This document shows positions 1 to 48,081 of a stretch of 48,081 bases of DNA, one piece after another. Both the position numbers and the translations under genes were made by a program. The notes under the pieces were generated by a model. That model made no database searches. It saw nothing but the letters and a program-made list of their open reading frames with translations, and was not told the DNA's origin. The stretch comes from Escherichia phage AN_ECEAS. The number at the start of each line of letters is the position of its first letter. Position 1 is the first letter of the stretch. The stretch lies in sequence record PP944860.1. One strand, written 5' to 3'.

Positions 1-75
1 TTACTTCCAGTGCTTGGTTTCTTAATCCCATTCATCACAACCGAGCAGGAATGGTCAGTTGAGTTTAACCCTCTA
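1..75. repeat. terminal direct repeat (identical to 48007-48081)
   Basis: Exact 75-bp identity of the two window ends. Confidence 0.95.
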
Positions 76-285
76 GCTCAGGAATCGAAAAAGGACCGAG
101 CTGAAATACTGAAGAATAACGTTGATTCAATAGCCGCCCTCATCACTAACGGCGTAATGGATGCTGATGAAGCACGAGATACCTTGCGCGCATTAGCCCC
201 AGAGGTTAAGATTGGTGAGGGTTCGATTGCAAATGAGCAGCCCGCTCAGGAAGAATCACCAAAAGAGGAGCCTGCAATTGAATAA
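1..285 (+). CDS. putative portal protein, C-terminal part (continues in frame from 47020..48081 across the window junction)
   Basis: Frame 1 from base 1 continues the ORF that is open at 48081; bases 1-75 duplicate 48007-48081; gene sits directly after the terminase genes. Confidence 0.5.
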   Translation, partial: LLPVLGFLIPFITTEQEWSVEFNPLAQESKKDRAEILKNNVDSIAALITNGVMDADEARDTLRALAPEVKIGEGSIANEQPAQEESPKEEPAIE

Positions 286-305
286 TAAAGGTGAGGAGAA
301 TTGGG

Positions 306-1421
306 ATGTATAAGAATCGCTTTGATACAGCAACATTCAAAGCCACTATCGACGAGAACGGATTTCTCGTTGATACACCAGTAGTGGCAAGGTTGGGTGT
401 TCAGGTTTATTACATGGAGGATGGCTCAGTCGTTCGCGAATTCAGGCCAGCAGAAGAGGTGTTTAAAGAGGAGTCTCTAGCCAGCTATCAGGGTAAGCCA
501 ATGACTCTGGACCACGTATTCGTAAACTCTGATAACGCTAAAGATGTGGTTGTTGGCTCGGTAACTGGTAAAGCGGAGGCACTTGGCAGTACAGTTATTG
601 CGCCAATTGTTGTTTACTCCCAAGAGGCAATCGACGAAGCTCGAGCTGGTAACGCCAAGGAATTATCCGTCGGTTACTCGGCAGTTCTTGATGAAACTCC
701 AGGTTGGGGCGACCCGGCAACTGGTAAGTACATTCTTAGGACTGACAACACGCAGGGTTTGGACATACCCGCTGACTGGCAAGAATTCGACGCAATACAG
801 CGAGACATTAAGGTAAACCATTTAGCTATGGTGTTCAGTGGTAGGGCTGGAATTGCTAAGCTAAATATGGACGGGCAGCAAGAAAACCCGTATACTGACA
901 ACGTTGATTTAAATACTAAGGAAAACAAAATGACAGTTAAGATTAAGATTGACTCTGTTGAAGTTGAAGTGTCTAAAGAAGTTGCAGACCATATCTCCAA
1001 GATTAACTCTGCTGTTGAAGCGCAGAAAGCCAAGGTCGACTCCATTGAAGCTGAGCGTGATGCGCTTAAGGCTAAAGTTGATGCAATGCCAGCAGAAATC
1101 GAGAAAGCAGTTGCTAAAGCGAAAGCAGACGCAGACGCGCTCGCAGCTTTGGTTGCTGTTGCTGCTGAAGCTGGTGTTAAAGCTGATGGCCTGGATGCTA
1201 AAGGCATTAAGGTAGCTTACGTTAAAGAAGTCTCTGGTCTTGATGTTTCTGAGAAGTCTGACGCATACATCGACGCAGCGTTCGACATTGCCAAAGAATC
1301 TGATAAAATGGCTGAAGTACGTAAAGCGACTACCGCTTCCGATAAATCTGACAAGTCCGACAAGGCTGATAATATCGCTGACCTTGACCCGCGTGCTTGC
1401 CTCAAGAAAATTAAAAAGTAA
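306..1421 (+). CDS. head morphogenesis protein, possibly prohead protease/scaffold (Ala/Lys-rich helical C-terminus)
   Basis: ATG 306 with RBS AAAGGTGAGGAG; position between portal and capsid genes; C-terminal coiled-coil-like low-complexity segment. Confidence 0.35.
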   Translation: MYKNRFDTATFKATIDENGFLVDTPVVARLGVQVYYMEDGSVVREFRPAEEVFKEESLASYQGKPMTLDHVFVNSDNAKDVVVGSVTGKAEALGSTVIAPIVVYSQEAIDEARAGNAKELSVGYSAVLDETPGWGDPATGKYILRTDNTQGLDIPADWQEFDAIQRDIKVNHLAMVFSGRAGIAKLNMDGQQENPYTDNVDLNTKENKMTVKIKIDSVEVEVSKEVADHISKINSAVEAQKAKVDSIEAERDALKAKVDAMPAEIEKAVAKAKADADALAALVAVAAEAGVKADGLDAKGIKVAYVKEVSGLDVSEKSDAYIDAAFDIAKESDKMAEVRKATTASDKSDKSDKADNIADLDPRACLKKIKK

Positions 1422-1432
1422 GGAGATAGATA

Positions 1433-1936
1433 ATGGCAATTCGTTCTGTAGCACTGGCAGGTATGGTAGCTGATACTTCCCTGTATAATATCGATGGCGC
1501 TTGTGTAGTTGGCGGCAATGCTCAGGCTCGCATTCAGGTTGGCACAGCAGTCACTGTCACTCCAGACCCGCTAATCGATGGTCATAAAGTTGTTATCGCA
1601 GGTGCTTCAGCAACTCTTCCGGCTTACGGCGTTGTAGTTCGCTCTAGCTATGAAACTCCTGATGGCGCAGCTCGCGGCCAGGAAGCAGTTAACGTCATGA
1701 GTCATGGCCGCATCTGGATGCGCACCAGCCTGGCAGCAAAGCCAGCTTTCGGCTCTGAGGTTTTTGTAAATGGCTCTGGCGTTGCAGTCGCTGGCCCTGC
1801 TAGCGATTCAGTCTTCGCAACTGGCTGGACCTATGCTGGCGGCTTCGCTACAGCTTACACACCTGGTTTACTTCCGATTACCGAAGAACAATCCGTTGAT
1901 GGCGCAATCGTAGAAGTTCAGGTTAAGCAAAAGTAA
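1433..1936 (+). CDS. putative head decoration/minor capsid protein
   Basis: 167-aa ORF in head module, followed by a rho-independent terminator. Confidence 0.3.
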   Translation: MAIRSVALAGMVADTSLYNIDGACVVGGNAQARIQVGTAVTVTPDPLIDGHKVVIAGASATLPAYGVVVRSSYETPDGAARGQEAVNVMSHGRIWMRTSLAAKPAFGSEVFVNGSGVAVAGPASDSVFATGWTYAGGFATAYTPGLLPITEEQSVDGAIVEVQVKQK

Positions 1937-1956
1937 AATATCAAAGCTAAATTAAA

Positions 1957-1977
1957 GCCTCCTTCGGGAGGTTTTTT
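1957..1977 (+). terminator. rho-independent terminator
   Basis: GCCTCC-TTCG-GGAGGT stem-loop followed by T6. Confidence 0.7.
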
Positions 1978-1990
1978 ATTGCCTTTTATC

Positions 1991-1999
1991 TGATAGAAT
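1991..1999 (+). promoter_or_regulatory. extended -10 promoter candidate TGATAGAAT
   Basis: TGnTAGAAT; predicted start lies after ATG 1998, supporting ATG 2031 as the collagen-gene start. Confidence 0.35.
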
Positions 2000-2030
2000 G
2001 GTAATCACCACAAATAGTCAGGAGATTCAA

Positions 2031-3491
2031 ATGGAGTTAGTTGAAATCGCTTCAAATAGCTGCGAAGGACTTGAGGCAAAAGCGAAGGCTTTAATGCCAT
2101 CATTTCAGCCTTATGACAGTATTATTCTGGTAGGTGACTTGCCAGTCAGGTGTTTAATGGCGTCTGGAACAGACCTAAGCATTACTGATATCAAGTTCCT
2201 AACTTTCGGTAGCCGAGCAAGGCTAATCACTGAAATTAACAAGATGATTGCTGATGGTTGGGAGATTTTCGGCGAGCCAAAGGCTGACGCAAACAGATTT
2301 GGCACAATTATGACCAAAGGCTTTCAGGGCGCTAAGGGTACGGCTGGTGTCGCTGGCCCGCAAGGTCCGCAGGGCGTTCAGGGTTTGCAGGGTCCAGAAG
2401 GCCCGCAAGGTCCAAAAGGTAATGATGGCGATGATGGTTCTCAAGGTGAGCGAGGACCACAAGGTCCGCAGGGTATCCGTGGCGAGCAAGGCGTTCAAGG
2501 TCCGCAGGGCATCCAGGGGCCAATCGGCTTAACTGGTGATACAGGTCAGCAGGGGCCAGCTGGTCCAACTGGTGCTACTGGTCCTCGTGGACCTCAAGGT
2601 GTGCAAGGTGAGGCTGGTCCTGCTGGCGCTACAGGTCTGGAATTTAAAGGCGCATGGGCTCCAGGTATCGAATACAAAGCAAACGACGCAGTGGCTTATA
2701 ACGGTTCAACATGGTTTGCTGTGACTGGAAATACAGACGAGACACCAGGGACGGGAACATCATGGCAGGTAATGGCATCACAAGGTTCTCGCGGACCAGC
2801 CGGACCAGAAGGCCCGCAAGGTGATGTTGGCCCGCAAGGTGAGCAAGGAATTCAAGGACCAATCGGAGCAACTGGACCATCTGGACCTCAGGGCGCAAAA
2901 GGTGATACAGGAGACACTGGACCAGCAGGACCAGAAGGACCACAAGGTTTAACTGGACCAGCCGGACCGCAAGGCATTCAAGGACCAGCTGGTGTTCGAG
3001 GTGCTACTGGTGCAACTGGTGTAAACGGAGCTAATGGCGCCACAGGACCGCAAGGGCCAGCTGGACCAAATGGTGATTCAGGTCTTAATTACACATATCA
3101 GAAATGGTCAAACGTAGCAAATGGCGTTGGGTATGTAACAATCCCCGGGATGCCTAATACACAAATAGGAGTTAACAGGAATTCTGCCGGAGCAATTGTG
3201 TACACTCTCTATAGTACTGGTGGAACCGTTAGGTATCTTGATTGGCGCGCTGAGATACCATCATATGATACAAATGCAATAACCACGGCTGCTGGCACGG
3301 CGACAACACCAAGCTCTGCTGGTGTAATAGCAACGATGAATACCGTTTTATATAATGGGTTAAGATCAGTCAAATTTATAATTAAGGATTGGGGCGCATC
3401 AAGGATTGCTGTAATTGAATGTTACCAACACGGAAGGGCTAACTCAGACGCGAGGCCTGTTACTATCGAGATGCGCTCATTCTCTTACTAA
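2031..3491 (+). CDS. collagen-like (Gly-X-Y) fibre protein with a CBM5/12-like insert between two triple-helix tracts
   Basis: Two long uninterrupted G-X-Y tracts (approx 2319-2636 and 2784-3083); ATG 2031 has RBS AGGAG whereas ATG 1998 has none; extended -10 upstream. Confidence 0.7.
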
Positions 3492-3516
3492 CTTCGACGC
3501 CTCAAGGAAGAGGCTA

Positions 3517-3544
3517 TTGCTACACCTGAAAACTCGTGTATAAT
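3517..3544 (+). promoter_or_regulatory. sigma70-type promoter candidate (TTGCTA - 16 bp - TATAAT) for the capsid gene
   Basis: -35 3517-3522, -10 3539-3544. Confidence 0.5.
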
Positions 3545-3581
3545 TAATCTCGTAATCTATTAACTAAAAGGAAGATACAGA

Positions 3582-4526
3582 ATGGCTATTAAGTTTGACG
3601 CTGAACAAGCGAAAATCACTGCTCACCTAGAGCAGATGGGCGTAGATAAAGCTGACGCCGCTGGCATCTGGACCGTCAAGCAACTGACACAGACCCTGAA
3701 GCGCAACTACGAGCGTGAATATACCGACAACTCTGTTGTTAATATCTTCCCGATCAGTAACGAAATCCCTGCTTCTGCTAAATACTTCGAGTACCCAGAA
3801 TTCGATGGCGTTTCAATCGCTCAGATTATCGCAGACTACTCCGATGACCTGCCGCTTGTTGACGCGTTCATGACTGAGAAACAAGGTAAAGTGTTCCGCT
3901 TCGGTAACGCATTCCTGATCTCCATCGATGAAATCGCAGCTGGTGCAGCAACTGGTCAATCTCTGTCTGCTCGTAAACAGGCTCTGGCTTTTGAAGCTCA
4001 CGACAACCTGCTTGACAAACTGGTATGGTTTGGCTCTGCTCCGCACGGTATTAACAGCGTATTTAATACCCCCAACGCAAGCCGCGTAACCCCGAACGCA
4101 TGGGTTGATGCCGCTGCTGCTGTTAACGATATCACTCGAATGATTGATGCTATCGAAACTAACACGCAGGGTATGCATACTGCTACTGATATCATTCTGC
4201 CAGCCTCCGCTCGCCGCTTGATGCAGCAACTGGTTCCTGGTACTACGATTAGCTATGCTCAGCTGTTCGCAACTAACAATACCAGCGTAAATATTCGCTA
4301 TTTGCAGTTCCTGGACGATATTGATGGCGCTGGCACTAAAGCAGCTCTGGCGTTTGAAAAAGACCCGCTGAACATGAGTATTGAAATTCCTGAGGCAACC
4401 CACGTATTGCCGGGTCAGCCGAAAGATTTGCATTTCAAATACCCTGTTACTTCCAAGTCTACAGGTCTGGTTGTTTACCGACCTCTGACTCTTGCTATCA
4501 TGTCTGGCATCGAAATTACCGCATAA
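3582..4526 (+). CDS. putative major capsid protein
   Basis: 314 aa; strong sigma70-like promoter upstream, RBS AAGGAAG, strong terminator directly downstream; position in head module. Confidence 0.5.
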   Translation: MAIKFDAEQAKITAHLEQMGVDKADAAGIWTVKQLTQTLKRNYEREYTDNSVVNIFPISNEIPASAKYFEYPEFDGVSIAQIIADYSDDLPLVDAFMTEKQGKVFRFGNAFLISIDEIAAGAATGQSLSARKQALAFEAHDNLLDKLVWFGSAPHGINSVFNTPNASRVTPNAWVDAAAAVNDITRMIDAIETNTQGMHTATDIILPASARRLMQQLVPGTTISYAQLFATNNTSVNIRYLQFLDDIDGAGTKAALAFEKDPLNMSIEIPEATHVLPGQPKDLHFKYPVTSKSTGLVVYRPLTLAIMSGIEITA

Positions 4527-4531
4527 TCACC

Positions 4532-4553
4532 GCCCTCTCCGGAGGGCTTTTTT
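4532..4553 (+). terminator. rho-independent terminator after capsid gene
   Basis: GCCCTC-TCCG-GAGGGC stem-loop plus T6. Confidence 0.75.
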
Positions 4554-4616
4554 ACGTCTGTACGAAGGCGTGTTTGTGCGATATAATTCACTCCTAAGAT
4601 AACAAAGGAGATTAAA

Positions 4617-4862
4617 ATGGTACGTTTAGAACACATTGGCGCATGCTCAGTTAACTACAAGGATAAATATTACCTTCCTGGTGATATCATTGAGGCTGAT
4701 GAAATCTGTACTGGCCTTAAAGCACTCATCGCTCAGGGTATTCTTGAGATTGAAGGTGACGGTAAGACTTCAAAGCAGATCGCGTTAGAGGTTAAGGCGA
4801 AATCTAGGCGCAAAGAACCGAAGACCATTGACGAAGCTCAGACTGGTCAGGAATATAAATAA
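4617..4862 (+). CDS. hypothetical protein (single-gene unit between two terminators)
   Basis: ORF with RBS AAAGGAG, flanked by terminators at 4532-4553 and 4869-4890. Confidence 0.5.
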   Translation: MVRLEHIGACSVNYKDKYYLPGDIIEADEICTGLKALIAQGILEIEGDGKTSKQIALEVKAKSRRKEPKTIDEAQTGQEYK

Positions 4863-4868
4863 CCAAAT

Positions 4869-4890
4869 GGGCGCTTCGGCGTCCGTTTTT
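4869..4890 (+). terminator. rho-independent terminator
   Basis: GGGCGC-TTCG-GCGTCC stem-loop plus T5. Confidence 0.6.
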
Positions 4891-4903
4891 GTATGGAGGT
4901 TTT

Positions 4904-5299
4904 ATGAACGAACAAGCATTGGCCTTTATGAGGTCACTAGTTCCAGCTTTGCGTAACGTGCAAGATGAAACGCTGGATGTATGGCTTGAACTTGCTAAAC
5001 TTTACATCTGCACCAGTAAATTTGGTGATGATGCTTACAAGGCGCTTGCACTGTACACTATGCACATCGCCTTTCTTGATGGTGCGCTTAAGCAGAATGA
5101 GTCTTTGGATGATTATGGCAAGAAGGTGACTAGTTACTCCCTGAGTGGTGAATTTTCCATTAGCTATGAATCAACATCTCAATCGCAGTCAGCACTAACA
5201 GCAACTCCGTGGGGCCGACTGTACTGGAATCTTCTACGTAAGAAAGGTGGTGGATTTGGCTTAATTACGTCCACTTGGCGTGGGTGTGGTTGCCTATGA
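4904..5299 (+). CDS. putative head-tail adaptor protein
   Basis: ORF with RBS GGAGG before ATG 4904; position between capsid and tail genes. Confidence 0.3.
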   Translation: MNEQALAFMRSLVPALRNVQDETLDVWLELAKLYICTSKFGDDAYKALALYTMHIAFLDGALKQNESLDDYGKKVTSYSLSGEFSISYESTSQSQSALTATPWGRLYWNLLRKKGGGFGLITSTWRGCGCL

Positions 5300-5667
5300 A
5301 TTACTCACAAGTCGAATCATTGATGCGAACTGGCATCAATATCTTTAGTGATGGTGACGGAATCTTTACCATGGAAACTGGCAAAGGCGGTGTAGAAATT
5401 GTTGATGGCGTAGAAGTTCCTGTATCTGGTGGCACTGCATTAATCAAGGGGCTGGTGAGGGGAATTAAAACCAGGGATATTGATGGTGAGTATATCCAGT
5501 TTGGTGATAAGCGAGGAATCTTTACTTCTGAAGTTCCAATCTTACAGGGGTGCAGGATTATTGTGGACGATGAAACTTACACGGTAGTTGACCCGAGGCC
5601 AGTTAAACCAACAGGTACTGTAGTCGCATATAGGCCAATCCTAAGGAGGGTTGCTACTTATGGCTAA
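5296..5667 (+). CDS. putative head closure/connector protein
   Basis: ATG 5296 overlaps upstream stop (ATGA); position. Confidence 0.3.
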   Translation: MNYSQVESLMRTGINIFSDGDGIFTMETGKGGVEIVDGVEVPVSGGTALIKGLVRGIKTRDIDGEYIQFGDKRGIFTSEVPILQGCRIIVDDETYTVVDPRPVKPTGTVVAYRPILRRVATYG

Positions 5668-6103
5668 GTTTGGTGGAAACCTCGAGGTTCAGACTTTCTA
5701 CAAAGACATTAACGGATGGATTGCGTTCGTTGAAGATTCCGTGAAGGATGTTGTTTATCTAACTGTTGAGAAGGCGTCTGAGGATATTGTAAAGCTATCC
5801 CCGGTTGACACAGGAAGATTTAAAGGCAACTGGCAGGTTACTGCGAACGCCCCAGCACAACAGGCACTTATCGACAGGGATGTTGCTGGCTCAGATACAA
5901 TAGCAAGGCTAAAGAGACAGGCGAGAGCTGTAGCTAATGCACAATCTACCAAGGTAATTTTCATATCTAACGTCGTTGATTATAGCGTTCATCTTGAGTA
6001 TGGTTCTTCATTGCAAGCGCCAAACGGGGTTCTTGGAGTGGTTGAGACAAGGTTAGGCAGGTATTTCTCTGAAGCGGTCGAGGAATCAAGGAGAAAACGA
6101 TAA
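5660..6103 (+). CDS. putative tail completion protein
   Basis: ATG 5660 with RBS AAGGAGG; position. Confidence 0.3.
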   Translation: MAKFGGNLEVQTFYKDINGWIAFVEDSVKDVVYLTVEKASEDIVKLSPVDTGRFKGNWQVTANAPAQQALIDRDVAGSDTIARLKRQARAVANAQSTKVIFISNVVDYSVHLEYGSSLQAPNGVLGVVETRLGRYFSEAVEESRRKR

Positions 6104-6501
6104 TGCAATATGAACTATCTTTAGCAGCAAGGAGGTTTGTAACTGATTTGGTTAAAACATTTCCAGTCAGGTATCCAATCTCCTACGAAAACGTAGCCTT
6201 TTCTCCACCAAGAAATGGTGGGATGTGGCTGAAATACGACTATACTGAGGCTGATACAGTAACCTATAGCTTGAGTCGAAAGTGCAAATACTATGTAGGC
6301 ATGGTTCAGTTATCTGTCTTTTTCTCCCCTGGTGATGGCGTTGATAAAGCGAGGAAACTAGCTAATCAATTGGCAGAATCAATGCTTGATGGTACAATGC
6401 TTGACACAGGCTACATTTATGAGGGCGGAGTAGTTCACCCGGTAGTGAAGTCAAAATCTGGCTGGTTTATTCCAGTTCGTTTCTATGTTCGTCTTGACTA
6501 A
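6103..6501 (+). CDS. putative tail terminator protein
   Basis: Translationally coupled ORF immediately upstream of the major tail gene. Confidence 0.3.
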   Translation: MQYELSLAARRFVTDLVKTFPVRYPISYENVAFSPPRNGGMWLKYDYTEADTVTYSLSRKCKYYVGMVQLSVFFSPGDGVDKARKLANQLAESMLDGTMLDTGYIYEGGVVHPVVKSKSGWFIPVRFYVRLD

Positions 6502-6512
6502 AAGGAAAATAT

Positions 6513-7172
6513 ATGGCCCATCTCAGCAATGGCACCCAGGTGTTCGTAGAAGGCACCAGGGGTGATACTATCGACGTAACGGCAATTTCCAACGCTGTTA
6601 CTCCTGTTTTAACTTTGTCCAGCGTGGCAGACATTGCACGCGGTGACTACCTGTTGTTTACCAGCTCTGCTTCAACTCTGCTTGCTGATAAGCAAGTTCG
6701 CGTTACCGCTGTAACTGGTTCCACTGTAACTGTTGAAGGTATTGATACCTCCAGCACCACTAAGTTCCCTGCTGGTTTAACTGGTGAAGTGGTTAAGATT
6801 CTTAGCTGGTTTGAGGTTCCTTGCGTTCAAGACGTATCCACTGACGGCGGCGAGCAGCAGTTCGTTAACTTCCAGTGTTTGTCCGATAACCGTGAGCAAC
6901 AGATTCCAACTTACAAGTCCGCGGTAACCAACACCTATACGTTCGCGCACGAATACACCAACCCGGTATATCCGATTCTGCGTAACTATGATGAGTCTGG
7001 CCAGGTTGTTGCAATTCGCCTGTTCGTACCTCGAGCCAGTGAAATGCGTCTTCAGTCAGGAACTATCGCTTTCAACGACACCCCGAGCATTGGTGTTAAC
7101 GAAATCGAAACGGTATCCATCGCTGTTTCTATTCGCGGAAGGCTAAGTTCCGTAGCTTCTGAGCTAGCATAA
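6513..7172 (+). CDS. putative major tail protein
   Basis: 219 aa, RBS AAAAGGAAA, strong terminator downstream, precedes chaperone and tape-measure genes. Confidence 0.5.
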   Translation: MAHLSNGTQVFVEGTRGDTIDVTAISNAVTPVLTLSSVADIARGDYLLFTSSASTLLADKQVRVTAVTGSTVTVEGIDTSSTTKFPAGLTGEVVKILSWFEVPCVQDVSTDGGEQQFVNFQCLSDNREQQIPTYKSAVTNTYTFAHEYTNPVYPILRNYDESGQVVAIRLFVPRASEMRLQSGTIAFNDTPSIGVNEIETVSIAVSIRGRLSSVASELA

Positions 7173-7177
7173 TAACC

Positions 7178-7200
7178 AACCCTCTTCGGAGGGTTTTTTA
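7178..7200 (+). terminator. rho-independent terminator after major tail gene
   Basis: CCCTC-TTCG-GAGGG stem-loop plus T6. Confidence 0.75.
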
Positions 7201-7203
7201 TTG

Positions 7204-7222
7204 ATAGCACTTTTTGTTAAAG
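7204..7222 (+). promoter_or_regulatory. dyad-motif promoter element ATAGCACTTTTTGTTAAAG
   Basis: TAGCA-N5-TGTTA; TATAGT 7242-7247; CATCGAAA start region; 27-nt leader to ATG 7281. Confidence 0.6.
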
Positions 7223-7280
7223 GCTAAGTCGCGGATTGCTGTATAGTTCATTCATCGAAAAGAAATGAGAGATTAATGAA

Positions 7281-7529
7281 ATGAACAACGTAAAAAACAT
7301 CATCAAACTTGCCGCTGCTCTTGGTGCTTTCTACCTGGCAATTCAGATTGTTAACCCAACTGGTAGCGCAACCGCAAACTCTGATGCAATAAAATATCAG
7401 ACCAAATTCAATAGCGCATATTCATACTGTGAAAAAGTTGCTGGCGATAAAGTTAATCAGATTATGACGCATGGTCGCGAAGTGTGCACCGAAGTTGCTC
7501 ACAACATTGTAAAAAACGAATCAAAGTAA
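7281..7529 (+). CDS. small protein with N-terminal signal/TM segment (moron inside tail module)
   Basis: Hydrophobic N-terminus KLAAALGAFYLAIQIV; own dyad-motif promoter at 7204-7222 placed right after a terminator. Confidence 0.5.
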   Translation: MNNVKNIIKLAAALGAFYLAIQIVNPTGSATANSDAIKYQTKFNSAYSYCEKVAGDKVNQIMTHGREVCTEVAHNIVKNESK

Positions 7530-7564
7530 TATAATAATTCAACATAAACAAAGGAGATAACGAG

Positions 7565-7879
7565 ATGGCAAAATTTAAACTTTCACTAAAGGCGCTGCCT
7601 GACTTTAAACTTCCAGTTAAGTTTCAGCTTGCGAATGGTGAAGATGCGGAAGTGGTACTGACGGTTAAGCACAAGAAATCATCCGAGTTGCAGGAGATTC
7701 TTAATCGTGAGAACTTCAGTACTAAAGAATTGATTAACGAAATCTGCTCTGATTGGGATTTAGAAGAGCCATTTAACGATGAGAACGTAGATGAGTTCAC
7801 CAACCTTTTTCCGGGCGCTGTGCCATCGTTGATGGATAGCTACATGAAAGCTCTGGCAGGTCAGCGAGTAAAAAACTAA
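7565..7879 (+). CDS. tail assembly chaperone (G-like)
   Basis: Small ORF immediately upstream of tape measure; ends in slippery heptamer A_AAA_AAC. Confidence 0.6.
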   Translation: MAKFKLSLKALPDFKLPVKFQLANGEDAEVVLTVKHKKSSELQEILNRENFSTKELINEICSDWDLEEPFNDENVDEFTNLFPGAVPSLMDSYMKALAGQRVKN

Positions 7880-8193
7880 AACGCGCAGTATACTTACAAT
7901 ACCAGTCACCGCCAACGGATGCTGAACTCGAAGCTATCGGAATGAAACGTTCCGATTATGAAGGTGATGAGCCTGAAGAGTTATACTTCGATGAAACAAT
8001 GATGCAAAGCTGGGATGTGTACTGTGCCATGTCAACTCAATGGCGAGTAGGGGCTTGCGGTGCCACAGGCCTTGATTATAATTGCCTTCCATTCTTGTTC
8101 AAAGTCTATAAAATAGATGATGACGAAATGGTACTTAACGACATCAGAATACTTGAGGCTAAAGCCTTAGATATGATGAACGCCAAGAAATAG
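7565..8193 (+). CDS. tail assembly chaperone -1 frameshift fusion product (G-T-like); slip at 7870-7876
   Basis: The -1 frame is open from 7840 to 8193 and overlaps the 3' end of the G-like ORF; heptamer AAAAAAC lies in the overlap. Confidence 0.55.
7870..7876 (+). other. programmed -1 ribosomal frameshift slippery heptamer A_AAA_AAC
   Basis: X_XXY_YYZ heptamer in zero frame of 7565..7879, two codons before its stop; -1 frame continues to 8193. Confidence 0.6.
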
Positions 8194-8216
8194 CCATCCT
8201 TCGGGGTGGCTTTTTT
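8193..8216 (+). terminator. rho-independent terminator-like hairpin before tape-measure gene (possibly attenuating)
   Basis: GCCATCC-TTCG-GGGTGGC stem-loop plus T6. Confidence 0.6.
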
Positions 8217-8230
8217 ATTATGGAGACAAC

Positions 8231-11203
8231 ATGGCAACTAACGAAATTGCTGGTATCACGCTAGCCGTCGACGTAGCTCAGGTCGATAAGGGTACGCAAT
8301 CCTTACAGAAATTCAGGCAAGCAAACGAGCAAGCTGCAACAGGCATTAATAGCTTCGTCAACGCCGAACTTGTAGCCAAGACTCAAGCAAGGGACACTGC
8401 AAGGCAGCTTGAGGAGCAGCGCAAATCTTTCGCATCACTTCAGCAAGCCATAGACCCAACCGCTGCTAAATTCCTGAAGTTGCAGAAAGCAGCAACAGAT
8501 TTGGACAAAGCATTTGAATCCGGGATAGTTCCTGATGATGAATTCTTCAGGCTTGGCTCTGTTATTGAAACTCAAATCAATAAGCTAAACAGGTCTAAAG
8601 CCGCTCTTAGCGAAGAAGGCAGGGCTGCACTACAGGCATCAATAGATAAAGAGAAAGCAACAACAGCAGCGCAAAAGTTCATTCAATCTCTTGAGAACGA
8701 GGCGAATGCAGCAAGCCTGACAAGGACTGAACTTCTTCAGCTTAAGGCTGCTCAGCTAGGAGTTAGTGACCAGGCTGCACCGATTATCGACAGGATTGGA
8801 AAGGCTGCCGAGGCATCTGCGGTACAATTGCAGAAGCAAAGCTCCGCTTTTGTTAAGTCTGGGCTTAGTGCCGGTCAATACAAGCAAGCAATACGACAGC
8901 TACCAGCTCAGATTACAGATATCGGAACATCTCTTGCTGGCGGCATCCCAATCTGGCTCATTGCAATTCAGCAGGGCGGTCAGATTAAGGATAGTTTTGG
9001 TGGCATTGGCAATACAGCAAGGTTTGCATTAGCAGCCATTAATCCATTAACGGCAGTTGTTGGGACTTTGGGATTGGCTCTTGGTGCTCTTGGTGTTGCA
9101 GCTTATCAGGCCGACAAGAATACTCGCGGACTAGCATCAACGATAACACTGGTTGGCAACTCAACTATTACATCAACAGCGCAGATAAATCAGGTTGTTG
9201 ATGGAATCGAGAGCTCAACGCTAGCCACGCGCGGACTTATCCAGGAGATAGCTAACAGCCTGGTAGCAAACGGCAATCTAACGCTTACACAGATAGACAA
9301 AATAACTAAGGCAACCGCGCAGTGGGCAACTGTAACATCAACTGACTCGAAAACTATTCTTGGGTACTTTGACCAGATTACAAAGGACCCAATTCAAGGT
9401 CTGATTGCACTCGATAAGCAGTTCAACTTCCTTCAGTCAGGGCAGTTAAAATACATTGAGAATATCAGGAAGACCGCTGGAGAAACGGAGGCTGTAACAG
9501 CAGCTACAGAGCTATTCGCTAACGTTATGGAAAACAGGCTCGCGGACGTTGCGCTAAGCCTTAACCCGCTTGAAAGTGCATGGAATAGCTTCAGGAAGTT
9601 TGTAAGTGAGATCTGGGATGATATAAGCAAAAGGACGCTTGGGGCGCTTAACTTAATAACTGACGTTGTTGCGGGTACGATTGAGCAGATAAGGTCGTTA
9701 ATAAACTCCGGTGATATCCTATTAGGCGAGTTTGCAATAGCCGCAACCAAGACTCTTCAGTCAATCCCTGGACTTGGGGATTTAGGCAATGAGGCAATCG
9801 CTGAACAGCAAAAGATTGTTGATGCAGCCAAGAAGCAAAATGAGGAGTTAGCAAAAAGCATAGCTGAGCGAGATGCTAGAATCAGGAAGGGTGAGCTTGG
9901 TTATGTTGAGAGTAACAATAACACCAACCCGAGCGGCAACAAAACATCAACTGATAAGGAGTTCGGAGCAAGGAAGAAGGCGCTAGCTGATGAGCTTGAT
10001 ACAATAAAGAAAGCAAGGAGCGAGAGGAATAAGGCAGTAAAAGAAGAGAGGGATTTAACTTTATCTTATGAATCTGGTGTTCTTGCTCTTCAGGCTCAGT
10101 TAAAGGTTTTACAAGAGCACAAGACGATAAACGATGTAATAAGTAACGAACGAAAGCAACTATTCCAGGAGGAAGCAAAGTTTGCAATACTTGAGCAAAG
10201 AAAGGCCGATGGCAGCTTAACTAAGTCCCAAGCTAAGCTACTTGCTCAGAAGAATATCATTCTTGAACAGGCTAAACAGAAGGCTGAGCTTGGTGACCAG
10301 ATTGTGCTTCAGGAGAGGTCAAACAAGTTACTTGATGACAACCTCAAGAAGACTGTGCAGATTAAGAATGAGGCAAATAATGTTTCGCTTGCTGCTAATT
10401 TATCTGACAGGGAGAAGCAGAGGGCAAAAGAGCTTCAGGCTCTACAGTCCAATCAGGTAAACAAAGGTGGCTCTGTTGATGATACTGACTTTCAGGCTTT
10501 ACTCGAAGCTAGGCGTAATTTCTATGCTCAAGAGGATGCGCTACGTGAAAACTGGCTCGCTGGTGTGCAGTCATCCTTCGCAAATTGGGCAGAGAGCGCG
10601 ACAGATGCTTTCTCAATTGCTGGTGAATTAACAACTTCTGTCTTTACAGGAATTACGGAGCAGATTACTAGCCTTGTGACAACTGGCACGGCAGACTTCA
10701 GGAGTTTTACCGTTGAAATCCTGAAACAGATTGCGAAGATTGCTACTCAGCTTCTGATTGTGAAGGCGATTGAGTCAAGCTTAAGTAGCTTTGGTGGCAC
10801 TGGCGGCGCAATTGGTTCAATTGGTAGCGCTCTTGGCTTTGCTGGCGGCGGTTATACTGGTGATGGTGGGAAGTATCAACCTGCCGGAACTGTGCACCGC
10901 GGTGAGTTTGTATTCACAAAAGAAGCAACAAGCAGAATTGGCGTTAAGAATCTGTATAAGCTAATGCGAGGTTATGCAAATGGCGGTGCTGTTGGTGGGC
11001 CTTCTGGATATGCTAATGGTGGAGTTGTTGGCGGTACTAATGTCAGTGTTGGTGGTGTGACGGTTAACGTAAGCTCTGGATTTAGTAGCGGTAATGATGC
11101 TAAGGCGATAGAATCTGGAGTCAAGGTTATCGTTGCTGAGGAAATCAGCAAGTCATTCCAGCAGGGCGGCAGAGCCTTTGCTTATCTGAGGGGTTACAAC
11201 TAA
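8231..11203 (+). CDS. tail tape measure protein
   Basis: 990 aa, long helical/coiled-coil regions, Gly-rich C-terminal part, canonical position after chaperones. Confidence 0.8.
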   Translation: MATNEIAGITLAVDVAQVDKGTQSLQKFRQANEQAATGINSFVNAELVAKTQARDTARQLEEQRKSFASLQQAIDPTAAKFLKLQKAATDLDKAFESGIVPDDEFFRLGSVIETQINKLNRSKAALSEEGRAALQASIDKEKATTAAQKFIQSLENEANAASLTRTELLQLKAAQLGVSDQAAPIIDRIGKAAEASAVQLQKQSSAFVKSGLSAGQYKQAIRQLPAQITDIGTSLAGGIPIWLIAIQQGGQIKDSFGGIGNTARFALAAINPLTAVVGTLGLALGALGVAAYQADKNTRGLASTITLVGNSTITSTAQINQVVDGIESSTLATRGLIQEIANSLVANGNLTLTQIDKITKATAQWATVTSTDSKTILGYFDQITKDPIQGLIALDKQFNFLQSGQLKYIENIRKTAGETEAVTAATELFANVMENRLADVALSLNPLESAWNSFRKFVSEIWDDISKRTLGALNLITDVVAGTIEQIRSLINSGDILLGEFAIAATKTLQSIPGLGDLGNEAIAEQQKIVDAAKKQNEELAKSIAERDARIRKGELGYVESNNNTNPSGNKTSTDKEFGARKKALADELDTIKKARSERNKAVKEERDLTLSYESGVLALQAQLKVLQEHKTINDVISNERKQLFQEEAKFAILEQRKADGSLTKSQAKLLAQKNIILEQAKQKAELGDQIVLQERSNKLLDDNLKKTVQIKNEANNVSLAANLSDREKQRAKELQALQSNQVNKGGSVDDTDFQALLEARRNFYAQEDALRENWLAGVQSSFANWAESATDAFSIAGELTTSVFTGITEQITSLVTTGTADFRSFTVEILKQIAKIATQLLIVKAIESSLSSFGGTGGAIGSIGSALGFAGGGYTGDGGKYQPAGTVHRGEFVFTKEATSRIGVKNLYKLMRGYANGGAVGGPSGYANGGVVGGTNVSVGGVTVNVSSGFSSGNDAKAIESGVKVIVAEEISKSFQQGGRAFAYLRGYN

Positions 11204-11234
11204 TTAACGGGGCTTCGGCCCCTAAGGATTTTAA

Positions 11235-11585
11235 ATGGCATTGCAAACATTTAACTGGTGCTTGAACGTTCTCAACGGTGGATCATTATTTAGTAACAAG
11301 AACAACGTTAGAATTGTATCCTTTGGCAACGGCTTTGAACAAAGGGGTACTGGAGGATACAGGACAAACAAAAGGACGTATACGGTTAGCTACGTTGGTC
11401 GTGAGTGGGAGGCAGTAATGAACTTCTGCTTTGATCACATTGTAAAACCTTTCGCATGGACTACGCCACAGGGTGAATTAAAGCTGTTTGTTATTCAGCA
11501 GGATAGTATCAGCGTCACTCCTAGCACAAAAGAAGTCCAGACTGTTAGCATGCAATTTACTGAAGTTTTTACTTCAATGAGTTAA
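11235..11585 (+). CDS. minor tail protein (lambda M-like)
   Basis: 116-aa ORF directly after tape measure; size and position. Confidence 0.5.
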   Translation: MALQTFNWCLNVLNGGSLFSNKNNVRIVSFGNGFEQRGTGGYRTNKRTYTVSYVGREWEAVMNFCFDHIVKPFAWTTPQGELKLFVIQQDSISVTPSTKEVQTVSMQFTEVFTSMS

Positions 11586-11590
11586 ACTAA

Positions 11591-11611
11591 GGCCCATAGA
11601 GGGCCTTTTTT
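11591..11611 (+). terminator. rho-independent terminator-like hairpin
   Basis: GGCCC-ATAGA-GGGCC stem-loop plus T6. Confidence 0.6.
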
Positions 11612-11623
11612 ATTGGAGAGAAT

Positions 11624-12379
11624 ATGGCAAGTTTAAAGTTTGAAAACCAGCTTCAATCACTTTTTCCTGGTGAAGTGGTTACGCTTATTGAGGTTGACGG
11701 AAGTAAATTCGGGGCAAGGGTTTACAGGTTTCATGGGGAGAACATCTCATACACGCCTGAAGAAATCATGCAAGCCCAAGCGTCCGGCCAGCCACTACCA
11801 TCCAAGACAATCACTTTCCGTGGAGAAGAGTATGGAGCCAGGCCTTTCGGTATTAGCGGCATTAATCTTACTTCTGACGGCAAAGCAAACAAGCTCACGC
11901 TAATTTTATCAAACGTAGACCAGGCTGTTTCCGCGCTAATACGTCAGTATAATGGCATGGTTCAGGCTAAGGTGACAATTTGGGTTACTATCAGGGATAA
12001 TATCAATGAGGACGGCAGCATTGCAGATGGTGATTATCGTAAGATGGTTTACTTTATTGAGCGCCCAAAGCAGGTTGACTACAAAACTGCCTCTTTTGAG
12101 TTATCTAGCCCAATTGATATGGATGGCATTTATATTCCAGCGAGGTTAGTCCAGTCAGTATGCTACTTCGCTTCTCGCGGCTGGTATCGCAGCGGTAACG
12201 GTTGTGATTATGCCGGGAATCGATACTTTGATAAAGACAATAATCCGGTTGATGACCCTGGCCTGGATTTCTGCGCCGGAACTGTTGATGCATGTAAGTT
12301 AAGGTTTGGTGAAAACAACCAGCTATCATTTGGAGGTTGTGCCTCTGCCAGTTTACAAGCTAAGAATAACCAGAACTAA
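11624..12379 (+). CDS. minor tail protein (lambda L-like)
   Basis: 251 aa with C-terminal Cys cluster (C..C....C..C) as in gpL; position. Confidence 0.6.
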   Translation: MASLKFENQLQSLFPGEVVTLIEVDGSKFGARVYRFHGENISYTPEEIMQAQASGQPLPSKTITFRGEEYGARPFGISGINLTSDGKANKLTLILSNVDQAVSALIRQYNGMVQAKVTIWVTIRDNINEDGSIADGDYRKMVYFIERPKQVDYKTASFELSSPIDMDGIYIPARLVQSVCYFASRGWYRSGNGCDYAGNRYFDKDNNPVDDPGLDFCAGTVDACKLRFGENNQLSFGGCASASLQAKNNQN

Positions 12380-12389
12380 GGGGAGTAAA

Positions 12390-13148
12390 GTGCTTACACC
12401 AAAAGTTAAATTAGAAATCATGCGCCACGCAAAAGAGGATTACCCAAACGAATGCTGCGGGGTTGTCACACAAAAGGGCATGGCCCAGAAGTATCACAGA
12501 ATCACTAACGCATCAAAAGACCCCGAGAGTGAATTCATTCTTAATGCCAATGAGTATGCCGATATTGTCTTTAGTCTTGGCTACAGCGAATCAATTGTCT
12601 ATATCGCTCACTCACACACCGGAGATGGAGCCACCACTCGACCAAGCCCAGCAGATATATGCAGTTGCAATGAGTGTGAGATTCCTTATGTGATTGTTAG
12701 CTACCCTGAGGGGGATATGCGAATCCTTGAGCCTGAGGATATGCCGTTAGCAGGAAGGCCGTGGGGGCTTGGTAGCTTCGATTGTTGGGGGTTGATAATG
12801 GCGTTCCACGCAAAACACGGCGTTAAACTGGCTGATTACCGCGTTAATTATCCATGGTGGAACAAGGAGTATGGCGAAAATATCTATGACGAGAATTGGA
12901 TTAAGGAAGGATTTGAGCTAGTAGAAACTGATGATATTCCAGTTGGCTCCATGATTATGATGCAGGTTCAAAGTGAGACGACAAACCACGCAGGAATCTA
13001 CATTGGAGATAACAAGTTCCTGCATCACCTTTACGGAAAGATGAGTAAAGTAGATACTTATAGCGATTACTGGCGCGAGCGCACGGTTCGCATTGTTCGC
13101 CACAAAGATTTACCAGAAGGAGTAAACTACAATGCAGAGACTGATTAA
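12390..13148 (+). CDS. tail assembly protein (lambda K-like; JAB/MPN plus NlpC/P60 motifs)
   Basis: GTG 12390 with RBS AAGGGGAG just after upstream stop; JAMM-like HSHTGDGATTRPSPAD and Cys/His pair CWGL...H. Confidence 0.65.
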   Translation: MLTPKVKLEIMRHAKEDYPNECCGVVTQKGMAQKYHRITNASKDPESEFILNANEYADIVFSLGYSESIVYIAHSHTGDGATTRPSPADICSCNECEIPYVIVSYPEGDMRILEPEDMPLAGRPWGLGSFDCWGLIMAFHAKHGVKLADYRVNYPWWNKEYGENIYDENWIKEGFELVETDDIPVGSMIMMQVQSETTNHAGIYIGDNKFLHHLYGKMSKVDTYSDYWRERTVRIVRHKDLPEGVNYNAETD

Positions 13149-13707
13149 AATTAAACTTGGATTATCCCTCGGCAGGAAGTACGGAAAGATTCACGAACTT
13201 TGCGTTGAGTCAGTGCCCGAGGCGCTAAGGGCCCTATCTGTTAACATCCCAGCGTTCAAGGAATTTATGCAAAGCCATGCCGGGCAGAACACAAGGTTTG
13301 CAATCTTCGCGGATGGTAAGAACCTTAATGAACATCGCATTAAAGACTTCAAGGCAGTTAAAGAGATTCGCATCATGCCAATCCCTCAGGGTCGAAAGAG
13401 TGGTGGGTTGTTCCAGACTGTTTTGGGGGCTGCACTAATAGGTGCCAGCTTCTTTCTTACTGGTGGTATTGCAACCGCTGTTCTTGGTGCTGGTATCTCA
13501 CTAGCTGCTGGCGGTGTAGCTCAACTGCTTTCTCCACAGGCAGCTGGATTAAAGACACAGGAGTCAGCGCAAAACAGGGCTTCATATGCCTTTGGTTCTG
13601 CCGTAAATACTGTAGCGGCTGGTTATCCTGTGTGTTTGCCATATGGGTACAGGTCTGTTGGTGGCTCAGTATTTAGCGCAGGCAGTTACTCAGAGGATAT
13701 TAGTTAA
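13132..13707 (+). CDS. tail assembly protein (lambda I-like)
   Basis: 191 aa with Gly-rich hydrophobic C-terminal half; position between K-like and J-like genes. Confidence 0.5.
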   Translation: MQRLIKIKLGLSLGRKYGKIHELCVESVPEALRALSVNIPAFKEFMQSHAGQNTRFAIFADGKNLNEHRIKDFKAVKEIRIMPIPQGRKSGGLFQTVLGAALIGASFFLTGGIATAVLGAGISLAAGGVAQLLSPQAAGLKTQESAQNRASYAFGSAVNTVAAGYPVCLPYGYRSVGGSVFSAGSYSEDIS

Positions 13708-13714
13708 AAACAAA

Positions 13715-13737
13715 GCCCGCCTAGTGCGGGTTTTTTA
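13715..13737 (+). terminator. rho-independent terminator-like hairpin
   Basis: CCCGC-CTAGT-GCGGG stem-loop plus T6. Confidence 0.6.
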
Positions 13738-13787
13738 TTTAGTGTAGAATGGCACAAATGGTCAAAACAAATACGGAGCTATGTGAT

Positions 13788-16700
13788 ATGGCACAAGATA
13801 TTAAGATTTATGGGAGTAAGGGCGGTAGCCAGAAACAGAGACAGCCTGTTGAGCAACCTGACAACCTGGTATCTGTAAACAAGGTTAAAGTACTTTTGGC
13901 GGTAGCGGATGGTGAGGTTGATAGTTCTTTTTCACTTCGTGATTTGTACCTGGCTGATGTTCCCGTTCAGAATGCAGATGGTACTTTAAACTACGAAGGA
14001 GTCACGGCTGAATTTAGGCCGGGAACTCAAGATCAGGATTATATTCCTGGACTTGACGGTGCTAACTCGGAGGTTCAGGTTAGCCGAGAAATCACCAACA
14101 GCACTCCTTACATTATTGCCGTTAACAACAGTCAGCTATCGGCAATTAGGGTTAAGTTGTTTTGGCCAAGACTGATTAGCCAAGAAAGTAATGGCGACCT
14201 TAATGGCACTACGTGCGAGTACGCGATTGACTTATCTGTTGATGGCGCAACTTACACTGAATACACGCGCGGCGTAGCTAATGGCAAGACAACTAGCGGA
14301 TACGACAGAAGTATCAGGGTTAACCTTCCAGCGGAGTTCTCTAGCGCACTGGTAAGGATTCGAAAGATTACGGCAGATTCAGAAAGTTCTACGCTGGTTA
14401 ACGACATGCAAATTACGACCTATCAGGAAGTAATTGATGCTAAATTCCGCTACCCACTTACAGCGCTGGTTTACGTTGAGTTCAGTTCTGACCTCTTCCC
14501 TAACGGAATCCCGACGATTTCAATCAAGAAGAAGTGGAAGTTGATTCGCGTTCCAACTAACTACAACCCAGAGACAAGGACTTACAGCGGAACCTGGAAC
14601 GGCACCTTTAAGATGGCGTATTCCAATAACCCGGCGTGGGTTCTTTACGACTTGGTGACGAATCAGCGTTACGGACTTGACCAGCGAGAGCTTGGCATTA
14701 CTATTGATAAGTGGGGTCTGTATGAGGCGGCGCAATTCTGTGACCAGATGGTTCCAGATGGTAAGGGTGGAGTTGAGCCGCGCTACCTGTGTGATGTTGT
14801 CATTCAGCAGAAAGTTGAAGCATATCAGGTAATCCGTGATATTTGCTCTATCTTCCGTGGGCTGACATTCTATGACGGCGAGCAGATAGGGATTGTTGTC
14901 GATAAGCCGCGTCAACCATCGTACGTATTCACCAATGACAACGTTGTTGATGGATTGTTCAACCGTACATTTGGTAGCGATAAGTCACTTTACACGGTTG
15001 CCAACGTTCAGTTTGATGACGTTGAAAACTCATACCAACAGGATGTTGAGCCAGTATTCGAGTTAGAGGCAACAAGGCGTTTTGGTTACAACCCGGTCGA
15101 CCTTACAGCTATTGGATGTACTCGCAGGAGTGAGGCAAACCGCCGCGGGCGCTGGTTATTAAAGACGAACATTCGCAGCGAGACTATTAGTTTCACTACT
15201 GGTCTGGAAGGTATGATTCCAATGATTGGTGAGGTTATTGCAGTTAATGACCAGGCATGGTCTAGCAACTACACCCTTAACCTTTCTGGTCGTATCGAGT
15301 CAGTAAGTGGGTTGCAAGTTTTTGTGCCATTTAAGATTGATGCTACTGCTGGCGACAGGATTCTAATAAACAAGCCTGATGGAATGCCAGAGTACAGGAC
15401 CATTGCATCTGTATCTGAAGATGGTATGACGCTGCAACTTAATACAGCGTTTAGCTTTACTCCTCAGCCTGACACAGTATTTGCGATTGATAAGGAAAAT
15501 CTTGCTCTTCAGCAATATGTTGTGACCGGGATTCAAAAAGCAGACAGCGATGGAGACGATGCGTTCGGTTACAGCATTACGGCAGTCGAGTACGACCCGA
15601 ATAAATACGACGAAATTGATTACGGCGTAAACATTCAGGATAGGCCATCGTCAATCGTTGAACCTGACACGCTACTTGCCCCAGAAAATGTTCAGGTGAG
15701 CAGCTACAGCAAGGTTGTGCAGGGTTTATCAGTTGAAACAATGGTAATCACCTGGGACAAAGTTCAGTACGCCAAGACTTACACGGTACAGTGGCGTAAG
15801 GAGAACGGAAACTGGATTAACGTACCGCGCACAGCAAACACAGAAGTTGATATTGAAGGTATTTATGCTGGTATTTATCAGGTTCGCGTGAGGGCTGTTT
15901 CTGATACTGAAAACGTATCCGCATGGTCTGACATTGTTTCAGCAAGCCTAACTGGTAAAATTGGAACGCCGTCTGAGCCTACGGTAATCACAGCTTCAGA
16001 TGATGAAATATTCGGCATTAGGGTTAAGTGGGGATTTCCTGAAAACTCAGCCGATACGTCATACACTGAATTGCAGCAAGTAGCCGACAATGGTGATGGT
16101 ACTTACTCACCAGAGAACGCCAGTTTGTTAACGCTAGTTCCTTACCCGGGTTACGAGTATTGGCACACTACATTGCCGGCAGGAAAGGTTATCTGGTACA
16201 GGGCGCGACTGATTGACAAGATTGGTAACGTCTCACCATGGACTGATTTTGTAAGGGGTATGGCAAGCGATGATGTGTCGTCAATCATTGGTGATATTAA
16301 GGTTGATATAGAAAACTCAGATGGGTTCAAGTATCTCCAACAGAATGCCATTGAGTCAAACGGAGCTATTCAGGCGCAAGCGGAATCAATAATTGAGAAC
16401 GCCCTGGCTAATGATGGTGACGTGCGTAGAATGACGAAGGAAAACGGCAAGAGGAAGGCCGAATTTGTTCAGGCTGTGAATCTTATCGCCGATGAAGAAA
16501 GGGCTCGCGTAGAGGCTCTGACGCAGCTTAAAGCGCAGATTGATGATGAGATTGTGGCTTCGTTGACAAGGATTGATACGGCGCTAGCGGAAGAAACGCA
16601 AGCAAGGACCACTGCGGACACTGCTTTATCTGCAAGGCTCGGTGAGAATGAAGCTGCTTTAAATGAGAAGCTGGATACTTACGTTACAGCTGATTCAATT

Positions 16701-17174
16701 GGTGCGCAGTACGGCATTAAGCTGGGTCTTACTTACAATGGGGTTGAGTACAATTCAGGGATGAGCATGGAACTAACCGGATCTGGTGGCAATGTTCGCA
16801 GTCAGGTCATATTTGATGCTAACAGGTTCGCAATCAGTAATGGGGTTAGTTCTGGCTCCGGTCAGTGGTCATTGCCTTTCGTGGTTGAGAATAATCAGGT
16901 ATTCATTCAAAGCGCAGTGATTCAGGATGGTTCAATCACTAACGCGAAGATTGGTAACCGGATTCAATCTAATAACTACGTGGCTGGTTCTCAGGGTTGG
17001 GCCATTGATAAGTCAGGCAGTGCGGAACTTAACAATGCAACTGTAAGGGGTAGTCTGTACGCAAGTAACGGCAACTTTGCGTTTAACGGAACCAACAACA
17101 CTGTTCAGATTAACAATAATGGAATTACAGTTAATTTACCGAATGGTGGAAGGGTTGTAGTTGGAGTGTGGTAA
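13788..17174 (+). CDS. central tail fibre/host specificity protein (lambda J-like)
   Basis: ~1130 aa ORF after the I-like gene; ATG 13788 has RBS ACGGAG (alternative ATG 13749 lacks one). Confidence 0.7.
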   Translation: MAQDIKIYGSKGGSQKQRQPVEQPDNLVSVNKVKVLLAVADGEVDSSFSLRDLYLADVPVQNADGTLNYEGVTAEFRPGTQDQDYIPGLDGANSEVQVSREITNSTPYIIAVNNSQLSAIRVKLFWPRLISQESNGDLNGTTCEYAIDLSVDGATYTEYTRGVANGKTTSGYDRSIRVNLPAEFSSALVRIRKITADSESSTLVNDMQITTYQEVIDAKFRYPLTALVYVEFSSDLFPNGIPTISIKKKWKLIRVPTNYNPETRTYSGTWNGTFKMAYSNNPAWVLYDLVTNQRYGLDQRELGITIDKWGLYEAAQFCDQMVPDGKGGVEPRYLCDVVIQQKVEAYQVIRDICSIFRGLTFYDGEQIGIVVDKPRQPSYVFTNDNVVDGLFNRTFGSDKSLYTVANVQFDDVENSYQQDVEPVFELEATRRFGYNPVDLTAIGCTRRSEANRRGRWLLKTNIRSETISFTTGLEGMIPMIGEVIAVNDQAWSSNYTLNLSGRIESVSGLQVFVPFKIDATAGDRILINKPDGMPEYRTIASVSEDGMTLQLNTAFSFTPQPDTVFAIDKENLALQQYVVTGIQKADSDGDDAFGYSITAVEYDPNKYDEIDYGVNIQDRPSSIVEPDTLLAPENVQVSSYSKVVQGLSVETMVITWDKVQYAKTYTVQWRKENGNWINVPRTANTEVDIEGIYAGIYQVRVRAVSDTENVSAWSDIVSASLTGKIGTPSEPTVITASDDEIFGIRVKWGFPENSADTSYTELQQVADNGDGTYSPENASLLTLVPYPGYEYWHTTLPAGKVIWYRARLIDKIGNVSPWTDFVRGMASDDVSSIIGDIKVDIENSDGFKYLQQNAIESNGAIQAQAESIIENALANDGDVRRMTKENGKRKAEFVQAVNLIADEERARVEALTQLKAQIDDEIVASLTRIDTALAEETQARTTADTALSARLGENEAALNEKLDTYVTADSIGAQYGIKLGLTYNGVEYNSGMSMELTGSGGNVRSQVIFDANRFAISNGVSSGSGQWSLPFVVENNQVFIQSAVIQDGSITNAKIGNRIQSNNYVAGSQGWAIDKSGSAELNNATVRGSLYASNGNFAFNGTNNTVQINNNGITVNLPNGGRVVVGVW

Positions 17175-17181
17175 ATGATTA

Positions 17182-17205
17182 GGCCCCTTTCGGGGCCTTT
17201 TCTTT
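17182..17205. terminator. terminator between convergent J-like gene and minus-strand gene
   Basis: GGCCCC-TTTC-GGGGCC stem-loop plus T-run. Confidence 0.7.
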
Positions 17206-18167
17206 TAGTAGAAGTTTGGTATGAATGGTAGAGCCATTGATATGTTTGTGTCGAATGGGAATTGGGCTCCCGTCTGCGTTGAGTAGTTCCCTATCACAGT
17301 GCCTGGAACTGCCCTTACGGCACCACCAGACATGCATATTCCCTTGTACCTTAAGTTGTTATACCCTCCAGTAACTCTTGTTGTAGCGCCGCACCTGAGC
17401 AGTGGGAAGAACCCTCCATTTATTGACTGGAAACCGTTAGTCATTTGTATAAAGCCACCAAGCACAAACGGTCGCCTAACGCTGGAAAAGACAATCTGTC
17501 CAGAACTATTAGACATTGTGAGTCCTGGGCCAGCTACTGGAGGGTCATTCCTGAATATCACTAACTGTACGTAAGTACTTGCTGCAACGTCATCTATGCC
17601 GCTGTAGTTTATGTTGCGGCACCAAATTGTATTACCGTCGCTCTCCAGAGAAACGTTTGGGTTATCCCATTTACCAAATGGAATCCCACTGACTGGTAGT
17701 GAGGCGGCGCCGTTAACCTGTATTCCACCAACCCATGCCGCAGACATTAACCGCGAATTGCTTGAAATTGCCAAAAAGTCAGTTGAGTTCTCAACCAGTA
17801 TTCCTGGGCTTGATGAAGACGAGGCTGGGAGTATTTCAAAGCAATTTCCAGCAAAGTCAATTATACGACCTCTTGCGCCATTGAAGTCACTAAGCGTTAT
17901 CCTGCCAGTTCCGTCATTTACCTTCTGGAACCCGTTCATATAATAAACTTCAGGTACAACATCATAAGCGTCAACGTGCACAGCCTTTGTTGGAAGGCAG
18001 AATGCTGTTGATCCTGGGGACATGGTTAAACCAAAATCCCATGATGATGCTGGCGTCGAAAGTCCATTGGTATTTATTGAGCCAGTCACAGCGGGCGCTC
18101 TTAATCCTGCCGTTATTTCCATAGGTGGCCTTCCGTCGTTGAGGTCTATCAATATACCCTGTGGCAT
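17205..18167 (-). CDS. hypothetical protein co-transcribed with lipoprotein (possible tail fibre/receptor-binding accessory)
   Basis: ATG 18167 with RBS AAGGAG; start overlaps lipoprotein stop (TAATG). Confidence 0.4.
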   Translation of the reverse strand: MPQGILIDLNDGRPPMEITAGLRAPAVTGSINTNGLSTPASSWDFGLTMSPGSTAFCLPTKAVHVDAYDVVPEVYYMNGFQKVNDGTGRITLSDFNGARGRIIDFAGNCFEILPASSSSSPGILVENSTDFLAISSNSRLMSAAWVGGIQVNGAASLPVSGIPFGKWDNPNVSLESDGNTIWCRNINYSGIDDVAASTYVQLVIFRNDPPVAGPGLTMSNSSGQIVFSSVRRPFVLGGFIQMTNGFQSINGGFFPLLRCGATTRVTGGYNNLRYKGICMSGGAVRAVPGTVIGNYSTQTGAQFPFDTNISMALPFIPNFY

Positions 18168-18412
18168 TATTTCCACTCCTTAGACCCGTGATCTGCAACT
18201 GAACCGCCATAACCTCCACCAGCCTTGCTCTCAATACCAGCGTAGCGCACATCAACTTCACCAGCCGGTACAATCACGCCACCTTTCCATTTAGCCACGC
18301 ATACACCGTTTGCTTTCGTTGCACACCATCCGTCAGGACGCGGAGCAGAAGAGCAACCCACCATTATGATTGCTGCTGCTGCGATGATTGAAAGTTTGAT
18401 TAAGTTAGTCAT
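18167..18412 (-). CDS. small lipoprotein (Cor-like superinfection-exclusion candidate)
   Basis: N-terminus [20 protein letters not shown] with lipobox-like MVGC; RBS AAGGAA; own dyad-motif promoter. Confidence 0.6.
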
Positions 18413-18473
18413 TTTCGTATTCCTTGTGAGGTTCGTTTCGATGGAGTAATCATACATCATCTATAATCTTTGT

Positions 18474-18492
18474 CTTTAGCAATTCGTGCTAT
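18474..18492 (-). promoter_or_regulatory. dyad-motif promoter element (minus strand)
   Basis: Reverse complement of ATAGCACGAATTGCTAAAG; TATGAT and CATCGAAAC follow on minus strand before lipoprotein gene. Confidence 0.6.
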
Positions 18493-18493
18493 T

Positions 18494-18507
18494 GGTTACG
18501 CGTAACC
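18494..18507. repeat. 14-bp perfect palindrome GGTTACGCGTAACC adjacent to leftward promoter
   Basis: Self-complementary sequence 2 bp from dyad motif 18474-18492. Confidence 0.6.
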
Positions 18508-18544
18508 GATGTAACTCGATGTATACCATATGCATCCGCGGGAA

Positions 18545-18860
18545 ATCGTATACACCTATTTACGCCTCGATACGCCATAGTTACATTAAAATATCTATAT
18601 ATATCAACCCTTTACTCTTATTATTATTATTATATATATTACTGTGTATATCATGTAACTACTATTCTGTAGTGTTCCGGTTATAATTTTTATATCATGT
18701 GATTTTATACAGTATTGCGAGGCACCCATACCTATGCACCATCCGCCAAGATCGGTATACACGATATACGCACCATTTACATTGAGCTATAGCTGGGCTC
18801 AGGCAGTGAAAAACGTAACCAATAGAAATGTCTACACGTAGTTACGGATTTATACGCGTA
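18545..18860. repeat. control region A: AT-rich (ATT)n block, 10-bp palindrome AGCTATAGCT, conserved CGTAACCAAT and ACGCGTATA boxes; paralogous to region B
   Basis: Blocks 18591-18650 and 18781-18860 align by eye with 38701-38760 and 38891-38970. Confidence 0.7.
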
Positions 18861-18957
18861 TACTTGATTAATTAATCGGTGATACCAATTGGACTGTGTG
18901 TCTTGCGTGCGGCATCATTACATCATCGAAATCACGCAACCAAAGAGAGATAAAGAA

Positions 18958-19152
18958 ATGCCATACTTCATCATCAAAGAGAAAAACAACGCACTGTTCG
19001 ACGACTGCTACTTTGGTGGCCCGGCTGGATACACAATTCATAAATCTGAAGCCGATCGATTCGAGACTAAGGAAGAAGCTAAGTCTATTCTGACCGGATA
19101 TTTCACTGAGGAAGATTTGAAAGCCGTTAAGATTGTTAAAGTTAAGGATTGA
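18958..19152 (+). CDS. hypothetical early protein
   Basis: ATG 18958 with RBS AAAGAGAGA; first gene right of control region A. Confidence 0.5.
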   Translation: MPYFIIKEKNNALFDDCYFGGPAGYTIHKSEADRFETKEEAKSILTGYFTEEDLKAVKIVKVKD

Positions 19153-19155
19153 ATC

Positions 19156-20127
19156 ATGACATTCAAAGTTTATTTAAATAACGAACTTAGCAACGAAGCC
19201 TATCACGAAGAGCAGGACCACATCTCTGGCTCTTCACTGGCTGAGATTCTTGCTACCTCACCAGCTAAATGGAAGTTTAAGCAGCGCAATAACTCTAGCG
19301 CAGCACTTAAGTTTGGCACACTAAGTCACTGCATGATGCTAGAGCGCGAGGTGTTTGACTCAACATACATGCGAGCTACTGACTTTGACGAAGTGGAAGG
19401 ATTGATTACTAGCCAAACGGCTTTATCCGCAGCGCTTAAAAAAGTTGGAGTTTCAGGCACGTCAGGGAAGGGTTATAACGAGCTTGTAGAGATGATGTAT
19501 AAGTGTGGTGAGGATTGGCCTGTTAAATGGTTAATTGAGCAGCAGGAGAGCGCTCATGCGCTAATTAGTGGCAAAGAGCTAGTTGCTGCGAAAGATTACG
19601 ATAAAGTAATTCAAATGCGAGAGGTTCTAACTAATATTCCGGCATATGATTCGGTAATTAATTCACCATCAGCGCAGAAAGAACTATCAATATTTGGTGA
19701 GATTCTCGGTTGTGGTGTTAAGGTTCGTCTTGACCATGTGGATGTTGTTGATGGTATTGTCTACATTACTGACTATAAAACTACGTCAGACGCAAGCCCG
19801 AGGGGGTTTGGGAAGTCAGCTTATGACCATGGATACCTGTGCAAGATGGCACTTCAGCGAGATCTGTTTGTGAAAGCCTTTAATGAGAAACGTAAGGTTG
19901 TAGTTCGCCTTCTGGCGCAGGAGAAAACAGAGCCTTACTTACCAATGAGCTACACTCTTACGGATGAACAGCTTAGAATTGGACGTTTACAATATTGTGA
20001 GGCACTGTCAATTTACAAGAATTGCAAGGAAACAAACATGTGGCCCGGATACTCAAACGGAGCAACGGAACAGGAGTTAATGATACCTGAATGGGTAATT
20101 AACAGTTATAAGGATATTATAAAGTGA
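19156..20127 (+). CDS. putative PD-(D/E)XK-family exonuclease (recombination partner of ERF)
   Basis: Motif ITDYKT consistent with D-x-K nuclease core; position upstream of ERF/SSB. Confidence 0.45.
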   Translation: MTFKVYLNNELSNEAYHEEQDHISGSSLAEILATSPAKWKFKQRNNSSAALKFGTLSHCMMLEREVFDSTYMRATDFDEVEGLITSQTALSAALKKVGVSGTSGKGYNELVEMMYKCGEDWPVKWLIEQQESAHALISGKELVAAKDYDKVIQMREVLTNIPAYDSVINSPSAQKELSIFGEILGCGVKVRLDHVDVVDGIVYITDYKTTSDASPRGFGKSAYDHGYLCKMALQRDLFVKAFNEKRKVVVRLLAQEKTEPYLPMSYTLTDEQLRIGRLQYCEALSIYKNCKETNMWPGYSNGATEQELMIPEWVINSYKDIIK

Positions 20128-20608
20128 TTGATAAATTTAATGATATCTTTAGATATGATGGTGAAAAGCTGTACTATAAAAACTGGGTAAACGGTAGAAG
20201 TAAGTCTCTTGGACTAGAGGCTGGTAGCAAACAGAATGGTTACTTGAAAGTTACAATTGGCGGCAGAAATTATAAAGTTCATAGAATTATATGGGAAATG
20301 GTTAATGGTGAAATACCTGATGGAATGGAATAGATCACATAAATCACGTAAAGGATGATAATAGGATTGAGAATCTAAGGCTGGTAACTCACAAGGAAAA
20401 CTCAAGAAATAGGAAAAAGAGGTCAGATAACTCTTCAGCAACACAGGGCGTTTCTCTGCATAAGATTACAAGGAAGTGGCAATCTTATTGCTCTGATAAT
20501 GATGGAAAAATTATGTACCTTGGATTATTTGAGGATATTAATGATGCTATTGATGCTAGGGTTAAGTTCGCCTCACAATGTGACTTCCATGAGAATCATG
20601 GTAAATAG
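20124..20608 (+). pseudogene. HNH homing endonuclease, frameshifted (N-terminal part in frame 0 to 20333, HNH core in -1 frame 20321-20608)
   Basis: Frame 0 ends ...IPDGME*; -1 frame continues IDHINHVKDDNRIENLRLV..., matching the intact paralogue at 36850..37347. Confidence 0.5.
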
Positions 20609-20623
20609 CAATAATTGCTAAAG
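20605..20623 (+). promoter_or_regulatory. dyad-motif promoter element, variant ATAGCAATAATTGCTAAAG
   Basis: Overlaps HNH pseudogene stop; upstream of ERF gene. Confidence 0.45.
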
Positions 20624-20678
20624 ACAAATCTTATAGGTGGGGTATCATTACCCCATAGAAACTAAAGAGAGATAGGTA

Positions 20679-21329
20679 ATGAAAACTTCAGAACAAAACA
20701 AGCAGGTATTGAAAGCGTTATTTGAGGCTAAATCAAAGTTTGCAAAGGCTGAAAAGTCAAAGCAGAACTCGCACCTCAAGAACAAGTACGCGACCCTTGA
20801 AGACGTTTTGGCGGCTGTAGAGCCAGGACTCGCAGATAGCGGCCTTGTCATGTTTCAAGGCATGATTGATGATGAAGCCACAACTAGAATTAAGGTTGAA
20901 ACAACTGTCTATCATGCAGAATCTGGAGAGTGGGTCAGCTTCCTGACAATCGTCCCAATCAGCAAGCAAGATGCTCAAGGTTATGGGTCATCACTTACAT
21001 ACGCTCGCCGTTACGCAATCACAGCGGCGTTAGGTTTAAGCCAGGCAGATGATGATGGTCAGTTAGCAGTTAAAGGCATCAACTCATTTAAGAAAGATTT
21101 AGCTAAGTGCAACACTCTTGATGACCTGCGAGATGTATACAAAGAAGCTAAGCAGTCTCTTGATTCAGCTGGTTGGCTGGTGATTGAACCTCACATTATT
21201 GAGCGTAAGGCAGAGATTCAGGCTAATGCAACTAACGGCTTCAATCCTGCAAAACCTAAACAGGTTGCACAAAAGTCTGTTCAAGAAGAAAAAGTTGAAG
21301 TACAATCTCAAGAAATCGACACATTCTAA
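20679..21329 (+). CDS. ERF-family single-strand annealing protein
   Basis: Motif GSSLTYARRYAITAALGL typical of ERF; adjacent to SSB. Confidence 0.7.
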   Translation: MKTSEQNKQVLKALFEAKSKFAKAEKSKQNSHLKNKYATLEDVLAAVEPGLADSGLVMFQGMIDDEATTRIKVETTVYHAESGEWVSFLTIVPISKQDAQGYGSSLTYARRYAITAALGLSQADDDGQLAVKGINSFKKDLAKCNTLDDLRDVYKEAKQSLDSAGWLVIEPHIIERKAEIQANATNGFNPAKPKQVAQKSVQEEKVEVQSQEIDTF

Positions 21330-21335
21330 TTTAAC

Positions 21336-21349
21336 GGGGCTGCGGCCCC
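21336..21349 (+). other. GC stem-loop without T-tract between ERF and SSB genes
   Basis: GGGGC-TGCG-GCCCC hairpin followed by AACATT. Confidence 0.35.
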
Positions 21350-21369
21350 AACATTAAGAGAGAAAGAAA

Positions 21370-21807
21370 ATGAGTCATGTAATTACTGGTGTTATCCGTC
21401 GCGCTCCGTTCACCAAAGAAGGTCAGAATGCTAACGGAACCTGGAAAATGTATGCAGTTGATTTAAGCGAGCGCTACAAGGACAAGGATGGTCAGGTACA
21501 TTACAGTAACTATCGAGCTGTCTTCTTCGCAAAAGAATCAATGCTTGCATGGTACGATGAGGCTTTTCAGGAAGGAAAAATTGTTAGCGTAAGCTGCGAA
21601 ACTCTTGCTGTAGATGTTCGTGATAAAGATGGTAAGACGTATGTAACCATTAACATGAACAACCCGCGACTTGAGTTTAGTCAGCGCGGTGATGGTATTC
21701 AGCAACAACAGCGCCAGCAGCCACAGCAGCAACAAAGCCAACAACCACAGCAGAACCATCAGCAACCTAAGCAGCAGCAGAACTTCGACGATGACATCCC
21801 ATTCTGA
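21370..21807 (+). CDS. ssb: single-stranded DNA-binding protein
   Basis: 145 aa, Gln/Pro-rich linker and acidic C-terminal tail ...DDDIPF. Confidence 0.8.
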   Translation: MSHVITGVIRRAPFTKEGQNANGTWKMYAVDLSERYKDKDGQVHYSNYRAVFFAKESMLAWYDEAFQEGKIVSVSCETLAVDVRDKDGKTYVTINMNNPRLEFSQRGDGIQQQQRQQPQQQQSQQPQQNHQQPKQQQNFDDDIPF

Positions 21808-21817
21808 TAAAAGATAA

Positions 21818-21839
21818 AGCCCCTTTCGGGGCTTTTTTT
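21818..21839. terminator. bidirectional terminator between SSB and tailspike genes
   Basis: AGCCCC-TTTC-GGGGCT stem-loop flanked by A-run and T7. Confidence 0.7.
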
Positions 21840-24372
21840 ATGCGAGAGAAACTCTTGAATTTGCAAATATCATGGCATCCCTTTGGTTATCAAACTGCAC
21901 AACAAAGTAATCAGCAAGACTTAACACCATACCAGTTAGTCCATCAAGGTTGATATGCAGGTTTGCAGTGCCAGATACTGAAGCCTGAGCAACTCCAAAT
22001 GTATGAACCCACTTACCGCCCTCAGTGAACACTTTCCCTAAAGATGCAGTACCAAAAATACTGATAGCACCATCTGCACCACCTTGAATCCTGTTTGCAG
22101 AGATACCCCAAACGTACCATTTGCCGGAAGTTATATTAAAGCCACCATTTATCAATTCGTACTGAGCCGCACCAGCCAATTCGTAGTATCCAGATGATTG
22201 CGAGTGTATACCCCTTGTATCAGAACCTTCACTTGCCGACCCTGTTCCACCAAAGTTGTTCCCACCAGTACCAAAAGGCCTCCTGACTAAAACAGTTCCG
22301 GAATCGGGATTAAAAACTCGACCCTTAGTAACATATCCTCTAACAGATAAGTCAGATGTACCCGTTATCTTGGCTGTCTGTGATACCAGTGACTCAACTA
22401 TAACGTTTGATGTTGAAGAGCCATTCAGGTATGCATCCTTAGCAAAAATAATACTGTTCGAATCAAGAGAGAAACTTTGATGCCCATCAGCGTTATCAAA
22501 CCTGCAACCGTAAGTAACAAGGTTTGAGTTAGACAACTCAATGTTATTAATGTAGGAGTGCTCAGCAAAGAAAACAGACGTATCAATAAGCTTCAAAACC
22601 CTTGGTAGCTCAGCACCCTCACCTACGTTAATTGCCCCACCAGTCGCTATTGCTTCAAACCATACATTTGACAAACCACAAGGCGAGGTCGGGCAATCTC
22701 CAGGTTTATTCTTTAACCTTATACCACCTCCAGCAGAGGCCTCCATTATTGAATCCCTAATCCACCATCCACCAATCCCTCCAGCACCAGGGTTAGTTGC
22801 ACTACTTGTGCTTGTCGCATCTAGCATTACTGAATATTGAGAGATTGTATCTGAGTGGTACCCGTATAAAGTGTCCGCTCCTATATGCATTTCGTCATGA
22901 GCTTTGGCTCGATACCCGTAATTCGCATTTCTAATACTTACGTTTCTGTAGGTATTTCCAATGTTGCCAGCATTTTTCCTTATACCAACATCCAGGTCAT
23001 TGAAGTAAAGCCTATCCAATACAACCCTTCCAGCATAAGGGTCATCCGGGAATTGAAAGCCGTTATTACCTTGTATTGCAGTACCTGTAAACTGCAAATC
23101 CGATAAATGCTTTTGCCTCCAGTGCGGAACCGATAGCGTTGAGGTGAGTCCGGTTTCAAAAGGTTTAACACTTATTACGGTATTATATCCAGAGCCTGAT
23201 ATGTTCCTGCCAGCAAAGGAGTAGTTATTACTCTCATAAGTTCCCGGGCTTATAACTACCGACCCGCCATCGCCAGCGGCTTCTATTGCTGAAGATATTG
23301 AGCCGCTATAGCTTGATGTGCTTTTTGAATCTGTATTTAAAATTGATGACACCTCACCCTTTGAGTAAACATCAAGGTTGGTTCTTGCCACGGACTTATC
23401 TGCAATGTCTGAAAGATTCAATGATTTTTGAAACGTCTCGGATTTTGAGTAAACATCAAGCAACCCCCTAACCCTTGACGCGCTTGATCCACCAGTTGCA
23501 GCATCACCGCCAGGCAAGCTTAGTACTTCCCTTACATAAAAAACCCTAGATCCAGTCGCACCAGAAATTGTGACATCTGCAATCCTAAAATTTGAGTTTG
23601 ACCCAGTAGACGGAGATAACCTTAATACATTAGCCGAATTAACACCCCTAGTTGCAATAACATCAATACAAATAGGAGTTGTTGAAACCGGAAACATTGA
23701 ACTAATTTCTTTTGGGGTGTTTAACATATTCCCAGGTGTGCACTGATAACGACCTCCGGAATAAAATTGCATTGTTTGCCAATCTAAAGAGGTAAGTAAT
23801 GGCGTTGTCGTGCTACCTATTCCGTGATTAGCAAAGTAAGCAACAGCCGCTGTATTTCCAGCCGCATTTATTGCTTCAACCGTCCTGTTATATGAATTTT
23901 GTGCGTTAGTGCTTGCACCAACTGCGGTCGCTGCACTTTCAGCAGCAGCAATCTGACTAGCTAACGCCTCCGCAGCTCCGGTAGTTGACTGAGTTGCCAG
24001 TTGTTCAAAACGAGGCCAATCAAAAGTATCTTGACCAATAAATTGCAGTAGACTTTCAATAGAAGTCTCTTTTGACTGGTAGTAACGCAATGTTTCCGCA
24101 ACATCCTGTGCCAACCCCTGAACAGTAATTCCATCATGAGCAAGAATTGCGTAACCAGTACCAGCGGGAACAGTTTCAGAACTTGGATTATAAACATTAA
24201 CCTGAGTATCGCTGATGATTTCAGAGATGGTGTAAATTTTCAGAGGGCTGGTTTTGAAAATGATAGTAGCACCTACACGAATCAGCGTAAGCGGCGCTTT
24301 CCATGTTGTACCGACACCAGTTACCTCTCCATTCGCGGCCAGTGACGCTGTTCCTAAGTCATAAATTGCCAT
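21838..24372 (-). CDS. tailspike/tail fibre protein with beta-helix (pectate-lyase-like) domain
   Basis: ~845 aa, Gly/Ser/Asn-rich repetitive beta-strand pattern; ATG 24372 with RBS GGAG. Confidence 0.5.
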   Translation of the reverse strand: MAIYDLGTASLAANGEVTGVGTTWKAPLTLIRVGATIIFKTSPLKIYTISEIISDTQVNVYNPSSETVPAGTGYAILAHDGITVQGLAQDVAETLRYYQSKETSIESLLQFIGQDTFDWPRFEQLATQSTTGAAEALASQIAAAESAATAVGASTNAQNSYNRTVEAINAAGNTAAVAYFANHGIGSTTTPLLTSLDWQTMQFYSGGRYQCTPGNMLNTPKEISSMFPVSTTPICIDVIATRGVNSANVLRLSPSTGSNSNFRIADVTISGATGSRVFYVREVLSLPGGDAATGGSSASRVRGLLDVYSKSETFQKSLNLSDIADKSVARTNLDVYSKGEVSSILNTDSKSTSSYSGSISSAIEAAGDGGSVVISPGTYESNNYSFAGRNISGSGYNTVISVKPFETGLTSTLSVPHWRQKHLSDLQFTGTAIQGNNGFQFPDDPYAGRVVLDRLYFNDLDVGIRKNAGNIGNTYRNVSIRNANYGYRAKAHDEMHIGADTLYGYHSDTISQYSVMLDATSTSSATNPGAGGIGGWWIRDSIMEASAGGGIRLKNKPGDCPTSPCGLSNVWFEAIATGGAINVGEGAELPRVLKLIDTSVFFAEHSYINNIELSNSNLVTYGCRFDNADGHQSFSLDSNSIIFAKDAYLNGSSTSNVIVESLVSQTAKITGTSDLSVRGYVTKGRVFNPDSGTVLVRRPFGTGGNNFGGTGSASEGSDTRGIHSQSSGYYELAGAAQYELINGGFNITSGKWYVWGISANRIQGGADGAISIFGTASLGKVFTEGGKWVHTFGVAQASVSGTANLHINLDGLTGMVLSLADYFVVQFDNQRDAMIFANSRVSLA

Positions 24373-24395
24373 TGTGTAAAGTCTCCATTTGTAAA

Positions 24396-24414
24396 ATAGC
24401 ACGAATTGCTAAAG
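24396..24414 (+). promoter_or_regulatory. dyad-motif element with no + strand gene downstream (lies in leader of the minus-strand tailspike gene)
   Basis: Perfect ATAGCACGAATTGCTAAAG; a degenerate reverse copy at about 24462-24480. Confidence 0.35.
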
Positions 24415-24438
24415 TTGATTGTAGCATCTTTGAGTCAT

Positions 24439-24459
24439 AAAAAAACCTCCCTTAGGAGG
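24439..24459 (-). terminator. rho-independent terminator (minus strand) after primase gene
   Basis: CCTCC-CTTA-GGAGG stem-loop with T7 on minus strand. Confidence 0.6.
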
Positions 24460-25383
24460 TTAGTCTAGCAATTCGCTTGCCTTGTATATTCGCTTTCTTA
24501 TGCCTGACTTGAAAAAATTATCATCATTTGGCATTACCACATCAAGATCGCGATCGTCAGCAACGGCGAGTAAATCAAAAGCGTGGCGAGTGCAAGCGAT
24601 GCGTAACTTGTATTTTCTAAGCGCGTAAGCAACCATTTCCATGTTGTAGCTGGAGTAGCAAACAATCACGCAGCGGTTGCCAGTAGCAAGATGAACGCGA
24701 ATACCATCAATCCAATTATCGACAAGATAAGCGTACTCATCATCTTTAAGGGAGCCAATAACAGACACTGACTGTCGAGTATAATCTTTTGCAGCATAGC
24801 TAACATCTCCTTCCTCATTGATAAACATTACATTGCACATTTCTTCTGATATGCCGTCACTATAAGCCATAAAGCACGGGACAGCATGGATTAATTCACC
24901 TGATTTTGTTCTACCAACATCAAATCCAAACTCGCTATAAATACCCTCGTATGTACTGAGTGGAGTTGATTCTACTCTTTCCGTCCTTTCCATTATCTCC
25001 AGGCATCTTTCGTGGTCAATCTGTGCTCCCATTTTGTAGAGCTGGGCTCTTGATGCTTGCTTGTTTGCCTTGTTAACAACTTCAACCGGGATGAGGTTCA
25101 GCCACTCACCTAGAGTGTCAATACATTCACTGAATGACTCACCCCGCATCTTCATGACCCAAATAATCCCATCACCTGACCCGCACTGGTTGCAGATAAT
25201 CCCACCGTCACCATCCTCACTAACCTTGTTTGTCCAGCGAGCGCGGTCAACTCCTCCACAATAAATACATGGCTTATGCTTTTTTGTCTGGAAGAATTTT
25301 GGGTCTGCGCCGCAAATGTTTATAAGCGCCTTATCCCACAGTCCGCGCATTCTTGGTAAAACTTCTTTCTTGTCGTAGTGCAT
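24460..25383 (-). CDS. putative DNA primase (zinc-ribbon plus TOPRIM-like region)
   Basis: CIYCGG...CNQCG zinc motif; acidic DxD cluster; divergent from helicase gene. Confidence 0.45.
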   Translation of the reverse strand: MHYDKKEVLPRMRGLWDKALINICGADPKFFQTKKHKPCIYCGGVDRARWTNKVSEDGDGGIICNQCGSGDGIIWVMKMRGESFSECIDTLGEWLNLIPVEVVNKANKQASRAQLYKMGAQIDHERCLEIMERTERVESTPLSTYEGIYSEFGFDVGRTKSGELIHAVPCFMAYSDGISEEMCNVMFINEEGDVSYAAKDYTRQSVSVIGSLKDDEYAYLVDNWIDGIRVHLATGNRCVIVCYSSYNMEMVAYALRKYKLRIACTRHAFDLLAVADDRDLDVVMPNDDNFFKSGIRKRIYKASELLD

Positions 25384-25441
25384 ATCAATCTACCTCTTAA
25401 CAAATAAAAAAGGATGTACCGATTATGGCACATCCAATCCT

Positions 25442-25915
25442 TTACTCTTTAGCTTTTCGTGCTGCTTCGTTAGCGGCCTTAATCTTGCGCCATGATCGAC
25501 ACTCTGGCTTGGTGGCTAGCTCTGCTTCAGTAACTACGCGAAGCATATGACGCTTCTTACATCGAAGTGTTAGCGGCTTACCGTTTCCGTCGAATTGCAG
25601 GTCTGGTCGGCAGAACGTAGCTCGAAATCCTTCCTTATTTCTCTTATACGCATTGTGAGCTTTCTGCGCTCCTCGAGCCGAAATCATCCCGCGATCAAAC
25701 CATTGCTCTACAGTCTGGTGAGATACGTTTAACTGCTTTGCGATGTTCGCCTTTGTTCCATAGAAATCAAGAACCATCTCCAGGCGAGCACGTAGCCCAG
25801 CCTTTACCTCATCTTTCAATACGTAGTAGCCTGACGGTCGTTTGCGTTGCTTCTTGTCTTGTGTGCGTACCGTTCCGTTATTGCCGTTAATAGTTCGTTT
25901 GTCAATTTCACACAT
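25442..25915 (-). CDS. HTH DNA-binding protein (candidate transcription regulator)
   Basis: Basic protein with HTH-like segment IAKQLNVSHQTVEQWF; its RBS region abuts dyad motif 25928-25946. Confidence 0.4.
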   Translation of the reverse strand: MCEIDKRTINGNNGTVRTQDKKQRKRPSGYYVLKDEVKAGLRARLEMVLDFYGTKANIAKQLNVSHQTVEQWFDRGMISARGAQKAHNAYKRNKEGFRATFCRPDLQFDGNGKPLTLRCKKRHMLRVVTEAELATKPECRSWRKIKAANEAARKAKE

Positions 25916-25927
25916 CTCATTACCTCA

Positions 25928-25946
25928 ATAGCACTTTTTGTTAAAC
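25928..25946 (+). promoter_or_regulatory. dyad-motif promoter element ATAGCACTTTTTGTTAAAC
   Basis: Upstream of helicase gene; TATTAT-like hexamer ~20 bp downstream; 12 bp from start of divergent HTH gene. Confidence 0.55.
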
Positions 25947-26011
25947 AATAGGTTCGATAATTGATATTATACAGCAATGCAACGAACTAACAAACTGTCA
26001 GGATACTTAAA

Positions 26012-29000
26012 ATGCTTCCAGTAGAGCGCTTAGTGGCAAACTTTGATCAAGAGAAAATCAAACAGATTCAGAAAGATTACCAGTTTGGAGACATAACTCC
26101 TTACGAATTCCAGTGTGTAACATTTGACGCAATTGGTAAGGCTATTGGTAAGTACGAGGCTCCATTCATCGCAGACCTGTCTGTATCTGCTGGTAAAACA
26201 ATAATTCTTGCCATGATTGGGAAAAGAATGGAGCAACTTGGACTTCCTTATATGGTACTGTCTCGCCAGTCAGAGATTATCAGCCAGAACGCAGAGGAAC
26301 TCCGTAACTTCGGTATCCGTAATAGCGTCTATTGCGCTGGACTTAACGTTAAATCAGTTTACTACCCAACCATAGTGGCTAGTGAGGGTACAGCTGCCAA
26401 TGGCCTGTTTAAGGGGCTTGGTGACTATGTTCCTGCTGTTATCGCGATAGATGAGTGCTTAACTGGAGACACGATGATAACCACCGATTCAGGGATGATG
26501 AGGATTGATAGCGAAGACCTTATCAATCATAAAATAAAATGCATAAACGAAAGCACTGGTGATTACTTCTATCATAAGCCAAAAAGAGTTTTTACTAATG
26601 GTGTAAGACATGTATCATCAATTAAATTAGAAAGCGGAGAGGAAATAAAATGCACGAGTACACACAAACTTTATTCGAACGGCTGCTGGGTAGGAGCGGG
26701 AAAACTTCGTATTGGGATGAATCTGTCGCTAGACGGCTCGCAGGACAAATTTACGAAAAAGCTCCTGCGTGCAAGTGTGGCTGTGGTGAAAAAGTTATGC
26801 CGCATTCAAGCAAGGGGTTAGGCGTACTTCTTAAGAACCCTTTCGATTTCTATTTGGATTACAGAACGGGGCATCATAATTCAACCGTCAACCCATCAAT
26901 GGAGGTTGATGACTTTTTACATCAAAACATTCTTGCGGCAATGGCTGGTGATGGTTGCTTGATTAAAAATACAGAAAAAGGAACGCATAGGCTATCTTGG
27001 AATATGGGAAATAAGGAGCACGCACTAAGCAAGGTTGAAAGGTTTGCAAAACTAAACCCTAGATACAGGGAGAAGAAAAACCCTGGATTTGGCGACAACT
27101 GGTTTTGCGTATCAACATCATGTACGAAAGTTCTGGATTCATATGCTGATAAGTACGGAAATTCTAAGGATGGTTACGATATTGGAAAGATATGCAGAGA
27201 GCTTGATCCAGTTGGTTGGGCTGCTTACTTTGGTGATGATGGTCATTGCACTGTAAGCTCAGGGAAGAGGGTTGTAGAAATCCACACCGAATCATTTAGC
27301 AGGCGTGAAGTTCAATCAGTAGTTGATGCGCTAATAGCATTTATTGCTAATGACGGAGTTAATGTTAGAAGCTATATTGGCGGCAAGAAAAAGAGAGAGC
27401 TTTACTCAGTATCAATAACAACGAGGTCGGCACAAGATGAGTTTTTTAAGAGAATTAGTAAGCACATGGAAAATGGCGTGGAATACAAAATCAAGCAAAA
27501 TTAAAGACATCTCACCCATTGGCAAGGAACTTGTTTGGGATATAGAGATGCCTGAGCACCATAATTTCATTGCTGACGGGGTCGTGGCACATAATTGCCA
27601 CATGGTGGACCATATGGATATCGTAGAAGCTGAAGAGAATGAGGAAACATTCGAGCAGATGAGCACGAAGAAGGGTGAGATGGTCTTTAAGGATGGTGTG
27701 AATACCGGGCTTCTTGGCACTGGTCGCGCGCAATACACGTTAATCATTACCGAAATGAAGCGTCGATGCAAGGAGAAGTACGGTCGCGAACTTCGTATCT
27801 TTGGGTTAACTGGTAGCCCGTACCGTAACAACGACCACATTGTAGTTAGTAACCCAAATGTCCGTGGATTCTGGCGCAAAACTGTAATGCAAGTGCCAAC
27901 CAGCTACCTTGTTGACTTGGGGTTCGTTGTTCCTACTGTCTACGGTGAAGTTGGTGATTTGGGCTACGACCTTAGTGAGTTCACTCCTGATGGAAGTGAT
28001 GGGGTTAAGGACTTCAGCAAGAAAGAAATGGATGCGATGGCTGCAAAGATTCACGAAAACCAAACGATGACACAAAAGATAATGGGATTTGCTGCTAGGT
28101 TTATGGAAACAAGGAATGCTGCATTGGTAACTTGCGCTGGCAAACAGCATTGCGAGGAGGCGGCAGCCGCACTTCCAGAAGGTGTTACTTGGGCGATAGT
28201 TACCAACTCCACTGGTGATAAGAAGCGTAGAGAGATACTTGAGAAGGCAGCCAGCGGAGAATATAAGTTCATATTTCAGATTGGTTGCCTCACAACTGGC
28301 GTAAACTGCCCCCCGTGGGATACAAGCATTATCCTGAGGAAGGTTGGTAGCATTACTCTACTCATTCAGTTGCTTGGTCGTGGTATGCGTATCCTTAAGA
28401 AGAAGCACAAAGAAGCTGGAATGGTAAAAGATGACCATGTTGTTCTTGATTTTGCCGGGACGCTTGACGATATGGCAGAACTCTACTTCGACCCAATTAT
28501 AGAAGAGGTTCAGGACCAGAAGTTTAAGTCATCCAGGAAAGGGGGTGATGAACCAAGAATTTGCCCAGCATGTTCTTATGAGAATTCTCCTTTCGCACGG
28601 CGCTGTAATAATGTGATTGACGGTAAACGATGCGAGCATTTTTTTCAGTTCCGTCTTTGCGAAGATATTGAGGACCCGCAGACGAAAGTTATCGTTAAGA
28701 AAGGTTGCGGAGAGAAAAATGACGTTGCAGCAAAGAACTGCCGCTGCTGCGGAGAGATGCTGATAGACCCAAATGCAAAGCTATCTGGAAAAATGTATCG
28801 GAAAGGGGACTGGTTGAGAGTTTATGACTTCAAGATTGGGTTGACAAAAAACCAGTCAGGGATCGTTGCTTCATATGAGGTAATGGCTCATAGTGGAGAT
28901 AAGTTCCGAGCTTATGAAACATTCTTCCCGGAGTCAGACCATCGTGTTTGTTCTGTCAAATGGAAGGCGTTTTGCTCAACTCACATCGAGAACAGGACTG

Positions 29001-29146
29001 AGGCTTTTAGGATTGGCAGATTGCGTAATGCTAAAATGATTATGACAAATGCACATCTTTTCCGTGCGCCGCTAAGGATTACGCACCGCAAGAATCAGAA
29101 GTCGCAAGATATTATCGCCAACAAATCATTTACGATGGAGGATTGA
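26012..29146 (+). CDS. SF2 DNA helicase interrupted by an intein in motif II (exteins 26012-26455 and 27596-29146)
   Basis: Walker A SVSAGKT; DE|CH box restored on splicing; motif VI QLLGRGMR; C-terminal zinc ribbons; reading frame is not continuous through the intein. Confidence 0.7.
26456..27595 (+). mobile_element. intein with LAGLIDADG homing-endonuclease domain (endonuclease domain in a different frame)
   Basis: N-terminal CLTGDT and block B TSTH; C-terminal ...HNFIADGVVAHN followed by Cys; two LAGLIDADG-like motifs ILAAMAGDGCL and WAAYFGDDGHC in ORF 26650..27504. Confidence 0.75.
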
Positions 29147-29147
29147 T

Positions 29148-29567
29148 ATGAAAATCACAGACAAAGGTGATTACCTCGAGTTCTATGGCGGACCGGTGAA
29201 GTCATGCCCAAAGGAAGACGATGAACAAATCTTCTGCTCTGATTGGGTGAAATACAACTATCCGCAGATTGTTTACTGGCACACGATTAACGAAAATAAA
29301 AAGAGCATTGGTCAAGCAATAAAAGACCAAGCCAAGGGGCTTCTCAAAGGTGTGTCAGACTGCTTATTTCTGATACCTGAGTCATTGCGTGGCGGTTATC
29401 CATTTGGCGCCATAGAGTTAAAGAGGGCTGGTAAAACGCAAGCAAGCCCAGTTAGCAATGAGCAAAAGTCATTCCTAAAAAGCGTAAGGGAATCAGGCGG
29501 TTTCGCAGCGGTGGCTTATGGAAGAGAGGGTTTTCTTGCGGCATTCGCAGAGATGATAAGAAAATAG
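29148..29567 (+). CDS. putative VRR-NUC-type nuclease
   Basis: 139 aa with ...GAIELKRAG... motif; coupled to helicase stop. Confidence 0.4.
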   Translation: MKITDKGDYLEFYGGPVKSCPKEDDEQIFCSDWVKYNYPQIVYWHTINENKKSIGQAIKDQAKGLLKGVSDCLFLIPESLRGGYPFGAIELKRAGKTQASPVSNEQKSFLKSVRESGGFAAVAYGREGFLAAFAEMIRK

Positions 29568-29582
29568 CACGAATTGCTAAAG
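29564..29582 (+). promoter_or_regulatory. dyad-motif promoter element ATAGCACGAATTGCTAAAG
   Basis: Overlaps stop of 29148..29567; TATTAT and CATCGAAACG follow; upstream of 29646. Confidence 0.6.
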
Positions 29583-29645
29583 ACGAATTGGTGAGTTGGT
29601 GTATTATCAACTCATCGAAACGAAACAAAGAGAGAGATAAATAAA

Positions 29646-29834
29646 ATGAAAGACATTATTACTAAAGAATCCCAAAGCTACTACGCCTCATACTATGAGA
29701 CAGTTAATGGTTTTAAATTTATTGATATAGAGCAAGGTGGAAACGCCGTTACGCTAACTAGCGAAAAAGATTTAAATGACATGATTTCGTTCTTAGAAAA
29801 AGTGAAAGAGCATTTAAATAGCACGAATTGCTAA
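29646..29834 (+). CDS. hypothetical protein
   Basis: Own dyad-motif promoter; RBS AGAGAGA; C-terminus NSTNC encoded by the next promoter motif. Confidence 0.45.
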   Translation: MKDIITKESQSYYASYYETVNGFKFIDIEQGGNAVTLTSEKDLNDMISFLEKVKEHLNSTNC

Positions 29835-29836
29835 AG
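29818..29836 (+). promoter_or_regulatory. dyad-motif promoter element ATAGCACGAATTGCTAAAG
   Basis: TATAGT 29856-29861, CATCGAAAC with predicted +1 near 29868; motif also encodes NSTNC* of upstream ORF. Confidence 0.6.
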
Positions 29837-29895
29837 AGATTTCGCAGGGACGCGATATAGTTACTCCATCGAAACAAAACGCAGAGAGAAAGAAA

Positions 29896-30084
29896 ATGGC
29901 TACTATCTATACTGGTAAATTCTACGAATCACGCAAGACTGGTTACGAATATGAATTAGTAATTACAGATGACGGTTATGCTCTTGATGATGGTGAAGGA
30001 TACGCATTTGAAGTTAGCCCAACTTACAAATATGATCTGGAAACTGTTAAAAACGAATTCGGCGAAAAATTTGATGAGGTATAA
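29896..30084 (+). CDS. hypothetical protein
   Basis: Own dyad-motif promoter; RBS AGAGAGAAAG. Confidence 0.45.
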   Translation: MATIYTGKFYESRKTGYEYELVITDDGYALDDGEGYAFEVSPTYKYDLETVKNEFGEKFDEV

Positions 30085-30089
30085 GAGTA

Positions 30090-30311
30090 ATGGCAATTTT
30101 AACATTTGACAAACAATGGGAACTATTTCAGGCAATGGGGGTTCAGGAGCTACACAATGCTGGTTATAAAGGTAACTCATGGTTTTTAGCAGGATGCCTT
30201 GATTACAGCTTTGAAGAAGATTACTTGCGAACGGACATCGAAACATGGCGCGAACGCATGGTTGCAGACATTGCGGAAATGAAAAAAGATTGCCCGGAGG
30301 ATTTTGAATAA
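30090..30311 (+). CDS. hypothetical protein
   Basis: ORF in tightly packed operon. Confidence 0.4.
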   Translation: MAILTFDKQWELFQAMGVQELHNAGYKGNSWFLAGCLDYSFEEDYLRTDIETWRERMVADIAEMKKDCPEDFE

Positions 30312-30436
30312 TGAAAATCTTAGATAAGGAGATGTTCGAAATTGCACAGACTTATGCAAATGAAGCAGTTAAAACCGGATCAGAATATTGTTGGATGTGT
30401 GCTAAAGAATATCTGAAAATGGCTTATGACTTATGA
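30311..30436 (+). CDS. hypothetical small protein (41 aa)
   Basis: ATG 30311 with RBS GGAGG; overlaps both neighbours by 1-4 nt. Confidence 0.3.
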   Translation: MKILDKEMFEIAQTYANEAVKTGSEYCWMCAKEYLKMAYDL

Positions 30437-30681
30437 TAGTTGAAACCGGACGCGCCGCAGTTTGGGCGCATTGCGGAGAGGCGGGATTGCAGGATGACAT
30501 CAAGAAAATATCTAAATACTTCGATATTCAAGAAATCAGCGTTGTCTACGGCGGTAAGTTTTCATATATACAAGATCGTCCAAGGAAATATGTAAGAGTT
30601 AAACCAGGTGCCAGGATTGATGTTAACGAGTTCCTTAAATCTGAGGGATTCAAGTTTAAGATAACGAAGCATAAGGATTAA
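30433..30681 (+). CDS. hypothetical protein
   Basis: ORF, translationally coupled. Confidence 0.4.
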   Translation: MIVETGRAAVWAHCGEAGLQDDIKKISKYFDIQEISVVYGGKFSYIQDRPRKYVRVKPGARIDVNEFLKSEGFKFKITKHKD

Positions 30682-30683
30682 TC

Positions 30684-30830
30684 ATGAAGCCACACGAATA
30701 TTCAGCATTGGTTAACGGGTTACTTGAGGTTTCTATAAAATTCAAGGATACGCAGCAGTTAAGGGAGCAGCTATCACGAGAACTCTCAAGGCATGGTATT
30801 AGACCGAGTCATAAGATGGAAAAGGATTGA
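30684..30830 (+). CDS. hypothetical small protein (48 aa)
   Basis: ATG 30684 after RBS AAGGA; fills gap between flanking genes. Confidence 0.3.
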   Translation: MKPHEYSALVNGLLEVSIKFKDTQQLREQLSRELSRHGIRPSHKMEKD

Positions 30831-30832
30831 GC

Positions 30833-31084
30833 ATGTTGGGTTTAGATTTTCAGCCGGAGCATTACGATTTAGTATATGGTCAAAGTGGTGCGAAGTTTAG
30901 AGCGATACCTATTTCTGACTGGTTTCCTCCTGACTACGTGGATGTTAATGCGAAGACGAAGGATGGTAAATGGGTACAGATTTACTATTCCCCAGCGTGC
31001 GGGAATCTCTGCATGACAGACCTGGACCAGAAATTAGAAATTAGTGCAGATTTAATTGATTACTGGTTGAAAGAGGTTGTATGA
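30833..31084 (+). CDS. hypothetical protein
   Basis: ATG 30833 with RBS AAAGGA. Confidence 0.4.
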   Translation: MLGLDFQPEHYDLVYGQSGAKFRAIPISDWFPPDYVDVNAKTKDGKWVQIYYSPACGNLCMTDLDQKLEISADLIDYWLKEVV

Positions 31085-31155
31085 AGTACACAGCCCTAGT
31101 AGCATTAGTACCACTGTTTAGCTTTACTATCTTATATTTTATTGTGATGAACTAA
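31081..31155 (+). CDS. possible 24-aa hydrophobic peptide
   Basis: ATGA overlap with upstream gene; entirely hydrophobic; speculative. Confidence 0.2.
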   Translation: MKYTALVALVPLFSFTILYFIVMN

Positions 31156-31165
31156 GGACTTAAAA

Positions 31166-32299
31166 ATGGCAGCATCAAAGATTACAAATGAACAGCTTAT
31201 CGAAGAGCTGAAAAGCGGCCTGACTAACAAGGCAATTGCAGAGAAGTACGGCATGAATATTCGCAACGTTGAGCTTCGTCGCAGTAAGTTGGCTAAGAGT
31301 GGTATTGGGCATGGTAATGAAGGTATCAAGAAGCTAGTTCCTGACGGTTATTTAGTCAAGGGCACCTCAACAATGATTGATGCGGAAGGGAATGAGAAGC
31401 TGCGTTGGGTTAAGACTTCGATTGATGCTGAGAAGCAAGAAGAGATGCTTCAGCAGATTGTTAAGGCTCTTACAGACGAGGTTCCTCGCGAGACTCCAAA
31501 GCCACTCAGTGAATCAAGCTATGAAGATACATTGAGTCTCTACCCTGTATTTGATATGCACATTGGCGCAATGGCTCACCATGCAGAGTGTGGGGAGAAC
31601 TACAGTACAGAAATTGCAGAGCGAGTGCTTAACCAATACTTTGATTATGCAGTTGCTAAGGCCCCGAATTCATCAAAAGCCGTATTACTGATTGGTGGAG
31701 ACTTCCTTCACTCGGATGGAATGGAAGCTGTAACTCCAACCAGCAAGCACGTACTTGATCAAGATAGCCGTTATCATAAACTTGTCTACGTAGCTGTTCG
31801 TGCAACTCGCCGCGCCGTCAGTAAGATGCTTGACAAGCATAAAGAGGTTGAGGTTCAGATTATACCAGGCAACCACGACCTTTCTGGGATGATTTGGCTT
31901 CGAGCTGCAATGGCTGCCTTCTACATGGATGAGCCTCGTGTAAATGTTGATGCCTCACCAGCCGCTCTTCACGTGACGGAGTTTGGTAAAACATTGTTGG
32001 GTTACTGCCATGGTCATGAATTGCGAAAGCCTGACACTCGTCTTTCAACTCTTGCGCGCGACCATCGCAAAGCATTTGGTAATGCTGAATACGTTTATAC
32101 ACATAGTGGCCATTATCATCATCAGACGGTTACTGAGGGTAATCTTGGAATTGATGAGTCACACGGTCAGTTGGGTGCTAAAGATGCGTACAGCGCAAAC
32201 GGAGGGTATCGCTCTTATCGTCAGGCCTCAGTAATTATCTATAGCTCAGAGTACGGTGAAGTTGGTCGATTCACTTGCCGACCTGAAATGTTTAAGTAA
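31166..32299 (+). CDS. HTH domain fused to calcineurin-like metallophosphoesterase
   Basis: N-terminal LTNKAIAEKYGMNIRNVELRRSKL; phosphoesterase motifs DMH, GGDFLHSD, GNHD, GHE, GHYHH. Confidence 0.55.
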   Translation: MAASKITNEQLIEELKSGLTNKAIAEKYGMNIRNVELRRSKLAKSGIGHGNEGIKKLVPDGYLVKGTSTMIDAEGNEKLRWVKTSIDAEKQEEMLQQIVKALTDEVPRETPKPLSESSYEDTLSLYPVFDMHIGAMAHHAECGENYSTEIAERVLNQYFDYAVAKAPNSSKAVLLIGGDFLHSDGMEAVTPTSKHVLDQDSRYHKLVYVAVRATRRAVSKMLDKHKEVEVQIIPGNHDLSGMIWLRAAMAAFYMDEPRVNVDASPAALHVTEFGKTLLGYCHGHELRKPDTRLSTLARDHRKAFGNAEYVYTHSGHYHHQTVTEGNLGIDESHGQLGAKDAYSANGGYRSYRQASVIIYSSEYGEVGRFTCRPEMFK

Positions 32300-32317
32300 T
32301 AGCACTTTTTGTTAATA
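32299..32317 (+). promoter_or_regulatory. dyad-motif promoter element ATAGCACTTTTTGTTAATA
   Basis: Between metallophosphoesterase and HAD phosphatase genes. Confidence 0.5.
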
Positions 32318-32372
32318 AAGCCTCAAAGGATTGAGGCAAAATGAATAAACGATAACGATATGAGGAGTTGTA

Positions 32373-32846
32373 ATGATTTACGTGTTTGATATTGATGGAA
32401 CTGTTGCTAACAATGAACATAGAAGCCACCTCTTACCATCTAGTGACCTTCACTTGACTTCAAGTTGGAGTGATTACAATAGAGCCTGTTCTGGAGATTC
32501 ACCGATAATCCCAATGATAAACATGATGAATGCGTTAGCTGAGTTATCGCCAGTTTACATCATGACTTCAAGAAGTGACGAAGTCGAATGTATGACGCTT
32601 GAATGGCTTCAGTATAATAATATTAATTATGATGGAATATATATGAGGAGTAGATTGGATAACAGAAATGACTATATCATTAAAGAGATGTGGCTAAATG
32701 ATTTGTGTAATGGTGACAAAGCAAGTGTGATAATCTTTGAGGATAATCCTAATGTTATCAGTCACCTAAGGAATTGCGGATATACTGTAATGTCAGTTTG
32801 TGAATATAAAGAATTACCAAAAGACTGCGAATCTCACGGAGAATAA
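32373..32846 (+). CDS. HAD-family phosphatase
   Basis: N-terminal FDIDGT (DxDGT); AT-rich composition; RBS GAGGAG. Confidence 0.5.
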   Translation: MIYVFDIDGTVANNEHRSHLLPSSDLHLTSSWSDYNRACSGDSPIIPMINMMNALAELSPVYIMTSRSDEVECMTLEWLQYNNINYDGIYMRSRLDNRNDYIIKEMWLNDLCNGDKASVIIFEDNPNVISHLRNCGYTVMSVCEYKELPKDCESHGE

Positions 32847-32847
32847 A

Positions 32848-33402
32848 ATGAAAAAGTTAATCATCCTTAATGCACCCCCTGGTGCTGGAAAAGATACAGT
32901 TGCAGATATCATTGTTAATCTTGGAATTTGCAAGGATAAGGTTTCATTCAAGTCACCAATGTTTAATGTTGCAAAAGGAATACTATCAAGTGATGAGTTT
33001 GATGGATTTATTAATAATTACGATGACCGAGAGTACAAAGAATCACCACACGAATTTCTTGGTGGAATGACTGTTCGTGAATTTATGATTTGGATTAGCG
33101 AATCAGTTATGAAGCCAGTCTTTGGTGATGATGTTTTCGGCAAAAGGCTCACACAATCACTTGGTGATGGATGCTACATTTGTTCAGACGGTGGATTTGC
33201 GAGTGAAATCGAACCACTGATTGGCAACGGCGTTGAGGTTACATTGATTAGGCTTCACAGGCCTGGTTATACTTTCGAAGGAGATAGTAGGTCATACCTT
33301 AGTTGCGTCTGCGCAAGAGAGATTGATGTTGATGTTATTGAAGGTGATATTAAAAGAACTACAGAAAAAGTAATTAGTGCAATCAATAGCACGAATTGCT
33401 AA
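32848..33402 (+). CDS. P-loop kinase, probably deoxynucleoside monophosphate kinase
   Basis: N-terminal KKLIILNAPPGAGKDTVADII resembling T4 gp1-type dNMP kinase P-loop; RBS GGAG. Confidence 0.5.
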   Translation: MKKLIILNAPPGAGKDTVADIIVNLGICKDKVSFKSPMFNVAKGILSSDEFDGFINNYDDREYKESPHEFLGGMTVREFMIWISESVMKPVFGDDVFGKRLTQSLGDGCYICSDGGFASEIEPLIGNGVEVTLIRLHRPGYTFEGDSRSYLSCVCAREIDVDVIEGDIKRTTEKVISAINSTNC

Positions 33403-33404
33403 AC
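33386..33404 (+). promoter_or_regulatory. dyad-motif promoter element ATAGCACGAATTGCTAAAC
   Basis: AATAAT hexamer and CATCGAAAAC follow; upstream of 33461. Confidence 0.6.
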
Positions 33405-33460
33405 AATCACCTTAGAGATGCGGAATAATCAACACATCGAAAACAAGAGAGGATTCAAAA

Positions 33461-33634
33461 ATGACTAAATTATACTGCGTTAAAAACAACTCCAAGACAC
33501 TGCCTTTTACCGAGAGCCAACCTTATAGCGGAGAGTCGCTTGGAGATGGTTACTACAAGATTTACGGAGACGATATGACTCACATCCTTGCGCCGATTGA
33601 TGGCTCTTTGGTGGAATTTATTATCGCAGATTAA
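33461..33634 (+). CDS. hypothetical small protein (57 aa)
   Basis: Below track cutoff; dyad-motif promoter, RBS AGAGAGGA, terminator downstream; preferred over antisense ORF 33470..33703. Confidence 0.45.
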   Translation: MTKLYCVKNNSKTLPFTESQPYSGESLGDGYYKIYGDDMTHILAPIDGSLVEFIIAD

Positions 33635-33661
33635 CACATCAAAAACATAGATTTGCATGCG

Positions 33662-33687
33662 GGGGGCCTTTTGGCTCCCTTTTTTTT
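33662..33687 (+). terminator. rho-independent terminator upstream of lysis cassette
   Basis: GGGGGCC-TTTT-GGCTCCC stem-loop plus T8. Confidence 0.65.
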
Positions 33688-33761
33688 GCTTATAATTTGC
33701 CACCGCCTAATGTATGATATTTGCACTATGTATTGACAAATTAGGATTTAAAGGTGATCAC

Positions 33762-33977
33762 ATGAGGGAAGTAATTAACGCCGCCACGGCATCAACCGGC
33801 GGAGCCGCTGTAACTGGTGCCGCAACTGGTCAAATGACTATAGCAATAATCAGCCTTGTGGCTCTTGTTGTTTTCGGGCTGTGGGGAGCATATTGGAAGT
33901 TTAAGGACAGTCAGGCAATCAGGAAGGCTCTAGAGTCGGGTGATTTAAAGACAGCTATCAATATTAGGAGTAAGTAA
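33762..33977 (+). CDS. putative holin (single TM segment)
   Basis: TM segment MTIAIISLVALVVFGLWGAYW with charged C-terminus; directly upstream of endolysin. Confidence 0.5.
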   Translation: MREVINAATASTGGAAVTGAATGQMTIAIISLVALVVFGLWGAYWKFKDSQAIRKALESGDLKTAINIRSK

Positions 33978-34462
33978 TGAAGCAGAAGCTGGTAATTAGT
34001 GCAGCGACGGCTGTGGCAATATACATCGCAGCGCCGATTATTGAGCTAGTAGAAGGTGTGGAATACAAGCCTTACATGGACATTGCAGGCATTCCTACGG
34101 TTTGTTCAGGTATCACTGGTCCTGATGTGGTGTGGGGTAAAAAGTACAGTGCAAGGGAGTGCAGGAACTTACTGGAGAAACACATCCAGATTCATGGAAA
34201 GTATGTGCAGGATGCAGTAACTTACCCAATCTCTCCACAGACAAGGGCGGCGTTAATCAGCTTTAGCTACAACGTTGGTGGCGCTGCAATGAGGAAGTCA
34301 ACGGCAGTAAGGCTGATTAATCAGGGCAAGATTGAAGAGGGTTGTAATGCTCTCGCCTCCTGGAATAAAGCTCGAGTAAATGGCAAGCTAAAAGTTGTTA
34401 AAGGCCTCGTTAACAGGCGCAACGAGGAGATTAAATTATGCTTAAGTGGGGTGGGTAAATGA
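33977..34462 (+). CDS. endolysin, lysozyme-type with N-terminal signal-anchor (SAR-like)
   Basis: Catalytic spacing E-x8-D-x5-T (ELVEGVEYKPYMDIAGIPTV); hydrophobic N-terminus ISAATAVAIYIAAPII. Confidence 0.7.
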   Translation: MKQKLVISAATAVAIYIAAPIIELVEGVEYKPYMDIAGIPTVCSGITGPDVVWGKKYSARECRNLLEKHIQIHGKYVQDAVTYPISPQTRAALISFSYNVGGAAMRKSTAVRLINQGKIEEGCNALASWNKARVNGKLKVVKGLVNRRNEEIKLCLSGVGK

Positions 34463-34845
34463 AGGCTGCGTTAATTGCTGCGGTAATTATACTTTCTGGT
34501 TGCTCGGCAACATCTGCGCTGACCGGGTTGATTGGTAGTAAGCCAGAGATTAGCGCTCAAGCAGGTGCGGAGAATAACAAGGTTGGAGTAGGGCTAACTA
34601 ATAAGGTTGATTCAAGTTCCAGCGCAAAGGCTGAAGTGAAGAACTCTAAGGTTGACACTCTTGATAGTTCAAGCGGTAAAAAGACTTCTGATAACTCAAT
34701 CAAGGCATCAACAATCACGGCTGAGAAGATTGAAATCACCAACAATGACTCGTCTGCAATCCCGTGGATTGGGAGTGGAATCATGTTTTGCGTCATCATC
34801 ATTCTGCTCTTAATGATATTCAGGAAAAACAAAAAAGCCCCGTAA
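34459..34845 (+). CDS. unimolecular spanin (lipoprotein signal plus C-terminal TM segment)
   Basis: N-terminal lipobox LSGC and C-terminal TM FCVIIILLLMIF in one polypeptide; last gene of lysis cassette. Confidence 0.6.
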   Translation: MKAALIAAVIILSGCSATSALTGLIGSKPEISAQAGAENNKVGVGLTNKVDSSSSAKAEVKNSKVDTLDSSSGKKTSDNSIKASTITAEKIEITNNDSSAIPWIGSGIMFCVIIILLLMIFRKNKKAP

Positions 34846-34859
34846 TGGGGCTATTTTTA
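34836..34859. terminator. bidirectional terminator between spanin gene and convergent minus-strand operon
   Basis: AGCCCC-GTAAT-GGGGCT stem-loop with A-run upstream and T-run downstream; includes spanin stop codon. Confidence 0.7.
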
Positions 34860-35192
34860 TGCAAACAATTCGTCATCACTCATGTTGGCTATGTTCATCA
34901 TCTCACTGACGTAATCACTGGACCTACCTTCAAGGCTCATGAATTCAAACTGAAATGGTCGCTTAATTGAACCCTTACACCAGTACACTCCATTAACTCC
35001 ATCAAGATAACCAGCCGTAAGCATTCTCGCCATAAACTCCTTCGAGCAACTTGAGGCAAAATACCTTTCATCAACCCCGGCAGCCTTGGCCATCCTTGCG
35101 CAATCCTTGTGCTTATAGATGAATCTTGCCAGGTGCTGGCGGTTGAAGTTCTTGTATCCTTCGCAGAAATTATACAGGTCGAGCAGGTACAT
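34857..35192 (-). CDS. hypothetical protein
   Basis: Last gene of leftward operon; convergent terminator shared with spanin. Confidence 0.45.
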   Translation of the reverse strand: MYLLDLYNFCEGYKNFNRQHLARFIYKHKDCARMAKAAGVDERYFASSCSKEFMARMLTAGYLDGVNGVYWCKGSIKRPFQFEFMSLEGRSSDYVSEMMNIANMSDDELFA

Positions 35193-35195
35193 AAA

Positions 35196-36779
35196 TTACC
35201 CCAGCAATCGTGGATTAATGTAAATTTTATCACCAATCAGGCATGTGTAGTTTTTCTCATCAAGCATAGGAATCAAGTGGTCCTTAATGCGAGTCATAAT
35301 TCCAGCCTGAGCTTCAAAAGGTTTAACCTTGCGTGCAGCCTCATACAACGAGCGAACACCAACAACACCTTTACCATTCTTGCCCTGCTTAATCAGGATA
35401 TCAACCAGCTTGTTCATCTCGGCATTGTCACCAGCATGACCAGCAGCACTAGCTGATGACAAATACGTCTTGCTTAGCTCGTTGAAAATCATAACTGCCT
35501 CCTGCATTGTCTCCAGTTCAATCTCTCTGGACTTCTGCGGGCTAGAGCCAGTTTGTGAGGACCAGTTACGAATAACGTGAAGTACGGAAGCGATGCGGAT
35601 TGCTTGCTTATCAAACTTACCAAGAGCACCGCGCAACATTGTGTGAGAATACTTGCCACCATCACCAAGATGAGGCTCCATCTCCTGACGTGCTCGGTTA
35701 AGGTAACGCATTGATGATGCGCTTACTGTTAGCTTAACCTCTACTTCATTCATAATCTCATGAACAAGACGGAAGTAGTCCGCTTTCAGGCCGCCATCAA
35801 TAGCCTCGTATGTTGAATCACCATTAGCATCAACAAATACGCGGTCGCCAAGGAATGACTTTTCGCGCACCAGAAGGAAACGCTCAGATACACCAATACC
35901 ACGCGCACCAGCATTCATAATGGCATTGATTGTTTCATCCTGAGCAATTACGGAGATGCATCCCATAGCCACAAAGCTCATGTTATTTTCTGCGTTCGCA
36001 CGGGCAATTGACACATTACCTGCATCCCATGCTTTCAGCACGAGCTCGCTGTTCGTTTTCTTAGAGCCATTACCATATGTCATACCCAACAATGAGTTGA
36101 CGCTAGTTGCCTCATCCGAGATTACCGAGAAGTTACCCTGGCGGTTGTTGATTCGCGCAAGGCCTTCTGGTGTAGTATCGGAGACAGGGAATACGATATC
36201 GCACAGCTTCTCAAGTTTTTCCTCCAGGTCTTCTTTATCTTCAAACAATGAAGCCATTTCAGAAGGTGATTTCTCCTGCTTCATCTCTTTAGCCAGGGCG
36301 GACAGTTTAGCCATAATCTTTTTTCGATCACGTTTACGTACTTCATTCAACCGCTCAGTCTCAGCAATCATTGGCGCGATTGCCAGTGAGTTAATGGCTG
36401 ACTTACCAGTTGAAGGAGGCTGGCTCGTCACGACATAAAGAGATGTCGGCTGCTGGGTTCCGTGATACTCAACAGTGAAGCGCCCAAGCATTGCAGCGGA
36501 CACGCAGCCCAGAAAGTGCATATAAGCAGATGACTCAGGGAACTGAACTGAGCGAGCGATGTTGGCTGACAGCTTGCCAACAATATCAATGTCATTACCG
36601 AGTGAGATTACTGGATATTTGTCATTCCCAGCATCAATCTCGACAGGTGCTTTCCAGAATGATTGAGACTGGCGATAACCATTTGCATTAATTGCTACGC
36701 GAAGTGGTGGAAGGTTGTCTGTAGCTGCAATTGCCATAACTTGTTCAACAGATAGTTTATCTTCGTTGAAATCAAACAT
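35196..36779 (-). CDS. P-loop NTPase of unknown function
   Basis: 527 aa with Walker-A-like PPSTGKSA; own dyad-motif promoter. Confidence 0.45.
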   Translation of the reverse strand: MFDFNEDKLSVEQVMAIAATDNLPPLRVAINANGYRQSQSFWKAPVEIDAGNDKYPVISLGNDIDIVGKLSANIARSVQFPESSAYMHFLGCVSAAMLGRFTVEYHGTQQPTSLYVVTSQPPSTGKSAINSLAIAPMIAETERLNEVRKRDRKKIMAKLSALAKEMKQEKSPSEMASLFEDKEDLEEKLEKLCDIVFPVSDTTPEGLARINNRQGNFSVISDEATSVNSLLGMTYGNGSKKTNSELVLKAWDAGNVSIARANAENNMSFVAMGCISVIAQDETINAIMNAGARGIGVSERFLLVREKSFLGDRVFVDANGDSTYEAIDGGLKADYFRLVHEIMNEVEVKLTVSASSMRYLNRARQEMEPHLGDGGKYSHTMLRGALGKFDKQAIRIASVLHVIRNWSSQTGSSPQKSREIELETMQEAVMIFNELSKTYLSSASAAGHAGDNAEMNKLVDILIKQGKNGKGVVGVRSLYEAARKVKPFEAQAGIMTRIKDHLIPMLDEKNYTCLIGDKIYINPRLLG

Positions 36780-36834
36780 TACTTCTCTCCGTATTGTTTC
36801 TGAGCGGATATTATATCAACAGCCGCTTATAATA

Positions 36835-36853
36835 CATTATCAATTTGTGCTAT
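36835..36853 (-). promoter_or_regulatory. dyad-motif promoter element, variant ATAGCACAAATTGATAATG (minus strand)
   Basis: TATAAT follows 22 nt after the TTGATA arm; upstream of 35196..36779. Confidence 0.5.
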
Positions 36854-37347
36854 TTGCCATGATTTGGGTGATAACCCAGCCTCACCTCTGCAACAATTCT
36901 TGCCTCACATGCAGAGATAAAGTCATCAAAAAAACCAAGGTGAACAGTCTTTCCACCACTCTGTATTGAGGCCCTCCACTTACCTGTTCTTTTGTATATG
37001 GCGACTCCAGTTACACCACTTTTATTATCAAACCTTAATGATGAGTTCATTGAATTCACTTTTTGGGTAACAAGCCTTAGATTTTCAATCCTATTGTCAC
37101 GCCTATTTCCATTTATGTGGTCTATGAATAGACAATCAGGTATGTCTCCATTAGTCATCTCCCATATAATTCTGTGAGCCATTGTGTAGCCGATTCCCTT
37201 ATTGCTAACCCTAACGTACCCGCTTGTTGTAACCTCCGTGTTAACTGGCTTATTTGCATATTTTGTATTCCAAGATTGAGTTCTATCTGACCTCTCCTTT
37301 CTGTACAAAACTGAATCTTTTATATAAAAAATTTCATTCCAGTTCAT
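36850..37347 (-). CDS. HNH homing endonuclease
   Basis: Motif IDHINGNRRDNRIENLRLV plus C-terminal AP2-like region; ATG 37347 overlaps upstream stop. Confidence 0.65.
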   Translation of the reverse strand: MNWNEIFYIKDSVLYRKERSDRTQSWNTKYANKPVNTEVTTSGYVRVSNKGIGYTMAHRIIWEMTNGDIPDCLFIDHINGNRRDNRIENLRLVTQKVNSMNSSLRFDNKSGVTGVAIYKRTGKWRASIQSGGKTVHLGFFDDFISACEARIVAEVRLGYHPNHGK

Positions 37348-37730
37348 GAGTATTTTGCTTCCATTTTGTATGTGCCACACAATGTTTTAAAGCCAACGTC
37401 ATCCCTGTACAGCTGCCATGCAAAGCCACCCTCATCATAGATGTACCCCGCTTGCTGGCCCAGTCCAGAGTGAAGGTTTACGATATATCTCTTGCCTTCT
37501 TTGAAGTCTTTCTTAACTCCTGACTTATGGTTAACATTAGTGCAGTAAAGCGTCTTCGTCTTAATGTATTTCCCACGCTCTTCAAGATTAATCCACTTGC
37601 CATTTTTCTTGATTTGCTCAAATTCAACTTCCTCAGCGACACCGTTAACCCACTGGTGAATCTTTTTAACGCGAGCTTTAAACAGTTTGTTATCGTTGCT
37701 AATCCAATTTTTGGTTATCGTAGTAGTCAT
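37344..37730 (-). CDS. hypothetical protein
   Basis: ATG 37730 preceded by RBS GAAGAGAG and a complete dyad-motif promoter. Confidence 0.45.
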   Translation of the reverse strand: MTTTITKNWISNDNKLFKARVKKIHQWVNGVAEEVEFEQIKKNGKWINLEERGKYIKTKTLYCTNVNHKSGVKKDFKEGKRYIVNLHSGLGQQAGYIYDEGGFAWQLYRDDVGFKTLCGTYKMEAKYS

Positions 37731-37780
37731 TATTTTACTCTCTTCGTTGTTTCATTTCGATGAAATAACTATACAGGAAA

Positions 37781-37794
37781 AGCCCCGAAGGGCT
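37781..37794 (-). terminator. terminator-like hairpin embedded in a promoter spacer (minus strand)
   Basis: AGCCC-CGAA-GGGCT stem; T4 on minus strand; sits between dyad motif and -10 hexamer. Confidence 0.4.
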
Positions 37795-37811
37795 TTAGCA
37801 ATTCGTGCTAT
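37793..37811 (-). promoter_or_regulatory. dyad-motif promoter element (minus strand) with terminator hairpin in its spacer
   Basis: Minus strand reads motif, GC hairpin plus T-run, TATAGT, CATCGAAATG, RBS, ATG 37730. Confidence 0.6.
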
Positions 37812-37956
37812 TTCGTGCCTTCTCAATCGCCTTCAGCATAATCTCGTGAGACTCAAGCAAGTCCTCGTTGAACCAGTCTCCGCAAGGCCACCCCTTCCCA
37901 CTGTAAGCGGCAACAACGCTCAAGTCGTAATAGTTAATGTCAGATGGTAGAAGCAT
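37795..37956 (-). CDS. hypothetical small protein (53 aa)
   Basis: Below track cutoff; RBS AAGGTGA; ends ...NSTNC* inside the downstream promoter motif. Confidence 0.3.
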   Translation of the reverse strand: MLLPSDINYYDLSVVAAYSGKGWPCGDWFNEDLLESHEIMLKAIEKARNSTNC

Positions 37957-38159
37957 TATTCAGTCACCTTAAAAGTTGCAATTCCTGGGATGACTACGTA
38001 ATCAAGGCATTTAAGCGCCTGGAACGTATCGTGGTTCTTGTGCGGACGATCTCCGGTAATAAGGCACATGTCATTTTTAAACTCAGTAGCGTTGTATTCA
38101 GAACCCTTATTGAAGGCATCGTTAAAGTCTTTAATTACGTTCGTGCAAATTAGCTTCAT
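37956..38159 (-). CDS. hypothetical small protein
   Basis: ATG 38159 with RBS AAGGAA; antisense + ORFs rejected. Confidence 0.35.
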   Translation of the reverse strand: MKLICTNVIKDFNDAFNKGSEYNATEFKNDMCLITGDRPHKNHDTFQALKCLDYVVIPGIATFKVTE

Positions 38160-38170
38160 TATCTCATTCC

Positions 38171-38356
38171 TTACCAGGGTAAACATTCGTCGCAGCCGAG
38201 GCCATCGCAGCACAGATAATAATCTTCTGACTGGAATTGCTTAGCCAGGTCGATATCGATGCGTCCGCGTAAAACCATATCAGTATAGTCACTGTTCAAT
38301 CCAATCAGCGCACATTCCTGCTTTAATTGCTCAAATGCTTCGTCTTTAAGTTTCAT
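38171..38356 (-). CDS. hypothetical small Cys-rich protein
   Basis: RBS AGGAGAGGG and dyad-motif promoter 38410-38428; C-terminal CCDGLGCDEC. Confidence 0.45.
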   Translation of the reverse strand: MKLKDEAFEQLKQECALIGLNSDYTDMVLRGRIDIDLAKQFQSEDYYLCCDGLGCDECLPW

Positions 38357-38409
38357 ATCCCTCTCCTCGTTGTTGATGGATTCATTATGGCCTCGTCGCC
38401 AGTTTTTGT

Positions 38410-38428
38410 CATTAGCAAAAAGTGCTAT
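38410..38428 (-). promoter_or_regulatory. dyad-motif promoter element (minus strand), ATAGCACTTTTTGCTAATG
   Basis: Upstream of 38171..38356; iteron block immediately upstream. Confidence 0.55.
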
Positions 38429-38443
38429 TCGTTGGATTTATCT

Positions 38444-38544
38444 ATTGTTGCAGCTATTGCAATGATTATCATGATTATTGCACATATAGCAATATTGCAT
38501 GGAATGCAATGATGTTTTTGATTGTTGCAGAATTTGCAATGATT
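38444..38544. repeat. iteron-like array: ATTGTTGCAG-N3-TTGCAATGATT twice (38444-38467, 38521-38544) plus palindrome GCAATATTGC and ATGCAATGATG between
   Basis: Direct 24-bp repeats ~77 bp apart and TGCAAT-containing dyads. Confidence 0.6.
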
Positions 38545-38664
38545 GATGTGGGGTGAATGAATAGTGGATGAACTACCATACAAGTTGATTTTGATTCTTG
38601 CTGAGCCAATTTGGATATACACGTTATCGAAGTTATGGTGTGTATATGAGGTGCGCTTCCGAAG

Positions 38665-38975
38665 AATCATACACGCCTACCACGCGAGATTACGCAATGG
38701 TTACATAATAATATCTATATATATCAACCTTTTACTATATTATTATTATTATTATATATATGTATGTATATGGTGTAGATTGGTCGTATGGATGGGTCGA
38801 TAGTTTTTCTATGAAAACTACTAATTTTATCTATATAGATACATATGCATACCCCCGGCGAATCCGCGTAAAATCTTACACAGGGTAATTACACCAGCTA
38901 TAGCTGGGCTGAGAGGTCAAAAAGCGTAACCAATGCAGATATAAACACAACATAACACTTGATAACGCGTATATT
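38665..38975. repeat. control region B: paralogue of region A
   Basis: Shares AT-rich (ATT)n block, palindrome CCAGCTATAGCTGG (38894-38907), AAAGCGTAACCAATG and AACGCGTATA boxes. Confidence 0.7.
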
Positions 38976-39028
38976 CATGATACCATGGTTTCATCTTAAC
39001 GAAGAGCAACCAATCAGGAGTAACGAAT

Positions 39029-39550
39029 ATGTCAGAACATAAAGAAGCAGTAAGTTTGGGTGAAATCATTCGATACATGGCGAGTCAGGCGCTCAAGTCA
39101 GAAGACAAAGTGTGCACAGTCCCTGTGACCATGATTGCTCGTCAATACTTCGGCATGAGTCGTGAGACGTTCGTATCGCTAAGTGGTGAGGAGGTTCTAC
39201 CTGGTGGTGAATACCACATGCCAAAACTAAAAGCGTCATACGTTTCAAACACCGTAAGCCGAATGCCTGAGATTAAGGCGGCTGACGTGCGCTCAAGGTT
39301 CTCACTTAGTTTTACCGACTTTGAGGGCGAGAGTGAGACATACTGCGCATCACTTAGCCTGGTTCCTGGCGCTGTAAAATCCGGCTCAAGAAGCAAAGCA
39401 GAGCAAGAGAAGGAGGCGGCTACCATTGAAAGGTTCAAGGCTCGATTGTTGAAACTATCACCAAGCGTCGCTGGTCTTGAAGGTGATGAACTTAAGGGTG
39501 CAGTATCAATGATTAACGCATACCAGGAAATGATTAAGGAGACTAAATAG
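39029..39550 (+). CDS. hypothetical early protein (first gene right of control region B)
   Basis: ATG 39029 with RBS AGGAG. Confidence 0.5.
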   Translation: MSEHKEAVSLGEIIRYMASQALKSEDKVCTVPVTMIARQYFGMSRETFVSLSGEEVLPGGEYHMPKLKASYVSNTVSRMPEIKAADVRSRFSLSFTDFEGESETYCASLSLVPGAVKSGSRSKAEQEKEAATIERFKARLLKLSPSVAGLEGDELKGAVSMINAYQEMIKETK

Positions 39551-39651
39551 TAGGTATCCTAGTAGACTACCATACCACTTTCGGTACGGTGAGGAGGAGG
39601 TTGAGGCGGCTATGGAGTTTTATCGGAAAGCTAAGTCACTCCTGAATGGAA

Positions 39652-39670
39652 ATAGCACTTTTTGCCTAAC
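39652..39670 (+). promoter_or_regulatory. dyad-motif promoter element ATAGCACTTTTTGCCTAAC
   Basis: CATAAT-like hexamer and CATCGAAACG follow; upstream of 39733. Confidence 0.55.
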
Positions 39671-39732
39671 GCAATAATGCCATGGATGGCATAATTATCT
39701 CATCGAAACGAGAGGCACAAAGGAAAACGAAA

Positions 39733-39921
39733 ATGGCTAAGCGCATCACTAAAGAACTTAAAGTCCTGAATAAAGAAAACGTAATCACCATCCTGACAAT
39801 GTTCGGATACAACGAAGAGTCAGCGATTGCAAAGGTTGAGGCTGGTTACGATGTTGCAGTACGTAGTATGCCGGAAGCAACCTCAAAAGGTATCGCCGAC
39901 TTCCTGGCTACCTGCTACTGA
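39733..39921 (+). CDS. hypothetical protein
   Basis: ATG 39733 with RBS AAAGGAAAA; dyad-motif promoter 39652-39670. Confidence 0.45.
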   Translation: MAKRITKELKVLNKENVITILTMFGYNEESAIAKVEAGYDVAVRSMPEATSKGIADFLATCY

Positions 39922-39976
39922 GTTATCTTACAAGGCATCTCGCGGGGTGCCTCAATAAGACAACTGGAGAAACAGC

Positions 39977-40162
39977 ATGAAAACTAAAATGGTACATAAG
40001 AGCGAAGTTAAGATTGGCGATACTGTTATCCATCGTGGCTATCTTAGAACTGTAAATGCCAACACTTTTAGTAAGGATGAGTTTATGGGACTACTTCTTT
40101 GGGGCGACTCCTACCGGCTTGGGCAGGAGATGGTTGAAGTTATAATTGATGTTAAGTTTTGA
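39977..40162 (+). CDS. hypothetical protein
   Basis: RBS CTGGAGAAA. Confidence 0.45.
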   Translation: MKTKMVHKSEVKIGDTVIHRGYLRTVNANTFSKDEFMGLLLWGDSYRLGQEMVEVIIDVKF

Positions 40163-40181
40163 ATAGCACAAATTGTTAAAC
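40163..40181 (+). promoter_or_regulatory. dyad-motif promoter element ATAGCACAAATTGTTAAAC
   Basis: TATAGT ~20 bp downstream; upstream of 40239. Confidence 0.55.
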
Positions 40182-40238
40182 CTTCCGCAAGGCCATTTGA
40201 TATAGTGGCCTTATTAAAGCAAAGCAAGAGAGGGTGGG

Positions 40239-40469
40239 ATGGATAGGAACAAATATGAAAGAGAGATTACTGGGCTTAATGGCGAGCGGGCTGTTGTTGA
40301 TGTGTATCGCACGCTATCAGCGTTCAACGTTACAGACCCAGCATGTCAGCATGCAATCAAAAAGCTGCTCTGCATGGGTTTACGAGGTCACAAGGATGTT
40401 ATCACAGACCTTGATGACGCAATAGACTCACTGAACAAGATGAAAACTTACCTGGAACAAACGAAATGA
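40239..40469 (+). CDS. hypothetical protein
   Basis: RBS AGAGGGTGGG; dyad-motif promoter 40163-40181. Confidence 0.45.
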   Translation: MDRNKYEREITGLNGERAVVDVYRTLSAFNVTDPACQHAIKKLLCMGLRGHKDVITDLDDAIDSLNKMKTYLEQTK

Positions 40470-40699
40470 TTACAATTAACCTGTCAGAGAAAGATGCAGC
40501 AATCCTTAAATCGATCATAATGAAGCCGATGTACTCTACGCTCACCTTTGAGCAGATGCGTGTCGTAAAAGAGACTAGCGCGCAAATCAACAATCAGCAG
40601 TTCGACGTATCAGACTTCGAGTCATCTCGCCAGTACGAGCAGCTAAGCGTGCAGAATGCTGGCTACCTCACTAACTGGGATAAGGCGACAAAGAGATGA
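40466..40699 (+). CDS. hypothetical protein
   Basis: ATGA-coupled ORF. Confidence 0.4.
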   Translation: MITINLSEKDAAILKSIIMKPMYSTLTFEQMRVVKETSAQINNQQFDVSDFESSRQYEQLSVQNAGYLTNWDKATKR

Positions 40700-40842
40700 T
40701 TTACATTCACACTTACTATACAGGAAAGTTTAACAGCGTTAAGCACGTGCGTGTGCATGAAACATACGAATCGGCACATAGTCAGCTTAGAGTTCTTGGT
40801 GGAACAATTACAATGTGTGAAATTGTTGAAGAATACAGATAG
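40696..40842 (+). CDS. hypothetical small protein (48 aa)
   Basis: ATGA-coupled; stop TAG lies inside promoter motif 40839-40857. Confidence 0.3.
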   Translation: MIYIHTYYTGKFNSVKHVRVHETYESAHSQLRVLGGTITMCEIVEEYR

Positions 40843-40857
40843 CACGAATTGCTAAAC
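40839..40857 (+). promoter_or_regulatory. dyad-motif promoter element ATAGCACGAATTGCTAAAC
   Basis: Hairpin in spacer, CATAAT-like hexamer, CATCGACAACG; upstream of 40915. Confidence 0.55.
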
Positions 40858-40914
40858 AATCGCCGGAGTAATCCGGCATAATTACTACATCGACAACGAA
40901 CGAGTAAATGAAGA

Positions 40915-41127
40915 ATGAAAATTAAAATTATCGACGTGAACCACATACCAGAAGAAGGCGTTCTGACACTTGAAGAATGCGGGTTTAAGGTTGGTGACGT
41001 ATTAGAAGTAACCGGTCGGTTCGGGTGTGGTAGCTTATCAGCTCGAGAGATTCGTGATACTGAGTTAGTATCAATAGGACAGATGGTTAGTTTTGAAGAA
41101 GGCGAGTACAAGGTGGTCGAAGAATGA
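40915..41127 (+). CDS. hypothetical protein
   Basis: Dyad-motif promoter upstream. Confidence 0.45.
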   Translation: MKIKIIDVNHIPEEGVLTLEECGFKVGDVLEVTGRFGCGSLSAREIRDTELVSIGQMVSFEEGEYKVVEE

Positions 41128-41303
41128 AATTCCAGAAAAGTAACCCTAAGCTCCAGGCTAACAACTTCGATGGTTACACAACATTTATCATCGCCCAGGC
41201 TTTCGGTTTGCATGATGAACCTAAGGTTCATACTATCCACTTAAATGAAGAGCAAGCTCGAGAACTGGCTTTCGAGATTCTTGATCAATTGAATAAAATT
41301 TAA
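41124..41303 (+). CDS. hypothetical small protein (59 aa)
   Basis: ATGA-coupled; below track cutoff. Confidence 0.35.
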   Translation: MKFQKSNPKLQANNFDGYTTFIIAQAFGLHDEPKVHTIHLNEEQARELAFEILDQLNKI

Positions 41304-41313
41304 GGTTTATAAA

Positions 41314-41736
41314 ATGAAATTAAGCAAATCTCAAAGGGAAGAGTTGAAGGGCAAGTTCGGTGGTCGCTGCGCTTATTGTGGGTGTGAACTACCTGAGAAA
41401 GGCTGGCATGCTGACCATGTTGAACCGGTGCTACGTAAATCTGAGGTATGCATGAAGGCAGCGGAGAAAGGAACTTTCAAGCTGAAGGCGACAGGTGAGT
41501 TTAATCGACCACAAGCTGATCGAATGGAAAACCTTTACCCTGCATGTGCTCCATGCAACCTCATGAAAACTTGCTATTCCCTTGAAATGTTCAGGGAACA
41601 GGTGTCTCTTCAAGTCGCTCGCGGGCGTAAGAGCAGCATGAATTTTCGCACGGCAGAGCGGTTCGGCCTCATCTCCATAGTGGAGGATCCAGTTGTTTTC
41701 TGGTTTGAGAAGTTTGAGCAAATTAACAAAATCTGA
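41314..41736 (+). CDS. HNH nuclease (zinc-binding, McrA-like)
   Basis: CAYCG...HADHVEP...NLYPACAPCN motif set. Confidence 0.6.
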   Translation: MKLSKSQREELKGKFGGRCAYCGCELPEKGWHADHVEPVLRKSEVCMKAAEKGTFKLKATGEFNRPQADRMENLYPACAPCNLMKTCYSLEMFREQVSLQVARGRKSSMNFRTAERFGLISIVEDPVVFWFEKFEQINKI

Positions 41737-41746
41737 GGATAGAGAA

Positions 41747-41881
41747 ATGCATACTGGGTTAATGATGGATGAAGTTCTGGTTGAAGCATTGCCATGGTTA
41801 CTCTGGTCATTGGGCTTCATGATTATTTACATGATTTCAGCAGCCGTAGATGACGCTAAAAGCGATTCTAACGAACTATAA
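41747..41881 (+). CDS. small membrane protein
   Basis: ATG 41747 with RBS GAGGATAGAGAA; TM segment LPWLLWSLGFMIIYMISAAV. Confidence 0.35.
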   Translation: MHTGLMMDEVLVEALPWLLWSLGFMIIYMISAAVDDAKSDSNEL

Positions 41882-41899
41882 TTTAAGTGAGGTGATTGC

Positions 41900-42061
41900 A
41901 TGATTAAGATCGTATACATTGGTCAGGATGATTATATGGCGCGCTTAAAGCATGGCGACGTATTCTATGCAGAGCCTAGCGAAGATGGCAATGGGTACTT
42001 CATTAAAAACAAGCACGATGAGGAGCTTTACATAGCAAACCACGAGGCTCTTGTTTACTAA
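41900..42061 (+). CDS. hypothetical small protein (53 aa)
   Basis: RBS AGTGAGGTGA; below track cutoff. Confidence 0.3.
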   Translation: MIKIVYIGQDDYMARLKHGDVFYAEPSEDGNGYFIKNKHDEELYIANHEALVY

Positions 42062-42201
42062 TGGATAACTACGAAACACCAAGCCAGTGGGCTAAACGGA
42101 TGATGGATGAGGCTAAGACTGGCGAGGTTGCCATGATGTACTTCGAGCTGATGAATCTATGGAAGGAGCGTGAAGATAAAATAAACAGCACGAATAGCTA
42201 A
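42061..42201 (+). CDS. hypothetical small protein (46 aa)
   Basis: Coupled ORF ending ...NSTNS* within promoter motif 42185-42203. Confidence 0.3.
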   Translation: MDNYETPSQWAKRMMDEAKTGEVAMMYFELMNLWKEREDKINSTNS

Positions 42202-42203
42202 AC
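42185..42203 (+). promoter_or_regulatory. dyad-motif promoter element, variant ACAGCACGAATAGCTAAAC
   Basis: TATAAT 20 bp downstream; upstream of 42258. Confidence 0.5.
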
Positions 42204-42257
42204 ACCAAAGGCATGGATGCCATATAATTTATATATCAAACAGCGAGAGGTTAGAAA

Positions 42258-42494
42258 ATGTTCGGATTAGAAGACGCATACTTTAACGCAGTCAAGCGAC
42301 AGGCTGACAAGCTGAATGAAGAGTACGGCAAGCTGGGTGTAAAGAAGAAAGATGATAAGGTTGTGGCGGCACTGATTACCCAGGTTTGGGGGCCAGTTTC
42401 GACATTAATTGCTCGTGATAAGTTTGTGTGGATTGCTGGCTATCGAAAAGGTCGAGTGGGTCATGATGAGAATGGGAATAGCCTTTATGAGTAA
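42258..42494 (+). CDS. hypothetical protein
   Basis: RBS GAGAGG; dyad-motif promoter 42185-42203. Confidence 0.45.
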   Translation: MFGLEDAYFNAVKRQADKLNEEYGKLGVKKKDDKVVAALITQVWGPVSTLIARDKFVWIAGYRKGRVGHDENGNSLYE

Positions 42495-42576
42495 AGATTT
42501 TCAGGAATTTTTAGAAAGCATAGCGATAGGTATCTTTATTGGTTTTGTGTTCATGGCGGTCCTGACGGTGGTATGA
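42487..42576 (+). CDS. possible 29-aa hydrophobic peptide
   Basis: Overlaps upstream stop; single TM-like segment; speculative. Confidence 0.2.
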   Translation: MSKDFQEFLESIAIGIFIGFVFMAVLTVV

Positions 42577-42606
42577 TGAGTGTACTAATCTAGTGGTGGT
42601 CTAAGT

Positions 42607-42708
42607 ATGAATGATATTATTATTGATTTAGTGTTAACTTTGATTGCTGTTGTTCTTGCTATTGCTACAGGTGCAGGGATGCTTTTACTTGTAATGAGAC
42701 TTTCTTAA
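42607..42708 (+). CDS. possible 33-aa hydrophobic peptide
   Basis: Single TM-like segment; speculative. Confidence 0.2.
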   Translation: MNDIIIDLVLTLIAVVLAIATGAGMLLLVMRLS

Positions 42709-42738
42709 TGGATGTTGATAAGAACAGGAGCCATATGT

Positions 42739-42930
42739 ATGAATGAAAACGACAATAACCACAAGCATCGCTACGTTTACGTGTTCACATCAAATATTAA
42801 CGATTTTGACATTAAAGCGCTAAACGACAAGTACCATGAGTCAACAAAACAAAGTCTATTTGTTGGTGAAAGCTGTTCATTCTACGAGTGCAAAGATTGT
42901 GGCAAGATGCTTATAACTGAGGAGTTTTGA
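42739..42930 (+). CDS. hypothetical protein with C-terminal Cys cluster
   Basis: ATG 42739 with RBS AGGAG. Confidence 0.4.
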   Translation: MNENDNNHKHRYVYVFTSNINDFDIKALNDKYHESTKQSLFVGESCSFYECKDCGKMLITEEF

Positions 42931-43127
42931 TGAATAAAATTATTAAGAAAGGCGATGCTATCAAGTGCACAAAGGCAGTATCGGATGACTTCATGGATGG
43001 ATGCGATTACCAGGTCGAAAAGGTATCGAAGACTGGCCACGTATTCTGCTACAGCGATAATGGCGAATTGGTGAGCATTGACTACCCGTATGACCAGAAT
43101 TATGGGAAATTCGAAAGAGTAAGTTGA
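42927..43127 (+). CDS. hypothetical protein
   Basis: ATGA-coupled ORF. Confidence 0.4.
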   Translation: MMNKIIKKGDAIKCTKAVSDDFMDGCDYQVEKVSKTGHVFCYSDNGELVSIDYPYDQNYGKFERVS

Positions 43128-43315
43128 CACATCTAACCCTGACTGGTACATTAACAACTGTAGACAGACGAGGCCACCAAGTGGCAACGGCGCACGGAGC
43201 GCAACACAAAGTCCATAGCTCACTAAGCAGCGTATATGGCGAAATCGGTCGAGAAACTCGACGCTGGAAGCGTAACCAGCAATCCTTCAATAGCGCAATC
43301 GCTACTCAAGGATTT

Positions 43316-43391
43316 GTTCTGCTGGCGTAACAGGATAACGCAAAGACCTCCTAAGTCTTAGTTACTGGTTCGAGTCCAGTGCGGAACACCA
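43316..43391 (+). tRNA. tRNA-Arg (anticodon CCU), CCA encoded
   Basis: Hand-folded cloverleaf: 7-bp acceptor stem, U8, D-arm GCGT/ACGC, anticodon stem AAGAC/GTCTT with loop CTCCTAA, T-arm ACTGG-TTCGAGT-CCAGT, discriminator A. Confidence 0.8.
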
Positions 43392-43422
43392 AATTAAGAA
43401 ACCAATAATCCTGGGGGATTAA

Positions 43423-43635
43423 ATGAAAAAAGTAACAATCATCGTAAAAGATATTGAAAGCGGCACTTCCCAAAAATTCAACGCAACACTTGACCGTGAA
43501 CATAAATGCTTAAAGGGTGTGATTGGCGGGGTTTCAGTTAGCGCGGATATTAAAGGTTATCTCGAGCTTGAAAGAGAAATTCAAAACTATAGCAATCAGA
43601 GCGGGAAGATAAAAAATGCAGCTCTGGGATGTTAA
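43423..43635 (+). CDS. hypothetical protein
   Basis: RBS GGGGGA. Confidence 0.4.
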   Translation: MKKVTIIVKDIESGTSQKFNATLDREHKCLKGVIGGVSVSADIKGYLELEREIQNYSNQSGKIKNAALGC

Positions 43636-43804
43636 GCTTTCAATCCGATTAATGGGTCGTAGTTGCAAAAGTTGCACTCAAGAATTTATCGCGTCGGTTA
43701 CTGCTAAGTCCTCAGAGGAAGCAGTAGCGAAAGTTAAGGTAATGTCTGGTGCCGACCCGGATTACCACAAATTCCTAGTAGCTTACGTTCGTGAGCGAAA
43801 GTAA
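43616..43804 (+). CDS. hypothetical protein
   Basis: Overlapping ORF; terminator downstream. Confidence 0.35.
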   Translation: MQLWDVKLSIRLMGRSCKSCTQEFIASVTAKSSEEAVAKVKVMSGADPDYHKFLVAYVRERK

Positions 43805-43857
43805 AAGAAGTTCTACTCTCTGTTTGTTTCATATCTCTCGTTGTTGTTCGATACTTC

Positions 43858-43881
43858 GCCCTCTTCTTGAGGGCTTTTTTT
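43858..43881 (+). terminator. rho-independent terminator before packaging module
   Basis: GCCCTC-TTCTT-GAGGGC stem-loop plus T7. Confidence 0.7.
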
Positions 43882-43892
43882 CGTTTGCTATA

Positions 43893-43901
43893 TGATATAA
43901 T
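43893..43901 (+). promoter_or_regulatory. extended -10 promoter candidate TGATATAAT upstream of the TerS gene
   Basis: Exact TGnTATAAT just downstream of terminator 43858-43881. Confidence 0.4.
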
Positions 43902-43928
43902 GCATCTCTAAACAAAGGAGGTAACAAA

Positions 43929-44453
43929 ATGAAAGACGAAAACTTCACCAGTCAGGCGCAGGAAAAGGTCAGCTCTGGCAACTTTAAAGCCATGTACAAT
44001 AAAAAGTACTCAGACATTACAACGCTAGCCAAAAACCGAAGCATGACACCCGAACAGCTATTTGAATTCGCCGTGAAATACTTCTCATGGGCTGAGGACC
44101 AGGCAATCAAGGCAATCGAGACAGCCAGCTTCCAGGGTGTGGTAAAAGAGAGCCTGGTGCACAAACCACGAGTCTTCACGCTAACCGGATTCTGCCTTTA
44201 CTGCGGCGTCACCCATAGCGCCATCGAGAAATGGAGGAAGTCGGCTGGTTACGATGAGGTGATGGCATTCATTGATTCCGTGATTCGCGAGCAAAAGTAC
44301 CAGTTAGCAGCGTCCGGCATCATTAACCCTGGCATGATTTCTAAAGAGCTCGGTATCGACAAGCCGCAGGAGATTAACATCACCAGCACATCTTCAGCCA
44401 ACGACGTCGATACGATGAAAGAGGCGCTCGAATCGGTTATTAGCAAGTTGTAG
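43929..44453 (+). CDS. putative terminase small subunit
   Basis: 174 aa, RBS AAGGAGG, immediately upstream of HNH and TerL. Confidence 0.5.
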   Translation: MKDENFTSQAQEKVSSGNFKAMYNKKYSDITTLAKNRSMTPEQLFEFAVKYFSWAEDQAIKAIETASFQGVVKESLVHKPRVFTLTGFCLYCGVTHSAIEKWRKSAGYDEVMAFIDSVIREQKYQLAASGIINPGMISKELGIDKPQEINITSTSSANDVDTMKEALESVISKL

Positions 44454-44468
44454 CACTTTTTGTTAAAA
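44450..44468 (+). promoter_or_regulatory. dyad-motif promoter element GTAGCACTTTTTGTTAAAA
   Basis: GATAAT hexamer downstream; upstream of HNH gene 44521. Confidence 0.5.
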
Positions 44469-44520
44469 ATAGCGAACCAATCAGTGGGATAATGGGTCAC
44501 TAAATAAACAAGGAGAATAT

Positions 44521-44997
44521 ATGGATTGGGGTGATTTCTTCTATCTTAGTGATGATTCCGTTTCTGGTATAAAGTGGAAGGTTAATAAGGGTCGGTCAAT
44601 GGCTGGTGACGACGCTTTAACATCTGTTGGTAATGGATATTACAAAGGCAGACTCAACCAGAAGACAACGTACGCCCACAGGGTCGTTTACTTTCTTAAC
44701 TATGGCGTAATCCCTGATGTTATAGATCATATGGATGGTAATGGGCTTAACAACTCAATAGAAAACCTAAGGGATGGCACCACAGCCAAGAATATGCAAA
44801 ACAAGCTATGTAAGGGTTACAGCTACAATAAGAGGGATGACGTTTATTATGCTCAGGTAACTACAAATGGGGTGACTAAACATGTAGGTTCTTTTGCAAG
44901 CAAGGAATTGGCTATTGCTGCTTACCTAAAGGAGAAGGAATTGCAGCATGATTTCTATAACAAAGAGAGGAAGATATGCTTGTTTGGGAAAGTATGA
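44521..44997 (+). CDS. HNH homing endonuclease (terminase-associated position)
   Basis: Motif VIDHMDGNGLNNSIENLR plus AP2-like C-terminus; RBS AAGGAGAA; overlaps TerL start. Confidence 0.65.
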   Translation: MDWGDFFYLSDDSVSGIKWKVNKGRSMAGDDALTSVGNGYYKGRLNQKTTYAHRVVYFLNYGVIPDVIDHMDGNGLNNSIENLRDGTTAKNMQNKLCKGYSYNKRDDVYYAQVTTNGVTKHVGSFASKELAIAAYLKEKELQHDFYNKERKICLFGKV

Positions 44998-46538
44998 GCC
45001 AGCAGGAAAAGCTGGCTGTAAAACTTATATCAGAGAATAGTTTTGAGGGATTTTTAAGGTGCTGGTTTTCCATTACTCAGGGTGAGAGATACATCCCTAA
45101 CTGGCACCACAAGTATCTTTGCAGAATCATCGATGAGATTATCGCAGGTGAGCGTAAGGACACAATCATCAACATAGCACCCGGGAGTGGGAAGACAGAG
45201 ATAGCATCAATTCACTTCCCAGCCTACTCCATGGTTAAGTTGAAGAAGGTAAGGAACCTTAACATCTCGTTTGCCGACTCACTTGTTAAGCGTAACTCTA
45301 AGCGAGTGCGTGACCTGATTAAGTCGGTTGAGTTCCAGGAGTTGTGGCCCTGCAAGTTTGGCACATGTAAGGATGATGAGCTACAGATTCTGGATGAGTC
45401 TGGTAAGGTTCGGTTTGAGTCAATATCTAAGGCTGCTGGAGGCCAAATAACCGGCGCAAGGGGTGGATATATAACGGATTCATATAGCGGAGCGGTTCTG
45501 TTAGATGATTTTGACAAACCAGCCGACATGCTTTCTGCTGTTTTTCGCGCTAACAATCACGTGATGCTAAAGAATACAATACGCTCTCGTAGGGCGAGCT
45601 CCGTAAAAGGAAAGGCGACGCCGATTATCTCTATCCAACAGCGCCTTCATGTGAATGATAGTACGTGGTTCATGATGAATGGCGGTATGGGTATTAGCTT
45701 CGACTTGATTAAGATACCGGCGCTCGTAACTGAGGATTACGTCGAAACGCTTCCTGACTGGATTAAGCAGCAATTCATTGATGACGTTCTATCAAGCGAA
45801 TATATTGAGCGTGATGGTGTTAGGTACTATAGCTATTTCCCTGGCAAGGAATCTGTTCACGACCTAGTTGCAATGTGGGATTCTGATAGCTATACATTCC
45901 TTAGCCAGTATCAGCAAGAACCAGTAGCACTTGGCGGCAACCTGATTAACGTAGACTGGCTTCAACGCATTAGCGACACTCTGCGACCGCCAGCTAAGTA
46001 CGATTACAGGTTTATGGTCCTTGATACTGCGATGACAACCAAAAGTTACAGCGACTTTAGTGTCATGCAGCTATGGGGTTATAAGGATGGGAAGATTTAT
46101 CTGCTTGACCAGCGGCGCGGTAAATTTGAAGCTCCTGAGCTCGAGGCTGAGTTATTGAATTTCGAGAAGATGGCTAGGGCATCCAATCAGATAGATGGCA
46201 TCCTTCGTAAAATCATCATCGAGAAGAAAGCCTCTGGTATTGGCCTGATTCAATCAGCCGGAAGGGTTATGCGAACGCCTATCGAGCCGTACGTTCCTGA
46301 TAACGATAAGCTGACTCGCGTAATGAGTGCATTGCCGCAGATTAAAGCTGGTAACGTAATCCTTCCGGAGTCTGCTACTTGGCTTAATGGCTTGCTAACG
46401 GAGATTGCGGCATTCACGGCAGATGATTCACATGTTCACGATGACCAGATAGACTGTTTGACAATGGCTGTCAACCTGGTACTGAACATTGCAGAAGACC
46501 CTAAATCGAGGATGATGCGCCTCGCTGGCATCAAATAG
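44976..46538 (+). CDS. terminase large subunit
   Basis: Walker A IAPGSGKT, Walker B VLLDD, C-terminal nuclease acidic motifs; RBS AGAGAGGAAG. Confidence 0.8.
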   Translation: MLVWESMSQQEKLAVKLISENSFEGFLRCWFSITQGERYIPNWHHKYLCRIIDEIIAGERKDTIINIAPGSGKTEIASIHFPAYSMVKLKKVRNLNISFADSLVKRNSKRVRDLIKSVEFQELWPCKFGTCKDDELQILDESGKVRFESISKAAGGQITGARGGYITDSYSGAVLLDDFDKPADMLSAVFRANNHVMLKNTIRSRRASSVKGKATPIISIQQRLHVNDSTWFMMNGGMGISFDLIKIPALVTEDYVETLPDWIKQQFIDDVLSSEYIERDGVRYYSYFPGKESVHDLVAMWDSDSYTFLSQYQQEPVALGGNLINVDWLQRISDTLRPPAKYDYRFMVLDTAMTTKSYSDFSVMQLWGYKDGKIYLLDQRRGKFEAPELEAELLNFEKMARASNQIDGILRKIIIEKKASGIGLIQSAGRVMRTPIEPYVPDNDKLTRVMSALPQIKAGNVILPESATWLNGLLTEIAAFTADDSHVHDDQIDCLTMAVNLVLNIAEDPKSRMMRLAGIK

Positions 46539-46553
46539 CACGTTTTGCTAAAG
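46535..46553 (+). promoter_or_regulatory. dyad-motif promoter element ATAGCACGTTTTGCTAAAG
   Basis: Overlaps TerL stop; TATAGT 46574-46579; upstream of moron 46608. Confidence 0.55.
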
Positions 46554-46607
46554 ACGCGCCGCCAAGGATGGCTTATAGTTACTTCACGCAAACGAGAGGA
46601 GTAAAAA

Positions 46608-46961
46608 ATGAAAGCAGTATTTAAAGGGTATAAAAAAGCTGGTTATTTTGATTTTACCGTTGGTAAGATTTATGACTTATCAAGAACGCCTGGAAGTAAT
46701 AATGAATACGTCAAAGTTAAGGATGATAAAGGCTATTTGGGCGTAATTAATCTTAGTGTTTATGATTTCGAAGTTATAGAGCCTACCGATTTTGTCGTTA
46801 AAGGTGATAATTTTAAAGTTGAAAAGGCTGGGATTAAATACTTCATCAACAAAGACATAGTAACTAAAGAGGCATTTTATGAAGTCAGAAGGGAGGTTCG
46901 CCAGTTAACACTTAATGGAGTGAAAACATCATCAATCAAGTTCGAAGTAAAATTCGAGTAA
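46608..46961 (+). CDS. hypothetical protein (AT-rich moron between TerL and portal)
   Basis: Own dyad-motif promoter 46535-46553 and own terminator; RBS GAGAGGAG. Confidence 0.5.
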   Translation: MKAVFKGYKKAGYFDFTVGKIYDLSRTPGSNNEYVKVKDDKGYLGVINLSVYDFEVIEPTDFVVKGDNFKVEKAGIKYFINKDIVTKEAFYEVRREVRQLTLNGVKTSSIKFEVKFE

Positions 46962-46983
46962 CCATAAAAGCTATGCTAAACTA

Positions 46984-47005
46984 AGCCCCTAAATGGGGCT
47001 TTTTA
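46984..47005 (+). terminator. rho-independent terminator after moron 46608..46961
   Basis: AGCCCC-TAAAT-GGGGCT stem-loop plus T4. Confidence 0.6.
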
Positions 47006-47019
47006 TTGGAGCAAATAAA

Positions 47020-48081
47020 ATGGTAAAAGCAGATTCATACGCCACGCAATTTCTTGGTGGCTCCAGTGATGGTAGCGAGATTTACGGGCACTTTGGCAAC
47101 ACGTATCTTACACCTCCTTTCGCTGATTCACTGTACGCATCAAACTCAATTGTACGCCGCATCGTCGACACCATACCGGAGACAGCAATCGCCGCAGGTT
47201 TCCATATCGATGGTATTGATAACGAAGGTGAATTCTGGTCCAGGTGGGATTACCTGAAGGTTAACGAGTCAATCTCTGACGCATGGTCATGGGCGAGGTT
47301 ATTTGGCGGCTCTGCAATTGTGGCTATCGTTAAGGACAATCGTGCGCTAACTAGCCCGGTACGTGAAGGCGCGGAACTTGAATCACTTCGCGTTTATGAG
47401 CGTAGCCAGGTAAGAGTTCAGACTAAGGAGGAAAACCCTCGCAATGTGCGATTCGGTAAGCCATTAACGTATCGCATCACGCCAGAAGGTGGCGCCATGT
47501 TTTATGATGTGCACTACTCGCGAGTTCACATTATTGATGGCGAGAAGATTCCTAGTTCATTGCGTCGCGGTAATGACGGGTGGGGTGCTAGCGTTCTGGT
47601 TCCTGACCTGCTTGAATCAATCAAGGATTATCAGACGTGTGAGAAACTGGCAACTCAGTTATTGCGCCGCAAGCAGCAGGCGGTGTGGAAGGCTAAAGGC
47701 CTTGCTGAACTGTGTGACGACGCGGAAGGTTTTGGTGCGGCGAGGTTGAGGCTTGCCCAGGTTGATGATAACTCTGGCGTTGGTCGCGCGATTGGTATCG
47801 ACGCTGAAGCTGAAGAGTACAGCGTTCTTAACTCGGATATTGGTGGGATTGATGGATTCCTCGATAAGAAGTTCGACAGAATTGTTGCTCTGAGCGGTAT
47901 CCATGAAATCATTCTCAAAGGTCGTAACGTTGGCGGGTTGTCATCAAGCCAGAATACAGCGCTAGAGACTTTCCACAAGCTAATCGACCGCAAGCGCAAT
48001 GAGGAGTTACTTCCAGTGCTTGGTTTCTTAATCCCATTCATCACAACCGAGCAGGAATGGTCAGTTGAGTTTAACCCTCTA
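47020..48081 (+). CDS. putative portal protein, N-terminal part (ORF open at window end, continues at 1..285)
   Basis: ATG 47020 with RBS GGAG; no stop before window end; position after terminase. Confidence 0.5.
   Translation, partial: MVKADSYATQFLGGSSDGSEIYGHFGNTYLTPPFADSLYASNSIVRRIVDTIPETAIAAGFHIDGIDNEGEFWSRWDYLKVNESISDAWSWARLFGGSAIVAIVKDNRALTSPVREGAELESLRVYERSQVRVQTKEENPRNVRFGKPLTYRITPEGGAMFYDVHYSRVHIIDGEKIPSSLRRGNDGWGASVLVPDLLESIKDYQTCEKLATQLLRRKQQAVWKAKGLAELCDDAEGFGAARLRLAQVDDNSGVGRAIGIDAEAEEYSVLNSDIGGIDGFLDKKFDRIVALSGIHEIILKGRNVGGLSSSQNTALETFHKLIDRKRNEELLPVLGFLIPFITTEQEWSVEFNPL
48007..48081. repeat. terminal direct repeat (identical to 1-75)
   Basis: Exact 75-bp identity of the two window ends. 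Confidence 0.95.

Follow-up and report, generated by a model that had tools for sequence, protein, structure and literature searches.

A Recurrent Promoter Element of Escherichia Phage ES Matches the Host Marbox, With Rob, MarA or SoxS as Its Likely Readers

The element that recurs in the genome of Escherichia phage ES (OR466728.1), a virulent, T1/Rtp-like member of the Drexlerviridae, is a marbox by sequence identity, orientation, register and the lack of a −35 hexamer. The promoters that contain it are probably class II marbox promoters read by host Rob, MarA or SoxS. Since sequence, direction and position are those of a marbox, nearly all ES promoters appear to be wired to the antibiotic- and stress-response activators of the host. 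The motif was published before, without explanation, as a 21-nt direct repeat of TLS, T1, Rtp and Rogue1 (PMC11447400, 2024); what appears to be new here is that its consensus fits that of the marbox.

Copies of the Element in ES

In the window (the whole stretch of 48,081 nucleotides that was analysed), TAGCA-N5-TGCTA with at most one mismatch occurs 18 times, compared with 1.99 matches expected and 8 in the largest shuffle. Two of the palindrome matches, 27335 and 36683, lie within genes, show none of the conserved flanks and probably arose by chance. A first-pass annotation had listed 18 copies, giving the low coordinate for those on the minus strand, and the oriented 18- to 20-mer ATAGCAC-NNN-TTG-N-TAAA is indeed present at all 18 coordinates. 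The motif scan that it proposed found copies in ES as well as in related phage genomes, and one copy absent from its list lies before the primase gene (25465..25446, minus strand). Its claim that the orientation follows the downstream gene fails for 24396, which is opposed to both neighbouring genes. The modules are listed below with the box, the distance from box to −10, the −10 sequence and the score in the marbox matrix described in the next section.

7204..7254 (+), putative marbox promoter of the tail-chaperone/tape-measure block (7281..): box 7204-7223 ATAGCACTTTTTGTTAAAGG, 18 bp, TGtATAGT at 7242, predicted +1 7254; 16.5 bits
18442..18492 (−), putative marbox promoter of 18167..18460 and 17205..18176: box 18492-18473 ATAGCACGAATTGCTAAAGA, 18 bp, TATGAT, +1 about 18442; 17.6 bits
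20605..20655 (+), putative marbox promoter, Erf recombinase/SSB: ATAGCAATAATTGCTAAAGA, 18 bp, TATCAT, −10 enclosed by hairpin TGGGGTA/TACCCCA; 15.8 bits
24396..24426 (+), marbox 24396-24415, opposite in direction to the minus-strand genes on either side, no downstream −10; overlaps −4..+16 of the putative minus-strand TGcTACAAT promoter (24426..24418) of the lateral tail-fibre gene; 17.6 bits
25415..25465 (−), putative marbox promoter, primase: box 25465-25446 GCAGCACGAAAAGCTAAAGA, 18 bp, CATAAT within the loop of an intrinsic terminator (25435..25412), +1 about 25415; 15.0 bits
25928..25977 (+), putative marbox promoter, helicase gene: ATAGCACTTTTTGTTAAACA, 17 bp, TGaTATTAT; faces the canonical minus-strand promoter (TTGTTA-16-TATAAT, 25993..25966) of the Cro-like gene, in whose leader the box sits; 16.5 bits
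29564..29614 (+), putative marbox promoter: ATAGCACGAATTGCTAAAGA, 18 bp, TGtATTAT, then CATCGAAAC; 17.6 bits
29818..29868 (+), putative marbox promoter: ATAGCACGAATTGCTAAAGA, 18 bp, TATAGT, then CATCGAAAC; 17.6 bits
32299..32349 (+), weak marbox module ahead of the gene for polynucleotide kinase: ATAGCACTTTTTGTTAATAA, poor −10 CAAAAT, hairpin GCCTCAA/TTGAGGC; 9.2 bits
33386..33436 (+), putative marbox promoter upstream of the lysis block: ATAGCACGAATTGCTAAACA, 18 bp, AATAAT; 17.6 bits
36803..36853 (−), putative marbox promoter, DUF3987 helicase-like gene: ATAGCACAAATTGATAATGT, 18 bp, TGaTATAAT; 11.0 bits
37761..37811 (−), putative marbox promoter: ATAGCACGAATTGCTAAAGC, then TGtATAGT, terminator hairpin GCCCcttcGGGC+TTTT in the spacer; 17.6 bits
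38377..38428 (−), putative marbox promoter: ATAGCACTTTTTGCTAATGA, 19 bp, CATAAT; 10.6 bits
39652..39702 (+), putative marbox promoter: ATAGCACTTTTTGCCTAACG, 18 bp, TGgCATAAT, then CATCGAAAC; 10.1 bits
40163..40213 (+), putative marbox promoter: ATAGCACAAATTGTTAAACC, 18 bp, TGaTATAGT, −10 flanked by hairpin AAGGCCA/TGGCCTT; identical copy in T1 at 3535; 17.2 bits
40839..40889 (+), putative marbox promoter: ATAGCACGAATTGCTAAACA, spacer hairpin GCCGGA/TCCGGC, CATAAT; 17.6 bits
42185..42235 (+), putative marbox promoter: ACAGCACGAATAGCTAAACA, 18 bp, TATAAT; 16.1 bits
44450..44500 (+), putative marbox promoter with the HNH and large terminase genes downstream: GTAGCACTTTTTGTTAAAAA, 18 bp, TGgGATAAT; 16.5 bits
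46535..46586 (+), putative marbox promoter after terL, upstream of head genes: ATAGCACGTTTTGCTAAAGA, 19 bp, TATAGT; 16.7 bits

Match to the Host Marbox

The consensus ATAGCAC-nnW-TT-G-Y-TAAA (logo of 108 sites: A-50 T A G-47 C A C-44 (T/G)(T/A)(T/A) T T G-38 (C/T) T A-35 A A) agrees with the marbox consensus AYnGCACnnWnnRYYAAAY (PMC3709825) at all specified positions except the last. In a matrix built only from 85 Salmonella MarA/SoxS/Rob/RamA ChIP-seq sites (PMC10268841 Table 1), which themselves score a median of 11.3 and a maximum of 18.6 bits, places 1 to 14 in the window are all taken by phage copies (15.8-17.6 bits). Scores of at least 16 bits are reached 13 times in the window versus 0.2 times in shuffles, and scores of at least 14 bits 17 times in ES versus twice in T7 and once in lambda; the E. 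coli micF site reaches 15.1 bits. Class II promoters carry a forward marbox over the −35 region, clustering near −41, and have no recognisable −35 (PMC12052159; PMC10268841). Among them, micF has been solved with Rob and SoxS on RNA polymerase, where Rob contacts −47G and −45A and sigma region 4 is off the −35 (PMC9178005). In an E. coli genome the micF marbox is followed after 18 bp by TAGAAT, with the MicF start 7 nt further, and the phage GCAC at −47..−44 is in the same register.

Like the class II mar/sox/rob(/ramA) promoters of E. coli and Salmonella, the phage modules have a 20-bp asymmetric consensus that faces forward and overlaps the position of the absent −35, with GCAC at −47..−44 and the −10 18 bp from the box. 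By contrast with that regulon, about 18 near-consensus copies would drive almost every ES transcription unit, and the phage boxes, at which we infer binding of the host proteins, are far nearer to the consensus than most chromosomal marboxes. The 21-nt repeats of TLS (aaATAGCACnnnTTGnTAAAA) are the same element with respect to consensus, GAA/TTT/AAA subtypes, orientation and a position about 76 nt before start codons; their function was left open (stoperator, enhancer site or UP element), and the fixed −10 and the marbox match went unreported (PMC11447400).

The motif had initially been read as a dyad bound by a dimer. However, outside the 5+5 arms the site is asymmetric (A-50/A-34, C-44/T-40, and G-47 at 89% versus Y-37 at 54/37%), and the whole element fits the non-palindromic marbox, which suits a monomeric two-HTH activator of the AraC type and not a dimer; the dyad is incidental. 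CRP and FNR sites (−41.5) and lambda cI OR2 (−42) likewise abut or overlap the −35 region, but are true palindromes read by dimers, whereas the phage site is asymmetric and oriented. A phage-specific promoter class, as had been suggested, is likewise not supported, the design of the modules being that of the host class II mar/sox/rob promoter. T4 MotA/AsiA and Mu Mor/C promoters, as those of ES, have a −10 without a −35, and they require an upstream box, as those of ES would. The T4 MotA box has its centre at −30 and works with the phage proteins AsiA and MotA, while Mor and C of Mu are phage-encoded dimers acting as late activators. Sigma appropriation, which had also been proposed for ES, is not supported in its MotA form, whose geometry does not fit. 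No MotA/AsiA- or Mor/C-type genes were detectable in ES, and its box matches the host regulon instead.

Promoter Architecture

Across ES, T1, Rtp and TLS, 59 of 82 sites have their best −10-like hexamer exactly 20 nt past the 18-mer, against a baseline of about 4% per position at random places, and in eight genomes an A-11/T-7 hexamer follows 19-21 nt past the motif at 108 of 127 sites. Position −14 is G in 81% of sites, and the predicted start falls in a CATCGAAAC-like sequence (C-1 66%, A+1 70%, then TCGAAA). The forward box spans −50..−31, 18 bp from the −10, and takes the place of the −35 hexamer, which is absent. The rigid distance claimed by the first-pass annotation is therefore borne out, with the exception of 24396 (no downstream −10) and 32299 (only the weak CAAAAT). 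The same applies to the class II position of the upstream element (centre about −41/−42) and to the argument that the 22 bp between TTGCTA and the −10 rule out a −35 role for this hexamer. An independent derivation put the predicted starts at the same positions, 7254, 29868 and 46586. Together, the sequences favour promoter modules read by host sigma-70 RNA polymerase. The early region shows no excess of canonical −35/−10 matches (39 versus 42 expected), and only three canonical promoters were found in TLS by its authors (PMC11447400).

Proposed Mechanism and Host Reader

On this reading, every copy would supply the upstream half of a class II promoter of the marbox type. A single monomer of an AraC-family activator like MarA, SoxS or Rob would occupy the asymmetric 20-bp box (−50..−31). 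HTH 1 would bind GCAC (−47..−44) and HTH 2 (Y)TAAA (−36..−33), with a good TATAAT-like −10 placed 18 bp downstream of the box and the start at the A of CATCG. By analogy with E. coli micF, the bound activator is expected to prevent sigma-70 region 4 from occupying the −35 position and to recruit host RNA polymerase by touching the alpha-CTD and sigma region 4. The likeliest reader would be Rob, which is constitutive, or MarA or SoxS, with RamA in the Klebsiella hosts of related phages; binding, activation, start sites and the acting paralogue are all deduced from the sequence. When every ORF of 40 aa or more in ES, T1, Rtp, TLS, Vc1 and AAS23 was searched with a profile, no MarA-like ORF emerged, which makes the host proteins the likeliest readers in these six Drexlerviridae. 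Furthermore, the same architecture is found in seven Drexlerviridae and two Dibbivirus genomes, and the box is identical across phages whose proteins share only 30-55% identity, the pattern that a conserved reader supplied by the host should produce.

The Dibbivirus myoviruses, the only other phages found with marbox-type promoters, encode a 136-aa HTH_18/AraC protein whose best solved relatives are MarA, RamA, Rob and SoxS, and which has no homologue in any Drexlerviridae record. Its residues aligned with the MarA helix-3 contacts W42, Q45 and R46 are C, G and E, so that it is at most a candidate reader of the box.

Some points count against host readers. T1-like phages multiply rapidly in ordinary broth. 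Yet without stress, MarA and SoxS are scarce and most Rob sits in inactive clusters (PMC12052159; PMC10268841). To reconcile the two, one has to suppose basal activity from the −10/G-14, some activity of Rob or a further factor. No role of rob, marA or soxS in T1-like phages is known to us, and a literature search turned up none, although redundancy of the three paralogues could mask it.

Alternative Explanations

That a phage protein unrelated to MarA reads the box is unlikely. Of the two regulators initially suggested, 31166..32299 encodes an SbcD-like DNA repair exonuclease (phrog_704, E 7e-150), leaving as lead candidate the Cro-like HTH protein 25442..25915 (T1 gp23 family), which as a dimer on TAGCA-N5-TGCTA at −42 would activate like lambda cI at PRM, the marbox likeness being convergent or coincidental. 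It has a confident Cro-type fold (pLDDT 88; best Foldseek match Xfaso-1 Cro, probability 1.00, E 0.047, with N15 and P22 Cro among the matches) and is one of the few non-structural proteins common to all motif-bearing phages, Dibbivirus included. Its canonical sigma-70 promoter (P57 in TLS) means that it could be made first, the box within its own leader is an autoregulatory layout, and the arms, 10 bp apart centre to centre, form a 5+5 pseudo-dyad that it could in principle bind. However, its recognition helix (residues 66-75) has no invariant residue among 25 homologues, and the exposed positions vary (SHQTVEQW, TPQAVEEW, SNQTVQGW, NLKTVWGW, FSGVRSW) although the DNA box does not vary. In Dibbivirus the counterpart is a 73-aa HTH with only 30-38% identity. 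The asymmetric conserved DNA outside the arms and the single orientation towards the −10 in every copy also argue against a Cro-like dimer, and chance can hardly explain agreement with all marbox positions and with the micF register.

Given G-14 and a good −10, promoters that lack a −35 might need no activator, and the box, A/T-rich at both ends, might boost such extended −10 promoters as a cis element for RNA polymerase, through UP-element-like alpha-CTD contact, an idea raised by the TLS authors (PMC11447400), or as a −35 substitute. This is quite improbable, as the box lies at −50..−31 and not −59..−38, has an invariant core of GCAC and TTG instead of an A/T tract, and places TTGCTA 22 bp from the −10. 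To our knowledge, no part of the polymerase reads GCAC at −47..−44. Rob does (PMC9178005). It is still harder to accept that about 20 strong marboxes per genome copy serve as sinks that titrate MarA/SoxS/Rob and blunt the host stress response, or as stoperator-like blocks as proposed for TLS (PMC11447400): boxes scoring as high as the best chromosomal sites and reversed copies over core promoters would fit, but neither role needs a fixed 18-bp distance to the −10 or a single orientation, and searches of virulent ES detected no repressor or lysogeny module. The arms TAGCA/TGCTA also fit the confirmed Lrp consensus yAGhAwATTwTdCTr (PMC5554404), which TAGCACTTTTTGCTA matches at 13 of 15 positions. 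Host Lrp is nevertheless a highly improbable reader: its site includes neither the invariant C of position 6 nor the conserved flanks (AA upstream, AAA downstream), and the marbox explains more positions as well as the geometry. We know of no fixed class II register for Lrp sites. Equally remote is a processing or stability signal formed by a UAGCA-loop-UGCUA hairpin in read-through transcripts; the TGTTA variant still pairs via G-U and sense-strand hairpins are common just downstream of boxes, but pairs are broken without compensation in the variants 36853, 39652 and 42185, the box also stands on the first promoters of divergent units, and the rigid link to the −10 is a DNA-level feature.

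Reversed Copies

If host activators read the boxes, a reversed copy that covers a core promoter would act as a repressing site instead. At purA, hdeA and rob, MarA represses from a marbox that overlaps the core promoter. Boxes located between −35 and +25 are regarded as potential repressing sites, with the purA/hdeA work cited in support (PMC12052159). As at purA, hdeA, rob and pbpG, the reversed box at 24396 of ES lies inside or just after a sigma-70 core promoter, a position that suggests an operator-like role for the phage counterpart. Reversed boxes also occur in the capsid-promoter spacer of T1, TLS, Vc1 and AAS23, and the 24396 arrangement is kept in Rtp (33762) and T1 (34902).

The repeat and its promoter architecture

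With at most one mismatch, TAGCA-N5-TGCTA occurs 18 times in the window (2.0 expected). Printing every site with its flanks confirmed all 18 positions of the first-pass annotation, and also its order of elements: the oriented box AATAGCAC(GAA/TTT/AAA)TTG(C/T)TAAAG is followed by a -10-like hexamer, a stretch resembling CATCGAAAC, a ribosome site rich in purines, and ATG. An extra copy that had been missed, at 25465 on the minus strand, lies ahead of the primase gene. The palindrome matches at 27335 and 36683 are intragenic and without the flanks, and the copy at 24396 is an exception in that it opposes both adjacent genes and lacks a -10. The motif was known before this analysis: a 2024 re-annotation of phage TLS already describes a 21-nt direct repeat, aaATAGCACnnnTTGnTAAAA, with 21 occurrences along the direction of transcription, ~76 nt ahead of start codons and in AAA, TTT and GAA subtypes; similar repeats are carried by T1, Rtp and Rogue1 (PMC11447400). 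Its authors found just three canonical sigma-70 promoters and left the function of the repeat open, with three guesses: stoperators, enhancer sites and UP elements (PMC11447400).

The phage of the window, Escherichia phage ES (OR466728.1; 48,315 bp), is a T1/Rtp-like virulent siphovirus of the Drexlerviridae/Braunvirinae. Its record is 100% identical to the window over bases 20000-40000, where the record position minus 4360 gives the window position, and the window is nearly its entire genome. It was compared with T1, Rtp, TLS, Vibrio phage Vc1, Pantoea phage AAS23 and Klebsiella phage Sweeny, and with the Dibbivirus myoviruses Pantoea phage AAM37 and Xanthomonas phage DIBBI. A scan of related phage genomes, as proposed in the first-pass annotation, found the motif in the same promoter layout: 127 sites match the 18-mer with at most two mismatches in eight genomes, and in 108 of these an A-11/T-7 hexamer follows after 19-21 nt. 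Of the 82 sites in ES, T1, Rtp and TLS, 59 have their best -10-like hexamer exactly 20 nt past the 18-mer, as against a random-sequence rate of ~4% per position. The logo of the 108 sites, aligned on the -10, places the box at -52..-32 (the 20-bp element itself taken as -50..-31) and gives T83 A100 T77 A58 A69 T100 for the -10, with G-14 in 81%, C-1 in 66% and A+1 in 70%, while -35..-30 reads AAAACT and bears no resemblance to TTGACA. The early region of ES shows no excess of canonical -35/-10 matches (39 vs 42 expected). A literature search found no transcription-start data for Drexlerviridae; the starts predicted from the box promoters are as follows.

Predicted transcription starts (window positions)
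Starts 1-9: 7254, 18442, 20655, 25415, 25977, 29614, 29868, 32349, 33436
Starts 10-18: 36803, 37761, 38377, 39702, 40213, 40889, 42235, 44500, 46586

Identity with the marbox and class II geometry

The marbox, bound by the host stress regulators MarA, SoxS and Rob (and RamA), is a 20-bp, non-palindromic site with the consensus AYnGCACnnWnnRYYAAAYn and the recognition elements GCAC and YAAA (PMC3709825). The 108-site phage logo, ATAGCAC-nnW-TT-G-Y-TAAA, agrees with it at all specified positions but the last. As an independent test, a weight matrix was made from 85 Salmonella MarA/SoxS/Rob/RamA ChIP-seq sites (Table 1, PMC10268841), which themselves score a median of 11.3 and a maximum of 18.6 bits. 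The 14 top matches in the window, at 15.8-17.6 bits, are all motif copies, 13 matches reach at least 16 bits (0.2 in shuffles), and some phage copies are identical letter for letter to bacterial sites (GCACAAATTGCTAAA), so that the ES box conforms to the marbox by logo and matrix alike. With the same matrix and a threshold of 14 bits, each of nine T1-like/Dibbivirus genomes yields 10-24 sites where 0.6-2.7 are expected, and a -10 follows at a distance of 17-19 bp, mostly 18, in 115 of these 143 sites; the phages T7 and lambda have two sites and one site, respectively, at this threshold.

Class II marbox promoters carry a forward box over the -35, clustered near -41, and no recognisable -35 (PMC12052159; PMC10268841). 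Counting 25465 with the 18 listed, ES has 19 boxes, and 18 of them face a -10 located 17-19 bp downstream, mostly 18; the forward box overlaps the -35 position, and a canonical -10 is present without a -35 hexamer. The E. coli class II example micF, taken from an E. coli genome, reads ACAGCACTGAATGTCAAAAC, 18 bp and TAGAAT, with the MicF RNA start 7 nt further; it scores 15.1 bits and was found with the same spacing rule. A cryo-EM structure shows Rob bound to micF together with RNA polymerase: it makes contact with -47G, -45A and the alpha-CTD, and it denies sigma-70 region 4 access to the -35 (PMC9178005). The phage logo has GCAC exactly at -47..-44, with G-47 and A-45 each in 89%, in register with micF. 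Since sequence, orientation, register and the missing -35 are all shared, the phage boxes match a structurally defined class II promoter, which supports the class II reading of the first-pass annotation; its further idea of a phage-specific promoter class finds no support, as consensus, matrix and micF register all identify the box as a marbox. Judged by sequence, the copies are most aptly classed as putative class II marbox promoters, a new set carried by phages.

A further marbox-like sequence (15.6 bits) is located at 13749..13768, at the very beginning of the J-like central tail-fibre gene, and in T1 (25021) and TLS (24908) one lies directly 5' of the J-like tail-fibre start codon; no -10 follows at the right distance.

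Other readings of the box

The element had also been interpreted as a dyad for a dimeric activator. CRP, FNR and cI class II dimer sites are palindromic, whereas the symmetry of the phage box extends to just 5+5 bases: the pairs A-50/A-34, A-51/A-33 and C-44/T-40 are conserved yet not complementary, and G-47 (89%) stands opposite C54/T37 in the logo, so that two-fold symmetry is not supported. A sigma-54 promoter has GG at -24 and GC at -12 at fixed spacing (TGGCAC-N5-TTGC), while the phage TAGCAC-N3-TTGC has AG in place of GG and is two bases too short; compared with the consensus sequences of sigma-32, sigma-28 and sigma-S, the spacings misfit. TTGCTA was rejected as a -35, since it is 22 bp from the -10. 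T4 middle promoters, which need phage MotA and AsiA, have a box 11-13 bp from the -10 and centred at -30; the centre of the ES box is at -40.5, and family searches found no MotA or AsiA gene among the ES proteins.

An UP element would be an A/T-rich tract at -59..-38 read by the alpha-CTD, which fits neither the position of the box nor its invariant GCAC core. The likeness of the motif to the T3 promoter end CTAAAG would fit a single-subunit phage RNA polymerase, but no polymerase gene is present, and the 854-aa ORF of ES is a tail fibre homologue. Depending on subtype, 11-13 of 15 positions agree with the Lrp consensus yAGhAwATTwTdCTr (PMC5554404), which leaves the invariant C6 and the flanks unexplained.

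Candidate readers of the box

The box does not change even where the phage proteins have diverged to 30-55% identity, as would be expected if a conserved host protein read it; we therefore favour host Rob, MarA and SoxS as the probable readers. A literature search, subscription journals aside, found nothing linking marboxes to phage promoters or these regulators to T1-like phages. Unstressed cells contain little MarA or SoxS and keep most of their Rob sequestered (PMC12052159; PMC10268841), so that early expression would need basal -10/G-14 activity, free Rob or a phage factor.

Both phage regulators suggested in the first-pass annotation lack support. The protein of 31166..32299 is an SbcD-like exonuclease. 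For that of 25442..25915 (minus strand), the model is a Cro-type HTH whose N-terminal arm is disordered and invariant; its gene has a canonical promoter to itself, and the protein is among the few non-structural ones common to all motif-bearing phages. Across 25 homologues, however, no residue of the recognition helix is invariant, although the DNA box is constant, and the two do not co-vary. The arm of this family (DKRxINGNNG..R..D..R; model pLDDT 54) and a C-terminal FCRPDLxFDxNGK motif are better conserved than the recognition helix.

A MarA-like profile run against all ORFs of ES, T1, Rtp, TLS, Vc1 and AAS23 found no MarA-like ORF, hhalign against MarA-like sequences gave a probability <1% for the gp10, gp07 and gp23 families, and neither PDB sequence searches nor AlphaFold models with Foldseek revealed a hidden AraC-like protein in ES. 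A conserved 111-aa early protein has a winged-helix-like model without a significant PDB match or AraC-like fold, and the other conserved small early protein is beta-rich by sequence and not AraC-like. A small two-HTH AraC/XylS protein was thus found neither in ES nor in five other Drexlerviridae, but only in Dibbivirus. The Dibbivirus myoviruses AAM37, PSKM and DIBBI share the marbox promoters and a T1-like replication module, and alone among motif-bearing phages encode a 136-aa HTH_18/AraC protein that, among solved structures, is best matched by MarA (E 1.4e-6), RamA, Rob and SoxS.

MarA/RamA-like AraC-family protein (136 aa) in two Dibbivirus genomes
Genome L005: 25910..26320
Genome L008: 36382..36792

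No Drexlerviridae homologue of this protein was found in 50,697 phage records, and it is only suggestive because its helix-3 residues differ from the DNA-contact residues of MarA.

Reversed copies

In ES, the lateral tail-fibre gene has a minus-strand TGcTACAAT promoter whose positions -4..+16 lie within the box at 24396-24415, and the same arrangement is found in Rtp and T1. Four relatives have a canonical sigma-70 promoter (e.g. TTGACG-16-TGcTATTAT) just ahead of the major capsid gene, with its 16-bp spacer and TGnTAT supplied by a marbox in reverse orientation, a copy that ES lacks.

Reversed capsid-promoter boxes
T1: 15062..15089
TLS: ~15024..15044
Vc1: ~5730
AAS23: ~5969

Marboxes over core promoters are counted as repressing sites in the MarA literature (PMC12052159), and from their position the reversed phage copies may repress as well.

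It is conceivable, though rather unlikely, that T1-like phages have handed nearly their whole transcription programme to host MarA/SoxS/Rob/RamA, with reversed boxes holding late genes off. The hold over the capsid and tail-fibre promoters would then end once replicating genomes soak up the activator, acting as a copy-number timer, and phage development would be tuned by bile salts, salicylate and oxidative stress, as well as by the marR, soxR and ramR mutations that make clinical isolates multidrug resistant.

Should Rob, MarA or SoxS drive the promoters, a classical virulent coliphage would depend on the intrinsic antibiotic-resistance regulon. Phage yield would change with inducers (salicylate, paraquat, dipyridyl, bile salts) and with mar/sox/ram up-mutations, triple-deletion hosts would be poor, and T1-like phages, including the anti-Klebsiella Webervirus group, might fare better on efflux-up multidrug-resistant strains, which bears on phage-antibiotic combinations. 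The marbox reading gives the open puzzle of the T1-like repeat a concrete mechanism, testable within days, and the annotation rule of marbox, 18 bp and -10 would serve to locate promoters where standard finders fail, in a large family (>800 Drexlerviridae sequenced).

Hairpins within the promoters

From the box end to just past the predicted +1, the 108 promoters of the eight genomes fold better than shuffles (mean z -2.6), the sense strand better than the antisense in 82 vs 20. Some hairpins are true terminators, located between box and -10 or enclosing the -10; at 25412..25435 (minus strand) GGATGTGCCATAATCGGTACATCC is followed by TTTTTTATTT, with the -10 of the primase promoter in the loop, i.e. 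a promoter within a terminator. A class II spacer needs no particular sequence, and therefore the phage can place the terminator of the upstream unit there; RNA initiated at the promoter itself would lack the 5' arm of the hairpin and would not be terminated.

Annotation of the ES record

The product names of OR466728.1 look scrambled and are unreliable: 61-67-aa ORFs are labelled 'DNA helicase', a 57-aa ORF 'tail tip protein' and the Erf recombinase 'head morphogenesis protein'. The helicase gene is apparently split by an intein (26012..26821 and 27437..29146), with weak Intein_splicing/HINT Pfam matches, under the curated cut-off, in both ORFs. Several HNH homing-endonuclease-like ORFs occur (20124..20333, 36850..37380 and 44521..44997), as they do elsewhere among T1-like phages, and one of this kind has a marbox promoter on one side and the large terminase gene on the other.

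Follow-up and report, generated by a model that had tools for sequence, protein, structure and literature searches.

What is a small gene, preceded by a promoter-like sequence, doing between the major tail and tail chaperone genes of Escherichia phage AN_ECEAS? An earlier note on this DNA (PP944860.1; we refer to the whole analysed stretch of 48,081 nt as the window) had described positions 7204-7529 as a self-contained moron, comprising a promoter and a small signal-peptide protein, that interrupts an otherwise conserved tail gene order. The dyad, the cassette elements and the 82-aa open reading frame with a hydrophobic N-terminus, which we call ORF82, all lie where that note had placed them, and the locus is arranged as follows.

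6103-6501: tail terminator protein gene (PF13554)
6513-7172, + strand: major tail (tube) protein gene, the upstream neighbour of the slot (PF08813, E=1.4e-67; phrog_584)
7178-7200, + strand: intrinsic terminator of the major tail gene (stem AACCCTC/GAGGGTT with loop TTCG, spanning 7178-7195, then a T-run)
7202-7222, + strand: T1-family 21-nt repeat of the T group, tgATAGCACTTTTTGTTAAAG, matching the consensus aaATAGCACnnnTTGnTAAAA of phage TLS
7205-7219, + strand: dyad TAGCACTTTTTGTTA (TAGCA-N5-TGTTA) inside the 21-nt repeat
7242-7247, + strand: -10-like hexamer TATAGT, 22 nt past the dyad
7253-7280, + strand: conserved leader beginning with CATCGAAAAG, with the Shine-Dalgarno (SD) sequence GAGAG at 7267-7271
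7281-7529, + strand: ORF82, encoding an 82-aa pre-protein (PHROG 22925)
7281-7376, + strand: codons 1-32 of ORF82, predicted Sec signal peptide
Codons 33-82 of ORF82: predicted mature protein of ~50 aa, a two-helix domain with the invariant C50 and C69
7507-7535, + strand: sigma-70-like promoter TTGTAA-17-TATAAT, the retained ancestral promoter of the chaperone gene, overlapping the 3' end of ORF82
7565-7879, + strand: tail assembly chaperone G, the downstream neighbour of the slot (PF08748, E=1.1e-32)
7942-8193, + strand: DUF1799 / T part of the chaperone pair (PF08809, E=4.1e-14)
About 8192-8218, + strand: first intrinsic terminator 3' of ORF82, the likely end of a transcript started at the cassette
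8231-11203: tape measure gene

Positions 6400-8300 (1901 nt) share 100% identity with Escherichia phage ES (OR466728; Drexlerviridae, Braunvirinae). The GenBank labels of ES at this locus are wrong, in that "exonuclease" is given for ORF82 and "tail assembly protein" for the tube protein, both of which are contradicted by profile searches. The features under the match in phage IMM-001 (MF630922) include a "phosphoribosyl-ATP diphosphatase", another wrong public annotation.

The presence or absence of the gene in related phages had been proposed as a check of the moron claim. By tblastn, ORF82 was found in 81 phage records, every checked one of which belongs to the Braunvirinae, against 870 records with the chaperone and 1166 retrieved with a tube-plus-chaperone query, and ORF82 is missing from ~90% of the records with homologous tube and chaperone genes. 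Across a spread of 60 sampled records, tube and chaperone genes, where both were matched, span 1364-1367 nt only in the four ORF82 carriers and 1031-1100 nt in the rest. Among 80 IMG/VR loci, the gap between the two genes was 69-133 nt in 70, ~397 nt (with ORF82) in seven and 515 nt (Rtp) in one. Two of the IMG/VR loci were rejected as further examples of cargo: the 784-nt gap of L077 holds a second tube-like gene, and L068 encodes a 431-aa tail-fibre-like protein without a repeat.

The phage SU57, a member of the Braunvirinae whose flanking proteins are 83% identical, has an empty site in which the terminator is followed by ttattgctaccaacctgcTATAATgcaatctcacaaacaataagaggattaa and then by the chaperone ATG. 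In the ORF82 carriers, the same ...ctcacaaacaataagaggattaa promoter/SD block stands directly past the ORF82 stop codon; the promoter at 7507-7535 is the counterpart of the extended -10 promoter at the SU57 empty site and is annotated as a promoter in CEB_EC3a. These clean boundaries indicate that the cassette was inserted between the terminator and the ancestral chaperone promoter. The proposed interruption of the conserved tail order was thereby borne out, with SU57 and most Drexlerviridae empty at this site, and ORF82 together with its upstream repeat is almost certainly a real accessory cassette. Within the Braunvirinae, ORF82 is nearly universal, with 81 records against a few that have other cargo or none, and may therefore matter more than a typical moron.

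The position between the tube and chaperone genes would suit a structural or assembly component of the tail, and it is the sole argument for such a role. The earlier note had named a structural component conserved in all relatives as the finding that would speak against a moron; instead, SU57 and ~90% of the phages with homologous tails lack ORF82, and its product has a predicted signal peptide. In phage MSK, the ORF82 homologue (5578-5823) is the next gene after that for the tube protein (4812-5465), and MSK_000010 is the major tail protein (PMC8421802); we equate the homologue with MSK_000011 on the assumption of consecutive numbering, because the GenBank record is without annotation. In the available part of the MSK report, the 13 structural proteins identified by SDS-PAGE include MSK_000010 and MSK_000011 is not named among them (PMC8421802). 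As far as gene content tells, ORF82 is dispensable for building tails, and its absence from most relatives together with the predicted export makes a role in tail assembly so improbable that we treat it as excluded.

The description as a self-contained moron stood in part. An optional promoter-type cassette with a gene is indeed present in some phages and absent from close relatives at the same position, but the unit is not fully self-contained. The upstream terminator is found at the empty sites as well (SU57, AHS24, LL5 and T1) and is invariant in 12 relatives, and by this distribution it is ancestral. No terminator was found between 7529 and 7565, the next being that at 8192, so a transcript started at the cassette should reach 8192, and the chaperone gene G keeps a promoter of its own 3' of the cassette. 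The classical definition of a moron requires expression from a prophage, and the Drexlerviridae are a virulent family. TLS has likewise been described as virulent (PMC11447400). ORF82 is therefore unlikely to be a lysogenic-conversion moron, and the prophage-based definition would not apply; the accurate label is a moron-like accessory cassette with the putative repeat-type promoter of the family.

The terminator-promoter junction between the tube and chaperone genes is conserved family-wide, and the same cassette, identical up to the ATG, precedes different cargo in other phages. In Rtp, AugustePiccard, RobRod40 and MM01, the gene behind it encodes the 128-aa lipoprotein rtp34; this type of lipoprotein (AugustePiccard 2671-3057) has the lipobox LLAGC, is confined to four phages (five records) and is without a Pfam family; it should not be confused with Rtp45, the exclusion lipoprotein that has been characterised. 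Phagiculus (Rogunavirinae) has a DNA methyltransferase behind the same cassette, while CY1 has an unannotated 46-aa ORF, MILIGMLTAFFYYATGLTFWVSLGAAIGTYFVSALLALIVRALRNR (about 2389-2529), between the repeat cassette and its ORF82 homologue. The 46-aa product has two hydrophobic segments (phrog_16572, E=2.2e-5), and its presence in TR2, TR3 and Rao1 was inferred from the same 164-nt longer alignment as in CY1. Envelope proteins, namely ORF82, this two-TM peptide and the lipoprotein, make up three of the five cargos of the slot.

ORF82 matches PHROG 22925 end to end (E=2e-28), and an alignment of 15 homologues has 23 invariant positions, among them C50 and C69. Pairwise dN/dS ranges over 0.06-0.28, whether for the signal-peptide part or for the mature part, and the mature domain gave no sign of diversifying or positive selection by this measure. 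By these comparisons, ORF82 is a real gene under purifying selection. At 39.8%, its GC content is below the 44.1% of the genome, and the mature part is lower still (36.6%). It diverges faster than its neighbours: identity is 57%, where the chaperone has 70% and the tube protein ~88%. The first 28 codons (7281-7364) are nearly invariant across the family, and the mature part is less conserved. In Guelph-type alleles, dS is 0.15-0.26 in the first 28 codons versus 0.5-0.77 beyond them (7365-7529), and megablast identity to Guelph-type phages ends at 7364; this boundary may reflect either an unusually constrained signal peptide or an intragenic recombination breakpoint.

The family is very narrow. 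A word-indexed protein search gave only eight close clusters, a full HMMER profile search of 1.84 billion representatives gave a single 50% cluster, and a scan of 185,579 bacterial genomes gave one match, on a phage-sized contig (L103, 46.7 kb) in an assembly of the sulfate reducer Nitratidesulfovibrio liaohensis. This complete T1-like phage contig is probably a contaminant, and its ORF82 homologue (3001-3249) has an in-frame stop at codon 67. ORF82 has no Pfam (E<=0.1) or NCBIfam match, and a profile search of all PDB chains returned a single match at E=0.93, to an unrelated N-glycosidase.

The sequence in front of ORF82 belongs to a series. Exact matches to the pattern TAGCACNNNTTGYTA number 14 in the window, where 100 shuffles gave an expectation of 0.00, and a relaxed scan of the window yielded 17 oriented cassettes. 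Aligned on the dyad, the cassettes have in common AATAGCAC-N3-TTGCTAAAGA, followed by ~18 variable bases and, at 21-23 nt past the dyad, a -10-like hexamer (TATAGT, TATAAT, TATTAT, GATAAT or similar), which is missing from the fixed position only in the cassette at 24397. Next come the shared leader cCATCGAAAC and an SD of the GAGAG type, and the start codon stands 70-102 nt past the dyad start. The copy at 7205 has all of these elements: TATAGT is followed by the common leader CATCGAAA and the SD, and 76 nt separate the dyad start from the ATG at 7281. In an alignment of 12 phages, the terminator, repeat, -10 element and leader are nearly invariant while the 18-nt spacer varies, which is a typical footprint.

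Phage TLS has 18 intergenic 21-nt repeats with the consensus aaATAGCACnnnTTGnTAAAA, located ~76 nt upstream of start codons; they sort into A, T and G groups, and similar ones occur in T1, Rtp and Rogue1 (PMC11447400). The ORF82 repeat belongs to the T group and agrees with the TLS repeats in its consensus, its intergenic location, its transcription direction and its spacing, since the published ~76 nt equals the distance from the 7205 dyad start to the ATG. The TLS paper differs in describing neither a fixed -10 element 22 nt downstream nor variable cargo at the tube-chaperone slot (PMC11447400). A stoperator, an enhancer site and an UP-like element have been proposed for the 21-nt repeat, whose function its authors list as an open question (PMC11447400).

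A generic sigma-70 scan found no -35/-10 promoter at 7204-7280, so the promoter status of the cassette rests on the repeat architecture and its conservation. Three other readings of the region were rejected. TTGTTA is not a -35 element, as its spacer of 22 nt to TATAGT recurs in every cassette; TAGCAC-N-TTGC, by inspection, is not a sigma-54 promoter, as its AG-GC spacing is 2 nt short of GG-N10-GC and a conserved -10 is present; and the inverted repeat (I1) is not taken for a 5' hairpin, as the inferred start site lies 3' of its left arm. The leader folds with a z-score of +2.08, having less structure than shuffled sequence, and the cassette region has no Rfam match. The dyad is centred ~30 nt ahead of the -10 element, counted to its first base, and ~42 nt ahead of the inferred start site near 7254, and by analogy this geometry, with a dyad at about -42, may recall class II activator sites. 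If the cassette were to depend on a phage-encoded activator, the putative transcriptional regulator bas03_0040 of JulesPiccard (Bas03) would be one candidate.

The 7205 copy is the only one in the structural half of the window (1-18 kb); the other cassettes stand before genes for replication and recombination, before small ORFs and before the gene for the Cor-type lipoprotein (18170-18412). Because nearly all of them precede non-structural or Cor-type genes, ORF82 most likely belongs to the early/middle programme. A search of the literature on Drexlerviridae transcriptomics and start-site mapping found no usable data. We lean towards the view, also put forward by the earlier note, that ORF82 is transcribed from the repeat-type promoter before or independently of the late genes.

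In some other cassettes, such as those in Phagiculus (672-750) and at 37766-37810 (- strand) of the window, the hairpin that terminates the upstream gene is embedded in the spacer that separates repeat and -10, so that terminator and promoter are packed very tightly together. The tail module of JulesPiccard contains two further T-group cassettes (14298 and 15559), each before an extra ORF (124 aa and ~160 aa, respectively); the ~160-aa ORF behind the cassette at 15559 has distant similarity to what the ES cassette at 44451 carries.

An ORF-less junction with a reverse-oriented T-group repeat, TAGCACTTTTTGTTA, was observed in T1 (about 1935-1975), in herni (about 1465-1485) and in 22 of the 80 IMG/VR loci. 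In these T1-, Hanrivervirus- and related phages, the reverse repeat lies between the extended -10 promoter and the chaperone SD, a position that would be suited to an operator or an antisense promoter. A T-group repeat without an ORF raises the idea that the cassette serves to restart chaperone and tape-measure transcription past the major-tail terminator, ORF82 being a functionless passenger or a leader ORF. The lack of a terminator between ORF82 and G and the retention of the terminator-promoter junction across the whole family would agree with this. However, the promoter of G persists 3' of ORF82, the repeat is oriented oppositely in the T1-type phages, and ORF82 itself is under purifying selection with invariant cysteines. 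We therefore consider a mere restart function very unlikely.

We turned to the product of the gene. The N-terminus of ORF82 contains K5 and K9, followed by a 15-residue hydrophobic core, L10-V24 (Kyte-Doolittle maximum ~2.0); this core, LAAALGAFYLAIQIV, is rich in Ala, Gly and Leu. It is followed by N25-P26-T27-G28 and then by a cleavage motif, A30-T31-A32|N33, so that all features tested for a Sec (SPase I) signal peptide are present: an n-region, an h-region, a helix breaker and small residues at -3 and -1. Among the genes of MSK, MSK_000011 is one of only two for which positive SignalP 4.1 and TMHMM results were reported (PMC8421802). ORF82 lacks an L-x-x-C lipobox. On these predictions, the product is very probably exported to the periplasm, in line with the secreted or membrane-anchored protein that the earlier note had expected. 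In two homologues (ACG-M12 and P0003), the -3 position of the predicted cleavage site is Glu, suggesting that the protein may remain membrane-anchored in some alleles.

An AlphaFold2 model of ORF82, built from a 9-sequence alignment (pLDDT 67, moderate confidence), has helices at 2-23, 30-54 and 57-81. By our own reading of the helix boundaries, the modelled hairpin does not obviously bring C50 and C69 together. A Foldseek search with the model against PDB and BFVD gave no match at E<=0.001.

From these observations, we favour, at a probability of roughly one half, an explanation in which ORF82 is borne by an optional hot-spot cassette and encodes an early periplasmic protein with a receptor-independent role in the envelope. 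The cassette would occupy a cargo hot spot of Braunvirinae phages, extending from the major-tail terminator to the tail-chaperone promoter. ORF82 would be made with the early/middle genes, ahead of the tail genes, and the cassette transcript would continue across G and T as far as the 8192 terminator. The predicted pre-protein would be exported by the Sec pathway and cleaved after A30-T31-A32, leaving in the periplasm a helical product of ~5.5 kDa that contains both invariant cysteines. Its target would be the infected cell's envelope, at a receptor-independent step; it might, for example, keep secondary phages that have adsorbed from penetrating the cell wall or bringing in their DNA. Post-adsorption exclusion or envelope protection is favoured because tail assembly and receptor masking fit poorly and because three of the five slot cargos are envelope proteins. 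Superinfection exclusion as the specific function, which the earlier note had mentioned for such genes, is a tentative assignment, and the Pfam, NCBIfam, PDB profile and Foldseek searches revealed no resemblance, in sequence or in fold, between ORF82 and a known exclusion protein.

Exclusion could also operate by masking the receptor, as with Cor, T5 Llp and Rtp45. Like these proteins from T1/T5-like phages, ORF82 is small and predicted to be exported; it contains cysteines, and Rtp and AugustePiccard have a lipoprotein in the slot instead. The lipoprotein Rtp45 measures ~6 kDa and has a disulphide bond within its chain (10.1101/2025.07.07.663478). In contrast to Cor, Llp and Rtp45, however, ORF82 is without a lipobox, matches neither PF24052 nor another family, is not beside a receptor-binding gene and does not co-vary with receptor specificity. 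Its alleles are 91-94% identical in IME253 (FepA), JeanPiccard (LptD) and JulesPiccard (Cor annotation), indicating that ORF82 is not matched to the receptor. Moreover, the window already has a PF24052 lipoprotein gene by its receptor-binding locus, which, like ORF82, stands behind a repeat cassette. The missing lipobox, the dedicated PF24052 gene and the likeness of alleles across receptors leave receptor masking highly improbable.

The PF24052 gene (18170-18412, - strand; "Phage lipoprotein family", E=4.9e-39) encodes 81 aa with the lipobox MVGC, lies downstream of the tail-tip genes and matches the position of the JulesPiccard locus annotated as the Cor exclusion lipoprotein. The cassette before it (18170-18491, - strand, including the gene) has a G-group repeat in the same geometry as in the ORF82 cassette.

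The RI antiholin of T4 has a weakly hydrophobic N-terminal segment followed by a helical periplasmic domain, and ORF82 is similar in size with the same predicted layout. ORF82 might accordingly be a lysis-timing regulator of this type, with an N-terminal segment acting as a signal-anchor-release element and a helical periplasmic domain that binds the holin or senses superinfection. The Ala/Gly-rich, weakly hydrophobic core, the ~50 predicted helical periplasmic residues after it, and the higher conservation of the N-terminal 28 residues than of the mature part, which would be unusual for a disposable signal peptide, all fit such a regulator. There is, however, no homology to RI and no match to any PDB chain or Pfam family, and the gene is unlinked to lysis genes: in JulesPiccard, the lysis cassette (holin, endolysin and u-spanin) is complete elsewhere in the genome, ~25 kb away. 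SU57 and most of the family do without ORF82, and a lipoprotein or a methyltransferase can fill the slot. To our knowledge, lysis inhibition has not been described for T1-like phages. We judge a role in lysis timing to be quite unlikely.

An anti-defence or host-takeover factor acting on a periplasmic or membrane component of the host is likewise unlikely, if a little easier to reconcile with the data. ORF82 is optional, predicted to be exported and early, and diverges faster than its neighbours, and the slot is also used by a DNA methyltransferase, which is a classical anti-restriction cargo. The dN/dS values, by contrast, bear no sign of diversifying selection, and we know of few periplasmic anti-defence proteins.

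The preferred explanation, a periplasmic protein acting after adsorption, has parallels in other phages. Spackle (Sp) of T4 and Sim of P1 are small early signal-peptide proteins that mediate superinfection exclusion from the periplasm after adsorption. ORF82 resembles them in its small size and predicted signal peptide and, by analogy, in the early, periplasmic and post-adsorption action that we propose, but it has no detectable sequence or fold similarity to either, and we know of no T4-type tail lysozyme target in the Drexlerviridae. Among the morons of lambdoid prophages, gp15 of HK97 reportedly blocks DNA entry. Like morons of this type, ORF82 is an additional gene set among conserved tail genes, is missing from close relatives and has a small, predicted envelope protein as its product, and the promoter before it is a putative one of its own; unlike them, it is found in a virulent phage without a dedicated downstream terminator, has no sequence similarity, and is preceded by the repeat-type cassette of the phage family rather than by a host-type promoter. 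In T4-like phages, variable ORFs are said to be flanked by PeSL (promoter-early stem-loop) elements. The cassettes described here are similar to PeSL in that repeated, putative early-promoter units flank variable small ORFs and could provide homology for the shuffling of cargo, although their sequence and phage family are different and shuffling is deduced here only from shared cassettes with different cargo.

Small exported early proteins of virulent phages are a recurring source of superinfection-exclusion and envelope-modifying functions, and they can affect phage cocktails and the control of phages in fermentation plants; the relatives CY1, MSK/OzMSK and Rtp came from industrial or laboratory outbreaks. 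ORF82, an uncharacterised member of a very narrow family, is easily tested on a plasmid. In itself it is the expected kind of accessory gene, and the more interesting thread is the repeat cassette, with its fixed -10 partner, its accessory cargo in late operons and its reversed, cargo-free copy in T1-type phages. The slot thus constitutes a natural experiment on the 21-nt repeats, in which the same cassette occurs with different cargo or reversed without cargo.

A broader reading, about which we are doubtful, joins these threads: the T-group cassettes would be portable linkers, ORF82 a new receptor-independent exclusion family and the reverse repeat an operator. If this were true, the linkers would let accessory genes enter late operons, be expressed ahead of the late genes and be swapped by recombination. 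The tube-chaperone junction would be a hot spot, and ORF82 would represent a new periplasmic family that blocks secondary infection after adsorption. The reverse repeat would act as an operator on the chaperone promoter, implying a dyad-binding regulator that controls both.

Elsewhere in the window, the ORFs at 26012-26821 and 27437-29146 (269 and 569 aa) match the N- and C-terminal parts, respectively, of the JulesPiccard DNA helicase (29192-31186). Since two ORFs of ES match parts of one JulesPiccard gene, the helicase appears to be split or interrupted in ES, and a repeat-like sequence is located at 27335, between the two halves.

Follow-up and report, generated by a model that had tools for sequence, protein, structure and literature searches.

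A predicted -1 frameshift joining the tail assembly chaperone genes G and T of a T1-like coliphage

Between the tail tube gene and the tape measure gene of the window (the whole stretch of DNA that we analysed, 48,081 nucleotides from Escherichia phage AN_ECEAS) lie two overlapping open reading frames, G and T, an arrangement characteristic of the G/GT type of tail chaperone locus. The question that they raise is whether T is a protein of its own, or whether it is made as a C-terminal extension of G by ribosomes that change frame at the end of that gene. The genome of the window is that of a T1-like siphophage. Across positions 7200-8400 its sequence matches that of Escherichia phage ES (OR466728; Drexlerviridae, Braunvirinae) with 100% identity; identity to five other coliphages of the Braunvirinae is about 93%, and to TR1 it is 88.7%. 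In the comparisons described below ES stands for OR466728, which has the same sequence as this locus across 7200-8400.

Gene order and anatomy of the slip site

The tail genes follow one another in the order tail terminator, tail tube, an 82-aa ORF, G, T and tape measure, and then come genes like M, L, K, I and J. The features that surround and constitute gene G are these:

6103..6501: tail terminator gene
6513..7172, + strand: tail tube (major tail) protein gene; PF08813 Phage_tail_3, E 1.4e-67
7281..7529: additional ORF of 82 aa, lying between the tube gene and G
7551..7556, + strand: Shine-Dalgarno (SD) sequence of gene G, AAGGAG, 8 nt before ATG 7565
7565..7879, + strand: gene G, from which standard decoding yields the tail assembly (tape-measure) chaperone of 104 aa; identified from its ORF and PF08748
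8231..11203, + strand: tape measure protein gene, 990 aa; PF06791 TMP_2, E 1.4e-48, and PF09718 Tape_meas_lam_C, E 2.7e-19

Residues 1-104 of G match PF08748 (Phage_TAC_4) over positions 1-124 of 124 with an E value of 1.1e-32, and with 113.2 bits against a gathering cut-off of 21.1 the protein belongs to this family; the ORF also matches phrog_569 and phrog_17368. The TAC fold of G, like the fold of the T domain described below, is a predicted one, taken from the Pfam assignment only. G is preceded by a strong ribosome-binding site, its SD:anti-SD duplex having a calculated energy of -8.7 kcal/mol compared with -6.4 kcal/mol for the tape measure gene.

The last codons of the G ORF (7565..7879) are CAG CGA GTA AAA AAC TAA. 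Since codons of the G frame start at positions equal to 2 modulo 3 (7565 mod 3 = 2), GTA occupies 7868-7870, AAA 7871-7873, AAC 7874-7876 and TAA 7877-7879. The -1 frame is open from 7840 to its own stop codon at 8191-8193 and contains the ORF 7942..8193 (7942 mod 3 = 1). An earlier note on this DNA had given this end of G, a slippery heptamer at 7870-7876, a -1 frame open over 7840-8193 and the ORF within it, and all four were verified on the sequence. The elements of the overlap are:

7840..7879, + strand: overlap open in both the 0 and the -1 frames, bounded by the stops at 7837-7839 and 7877-7879, within which the shift must fall
7870..7876, + strand: slippery heptamer A_AAA_AAC in the X_XXY_YYZ register of the 0 frame, with Lys at 7871-7873 and Asn at 7874-7876
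7877..7879, + strand: G stop codon TAA adjoining the heptamer; alignment columns T38, A39 and A40 are invariant in 15 relatives

A scripted scan found A_AAA_AAC to be the sole canonical heptamer within the 40-nt overlap 7840-7879. The word AAAAAAC itself is not enriched in the window, where 11 copies are observed and 13.7 +/- 3.3 are expected from shuffles. As the count is at chance level, the case for a frameshift must rest on context and comparison. What rises above chance is the position of this heptamer, its register and its conservation among relatives.

In the decoding that we propose, most ribosomes would initiate at the strong G ribosome-binding site, read to the TAA at 7877-7879 and release the 104-aa chaperone, and a small fraction would slip back by one nucleotide on A_AAA_AAC at 7870-7876. 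In tandem slippage, tRNA-Lys and tRNA-Asn would re-pair on AAA AAA, so that Asn is incorporated and CUA is read next, giving the junction GQRVKNLKRAVY. The shifted ribosomes would resume at CUA 7876-7878 in the -1 frame and translate 105 more codons, and the resulting 209-aa GT would carry the chaperone domain at its N-terminus and a DUF1799 domain at its C-terminus. The earlier note had predicted a trans-frame product, giving GQRVKKLKRAVY as its junction peptide; this sequence fits a slip of a single tRNA (that of Lys) or an inserted A, and not tandem slippage.

The T segment and its conservation among relatives

To the features listed above the -1 frame adds the following:

7876..8193, + strand: T segment, the -1 extension of 105 codons plus stop, which would be made solely as the C-terminal half of the 209-aa GT; PF08809
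7879..7941, + strand: 21-codon linker in the -1 frame, from the G stop to the first ATG, conserved at the protein level and free of start codons
7942..7944, + strand: ATG with which GenBank begins a distinct 'minor tail protein'; it is probably no more than an internal Met of GT

Conceptual fusion of the two frames, join(7565..7876,7876..8193), yields a GT of 209 aa. Residues 22-101 of the -1 extension match PF08809 (DUF1799) over positions 2-80 of 80 (E 1.7e-14), and at 54.2 bits, with a gathering cut-off of 26, the extension is a member of this family. The whole fusion was matched by positions 1-211 of the 213 positions of phrog_17368 with an E value of 5.5e-88. This end-to-end match means that a family of full-length fused products is already present in phage annotation. 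A search of NCBIfam with the fusion gave no match, and a PDB sequence search at E values up to 1 found no solved relative.

In ES, the -1 frame contains no ATG, GTG or TTG start between 7840 and 7941, and the linker would therefore be translated only by ribosomes coming from G. Its evolution is that of a coding sequence in the -1 frame. The entropy of the three codon positions in this frame is 0.58, 0.56 and 1.38 bits, that is, past the G stop the third position varies far more than the others (1.38 versus 0.57 bits). The excess at the third position amounts to +0.815 bits in this frame as compared with -0.39 and -0.42 bits in the other two, a value that none of 20000 permutations reached. Judged by this pattern of substitution, coding selection acts on the -1 frame beginning at the G stop.

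In order to see how far the arrangement extends, we may consider the relatives of the fusion. A tblastn search with the fusion as query retrieved 1133 phage records, 912 of which cover at least 80% of it, and among the matches listed all records that span both halves align as two pieces, in two frames. We fetched 25 loci, of which 19 are clearly distinct, with identities ranging from 99% to 26% and with hosts that include Klebsiella, Cronobacter, Enterobacter, Pseudomonas, Ralstonia and Xanthomonas. The -1 extension after the G stop measures 102-107 aa in every one of the 19 distinct loci. Most Drexlerviridae, Tls and T1 included, have A_AAA_AAC followed directly by a stop codon (the site of T1 reads GCA AAA AAC TAA). 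The more distant relatives carry other heptamers, G_GGA_AAC in Pseudomonas PseuP_222 and Ralstonia Dina and G_GGA_AAT in Xanthomonas DMF5-T1. That diverged genes should have exchanged one slippery heptamer for another at one and the same place is what would be expected of a frameshift site under selection.

The conservation of the site is also apparent at the level of single nucleotides. In the DNA alignment, GTAAAAAACTAAA is identical in 10 of the 15 aligned relatives, and the A_AAA_AAC heptamer is kept in 12 of the 15, in two of them after GCA or GAA. Third positions of G codons have a mean entropy of 1.55 bits upstream, compared with 0.0, 0.35 and 0.35 bits within the site. Position 7870, the third base of the codon that precedes AAA, is invariant in the alignment; in the Ala, Leu, Gly, Gln and Arg codons on its flanks the third positions vary without restraint. 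The synonymous sites of GTAAAAAACTAA are thus frozen amid third positions that vary nearby. The heptamer that we consider is, in short, in the right register, inside the overlap and conserved. At the protein level the conceptual fusions align continuously over the junction (...ALAGQRVKN-LKRAVYL.YQ.PPTD...), and the stretch ...ALAGQRVKN-LKRAVYLQYQSPPTDAELEAIG... is among the best conserved parts of the fusion protein.

A scan of IMG/VR with a 22-nt pattern drawn round the site returned 49 matches, nearly all on contigs of 44-53 kb. In 47 of them the match lies where a G homologue ends and is followed by LKRAV(Y/F)L in the -1 frame. The remaining matches (L050 and L060) lie in unrelated contexts and were set aside as chance occurrences.

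Sequence context and alternative explanations

We looked for stimulatory elements on both sides of the heptamer and found none. RNAalifold, applied to 15 relatives from -30 to +90, gave no consensus pairs; the folds of 7877-7960 and 7840-7930 are unexceptional, with z scores of -1.8 and +0.6, and Rfam returned no match in 7000-8500 at E values up to 1. The predicted hairpins closest on the downstream side are either weak or too distant; the sole solid one, at 7936-7956, lies 60 nt from the site and is not conserved. Upstream, an SD-like element, GGCAGGU, is found 9 nt from the site and was rejected as a candidate: its pairing energy is -6.7 kcal/mol in ES and -2.4 to -6.0 kcal/mol in relatives, in which conservation is confined to the GG of the Gly codon. 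With neither a conserved RNA structure 5-9 nt past the heptamer nor a conserved SD-like element upstream, the locus does not qualify as a case of stimulated -1 PRF of the dnaX or IS3 type, in which a heptamer is combined with a downstream hairpin or pseudoknot or with an upstream SD. A further hairpin occurs beyond the T stop:

8192..8219, + strand: hairpin and T run resembling an intrinsic terminator, between the T stop and the tape measure start; 8-bp stem with 5 GC pairs

The hairpin proper (8192-8211) is followed by TTTTTTATT and is situated about 315 nt downstream of the slip site. In the T1 record a rho-independent terminator (19508-19527) is annotated at the corresponding place, and we rejected the hairpin as a stimulator in favour of a terminator-like role. 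The earlier note had likewise dismissed a hairpin near 8193 as a stimulator, on account of its distance, a dismissal that the T run and the T1 annotation bear out.

The sole conserved feature of the context is the stop codon after the heptamer, present in 15 of 15 aligned sequences. It directly adjoins the heptamer in all 16 distinct A_AAA_AAC loci, and in PseuP_222 it comes one codon further on. Slow termination at TAA (a 'shifty stop') is a plausible contributor to the shift. The determinants would then be the slippery Lys and Asn codons, possibly together with the adjoining stop codon, and the shift appears to proceed with no need for RNA structure. The earlier note had called A_AAA_AAC classic, a term that holds for eukaryotic viruses and for IS1; in E. 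coli, however, a systematic study rates A_AA.A_AA.C, together with G_GG.A_AA.C, among the low-efficiency heptamers, which shift at more than 0.1% without stimulators and are used by IS elements (PMC4066793). In lambda the ratio of G to GT is about 30:1 (Levin et al. 1993; Xu et al. 2004, 2013, 2014; ratio and mechanism reviewed in PMC5009743), so the function calls for shifting at the level of a few per cent or below, and an efficiency in this low range is what we expect here.

The synteny, the Pfam families, the coding selection on the -1 frame, the conservation of the site and the joined coding sequence annotated in phage Tls (see below) all support the reading of the earlier note, that of a G/GT frameshift. 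On the other side stand the low rating of the heptamer in E. coli, the negative outcome of the search for stimulators, the chance-level count of the heptamer in the window and the T1-like contigs that have no canonical heptamer in the overlap. We consider it very probable that -1 ribosomal frameshifting at 7870-7876 gives rise to the GT fusion, and we have the same high confidence that G and T are decoded in the manner of lambda G/GT, both judgements being drawn from sequence comparison. Such doubt as remains about the fusion is due to the fact that we found no experiment on the frameshift cited in the literature for ES or any T1-like phage.

Three explanations would dispense with a ribosomal frameshift. 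T might be made independently, as an 83-aa protein with its own initiation codon, ATG 7942, and no fusion would be formed. The ATG-initiated ORF 7942..8193 does exist, it is annotated in this way in OR466728 and several relatives, and it would retain most of the DUF1799 match (extension residues 22-101). However, ATG 7942 has no SD pairing to speak of (its duplex, at -0.2 kcal/mol, is no better than that of 78% of the ATGs on the + strand), and in the minimum-energy fold it lies within the stem of a 9-bp hairpin. Nor is the codon kept: Braunvirinae and phiKP26 have the first ATG of the -1 frame as codon 22, but it is missing from Tls, tonnikala, T1/SH2, EcL1, Webervirus and all the distant relatives, whose first ATG comes within the conserved domain, at codons 41-91. 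The 21 codons before ATG 7942 are, besides, conserved and periodic in the -1 frame, although no initiation is available there in ES. A separate T is accordingly very unlikely, and ATG 7942 is probably merely an internal Met of GT. A frame change equivalent to the slip would also result if RNA polymerase added one A in the six-A run at 7870-7875, with the junction ...VKKLKR..., and productive realignment of this kind exists in bacteria and IS elements (PMC5009743). Yet relatives with the same architecture have sites with no homopolymer run (G_GGA_AAC, G_GGA_AAT and GCAAAGGTC), which tRNA re-pairing fits and polymerase slippage does not. Six A's are below the run length at which E. coli RNA polymerase slips appreciably. 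Judged from these sites, transcriptional slippage is unlikely as a general mechanism, and we give it hardly any weight as the explanation of this locus. Finally, the overlap could be a coincidence or the product of a sequencing error (a missing base), G and T being in truth one continuous gene or two unrelated ORFs. The lack of enrichment of the heptamer in the window would agree with this, but the two-frame arrangement recurs, in the two-frame matches among the 1133 phage records and in the 89 IMG/VR contigs examined, and all 15 aligned sequences keep the stop of the 0 frame unchanged; we regard coincidence or error as next to impossible.

A different kind of alternative is nested within the G/GT reading and concerns which tRNA slips. 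Instead of tandem slippage of tRNA-Lys and tRNA-Asn, a single tRNA may move, a variant that we hold to be possible though rather doubtful. It would take one of two forms: either tRNA-Lys would slip on A_AAA at 7870-7873 with the A site empty, giving ...RVKKLKR..., or tRNA-Asn would slip in the P site with a slow TAA in the A site, giving ...RVKNLKR.... Evidence in its favour comes from relatives whose overlap has no heptamer. Rogunavirus phiKP26 has GCA_AAG_GTC_TAA and Webervirus Alina and NJS2 have GCA_AAA_GTC/GTT_TAA, with a Lys codon that aligns with 7871-7873 of ES; a Lys-only slip at these sites would give a K-G-L or K-S-L junction, in register with the K-N-L of ES. The IMG/VR contigs with sites of the Webervirus/Rogunavirus type lack a canonical heptamer in the 0/-1 overlap in 42 of 42 cases, and the -1 extension is 105-106 aa long in all 41 of these loci that include it. 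With about half of the T1-like IMG/VR contigs examined having no canonical heptamer in the overlap, the family does not strictly depend on the heptamer as such. Single-tRNA -1 shifting on A_AAG is well documented in E. coli (PMC5009743, PMC4066793), where among -1 tetramers A_AAG ranks first and A_AAA is weak (PMC4066793), and the stop that directly adjoins the heptamer in the 16 distinct A_AAA_AAC loci would also fit. Against a single slip stand the full heptamers kept in distant relatives (G_GGA_AAC and G_GGA_AAT) and the AAC codon strictly kept in Drexlerviridae with the ES-type site, which together argue that the second slippery codon is selected, as well as the stop of PseuP_222, displaced by one codon.

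The Webervirus and Rogunavirus sites, considered by themselves, suggest that the conserved core of the signal is an A_AAR codon placed one codon before the stop, an observation that we offer as a lead and not as a result. A tentative generalization would be that in T1-like phages the essential event is a single slip of tRNA-Lys at an A_AAR codon whose position is conserved, exactly one codon ahead of the G stop, aided by that stop and not by RNA structure, with the full heptamer as an optional enhancer; we think this conceivable, and on balance doubtful. It would explain both the two-frame loci of Webervirus and Rogunavirus that have no heptamer and the use, by ES-type phages, of a heptamer that is weak in E. 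coli. If true, these phages would constitute a natural series in which to study how minimal signals set the G:GT ratio.

Comparison with known systems

The -1 frameshift site of the tail chaperone is very probably a real recoding site, and one that has already been described. Its closest counterpart is tfmA/tfmS of phage Tls, orthologous to G/GT here with about 61% identity over the fusion. Tls carries the identical site, CGC GTA AAA AAC TAA AAC G, between its major tail and tape measure genes, and in its record the two frames are joined as one CDS, the 'tape measure chaperone' tfmS, beside the short product tfmA; the join is labelled there as 'non-experimental evidence'. Nothing of substance differs between the two loci, except that ES belongs to another subfamily (Braunvirinae) and has the 82-aa ORF that separates its tube gene from G. 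The genome papers of the T1-like phages Stevie and U136B state the frameshift, citing the lambda work (PMC4319613, PMC8104045), and in U136B the chaperone is said to be made via a slippery sequence (PMC8104045).

What is new, then, is only that the ES record omits the fusion, as do the T1 RefSeq record and many others. OR466728 labels G 'hypothetical' and makes of T a 'minor tail protein' in its own right, with its start at ATG 7942. The finding matters mainly for annotation, since many relatives list G and a truncated T separately, some of them under misleading names. Properly annotated, the locus would have the feature join(7565..7876,7876..8193), marked as ribosomal slippage, for a tape-measure chaperone of 209 aa. 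The locus adds one more case to the conserved G/GT strategy for fixing a protein ratio in tail assembly, and it shows that within one phage family a weak heptamer adjoining the stop alternates with bare A_AAA or A_AAG tetramers, with no detectable stimulator.

The order of genes is that of lambda U-V-G-T-H (tail terminator, major tail, G, T in the -1 frame, tape measure), and further points of likeness are a second ORF with no start of its own, an X_XXY_YYZ heptamer near the end of G and a downstream structure that is unneeded. The presumed role is also common to both: by analogy with lambda, many copies of G and few of GT would coat the tape measure protein, the T domain would bring in the tail tube protein, allowing the tail to polymerise to its proper length, and both G and GT would be absent from the finished virion. 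The differences lie in the site and in the sequences. The heptamer is A_AAA_AAC here and G_GGA_AAG in lambda, the lambda type being among the most efficient in E. coli and that of ES among the low-efficiency ones (PMC4066793), and the stop adjoins the heptamer here, whereas in lambda it comes 5 codons after G_GGA_AAG. BLASTP of ES G against lambda G gave an E value of 0.014 over 26 residues, which does not place it in the lambda gpG/gpT family, and a Pfam scan at E values up to 1 found only PF08748 and PF08809, families other than those of lambda. By all these comparisons, this locus would work like lambda G/GT and yet stands outside the lambda gpG/gpT sequence families.

Outside phage tails, IS1 offers the nearest parallel to the site itself. 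Its insAB' uses the same heptamer, A_AAA_AAC, in the same host; there, too, a -1 shift at low level links an upstream ORF with a second one that overlaps it in the -1 frame, and it is a proven A_AAA_AAC case with no established stimulator (PMC4066793, cluster A_AAA_AAC_1). It differs in that the product is a transposase instead of a tail chaperone, and the genes and their biology are unrelated. E. coli dnaX is alike in its -1 shift at an A-rich heptamer, A_AAA_AAG, decoded by tRNA-Lys. In dnaX there are a strong SD-like element upstream and a hairpin downstream, the shift takes place at about 50%, and the shifted product is truncated. The phage locus, in contrast, has no conserved SD-like element or hairpin, and its shifted product is extended.

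G/T junctions that lack a heptamer

In many T1-like phages the canonical X_XXY_YYZ heptamer is absent from the overlap between the tail assembly chaperone gene G and its -1-frame extension T, and the two-frame G/T architecture is retained. Heptamer-less sites were found in these loci (coordinates of each locus):

L020, 1298-1315: Rogunavirus phiKP26
L015 and L024, 1310-1327: Webervirus Alina and NJS2
L077-L118: IMG/VR contigs

The sole site is GCA_AAA_GTY_TAA in 37 IMG/VR contigs and GCA_AAG_GTC_TAA in 5. Since the heptamer is missing and the Lys codon of these relatives aligns with codon 7871-7873 of Escherichia phage ES, the comparison points to single-tRNA slippage on A_AAR, with no known stimulator.

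The ATG at 7942 of ES, the annotated start of the truncated T, is enclosed by a predicted 9-bp hairpin (AUCGGAAUGAAACGUUCCGAU, 7936-7956). The aligned relatives do not conserve this hairpin, so it is probably incidental; even then, it would add to the case against internal initiation at this ATG.

Product names and gene starts

Across 6103-8193, the product names in the GenBank record of ES (OR466728) are at odds with the family assignments, as listed here together with one small ORF further upstream:

Tail terminator (PF13554): named 'tail fiber protein'
Tail tube (PF08813): named 'tail assembly protein'
G: named 'hypothetical protein'
Truncated T: named 'minor tail protein'
The small ORFs at 4617..4862 and at 7281..7529: both named 'exonuclease'

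Further downstream, two tail genes overlap as listed:

11624-12379: L-like gene
12306-13148: K-like gene (JAB and NlpC/P60 domains), given a TTG start in the ORF list

The listed TTG creates a 74-nt overlap with the L-like gene, and the true start of the K-like gene probably lies downstream of it.

Surroundings of the chaperone genes

Three features lie around G and T:

7178-7203: intrinsic-terminator-like hairpin with T run, 3' of the tail tube gene
7281-7529: ORF of 82 aa, an insertion that separates the tail tube gene from G
8192-8219: intrinsic-terminator-like hairpin with T run, in the gap that separates the stop codon of T from the start of the tape-measure gene

The two hairpins flank the chaperone genes on both sides, and rho-independent terminators are annotated at the same relative positions in the T1 record (18770-18796 and 19508-19527). 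They may tune the ratios of tube, chaperone and tape-measure transcripts. A candidate sigma-70-like promoter (7507-7535; TTGTAA, 17-nt spacer, TATAAT; 10/12) lies about 30 nt 5' of the G start, within the end of the 82-aa ORF.

This ORF has a match in phrog_22925, a family of unknown function, and none in Pfam; its Shine-Dalgarno pairing is weak (-2.9 kcal/mol). Whereas ES carries the 82-aa ORF between tube gene and G, T1 has no ORF there and TR1 has a different one of 126 aa, which marks this interval as a variable slot.

Follow-up and report, generated by a model that had tools for sequence, protein, structure and literature searches.

Loci that encode receptor-specific receptor-binding proteins (RBPs) together with exclusion proteins have been mapped directly downstream of gpJ, the same position as that of the gene pair described here, and the type of locus matches the receptor 'without exception' (Maffei et al. 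2021, PMC8594841). Dependence on LptD was shown for the Bas01, Bas02, Bas18 and Bas25 groups (PMC8594841). In phage Rtp (Braunvirinae) the two genes are those of Rtp44 and Rtp45, and Rtp45 has been solved on the periplasmic face of LptDE, in an LptDE-LptM complex (PDB 9RPS; PMC12685063). In that PNAS paper a Cys30-Cys38 disulfide is described along with strand residues 30-35 that pair with LptD residues 318-323, AlphaFold 3 is reported to mispredict the protein, and in the parts consulted the role of Rtp45 in exclusion is derived from the structure rather than from an in vivo exclusion assay (PMC12685063).

Phage Oekolampad (Bas18, Dhillonvirus) carries an RBP, gp25, and a superinfection-exclusion (SE) protein, gp26, and the complex of its RBP with LptDE is available from cryo-EM (PDB 9RPT/9RPW/9RQI). 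OzMSK/MSK of the Rogue1 group has gp38 (RBP) and gp39 (lipoprotein); OzMSK does not infect two lptD loop-deletion mutants and the RBPs of the Rogue1 group have been modelled as the same fold (PMC13035648). The same logic, a dedicated tail-tip RBP accompanied by a small lipoprotein of the outer membrane that faces the periplasm and inactivates the receptor used by the phage itself, is found in T5 pb5 (Oad)/Llp and in T1 Cor, where the receptor is FhuA, a TonB-dependent transporter, whereas the receptor of the phage studied here is probably LptD. Llp is described as acting by long-range allostery and Rtp45 by steric loop displacement (PMC12685063).

A two-gene unit beyond the gpJ-like gene

The window analyzed in this work is the whole 48,081-nucleotide stretch from Escherichia phage AN_ECEAS (record PP944860.1), to which Escherichia phage ES (OR466728.1, Drexlerviridae) is 100% identical; we refer to the phage as ES in what follows. 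An earlier note on this DNA had described a leftward two-gene unit, opposite to the tail genes and coupled through TAATG, and both open reading frames as well as the one-base overlap were recovered in our analysis. On the minus strand an open reading frame running from 18412 to 18167 specifies a lipoprotein of 81 aa and a second, from 18167 to 17205, a partner of 320 aa, with the TAA stop (18169-18167) and the ATG (18167-18165) having one A in common. The Shine-Dalgarno AAGGAG of the RBP gene, read from the sequence on the minus strand (18176..18181, that is 18181-18176), lies within the last lipoprotein codons. The same one-base overlap is annotated in six relatives (Rtp, OzMSK, AKS96, 2725-N35, GaoY1-9D and IMM-001); in Oekolampad, a phage of another group, 2 nt separate the genes, whereas those of ES overlap.

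The RBP and lipoprotein genes are located downstream of, and convergent with, the gene for a gpJ-like central tail-tip protein of 1141 aa (13749..17174, plus strand). This protein has Pfam matches to FNIII-A_GpJ, Phage-tail_3 and Phage_Tail_Tip, belongs to PHROG 31 ('central tail fiber J') and has PDB matches to J-like tail-tip proteins of known structure, among them 9l9p_S (1172 aa) and 23gd_D (J-like gp24). Its Phage_Tail_Tip domain, C-terminal at aa 971-1109, is presumed to be the docking platform of the RBP; the gpJ-like gene itself provides context for the module and stands outside its two genes. The gpJ gene ends at 17174 and the convergent RBP gene at 17205, with the lipoprotein gene directly upstream of the RBP gene, and this layout of gpJ, RBP and lipoprotein is also found in Rtp, OzMSK, AKS96 and Oekolampad. 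In Rtp the likeness extends to gene order, orientation, the one-base overlap after gpJ and a dyad promoter upstream. Between the convergent stops of the gpJ and RBP genes a terminator scan located a G+C-rich hairpin, AGGCCCCTTTCGGGGCCT (17181..17198, assigned to no strand), that resembles a terminator, with a run of T on the plus strand and, on the minus strand, a weaker tail; in the AKS96 record the equivalent site is annotated as terminators on both strands.

The two genes form the host-recognition module of a T1-like phage, of a type already described, in which an LptD-binding tail-tip protein is combined with an LptD-blocking lipoprotein. Overall, the explanation that we consider best, and in which we have high confidence, is that of an LptD-type terminal-receptor module of a T1-like siphovirus that is transcribed as one operon from a dyad-bearing promoter. 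The evidence for phage ES consists of its genes and of sequence comparison, with the experiments supplied by characterised relatives.

The predicted dyad-bearing promoter

Upstream of the lipoprotein gene a dyad promoter had been proposed at 18474-18492. The dyad is real, TAGCA-CGAAT-TGCTA (TAGCACGAATTGCTA) at 18491..18477 (18477..18491, minus strand), but it should not be equated with the promoter, whose core lies downstream of it; it is an operator-like element centred ~42 nt upstream of the predicted start. Nor is it particular to the two-gene unit, being common to ~12 promoters in the genome. The window contains seven exact copies and 23 matches with at most three mismatches, against 1.4 expected, and about 12 of the window copies are found at exactly 22 nt upstream of a -10-like TAnnnT hexamer in which A2 and T6, hallmarks of sigma-70, are invariant. 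Twelve copies occur in the Rtp genome, and at the lipoprotein locus the dyad is conserved in eight phages. Across 34 sites the consensus comprises the dyad TAGCACGAATTGCTA, 22 nt, TAnnnT, the block CATCGAAAC and a start codon ~30 nt further downstream, and the site at 18491..18435 conforms to it as a cassette of the type seen in Braunvirinae/Rogunavirinae-like phages, a putative Rtp52 regulon. A scan of viral contigs for the dyad promoter cassette gave six loci only.

The promoter scan assigns the -10 hexamer to TATGAT (18454-18449), followed by the block TACTCCATCGAAAC, the two together spanning 18435..18454 on the minus strand, with transcription predicted to start near 18442. The block is kept at the lipoprotein locus in eight phages and, both in the window and in Rtp, follows the majority of the dyad copies. 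Sixteen nucleotides upstream of the -10 there is a weak -35-like AAGACA (18471..18476, that is 18476-18471, minus strand; promoter scan, 9/12 matches), and six of the eight aligned phages have AAGAC(A/T) here, the exceptions being P817 (AAGCTC) and OzMSK (AACACT). TTGCTA, the right half of the dyad, was also considered as the -35 and rejected, as its 22-nt spacer to the conserved -10 is too long for sigma-70; in the AKS96 record an unusual promoter, 'TTGACA(N23)TATAAT', is annotated in the same intergenic region. We prefer an activator site in combination with the weak AAGACA -35 over TTGCTA as the -35, with the dyad probably the activator site, centred near -42. The cassette stays directly upstream of the lipoprotein gene even in OzMSK and IMM-001, in which the DNA farther upstream has given way to a methylase gene; in OzMSK this DNA methylase gene sits just upstream of the promoter cassette, whereas ES has an AT-rich intergenic region there.

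It is conceivable that the dyad acts in RNA instead, as a boxB-like element with a 5-bp stem and a 5-nt loop that functions in antitermination or processing of read-through transcripts. Such a role would be in keeping with the 15-nt hairpin geometry and the fixed orientation to the downstream gene, with the many copies that are positioned right after the preceding gene and hence would be transcribed by read-through, and with flanks of the -10 hexamer that are often mutually complementary. We judge it unlikely. Where the arms depart from the consensus, pairing is broken in 16 of 18 cases and kept in only two, and arm changes that go uncompensated in this way point to a DNA site rather than to an RNA hairpin. 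In addition, conservation is much stronger in the left half, TAGCAC, than in the right, the dyad keeps a constant 22-nt distance to a hexamer with the A2 and T6 of sigma-70, and an Rfam search of the whole window matched only a tRNA, with no family at the dyad.

For the dyad as an activator site in DNA, the preferred reading, a candidate regulator is encoded at 25442..25915 (minus strand), a 157-aa helix-turn-helix protein that is a homologue of Rtp52 (89% identity) and of T1 gp23. The Rtp record lists rtp52 as 'transcriptional regulator', with the helix-turn-helix at aa 53-74, while Pfam matches of Cro/CI type at aa 42-82 of the 157-aa protein are all below threshold. We infer that the Rtp52-like protein may bind the dyad. 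Searching the literature for Rtp52 and for the dyad motif sequence returned nothing relevant; the Rtp genome paper of Wietzorrek et al. (2006) reportedly proposed Rtp52 sites. Class-II promoters of the Mu Mor/C type employ a small phage helix-turn-helix protein and have a dyad that adjoins or overlaps a weak -35, with its centre ~42-43 nt upstream of the start. Like the ES dyad, that of Mu Mor/C is repeated at several phage promoters, a likeness by analogy only.

More tentatively, a cassette of ~65 bp, composed of the dyad near -42, a -10 that is often in a covarying inverted repeat and the block CATCGAAAC, may place ~12 units under an Rtp52-type activator and serve at the same time as dispersed homology that aids module swaps. 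If true, cassette homology would help swaps between phages such as the methylase insertion or that of the RBP body. Complementarity of the -10 flanks is frequent among the cassettes.

The perfect palindrome that had been noted beside the promoter, GGTTACGCGTAACC (14 bp, 18494..18507, no strand), is present and is indeed perfect, but the significance attached to it does not hold up. Three perfect 14-bp palindromes occur in the window, where random sequences of matching composition give 3.5 +/- 2.0, and GGTTACGCGTAACC is found there as a single copy. In relatives the site reads GGTTACGTGTATAC or GGTTACGCGTATAT; it is non-palindromic in AKS96, Rtp, 2725-N35 and GaoY1-9D, and the palindrome is absent from the locus in OzMSK and IMM-001. 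In view of the single copy, the chance-level frequency and the lack of conservation we rejected it as an operator, and it is probably not functional as a palindrome. The right half, CGTAACCGAT, is conserved in AKS96, and a 12-nt inverted copy, CGTAACCAATAG, is located at 18814-18825, 313 nt from the palindrome.

The receptor-binding protein and its lipoprotein

Pfam and homology identify the 320-aa protein (17205..18167, minus strand) as an LptD-type RBP of the DUF6453 family (PF20051). The DUF6453 match is full length (E 1.5e-137, 458.2 bits against a cut-off of 25), with residues 4-297 aligned on positions 1-291 of the 291 in the model. The protein is 92.8% identical to the 'receptor binding protein' of OzMSK, 87.5% to those of the Rogue1-group phages AHS24 and UDF157lw, 41.5% to that of VogelGryff and 39.9% to Rtp44, from which it differs in the body, only about 40% identical. 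It also matches PDB 9rpt_C, the Oekolampad RBP on LptDE, over residues 2-320 (E 1.5e-66; 43% identity over the full length); the Oekolampad proteins are of the same family and occupy the same position after a J-like gene, with the lipoproteins 37% identical. The N-terminus, GILIDLNDGRPxMEITAGLRAP, is conserved and is presumed to attach the protein to the tail tip. Contents of 11.9% Gly, 10.0% Ser and 7.5% Asn bear out the description of the protein as rich in these residues, and of the two roles suggested for it in the earlier note receptor binding is upheld by the OzMSK (93%) and Oekolampad (43%) homologues, with fibre assembly abandoned.

Identity to the RBPs for which the evidence is most direct (the Oekolampad structure and the Rtp44/Bas01 group) is only about 40-43%, and binding at the level of loops could therefore differ. 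RBP bodies diverge fast, and nucleotide identity between ES and Rtp drops to 40-60% across the RBP body only, against 78-91% in the lipoprotein gene and promoter, so that one might envisage a different outer-membrane receptor for the protein, or another mode of binding to LptD. We regard this as improbable. The 92.8% identity is to the RBP of a phage, OzMSK, that is LptD-dependent by experiment, and the differences between the two proteins are scattered, without clustering; the cognate lipoprotein is a close homologue of Rtp45, which binds LptD; and there is the match 'without exception' of locus type to receptor (Maffei et al., PMC8594841). From these comparisons LptD would be the receptor of phage ES.

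The second protein of the pair is a putative superinfection-exclusion outer-membrane lipoprotein, an 81-aa precursor (18167..18412, minus strand) that Pfam and homology place in the Rtp45 family, PF24052 (E 4.9e-39; 132.6 bits, the cut-off being 27; residues 1-80 aligned with positions 1-80 of the model). It matches PDB 9rps_D, Rtp45 with LptDE-LptM (E 1.4e-36), and is about 78-83% identical to Rtp45 (77.8% by tblastn) and about 85% to the OzMSK/MSK lipoprotein (85.2% to the phage Msk protein by tblastn). As judged by eye and hydropathy only, there is a type II signal peptide, in line with the original assignment as a lipoprotein: MTNLIK is followed by a hydrophobic core (Kyte-Doolittle 12-residue mean 2.86) and by the lipobox IMVG-C20-S21, with a residue other than Asp (Ser) at +2. 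C20, C30 and C38 are conserved in the alignment and shared with Rtp45, C30 and C38 being kept in ES, Rtp45, OzMSK, Oekolampad and SU10. Conservation extends to the motifs RPDGWCA, VPAGEVDxRY and SKEW. Residues 30-35 read CATKAN in ES versus CATQAS in Rtp45, and near the C-terminus ES has a 5-residue insertion, SKAGG, relative to Rtp45.

In GenBank the lipoprotein starts at 18460 (97 aa). The start at 18412 chosen by the earlier reader is the better one, as both the Pfam model and Rtp45 align from residue 1; the ATG at 18460 falls inside the predicted promoter spacer. A Shine-Dalgarno AAGGA (18421..18425, minus strand) is located 8 nt upstream of the ATG at 18412, and AAGGAATAC is kept in most of the eight aligned phages. 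By homology the protein is expected to be lipidated at Cys20 and to exclude LptD-dependent phages.

A receptor-blocking lipoprotein had been suspected from the outset, by analogy with Cor. The blocker role stands, through Rtp45 homology and PF24052; the analogy with Cor and FhuA does not. That the lipoprotein is a FhuA blocker of the Cor/Llp type, with ES using FhuA as do T1, phi80 and T5, would agree with the position and size of T1 cor, likewise leftward just after the gpJ region, and with a similar signal peptide and lipobox, yet it strikes us as very improbable. With T1 Cor the BLASTP alignment covers nothing but the signal peptide (residues 6-25); on PF24052 T1 Cor reaches 17.7 bits, under the cut-off of 27, as compared to 132.6 for the ES protein; and the Cys pattern of the ES lipoprotein differs from that of Cor. 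A phmmer search of the PDB with E up to 10 returned Rtp45 and noise only, with no Llp chain, and homology to Llp or to mature Cor was not detected by BLASTP, PF24052 or PDB phmmer; membership of either family was rejected on these grounds. T1, moreover, has two different genes (ST32, ST31) where the DUF6453 gene would be, and the closest characterised relatives of ES are all LptD users. Finally, it is scarcely credible that the 320-aa protein should be a fibre-assembly chaperone, or a non-structural 'membrane protein' or moron, in place of an RBP carried by the virion. The PHROG 1265 label ('membrane protein', moron category), repeated in several RefSeq records, is inherited annotation without experiment behind it, and hydropathy finds no transmembrane-grade hydrophobic stretch in the protein (maximum Kyte-Doolittle 19-residue mean 0.97).

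Proposed mechanism and implications

With the LptD-type module as the preferred explanation, infection by ES would proceed as follows. The RBP would use its conserved N-terminus to dock onto the tail-tip domain at the C-terminal end of the gpJ-like protein, and the distal loops of the RBP would enter the lumen of the outer-membrane LPS translocon LptD-LptE, an insertion that would trigger irreversible adsorption and DNA ejection. The lipoprotein would be exported, lipidated at Cys20 and, with Ser at +2, directed to the outer membrane, into its inner leaflet. Like Rtp45, it may attach there to LptD from the periplasmic side, squeezed in between LptE and LptM. A hairpin of the lipoprotein would be pushed up through the LptD lumen, displacing extracellular loop 4, so that the RBP could no longer bind. 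The outcome would be that LptD-dependent phages are excluded from infected cells and that progeny are not wasted on cell debris. Both genes would be expressed as one operon whose core promoter is a weak one of the sigma-70 type (AAGACA-16 nt-TATGAT) with its start near 18442, with the Rtp52-like helix-turn-helix protein most likely binding the dyad as a class-II-type activator.

Conceptually there is no novelty here, as work published in 2021-2025 had already described this type of module, its receptor and how both proteins act at the structural level. The GenBank record is poorly annotated, and both genes in it can now be given new annotations; possible uses include phage cocktails that avoid two LptD-sharing phages, resistant production strains (lptD loop deletions) and RBP-swap engineering. 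With LptD and not FhuA as the receptor, an exclusion test on phages that depend on FhuA would come out negative, but for the wrong reason. For phage ES the analysis amounts to an in-silico call, according to which the terminal receptor would be the essential LPS translocon LptD and the Rtp45-type lipoprotein should exclude other LptD-dependent phages.

Organization and relatives of the leftward two-gene unit

Positions 17000-18800 of the window are 100% identical to Escherichia phage ES (OR466728.1, Drexlerviridae; megablast), and the leftward two-ORF unit is as the earlier note had drawn it, in coordinates, one-base overlap and the Gly/Ser/Asn richness of the second product. The first ORF (minus strand, 18412..18167) encodes an 81-aa lipoprotein with a basic N-terminus, a hydrophobic core and the lipobox IMVG-C20 with Ser at +2. 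The second (minus strand, 18167..17205), whose ATG shares one A with the TAA stop of the first and which is preceded by an AAGGAG ribosome-binding site of its own, encodes a 320-aa protein (11.9% Gly, 10.0% Ser, 7.5% Asn) in which no membrane-spanning stretch was found. The pair converges on a 1141-aa gpJ-like tail-tip gene (13749..17174; FNIII-A_GpJ, Phage-tail_3 and C-terminal Phage_Tail_Tip domains in Pfam), with a G+C-rich hairpin (17181-17198) between the convergent stops. The lipoprotein start at 18412, the one favored in the earlier note, is better than the GenBank start at 18460 (97 aa) because the Pfam model and the phage Rtp lipoprotein Rtp45 align from residue 1, while the ATG at 18460 lies within the predicted promoter.

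The 81-aa protein scores 132.6 bits (cut-off 27) on PF24052, 'Phage lipoprotein family', and its sole PDB match is 9RPS chain D (E 1.4e-36), which is Rtp45 in complex with LptDE-LptM (Dunbar et al. 2025, PMC12685063). Identity is 77.8% to Rtp45, 85.2% to the MSK/OzMSK protein (tblastn) and 37% to the Oekolampad lipoprotein (MAFFT alignment); Cys20, the predicted acylation site, and the pair Cys30/Cys38, disulfide-bonded in solved Rtp45 (PMC12685063), are conserved in the alignment.

The 320-aa protein matches DUF6453 end to end (E 1.5e-137) and has homologues in 423 of 50,697 phage records by translated search, including OzMSK (92.8% identity; gene annotated 'receptor binding protein ... LptD'), the Rogue1-group phages AHS24 and UDF157lw (87.5%), VogelGryff (Bas25; 41.5%) and Rtp (Rtp44; 39.9%). 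Its sole PDB match, over residues 2-320 (E 1.5e-66), is chain C of 9RPT/9RPW/9RQI, the receptor-binding protein (RBP) of Oekolampad on Shigella LptDE (PMC12685063), to which it is 43% identical over the full length. The most conserved part is the N-terminus, GILIDxNDGRPxMEITAGLRAP, and this part alone (residues 1-52) is common to ES and a Citrobacter phage protein, a pattern that would fit an adaptor role toward the tail tip.

The ES record is poorly annotated, and window 19156-21807 is affected: a PDDEXK exonuclease (DUF3799) is labeled 'capsid maturation protease', the ORF matching Rtp Erf in size and position 'head morphogenesis protein' and that matching Rtp SSB 'terminase small subunit'. 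In the same record gpJ and the RBP are 'hypothetical' and the lipoprotein carries a 16-codon N-terminal extension. A tRNA-Arg gene (anticodon CCU, plus strand, 43316-43391) lies among small ORFs.

Receptor and exclusion

Small siphoviruses have receptor-specific 'bona fide RBP loci' directly 3' of gpJ, accompanied by cognate exclusion proteins, and one allele type tracks LptD, the outer-membrane LPS translocon protein (Maffei et al. 2021, PMC8594841). Two lptD loop-deletion strains are not infected by OzMSK, and models of the OzMSK and Rogue1 RBPs show two beta-sandwiches of lectin-like type and a tip that carries loops (Black et al. 2025, PMC13035648). The RBP goes deep into the lumen of open-state LptDE; Rtp45 binds from the periplasmic side, lodged between LptE and LptM, and its hairpin reaches up through the lumen, pushing extracellular loop 4 as much as 20 Å out of place, a change that does not permit the RBP to bind (Dunbar et al. 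2025, PMC12685063). Because both ES proteins are close homologues of these characterized partners, the 320-aa protein would be an LptD-binding RBP and the lipoprotein an Rtp45-like LptD blocker; for ES itself we infer receptor use, lipidation and exclusion from sequence. The module is a close member of a type for which both the receptor and the structural mechanism have been reported before.

The earlier note had proposed a Cor-type receptor blocker beside a receptor-binding or fibre-assembly partner. The feature is real and the proposed function essentially right, but the family and the receptor are different, given the PF24052/Rtp45 homology and the LptD-type relatives. T1 Cor aligns with the lipoprotein over the signal peptide only (BLASTP) and scores below the PF24052 threshold, and no T5 Llp chain was detected among PDB matches of the 81-aa protein at E up to 10. 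In T1, unlike ES, two unrelated genes occupy the place of the DUF6453 gene. Since neither family nor receptor is that of Cor and FhuA, the suggested test against FhuA-dependent phages would be uninformative.

The predicted dyad promoter and its genome-wide cassette

The dyad TAGCA-CGAAT-TGCTA (minus strand, 18491..18477), which the earlier note had placed at the promoter of the pair, is borne out by its recurrence: 7 copies in the window are exact, and allowing ≤3 mismatches gives 23 matches where 1.4 would be expected, far from random. A promoter scan places the core promoter, AAGACA-16 nt-TATGAT, at 18476..18449 (minus strand), and from its position transcription is predicted to start near 18442, so that the dyad centre would lie at about -42, a class-II activator position, as in the Mor/C promoters of phage Mu. 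At this locus 8 phages keep the dyad, the -10 and the CATCGAAAC block but differ in spacer sequence, and these elements persist in OzMSK and IMM-001 despite a methylase gene that replaces the upstream DNA. Among dyad arm changes 16 of 18 break pairing, and are thus uncompensated, which argues for a DNA site and against an RNA hairpin. A 157-aa HTH protein (25442..25915) is 89% identical to Rtp52, annotated 'transcriptional regulator' in the Rtp record and reportedly proposed in the Rtp genome paper to bind 10 inverted repeats of this kind.

In the window, 12 dyads with ≤2 mismatches share the orientation of the downstream gene (starts at 18491, 20606, 24397, 29565, 29819, 33387, 36852, 37810, 40164, 40840, 42186 and 46536), and Rtp also has 12. 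For most of them the gap to a downstream TATAGT/TATAAT/TATGAT-type hexamer is exactly 22 nt, and most cassettes continue with TACyCCATCGAAAC, a ribosome-binding site and the start codon, the genome-wide order being aaaTAGCACGAATTGCTAaa, N20, TATAGT-like hexamer, TACyCCATCGAAAC(GAAAC). In each genome, about 4 sites in 10 have bases directly 5' and directly 3' of the -10 hexamer that are complementary to one another, with sequences that differ between sites (for example GAGTTGgtgTATTATCAACTC at site 29565). When own- and cross-partner duplex energies were compared, none of 5000 permutations over all sites reached the observed value; the figure was 68 of 20,000 when the sites came only from ES and 563 of 20,000 when they came only from Rtp. 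The putative hairpin would hold the -10 hexamer in its loop.

One conserved copy (24397-24411, plus strand), between the lateral tail-fibre and primase genes, both on the minus strand, differs in architecture from the others. No -10 hexamer stands at the distance typical of the cassettes, and a terminator-like hairpin (AAAAAACCTCCC..GGGAGGTT) comes next; equivalents occur in Rtp (L011 33763) and in the sequences L015 (8010) and L014 (9447), and a partial inverted dyad (TAGCAATTCG) follows most copies of this type.

The perfect palindrome GGTTACGCGTAACC, to which the earlier note had also drawn attention, is present by the dyad. The window, however, holds 3 perfect 14-bp palindromes in all against 3.5 ± 2.0 expected, and this one occurs there once and is not palindromic at the same site in relatives; we treat it as chance. 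The divergent intergenic region around it (18413-18957, 545 bp, AT-rich with 31-41% GC) may be a control region or origin. It has GTATAC and GTATAT motifs in several places, direct repeats ATACGCCATAGTTACAT and ATACGCACCATTTACAT at a distance of 196 nt, and a perfect inverted repeat of 12 nt, CTATTGGTTACG / CGTAACCAATAG, whose arms lie 313 nt apart. Upstream of the rightward gene at 18958 there is a ATCATTACATCATCGAAA block as in the leftward operon, in mirror orientation and without the dyad.

Divergence of the module and its occurrence in podoviruses

A DNA methyltransferase gene, in the same orientation as the lipoprotein-RBP operon, is inserted just upstream of the dyad cassette in OzMSK (L003 501-1193) and IMM-001 (L010 1782-2504) and is absent from that spot in ES, Rtp and AKS96.

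Nucleotide identity between ES and Rtp (L004) is ∼70-76% in gpJ and 78-91% over the lipoprotein gene, promoter and intergenic region, with a drop to 40-60% confined to the RBP body (17200-18100); the gpJ end, lipoprotein gene and promoter that flank this body range together over 65-91%. The extracellular binder therefore changes, by divergence or exchange, at a much higher rate than the periplasmic blocker, and it does so independently of that partner.

The same trio of Phage_Tail_Tip, DUF6453 and PF24052 is found in Gordonclarkvirinae/Kuravirus podoviruses, at AnnaHegner Bas87 (L019) 4977-6975 and SU10 (L020) 2947-3225. The tail-needle protein ends in a Phage_Tail_Tip domain (E 7.6e-26), as gpJ does, and directly after it comes a protein labeled 'membrane protein' that matches DUF6453 (E 4.5e-25) and shares 26% identity with the ES RBP; by gene order this should be gp19 of SU10. 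The PF24052 lipoprotein SU10_0104 (E 2.6e-36, Cys pattern conserved) is encoded in another part of the genome, among small ORFs of the early region. Because the trio is present, gp19 goes unmentioned in the SU10 virion-structure paper and the BASEL-2025 text draws no link between these kuraviruses and LptD, LptD may be a terminal receptor of kuraviruses that has gone unrecognised.

Follow-up and report, generated by a model that had tools for sequence, protein, structure and literature searches.

In Staphylococcus aureus pathogenicity islands (SaPIs), replication origins have an AT-rich region flanked on either side by hexamer repeats that run in opposite directions, and these repeats are read by the C-terminal winged helix of the Rep helicase, while the primase is a separate protein (PMC9371898). 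SPP1, a virulent Bacillus siphovirus that packages headfuls from a pac site, possesses two similar origins kilobases apart, oriL and oriR, both of which are composed of direct repeats together with an unwinding element that is AT-rich, rank among the strongest AT islands of the genome and are bound by one initiator. The second SPP1 copy has been proposed to stall forks, leading to concatemer synthesis through a 5'-3' exonuclease, an annealase and SSB (PMC6316719, PMC3485210). The satellite phage P4 also has two cis elements, ori and crr, with a common short repeat, TGTTCACC (P4 record).

The window analysed here is the whole 48,081-nucleotide stretch of Escherichia phage AN_ECEAS (PP944860.1, hereafter ES), a relative of T1. 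T1 is a classical T phage whose family is a common laboratory and industrial contaminant, and to our knowledge no T1 replication origin has been described. Origin-type repeats were sought genome-wide in the 2024 re-annotation of TLS, and none were reported (PMC11447400). Our literature search on a T1-family origin, IHF dependence, transcript maps and DUF3987 proteins with iterons found nothing on the two elements presented below, termed A and B.

Two paralogous control regions, at 18545-18860 and 38665-38975, had been proposed from the letters alone, and alignment bears out their kinship: A and B are collinear, with a best score of 87.9 bits. By blastn, A 112-190 matches B 335-415 (82 nt, 86.6% identity, E 1e-21); another block, of 40 nt, matches with 85% identity (E 3e-7). 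In the shuffle controls (300 per setting), the maximum ranged from 30.7 to 38.1 bits, even under the strictest scheme, in which bases were permuted only inside 10-nt blocks so that local composition was kept; AT-richness alone is therefore no explanation for the match. The proposed bounds, however, start about 50 bp too far right on their left side, and the corrected units, of about 365 bp each, lie in the same orientation, 20,120 bp apart.

18494-18862, unstranded: element A, entire paralogous unit, 369 bp, from alignments
38615-38974, unstranded: element B, entire paralogous unit, 360 bp, from alignments

Element A is located between the leftward promoter of a lipoprotein gene and the rightward promoter of the exoVIII-Erf-SSB operon, and B in a large non-coding gap that also contains the genome-end (pac) area. 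Two similar units of repeats plus unwinding element, at distant sites of one genome, are also found in T1, Rtp, IME542, JulesPiccard and TLS.

All motifs named in the original prediction are present: TATCTATATATATCAACC with (ATT)n, the palindromes AGCTATAGCT and CCAGCTATAGCTGG, AAAA(A/G)CGTAACCAAT (18809-18823 in A, 38919-38934 in B), the ACGCGTATA boxes, with five of the five genomic ACGCGTA sites inside A or B, and TTGAT(T/A)...GATACCA. Both elements follow a common plan, in which an AT-rich core holding an (ATT)5-6 tract as well as a perfect IHF consensus is flanked by WTACRY hexamer arrays, oppositely oriented and facing the core, accompanied by conserved TCCGCGGAAATC-like boxes and bounded by palindromic repeat pairs at the edges. 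The parts of A are as follows.

18494-18507, unstranded: left edge, head-to-head repeat pair, GGTTACGCGTAACC, a perfect 14-bp palindrome
18535-18547, plus strand: box L, TCCGCGGGAAATC, with a repeat unit immediately after it
18548-18586, plus strand: four repeat units in 10-bp phase adjoining the core on the left, GTATACAC, ATTTACGC, CGATACGC, AGTTACAT
18587-18642, unstranded: core, candidate DNA unwinding element, (TA)n, with (ATT)5 at 18618-18633
18602-18614, plus strand: IHF consensus TATCAACCCTTTA (WATCAANNNNTTR) with an AT-rich 5' flank
18643-18659, minus strand: two reversed repeat units adjoining the core on the right, TGTGTATAT, CATGTAAC, which read ATATACAC, AGTTACAT on the minus strand (inverted repeat)
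18742-18782, plus strand: box R (TCCGCCAAGATCG) and three repeat units, GTATACAC, ATATACGC, ATTTACAT (direct repeats)
18785-18794, unstranded: palindrome AGCTATAGCT, with two genomic occurrences, one per element
18851-18862, unstranded: right edge, head-to-head repeat pair, TATACGCGTATA, a perfect 12-bp palindrome

The corresponding parts of B are these.

38615-38647, unstranded: left edge, inverted counterpart of 38941-38974
38657-38668, plus strand: box L, TTCCGAAGAATC, from the alignment
38669-38706, plus strand: four repeat units in 10-11-bp phase adjoining the core on the left, ATACAC, CCACGC, TTACGC, TTACAT
38707-38761, unstranded: core, candidate DNA unwinding element, from the alignment, with (ATT)6 at 38739-38755
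38722-38734, plus strand: IHF consensus TATCAACCTTTTA, by consensus match
38762-38779, minus strand: reversed repeat units adjoining the core on the right, from the WTACRY scan
38863-38894, plus strand: box R (TCCGCGTAAAATC) and repeat units, TCTTACAC, AATTACAC
38894-38907, unstranded: palindrome CCAGCTATAGCTGG, from the sequence
38941-38974, unstranded: right edge, sharing sequence with the rightward promoter (-35 hexamer and spacer)

The edges of B form two arm pairs, each 88% complementary. Sixteen WTACRY copies occur in A (P 4e-12) and 13 in B (P 4e-9), where 1.4 are expected in each, and the next densest window of the genome holds five; since the motif was defined after seeing A, only the enrichment in B is an independent test. 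To the left of each core lie four plus-strand units, and to the right two minus-strand units. Among all 80-bp windows of the genome, the B core ranks as the least stable (z 5.2) and the A core comes second (z 4.8). The genome contains four IHF consensus sites, two of which occupy the same relative position in A and B (0.07 expected).

The element plan is kept at both sites in T1, Rtp, IME542 and TLS, with repeat sequences that are specific to each subfamily. TLS carries GTGAACA(C/G) instead of WTACRY, and four of its eight genomic TGTTCAC copies fall within A and B (0.19 expected), while T1 has GATTAACAC three times and AAATTACGCC twice. The junction of AAATCG and repeat at box L of A is common to T1 (GGGAAATCGATTAACAC) and TLS (GCGAAAAATCGTGAACAC), and the right-side repeat units of A are invariant in 18 of 18 aligned loci. 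As in ES, no 80-bp window is less stable than the two AT cores in the genomes of T1, Rtp, IME542 and TLS; among Drexlerviridae, the A-site core ranks as the least stable window in 42 of 42 loci. The T1 and TLS cores lack the strict IHF consensus, and the B-copy site is one base off consensus (TAACAA) in Rtp, ESCO41 and IME253. Two distant phages, L109 and L110, have only replication genes in common with ES, and analogous repeat/AT-core/repeat elements head their replication operon. A single-protein search of viral contigs with the neighbouring DUF7174 protein returned five loci.

Both units have inverted-repeat edges, and in A-type loci an ORF remains open through the left half. On these grounds, A and B might be a duplicated small mobile element, non-autonomous and with inverted ends, or genes for a small protein or a non-coding RNA; we regard this as very improbable, since synteny holds at both sites throughout Braunvirinae, Tunavirinae and Tempevirinae. 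Mobile or satellite copies were sought in 5,426 E. coli genomes and 72,556 plasmids, with no match. The two ORFs (18486-18686, 38564-38803) had been suspected of being non-coding, which agrees with a codon-position test, where variable columns are evenly spread over the three positions (16/66, 17/65 and 18/66), and with the lack of a conserved ORF in B. RNAalifold gave -3.67 kcal/mol over 518 columns of 18 A- and B-type sequences, with no conserved structure. At gathering thresholds, Rfam recognized a single tRNA in the whole window, and E-value searches of both regions gave no credible match. A and B are neither coding sequences, nor structured RNAs, nor copies of a mobile element.

ES encodes a candidate initiator and a primase.

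35196-36779, minus strand: DUF3987 helicase, candidate initiator, MCM-like AAA+ fold with a C-terminal winged helix at about residues 451-521
24460-25383, minus strand: primase, homologous to the P4 alpha primase domain (BLASTP E 2e-12 against alpha residues 31-263; tblastn)

The helicase was modelled with high confidence, and its predicted structure resembles MCM and ends in a winged helix, which places the protein, as modelled, in the same class as the SaPI Rep initiator-helicases; the similarity to Rep is detected at the fold level only. PDB sequence searches and NCBIfam were uninformative for annotating this protein, and the helicases identified in the phage are the DUF3987/MCM-like and a SNF2/DEAD protein. 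Within Braunvirinae, whose repeats are identical, the helicase is 91-96% conserved, the highest value among the proteins tested. Between phages with different repeat types, the winged-helix part is its most divergent part, at 45-57% compared with 63-75% for the AAA+ part. This pattern of conservation lends indirect support to a helicase that would recognize the repeats.

ES shares with the SaPIs a layout in which short, oppositely directed repeats flank a central AT-rich region, and it too encodes an AAA+ helicase of the MCM clade, predicted to have a winged helix at its C terminus. In contrast to the SaPIs, which combine a self-loading Rep and a Pri primase with a single origin immediately downstream of rep, ES has two elements: B heads the helicase operon, 1.8 kb away from the helicase gene, and A is about 16 kb from that gene. 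Beyond the SaPI design, the ES elements have an IHF consensus and a trinucleotide tract, along with additional boxes and palindromes.

With SPP1, ES shares the gene set for an exonuclease, an annealase and SSB, here located next to A. The SPP1 initiator gp38, loader gp39 and DnaB-type gp40, by contrast, are unrelated to the MCM-like helicase, as judged from their descriptions; oriL lies inside gene 38, and no sequence similarity to SPP1 was found. The likeness to P4 extends to the primase and, in TLS-type relatives only, to the elements, whose GTGAACA repeat has the same 7-nt core, whereas the ES repeats read WTACRY rather than TGTTCACC. Only the primase domain of P4 alpha was matched, with no homologue found for its helicase or origin-binding domain, and comparing P4 ori and crr with the T1-family elements yielded marginal short matches, longer alignments being not significant. 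Iteron origins with an IHF site, such as those of pSC101 and R6K gamma, have repeat arrays adjoining an AT-rich region that contains the site, and they employ Rep-family initiators plus host DnaA and DnaB-DnaC. Unlike these, neither A nor B contains a DnaA box (TTWTNCACA).

Repeats facing an extremely unstable core are an origin design, and we judge it somewhat more probable than an even chance that the replication origin of the phage is present twice, as A and B, or that the pair comprises an origin and a partner site resembling one. Duplicated early promoter/operator regions and replication origins had both been put forward originally; the repeat arrays, the unstable core, the IHF consensus, the helicase and the primase lend better support to the latter, as do the conservation of the design across the family with repeats particular to each subfamily and the analogous elements of L109 and L110; the promoter/operator alternative fits less well. 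The anatomy of the sequence, its conservation and the predicted helicase fold are what the analysis shows; binding partners, origin firing and roles for the two copies we infer along the following lines. The winged-helix domain of the MCM-like helicase would bind the WTACRY arrays flanking the core, host IHF would bend the core at its consensus site, and this least stable duplex of the genome would melt, probably assisted by negative supercoiling from outward transcription at the flanking promoters. The helicase would then load itself, the P4-alpha-type primase would prime, and host polymerase III would elongate. By analogy with oriL and oriR of SPP1, the second copy may also fire; alternatively, bound by the initiator, it could stall forks and bring about a switch to recombination-dependent concatemer synthesis, a role that would fit the position of A directly upstream of the exonuclease-annealase-SSB operon.

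A, B and the winged-helix helicase supply coordinates and a candidate initiator for a T1-family origin. If this origin reading is correct, the self-loading helicase origins of the SaPI/SCCmec type would extend to a large family of virulent enterobacterial phages, and dual origins tied to a switch from theta to concatemeric replication would have a second example after SPP1. Such elements would also be useful components in phage engineering and in detecting or inhibiting T1-like contaminants by way of their replication.

Several observations count against an origin. The roughly 100 nt around the A core are nearly invariant among 10 A-type loci, though the phages differ by about 20% elsewhere; such constraint exceeds that of a usual unwinding element and could reflect promoters or another sequence-specific reader. 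The cores also contain promoter-like hexamers, and the strict IHF consensus is not universal. Moreover, A and B are not next to the initiator gene, unlike the origins of SaPIs, P4 and lambda.

The transcriptional setting bears on what else the elements might be, and its landmarks are listed here.

18474-18493, minus strand: 21-nt family repeat (ATAGCACGAATTGCTAAAG) of the leftward promoter at A, abutting element A
18889-18918, plus strand: rightward sigma-70 promoter of A, TTGGAC, 18-nt spacer, CATCAT, outside the shared unit
38410-38429, minus strand: 21-nt repeat, by repeat family, at the leftward promoter of the operon containing the MCM-like helicase
38959-38986, plus strand: rightward sigma-70 promoter of B, TTGATA, 13-nt spacer by coordinates, extended -10 TGATACCAT, from the promoter scan

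Both regions had been placed at junctions of divergent transcription, and in ES, Rtp and T1 the elements do lie between outward-facing promoters; such a junction is not required, however, as the A element of TLS lies between two rightward genes. The leftward start assumed at 18412 is plausible, because a promoter-like site at 18449-18476 falls inside the longer ORF. Only in B does the motif TTGAT(T/A)...GATACCA, noted before the first rightward gene, constitute a good extended -10 sigma-70 promoter (TTGATA...TGATACCAT); the rightward promoter that is conserved at A is found 25 nt to the right of the motif. The position of this promoter is conserved at A-type loci, where the -10 reads TATAGT, and the -10 of the B promoter is variable among phages, yet always TAnnAT. 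Two public records place promoters inside the AT core, both as in-silico predictions only. GC skew, considered as an origin indicator, tracks transcription direction only and is uninformative on origins.

A and B might instead be early-transcription control complexes, in which a phage regulator on the repeats, helped by an IHF bend, loops the DNA and activates, represses or insulates early promoters, much as at lambda OL/OR or at the early operator of phage Mu, which has an IHF site. The outward-facing promoters of ES, Rtp and T1 and the promoter-like hexamers of the core would suit this explanation, as would the right edge of B, which overlaps the -35 hexamer and spacer of its promoter. The rightward promoters of both elements have canonical -35 hexamers and do not carry the 21-nt repeat of most other promoters, which fits an early class, and a 157-aa helix-turn-helix regulator is 89% conserved within Braunvirinae. 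Nevertheless, the recognisable sigma-70 promoters lie outside the shared unit except at that one edge of B; at A-type loci, the homologous edge does not cover the promoter and lies about 25-60 nt upstream of it. An overlap of -35 and -10 in both copies, characteristic of lambda-type operators, was not found. The A element of TLS has no divergent junction to control, and in L109 and L110 the analogous elements travel with the replication module rather than with a shared regulator. A better candidate for a regulator site is the 21-nt dyad repeat, described for TLS (PMC11447400) and common to all subfamilies. Taken together, early-transcription control, the chief alternative to an origin, appears unlikely, though it deserves consideration.

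Element B also has a neighbour that A lacks, a repeat block conserved in all B-type loci.

38444-38545, unstranded: TGCAAT/ATTGCA repeat block, candidate pac region, at B only, listed as context, outside the shared unit

At this block lies the first or last base of the public records of T1, Rtp and OzMSK, and for FP, Rao1 and SU57 the record boundary is no more than about 50 bp off; these record ends, at 38419-38592 next to B, are a proxy for true termini only. IHF sites are known in lambda cos and P1 pac. The elements could be packaging accessory sites comparable to lambda cosB, at which small-terminase repeats and an IHF bend would aid terminase assembly near pac. B lies 70-190 bp from the record ends of these six phages, and the authors of the SU57 study placed a terminal repeat and an unidentified pac site in the same non-coding region (PMC7718038). 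A, on the other hand, is 20 kb away and devoid of the block that marks the genome-end region, and a second pac-like site in mid-genome would initiate aberrant headful series. The analogous element of L110 has no terminase gene nearby. A further objection, that TerS shows only 65-66% identity between phages whose cores are identical, is weak, since the TGCAAT block, the presumed pac, is conserved too. We consider a packaging function improbable.

Returning to replication, the two elements may form an asymmetric pair throughout Drexlerviridae, with the trinucleotide tract serving in addition as a track for the initiator, a joint reading that we put forward tentatively and with a low expectation that it holds as a whole. 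One element may fire as the origin of theta replication. The other, loaded with the MCM-like initiator beside the exonuclease-annealase-SSB operon, may act as a programmed fork barrier or cis partner, which may switch the phage to recombination-dependent concatemers for headful packaging. DnaA-trios in bacterial origins are read as a single-strand track by an AAA+ initiator, and by analogy the conserved trinucleotide tract of the core may be read in the same manner. Such tracts recur in the distant phages, as (CAA)12 and (AAT)6 in L109 and L110, compared with (ATT)5-6 in ES.

Regions A and B, the paralogous non-coding units of the window, align collinearly; identity is 86.6% across the 82 nt of the main block (E 1e-21) and 85% across the 40 nt of a second one (E 3e-7). 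Their best score of 87.9 bits lies far above the maxima of 30.7-38.1 bits reached by shuffles, including base shuffling confined to 10-nt blocks, which argues for homology rather than common AT-richness. The original prediction of paralogy is therefore upheld, and every motif it listed was found in the two sequences, while the units proved larger than the roughly 300 bp it gave them. Across both regions, the window is 100% identical to Escherichia phage ES (OR466728.1; Drexlerviridae, subfamily Braunvirinae; a T1/Rtp-like phage), whose name is used here. An exact 75-bp terminal duplication (1-75 = 48007-48081) is read as a circular assembly overlap, leaving a unique genome of 48,006 bp. The elements and their main parts are as follows.

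18494-18862: element A, with a leftward lipoprotein gene (Pfam Phage_lipoprotein) on its left and, on its right, a rightward operon that encodes a 64-aa protein, exonuclease VIII, Erf and SSB
38615-38974: element B, within a large non-coding gap separating leftward from rightward small-gene blocks
A, left edge: head-to-head repeat pair GGTTACGCGTAACC
A, right edge: matching repeat pair TATACGCGTATA
A, left of the core: box TCCGCGGGAAATC and, immediately after it, four repeat units set in 10-bp phase, in order GTATACAC, ATTTACGC, CGATACGC and AGTTACAT

Both units follow the same plan of edge pairs, box with repeats, AT-rich core, inverted repeats, box and palindrome, and all five genomic ACGCGTA sites fall within A or B. 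The 55-nt AT-rich core contains an (ATT)5-6 tract, (TA)n and a perfect IHF consensus (TATCAACCCTTTA, fitting WATCAANNNNTTR) with an AT-rich 5' flank; two of the four occurrences of this consensus in the genome lie at equal relative positions in A and B. Two oppositely oriented repeat units immediately adjoin the core on its right, and about 80 nt beyond them come a second box with three units, the palindrome AGCTATAGCT and more units. The repeat core WTACRY, a motif defined after inspection of A and derived from it, numbers 16 copies in A and 13 in B, where 1.4 are expected (P 4e-9), while the next densest 375-bp window of the genome holds 5. By nearest-neighbour energies, the cores of A and B are the genome's two least stable windows at 50, 80 and 120 bp (z 4.5-5.2).

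Several other identities were rejected. The ORF at 18486-18686 had been judged non-coding together with its counterpart in B, and this judgement holds: variable columns are spread evenly over its codon positions (16/66, 17/65 and 18/66 in ten A-type loci, the counterparts of A in relatives), and B-type loci contain no conserved ORF. A structured RNA is disfavored by an RNAalifold energy of -3.67 kcal/mol over 518 columns from 18 loci, and Rfam gave nothing credible for either element. A mobile element or host-derived sequence is contradicted by the synteny of both sites in ES, Rtp, IME542, JulesPiccard, T1 and TLS; complete E. coli genomes and plasmids yielded no match to A or B.

Relatives of element A were found in 134 phage records. 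The A and B sites also supply the two least stable 80-bp windows of the T1, Rtp, IME542 and TLS genomes, and 42 of 42 Drexlerviridae loci, collected via the exonuclease VIII gene, have their least stable window a short distance upstream of it. The repeat sequence differs by subfamily while the architecture stays. T1 carries GATTAACAC three times and AAATTACGCC twice, whereas TLS-type elements pair GTGAACA(C/G) on one flank with TGTTC(A/C)C on the opposite one, with four of the eight TGTTCAC copies of the TLS genome in A and B (0.19 expected). An AAATCG-plus-repeat junction is common to the ES, T1 and TLS types. Constancy of plan combined with short repeats that change between lineages is the pattern that a site co-evolving with a sequence-specific binding protein would leave. 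The trinucleotide tract of the presumed unwinding region is recurrent, not universal, being (ATT)5-6 in ES, (ATT)3 in TLS and missing from the B copy of T1.

Additionally, two distant phages, L109 and L110, encode helicases 35-38% identical to that of ES. Over about 20 kb compared in each, the genes in common with ES are those of replication only: the MCM-like helicase, the SNF2/DEAD helicase, and primase or SSB. Each replication operon is headed by a non-coding gap, roughly 550 bp long (L109 9180-9780; L110 2050-2640), that holds an AT-rich core flanked by repeats of both orientations. CTTACAY, with the same repeat core as ES, has 10 of its 14 copies in the L109 locus inside the gap (0.11 expected); in L110, all five copies of CACGCCCA lie in its gap, and the cores carry the microsatellites (CAA)12 and (AAT)6, respectively. 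The element type therefore travels with the replication module.

The most likely reading is that A and B both serve as replication origins, or that one does and the other is an origin-like partner; two genes may supply the proteins involved.

35196-36779, minus strand: "DNA helicase" (Pfam DUF3987), candidate reader of the repeats
24460-25383, minus strand: primase, homologous to the P4 alpha primase domain (E 2e-12); no homologue of other P4 alpha parts was found

The helicase fold is a prediction, from a confident AlphaFold2 model (pLDDT 89, pTM 0.88) whose C-terminal domain is predicted to run helix, strand, helix, helix, strand, strand. No other protein compared is as conserved among ES, Rtp and IME542, whose repeats are identical: the helicase shows 91-96% identity, against 65-66% for TerS, 72-73% for primase, 73-78% for TerL and 89% for the regulator. 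Across repeat types, the helicase diverges most in its winged-helix part, at 45-57% identity, with 63-75% in the AAA+ part. This apparent tracking of repeat type is suggestive, not decisive, because phylogeny alone yields part of it. For binding and firing we infer the following order: the winged helix of the helicase would bind the repeat arrays flanking the core on both sides, the core would be bent by IHF and melt, and the helicase would load itself, with priming by the primase and elongation by host polymerase.

Staphylococcus aureus pathogenicity islands (SaPI) offer a parallel, with a layout like that found in ES: their Rep proteins are self-loading initiator-helicases with the primase encoded by a separate gene, and their C-terminal winged helix reads oppositely directed penta- or hexanucleotide repeats flanking an AT-rich region (PMC9371898). 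A precedent for two copies is SPP1, a virulent pac-type siphovirus with oriL and oriR, which are alike in organisation and bound by one initiator; at oriR, the bound initiator is proposed to stall the fork and bring about the concatemer switch via exonuclease, annealase and SSB (PMC6316719, PMC3485210). ES is likewise a virulent pac-type siphovirus with two copies, and element A lies directly upstream of the exonuclease-annealase-SSB operon. The ori and crr of P4, two cis elements sharing repeats, form a second precedent for such a pair (P4 record). P4 is linked to the T1 family only by the primase domain and, in TLS-type phages, by a repeat core of 7 nt; longer alignments of P4 ori/crr with T1-family elements were not significant. 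The literature yielded no description of the A and B elements or of any T1-family origin, and the TLS re-annotation reports that origin-type repeats are absent throughout that genome (PMC11447400). The kind of element that A and B would represent is already known; their practical value is that they open the unmapped T1 origin to direct experiment.

Neither the promoters nor pac form part of the unit shared by A and B.

18889-18918: rightward promoter of A, beyond the unit (TTGGAC, 18-nt spacer, CATCAT)
38959-38986: rightward promoter of B (TTGATA...TGATACCAT), its -10 variable between phages yet TAnnAT in all
18474-18493, 38410-38429, minus strand: copies of the family's 21-nt repeat, in the two leftward promoters
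37793-37812, minus strand: further 21-nt repeat copy
20602-20623, 24393-24414, 29561-29582, 29815-29836, 33383-33404, 40160-40181, 40836-40857, 42182-42203, 46532-46553: further copies
7196-7223, 25920-25947, 32291-32318, 44445-44469: variant copies
38444-38545, with flanks 38430-38607: TGCAAT/ATTGCA repeat block, then ACTACCATACAAGTTGATTTTGATTCTTGCTGAGCC, at B only

The elements might instead form an early-transcription control complex in which a regulator and IHF make a loop, an unlikely reading though one with some weight. In most phages they lie between outward-facing promoters, B extends over a -35 hexamer at its right edge, and about 100 nt of core are near-invariant, more than an unwinding element usually needs. 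However, the promoters stand outside the shared unit, the placement of the unit relative to its promoter is not alike in A and B, and the 21-nt dyad repeat is a better candidate site for the regulator. The divergent junctions stressed by the original prediction recur in most phages, yet TLS breaks the rule: its A element has rightward genes on both sides, which makes divergent transcription inessential. Origin and control functions can coexist in one element; an origin built from a promoter and an unwinding element, as in T4 and T7, would unite the two.

The 21-nt dyad repeat aaATAGCACgaaTTGCTAAAg, with at least 14 occurrences in the window, was already described for TLS (PMC11447400). A TATnAT-like -10 hexamer and a CATCGAAAC leader usually follow about 22 nt downstream of it. 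The canonical rightward promoters beside A and B both lack it, which suggests two promoter classes. A phage activator may act at the repeat; one candidate is the helix-turn-helix regulator of 157 aa (25442-25915, minus strand).

An accessory role in packaging fits the position of B but not that of A, and is very improbable. The TGCAAT block, nearly invariant across all B-type loci, is a better pac candidate since it matches record ends, themselves a mere proxy for pac: the records of T1, Rtp and OzMSK start or end inside it, and those of FP, Rao1 and SU57 within about 50 bp. The SU57 authors placed the terminal repeat and the presumed pac site in the non-coding gap of B (PMC7718038). With its flanks, 38444-38545 is thus a candidate pac recognition and cleavage region. 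The terminase genes lie further on.

43929-44453: small terminase, P22 gp3 type
44521-44997: HNH endonuclease ORF, between the two terminase genes
44976-46538: large terminase

The gene at 21370-21807 is "terminase small subunit" in the ES record but SSB by PHROGs. The first gene right of element A seems over-extended upstream in the public records of Rtp (28260-28658), IME542 (40987-41334) and JulesPiccard (22631-22978), running into the element's conserved non-coding right half; the ATG common to all A-type loci corresponds to window position 18958 and a protein of about 64 aa. The SNF2/DEAD helicase gene, 1995 nt and uninterrupted in Rtp, is interrupted in the window (26012-29146) by an intein that carries a LAGLIDADG endonuclease, with the gene split into three ORFs in different frames, reflecting either a decaying intein or assembly frameshift errors.

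26012-26821: intein N-terminal splicing region
26650-27504: LAGLIDADG
27437-29146: intein C-terminal splicing region and Helicase_C

The window has a single tRNA gene (43316-43388) and 37 GATC sites in 48 kb, against about 190 expected by chance. In contrast to this GATC-poor sequence, T1 and TLS encode Dam, and the TLS genome has 254 GATC sites (PMC11447400). Among the head genes, a 497-aa ORF (1998-3491) combines long stretches of collagen-like G-X-Y repeats (Pfam Collagen, E 7e-33) with a CBM_5_12 match too weak to pass Pfam's cut-off, and is the source of the window's largest direct-repeat families.
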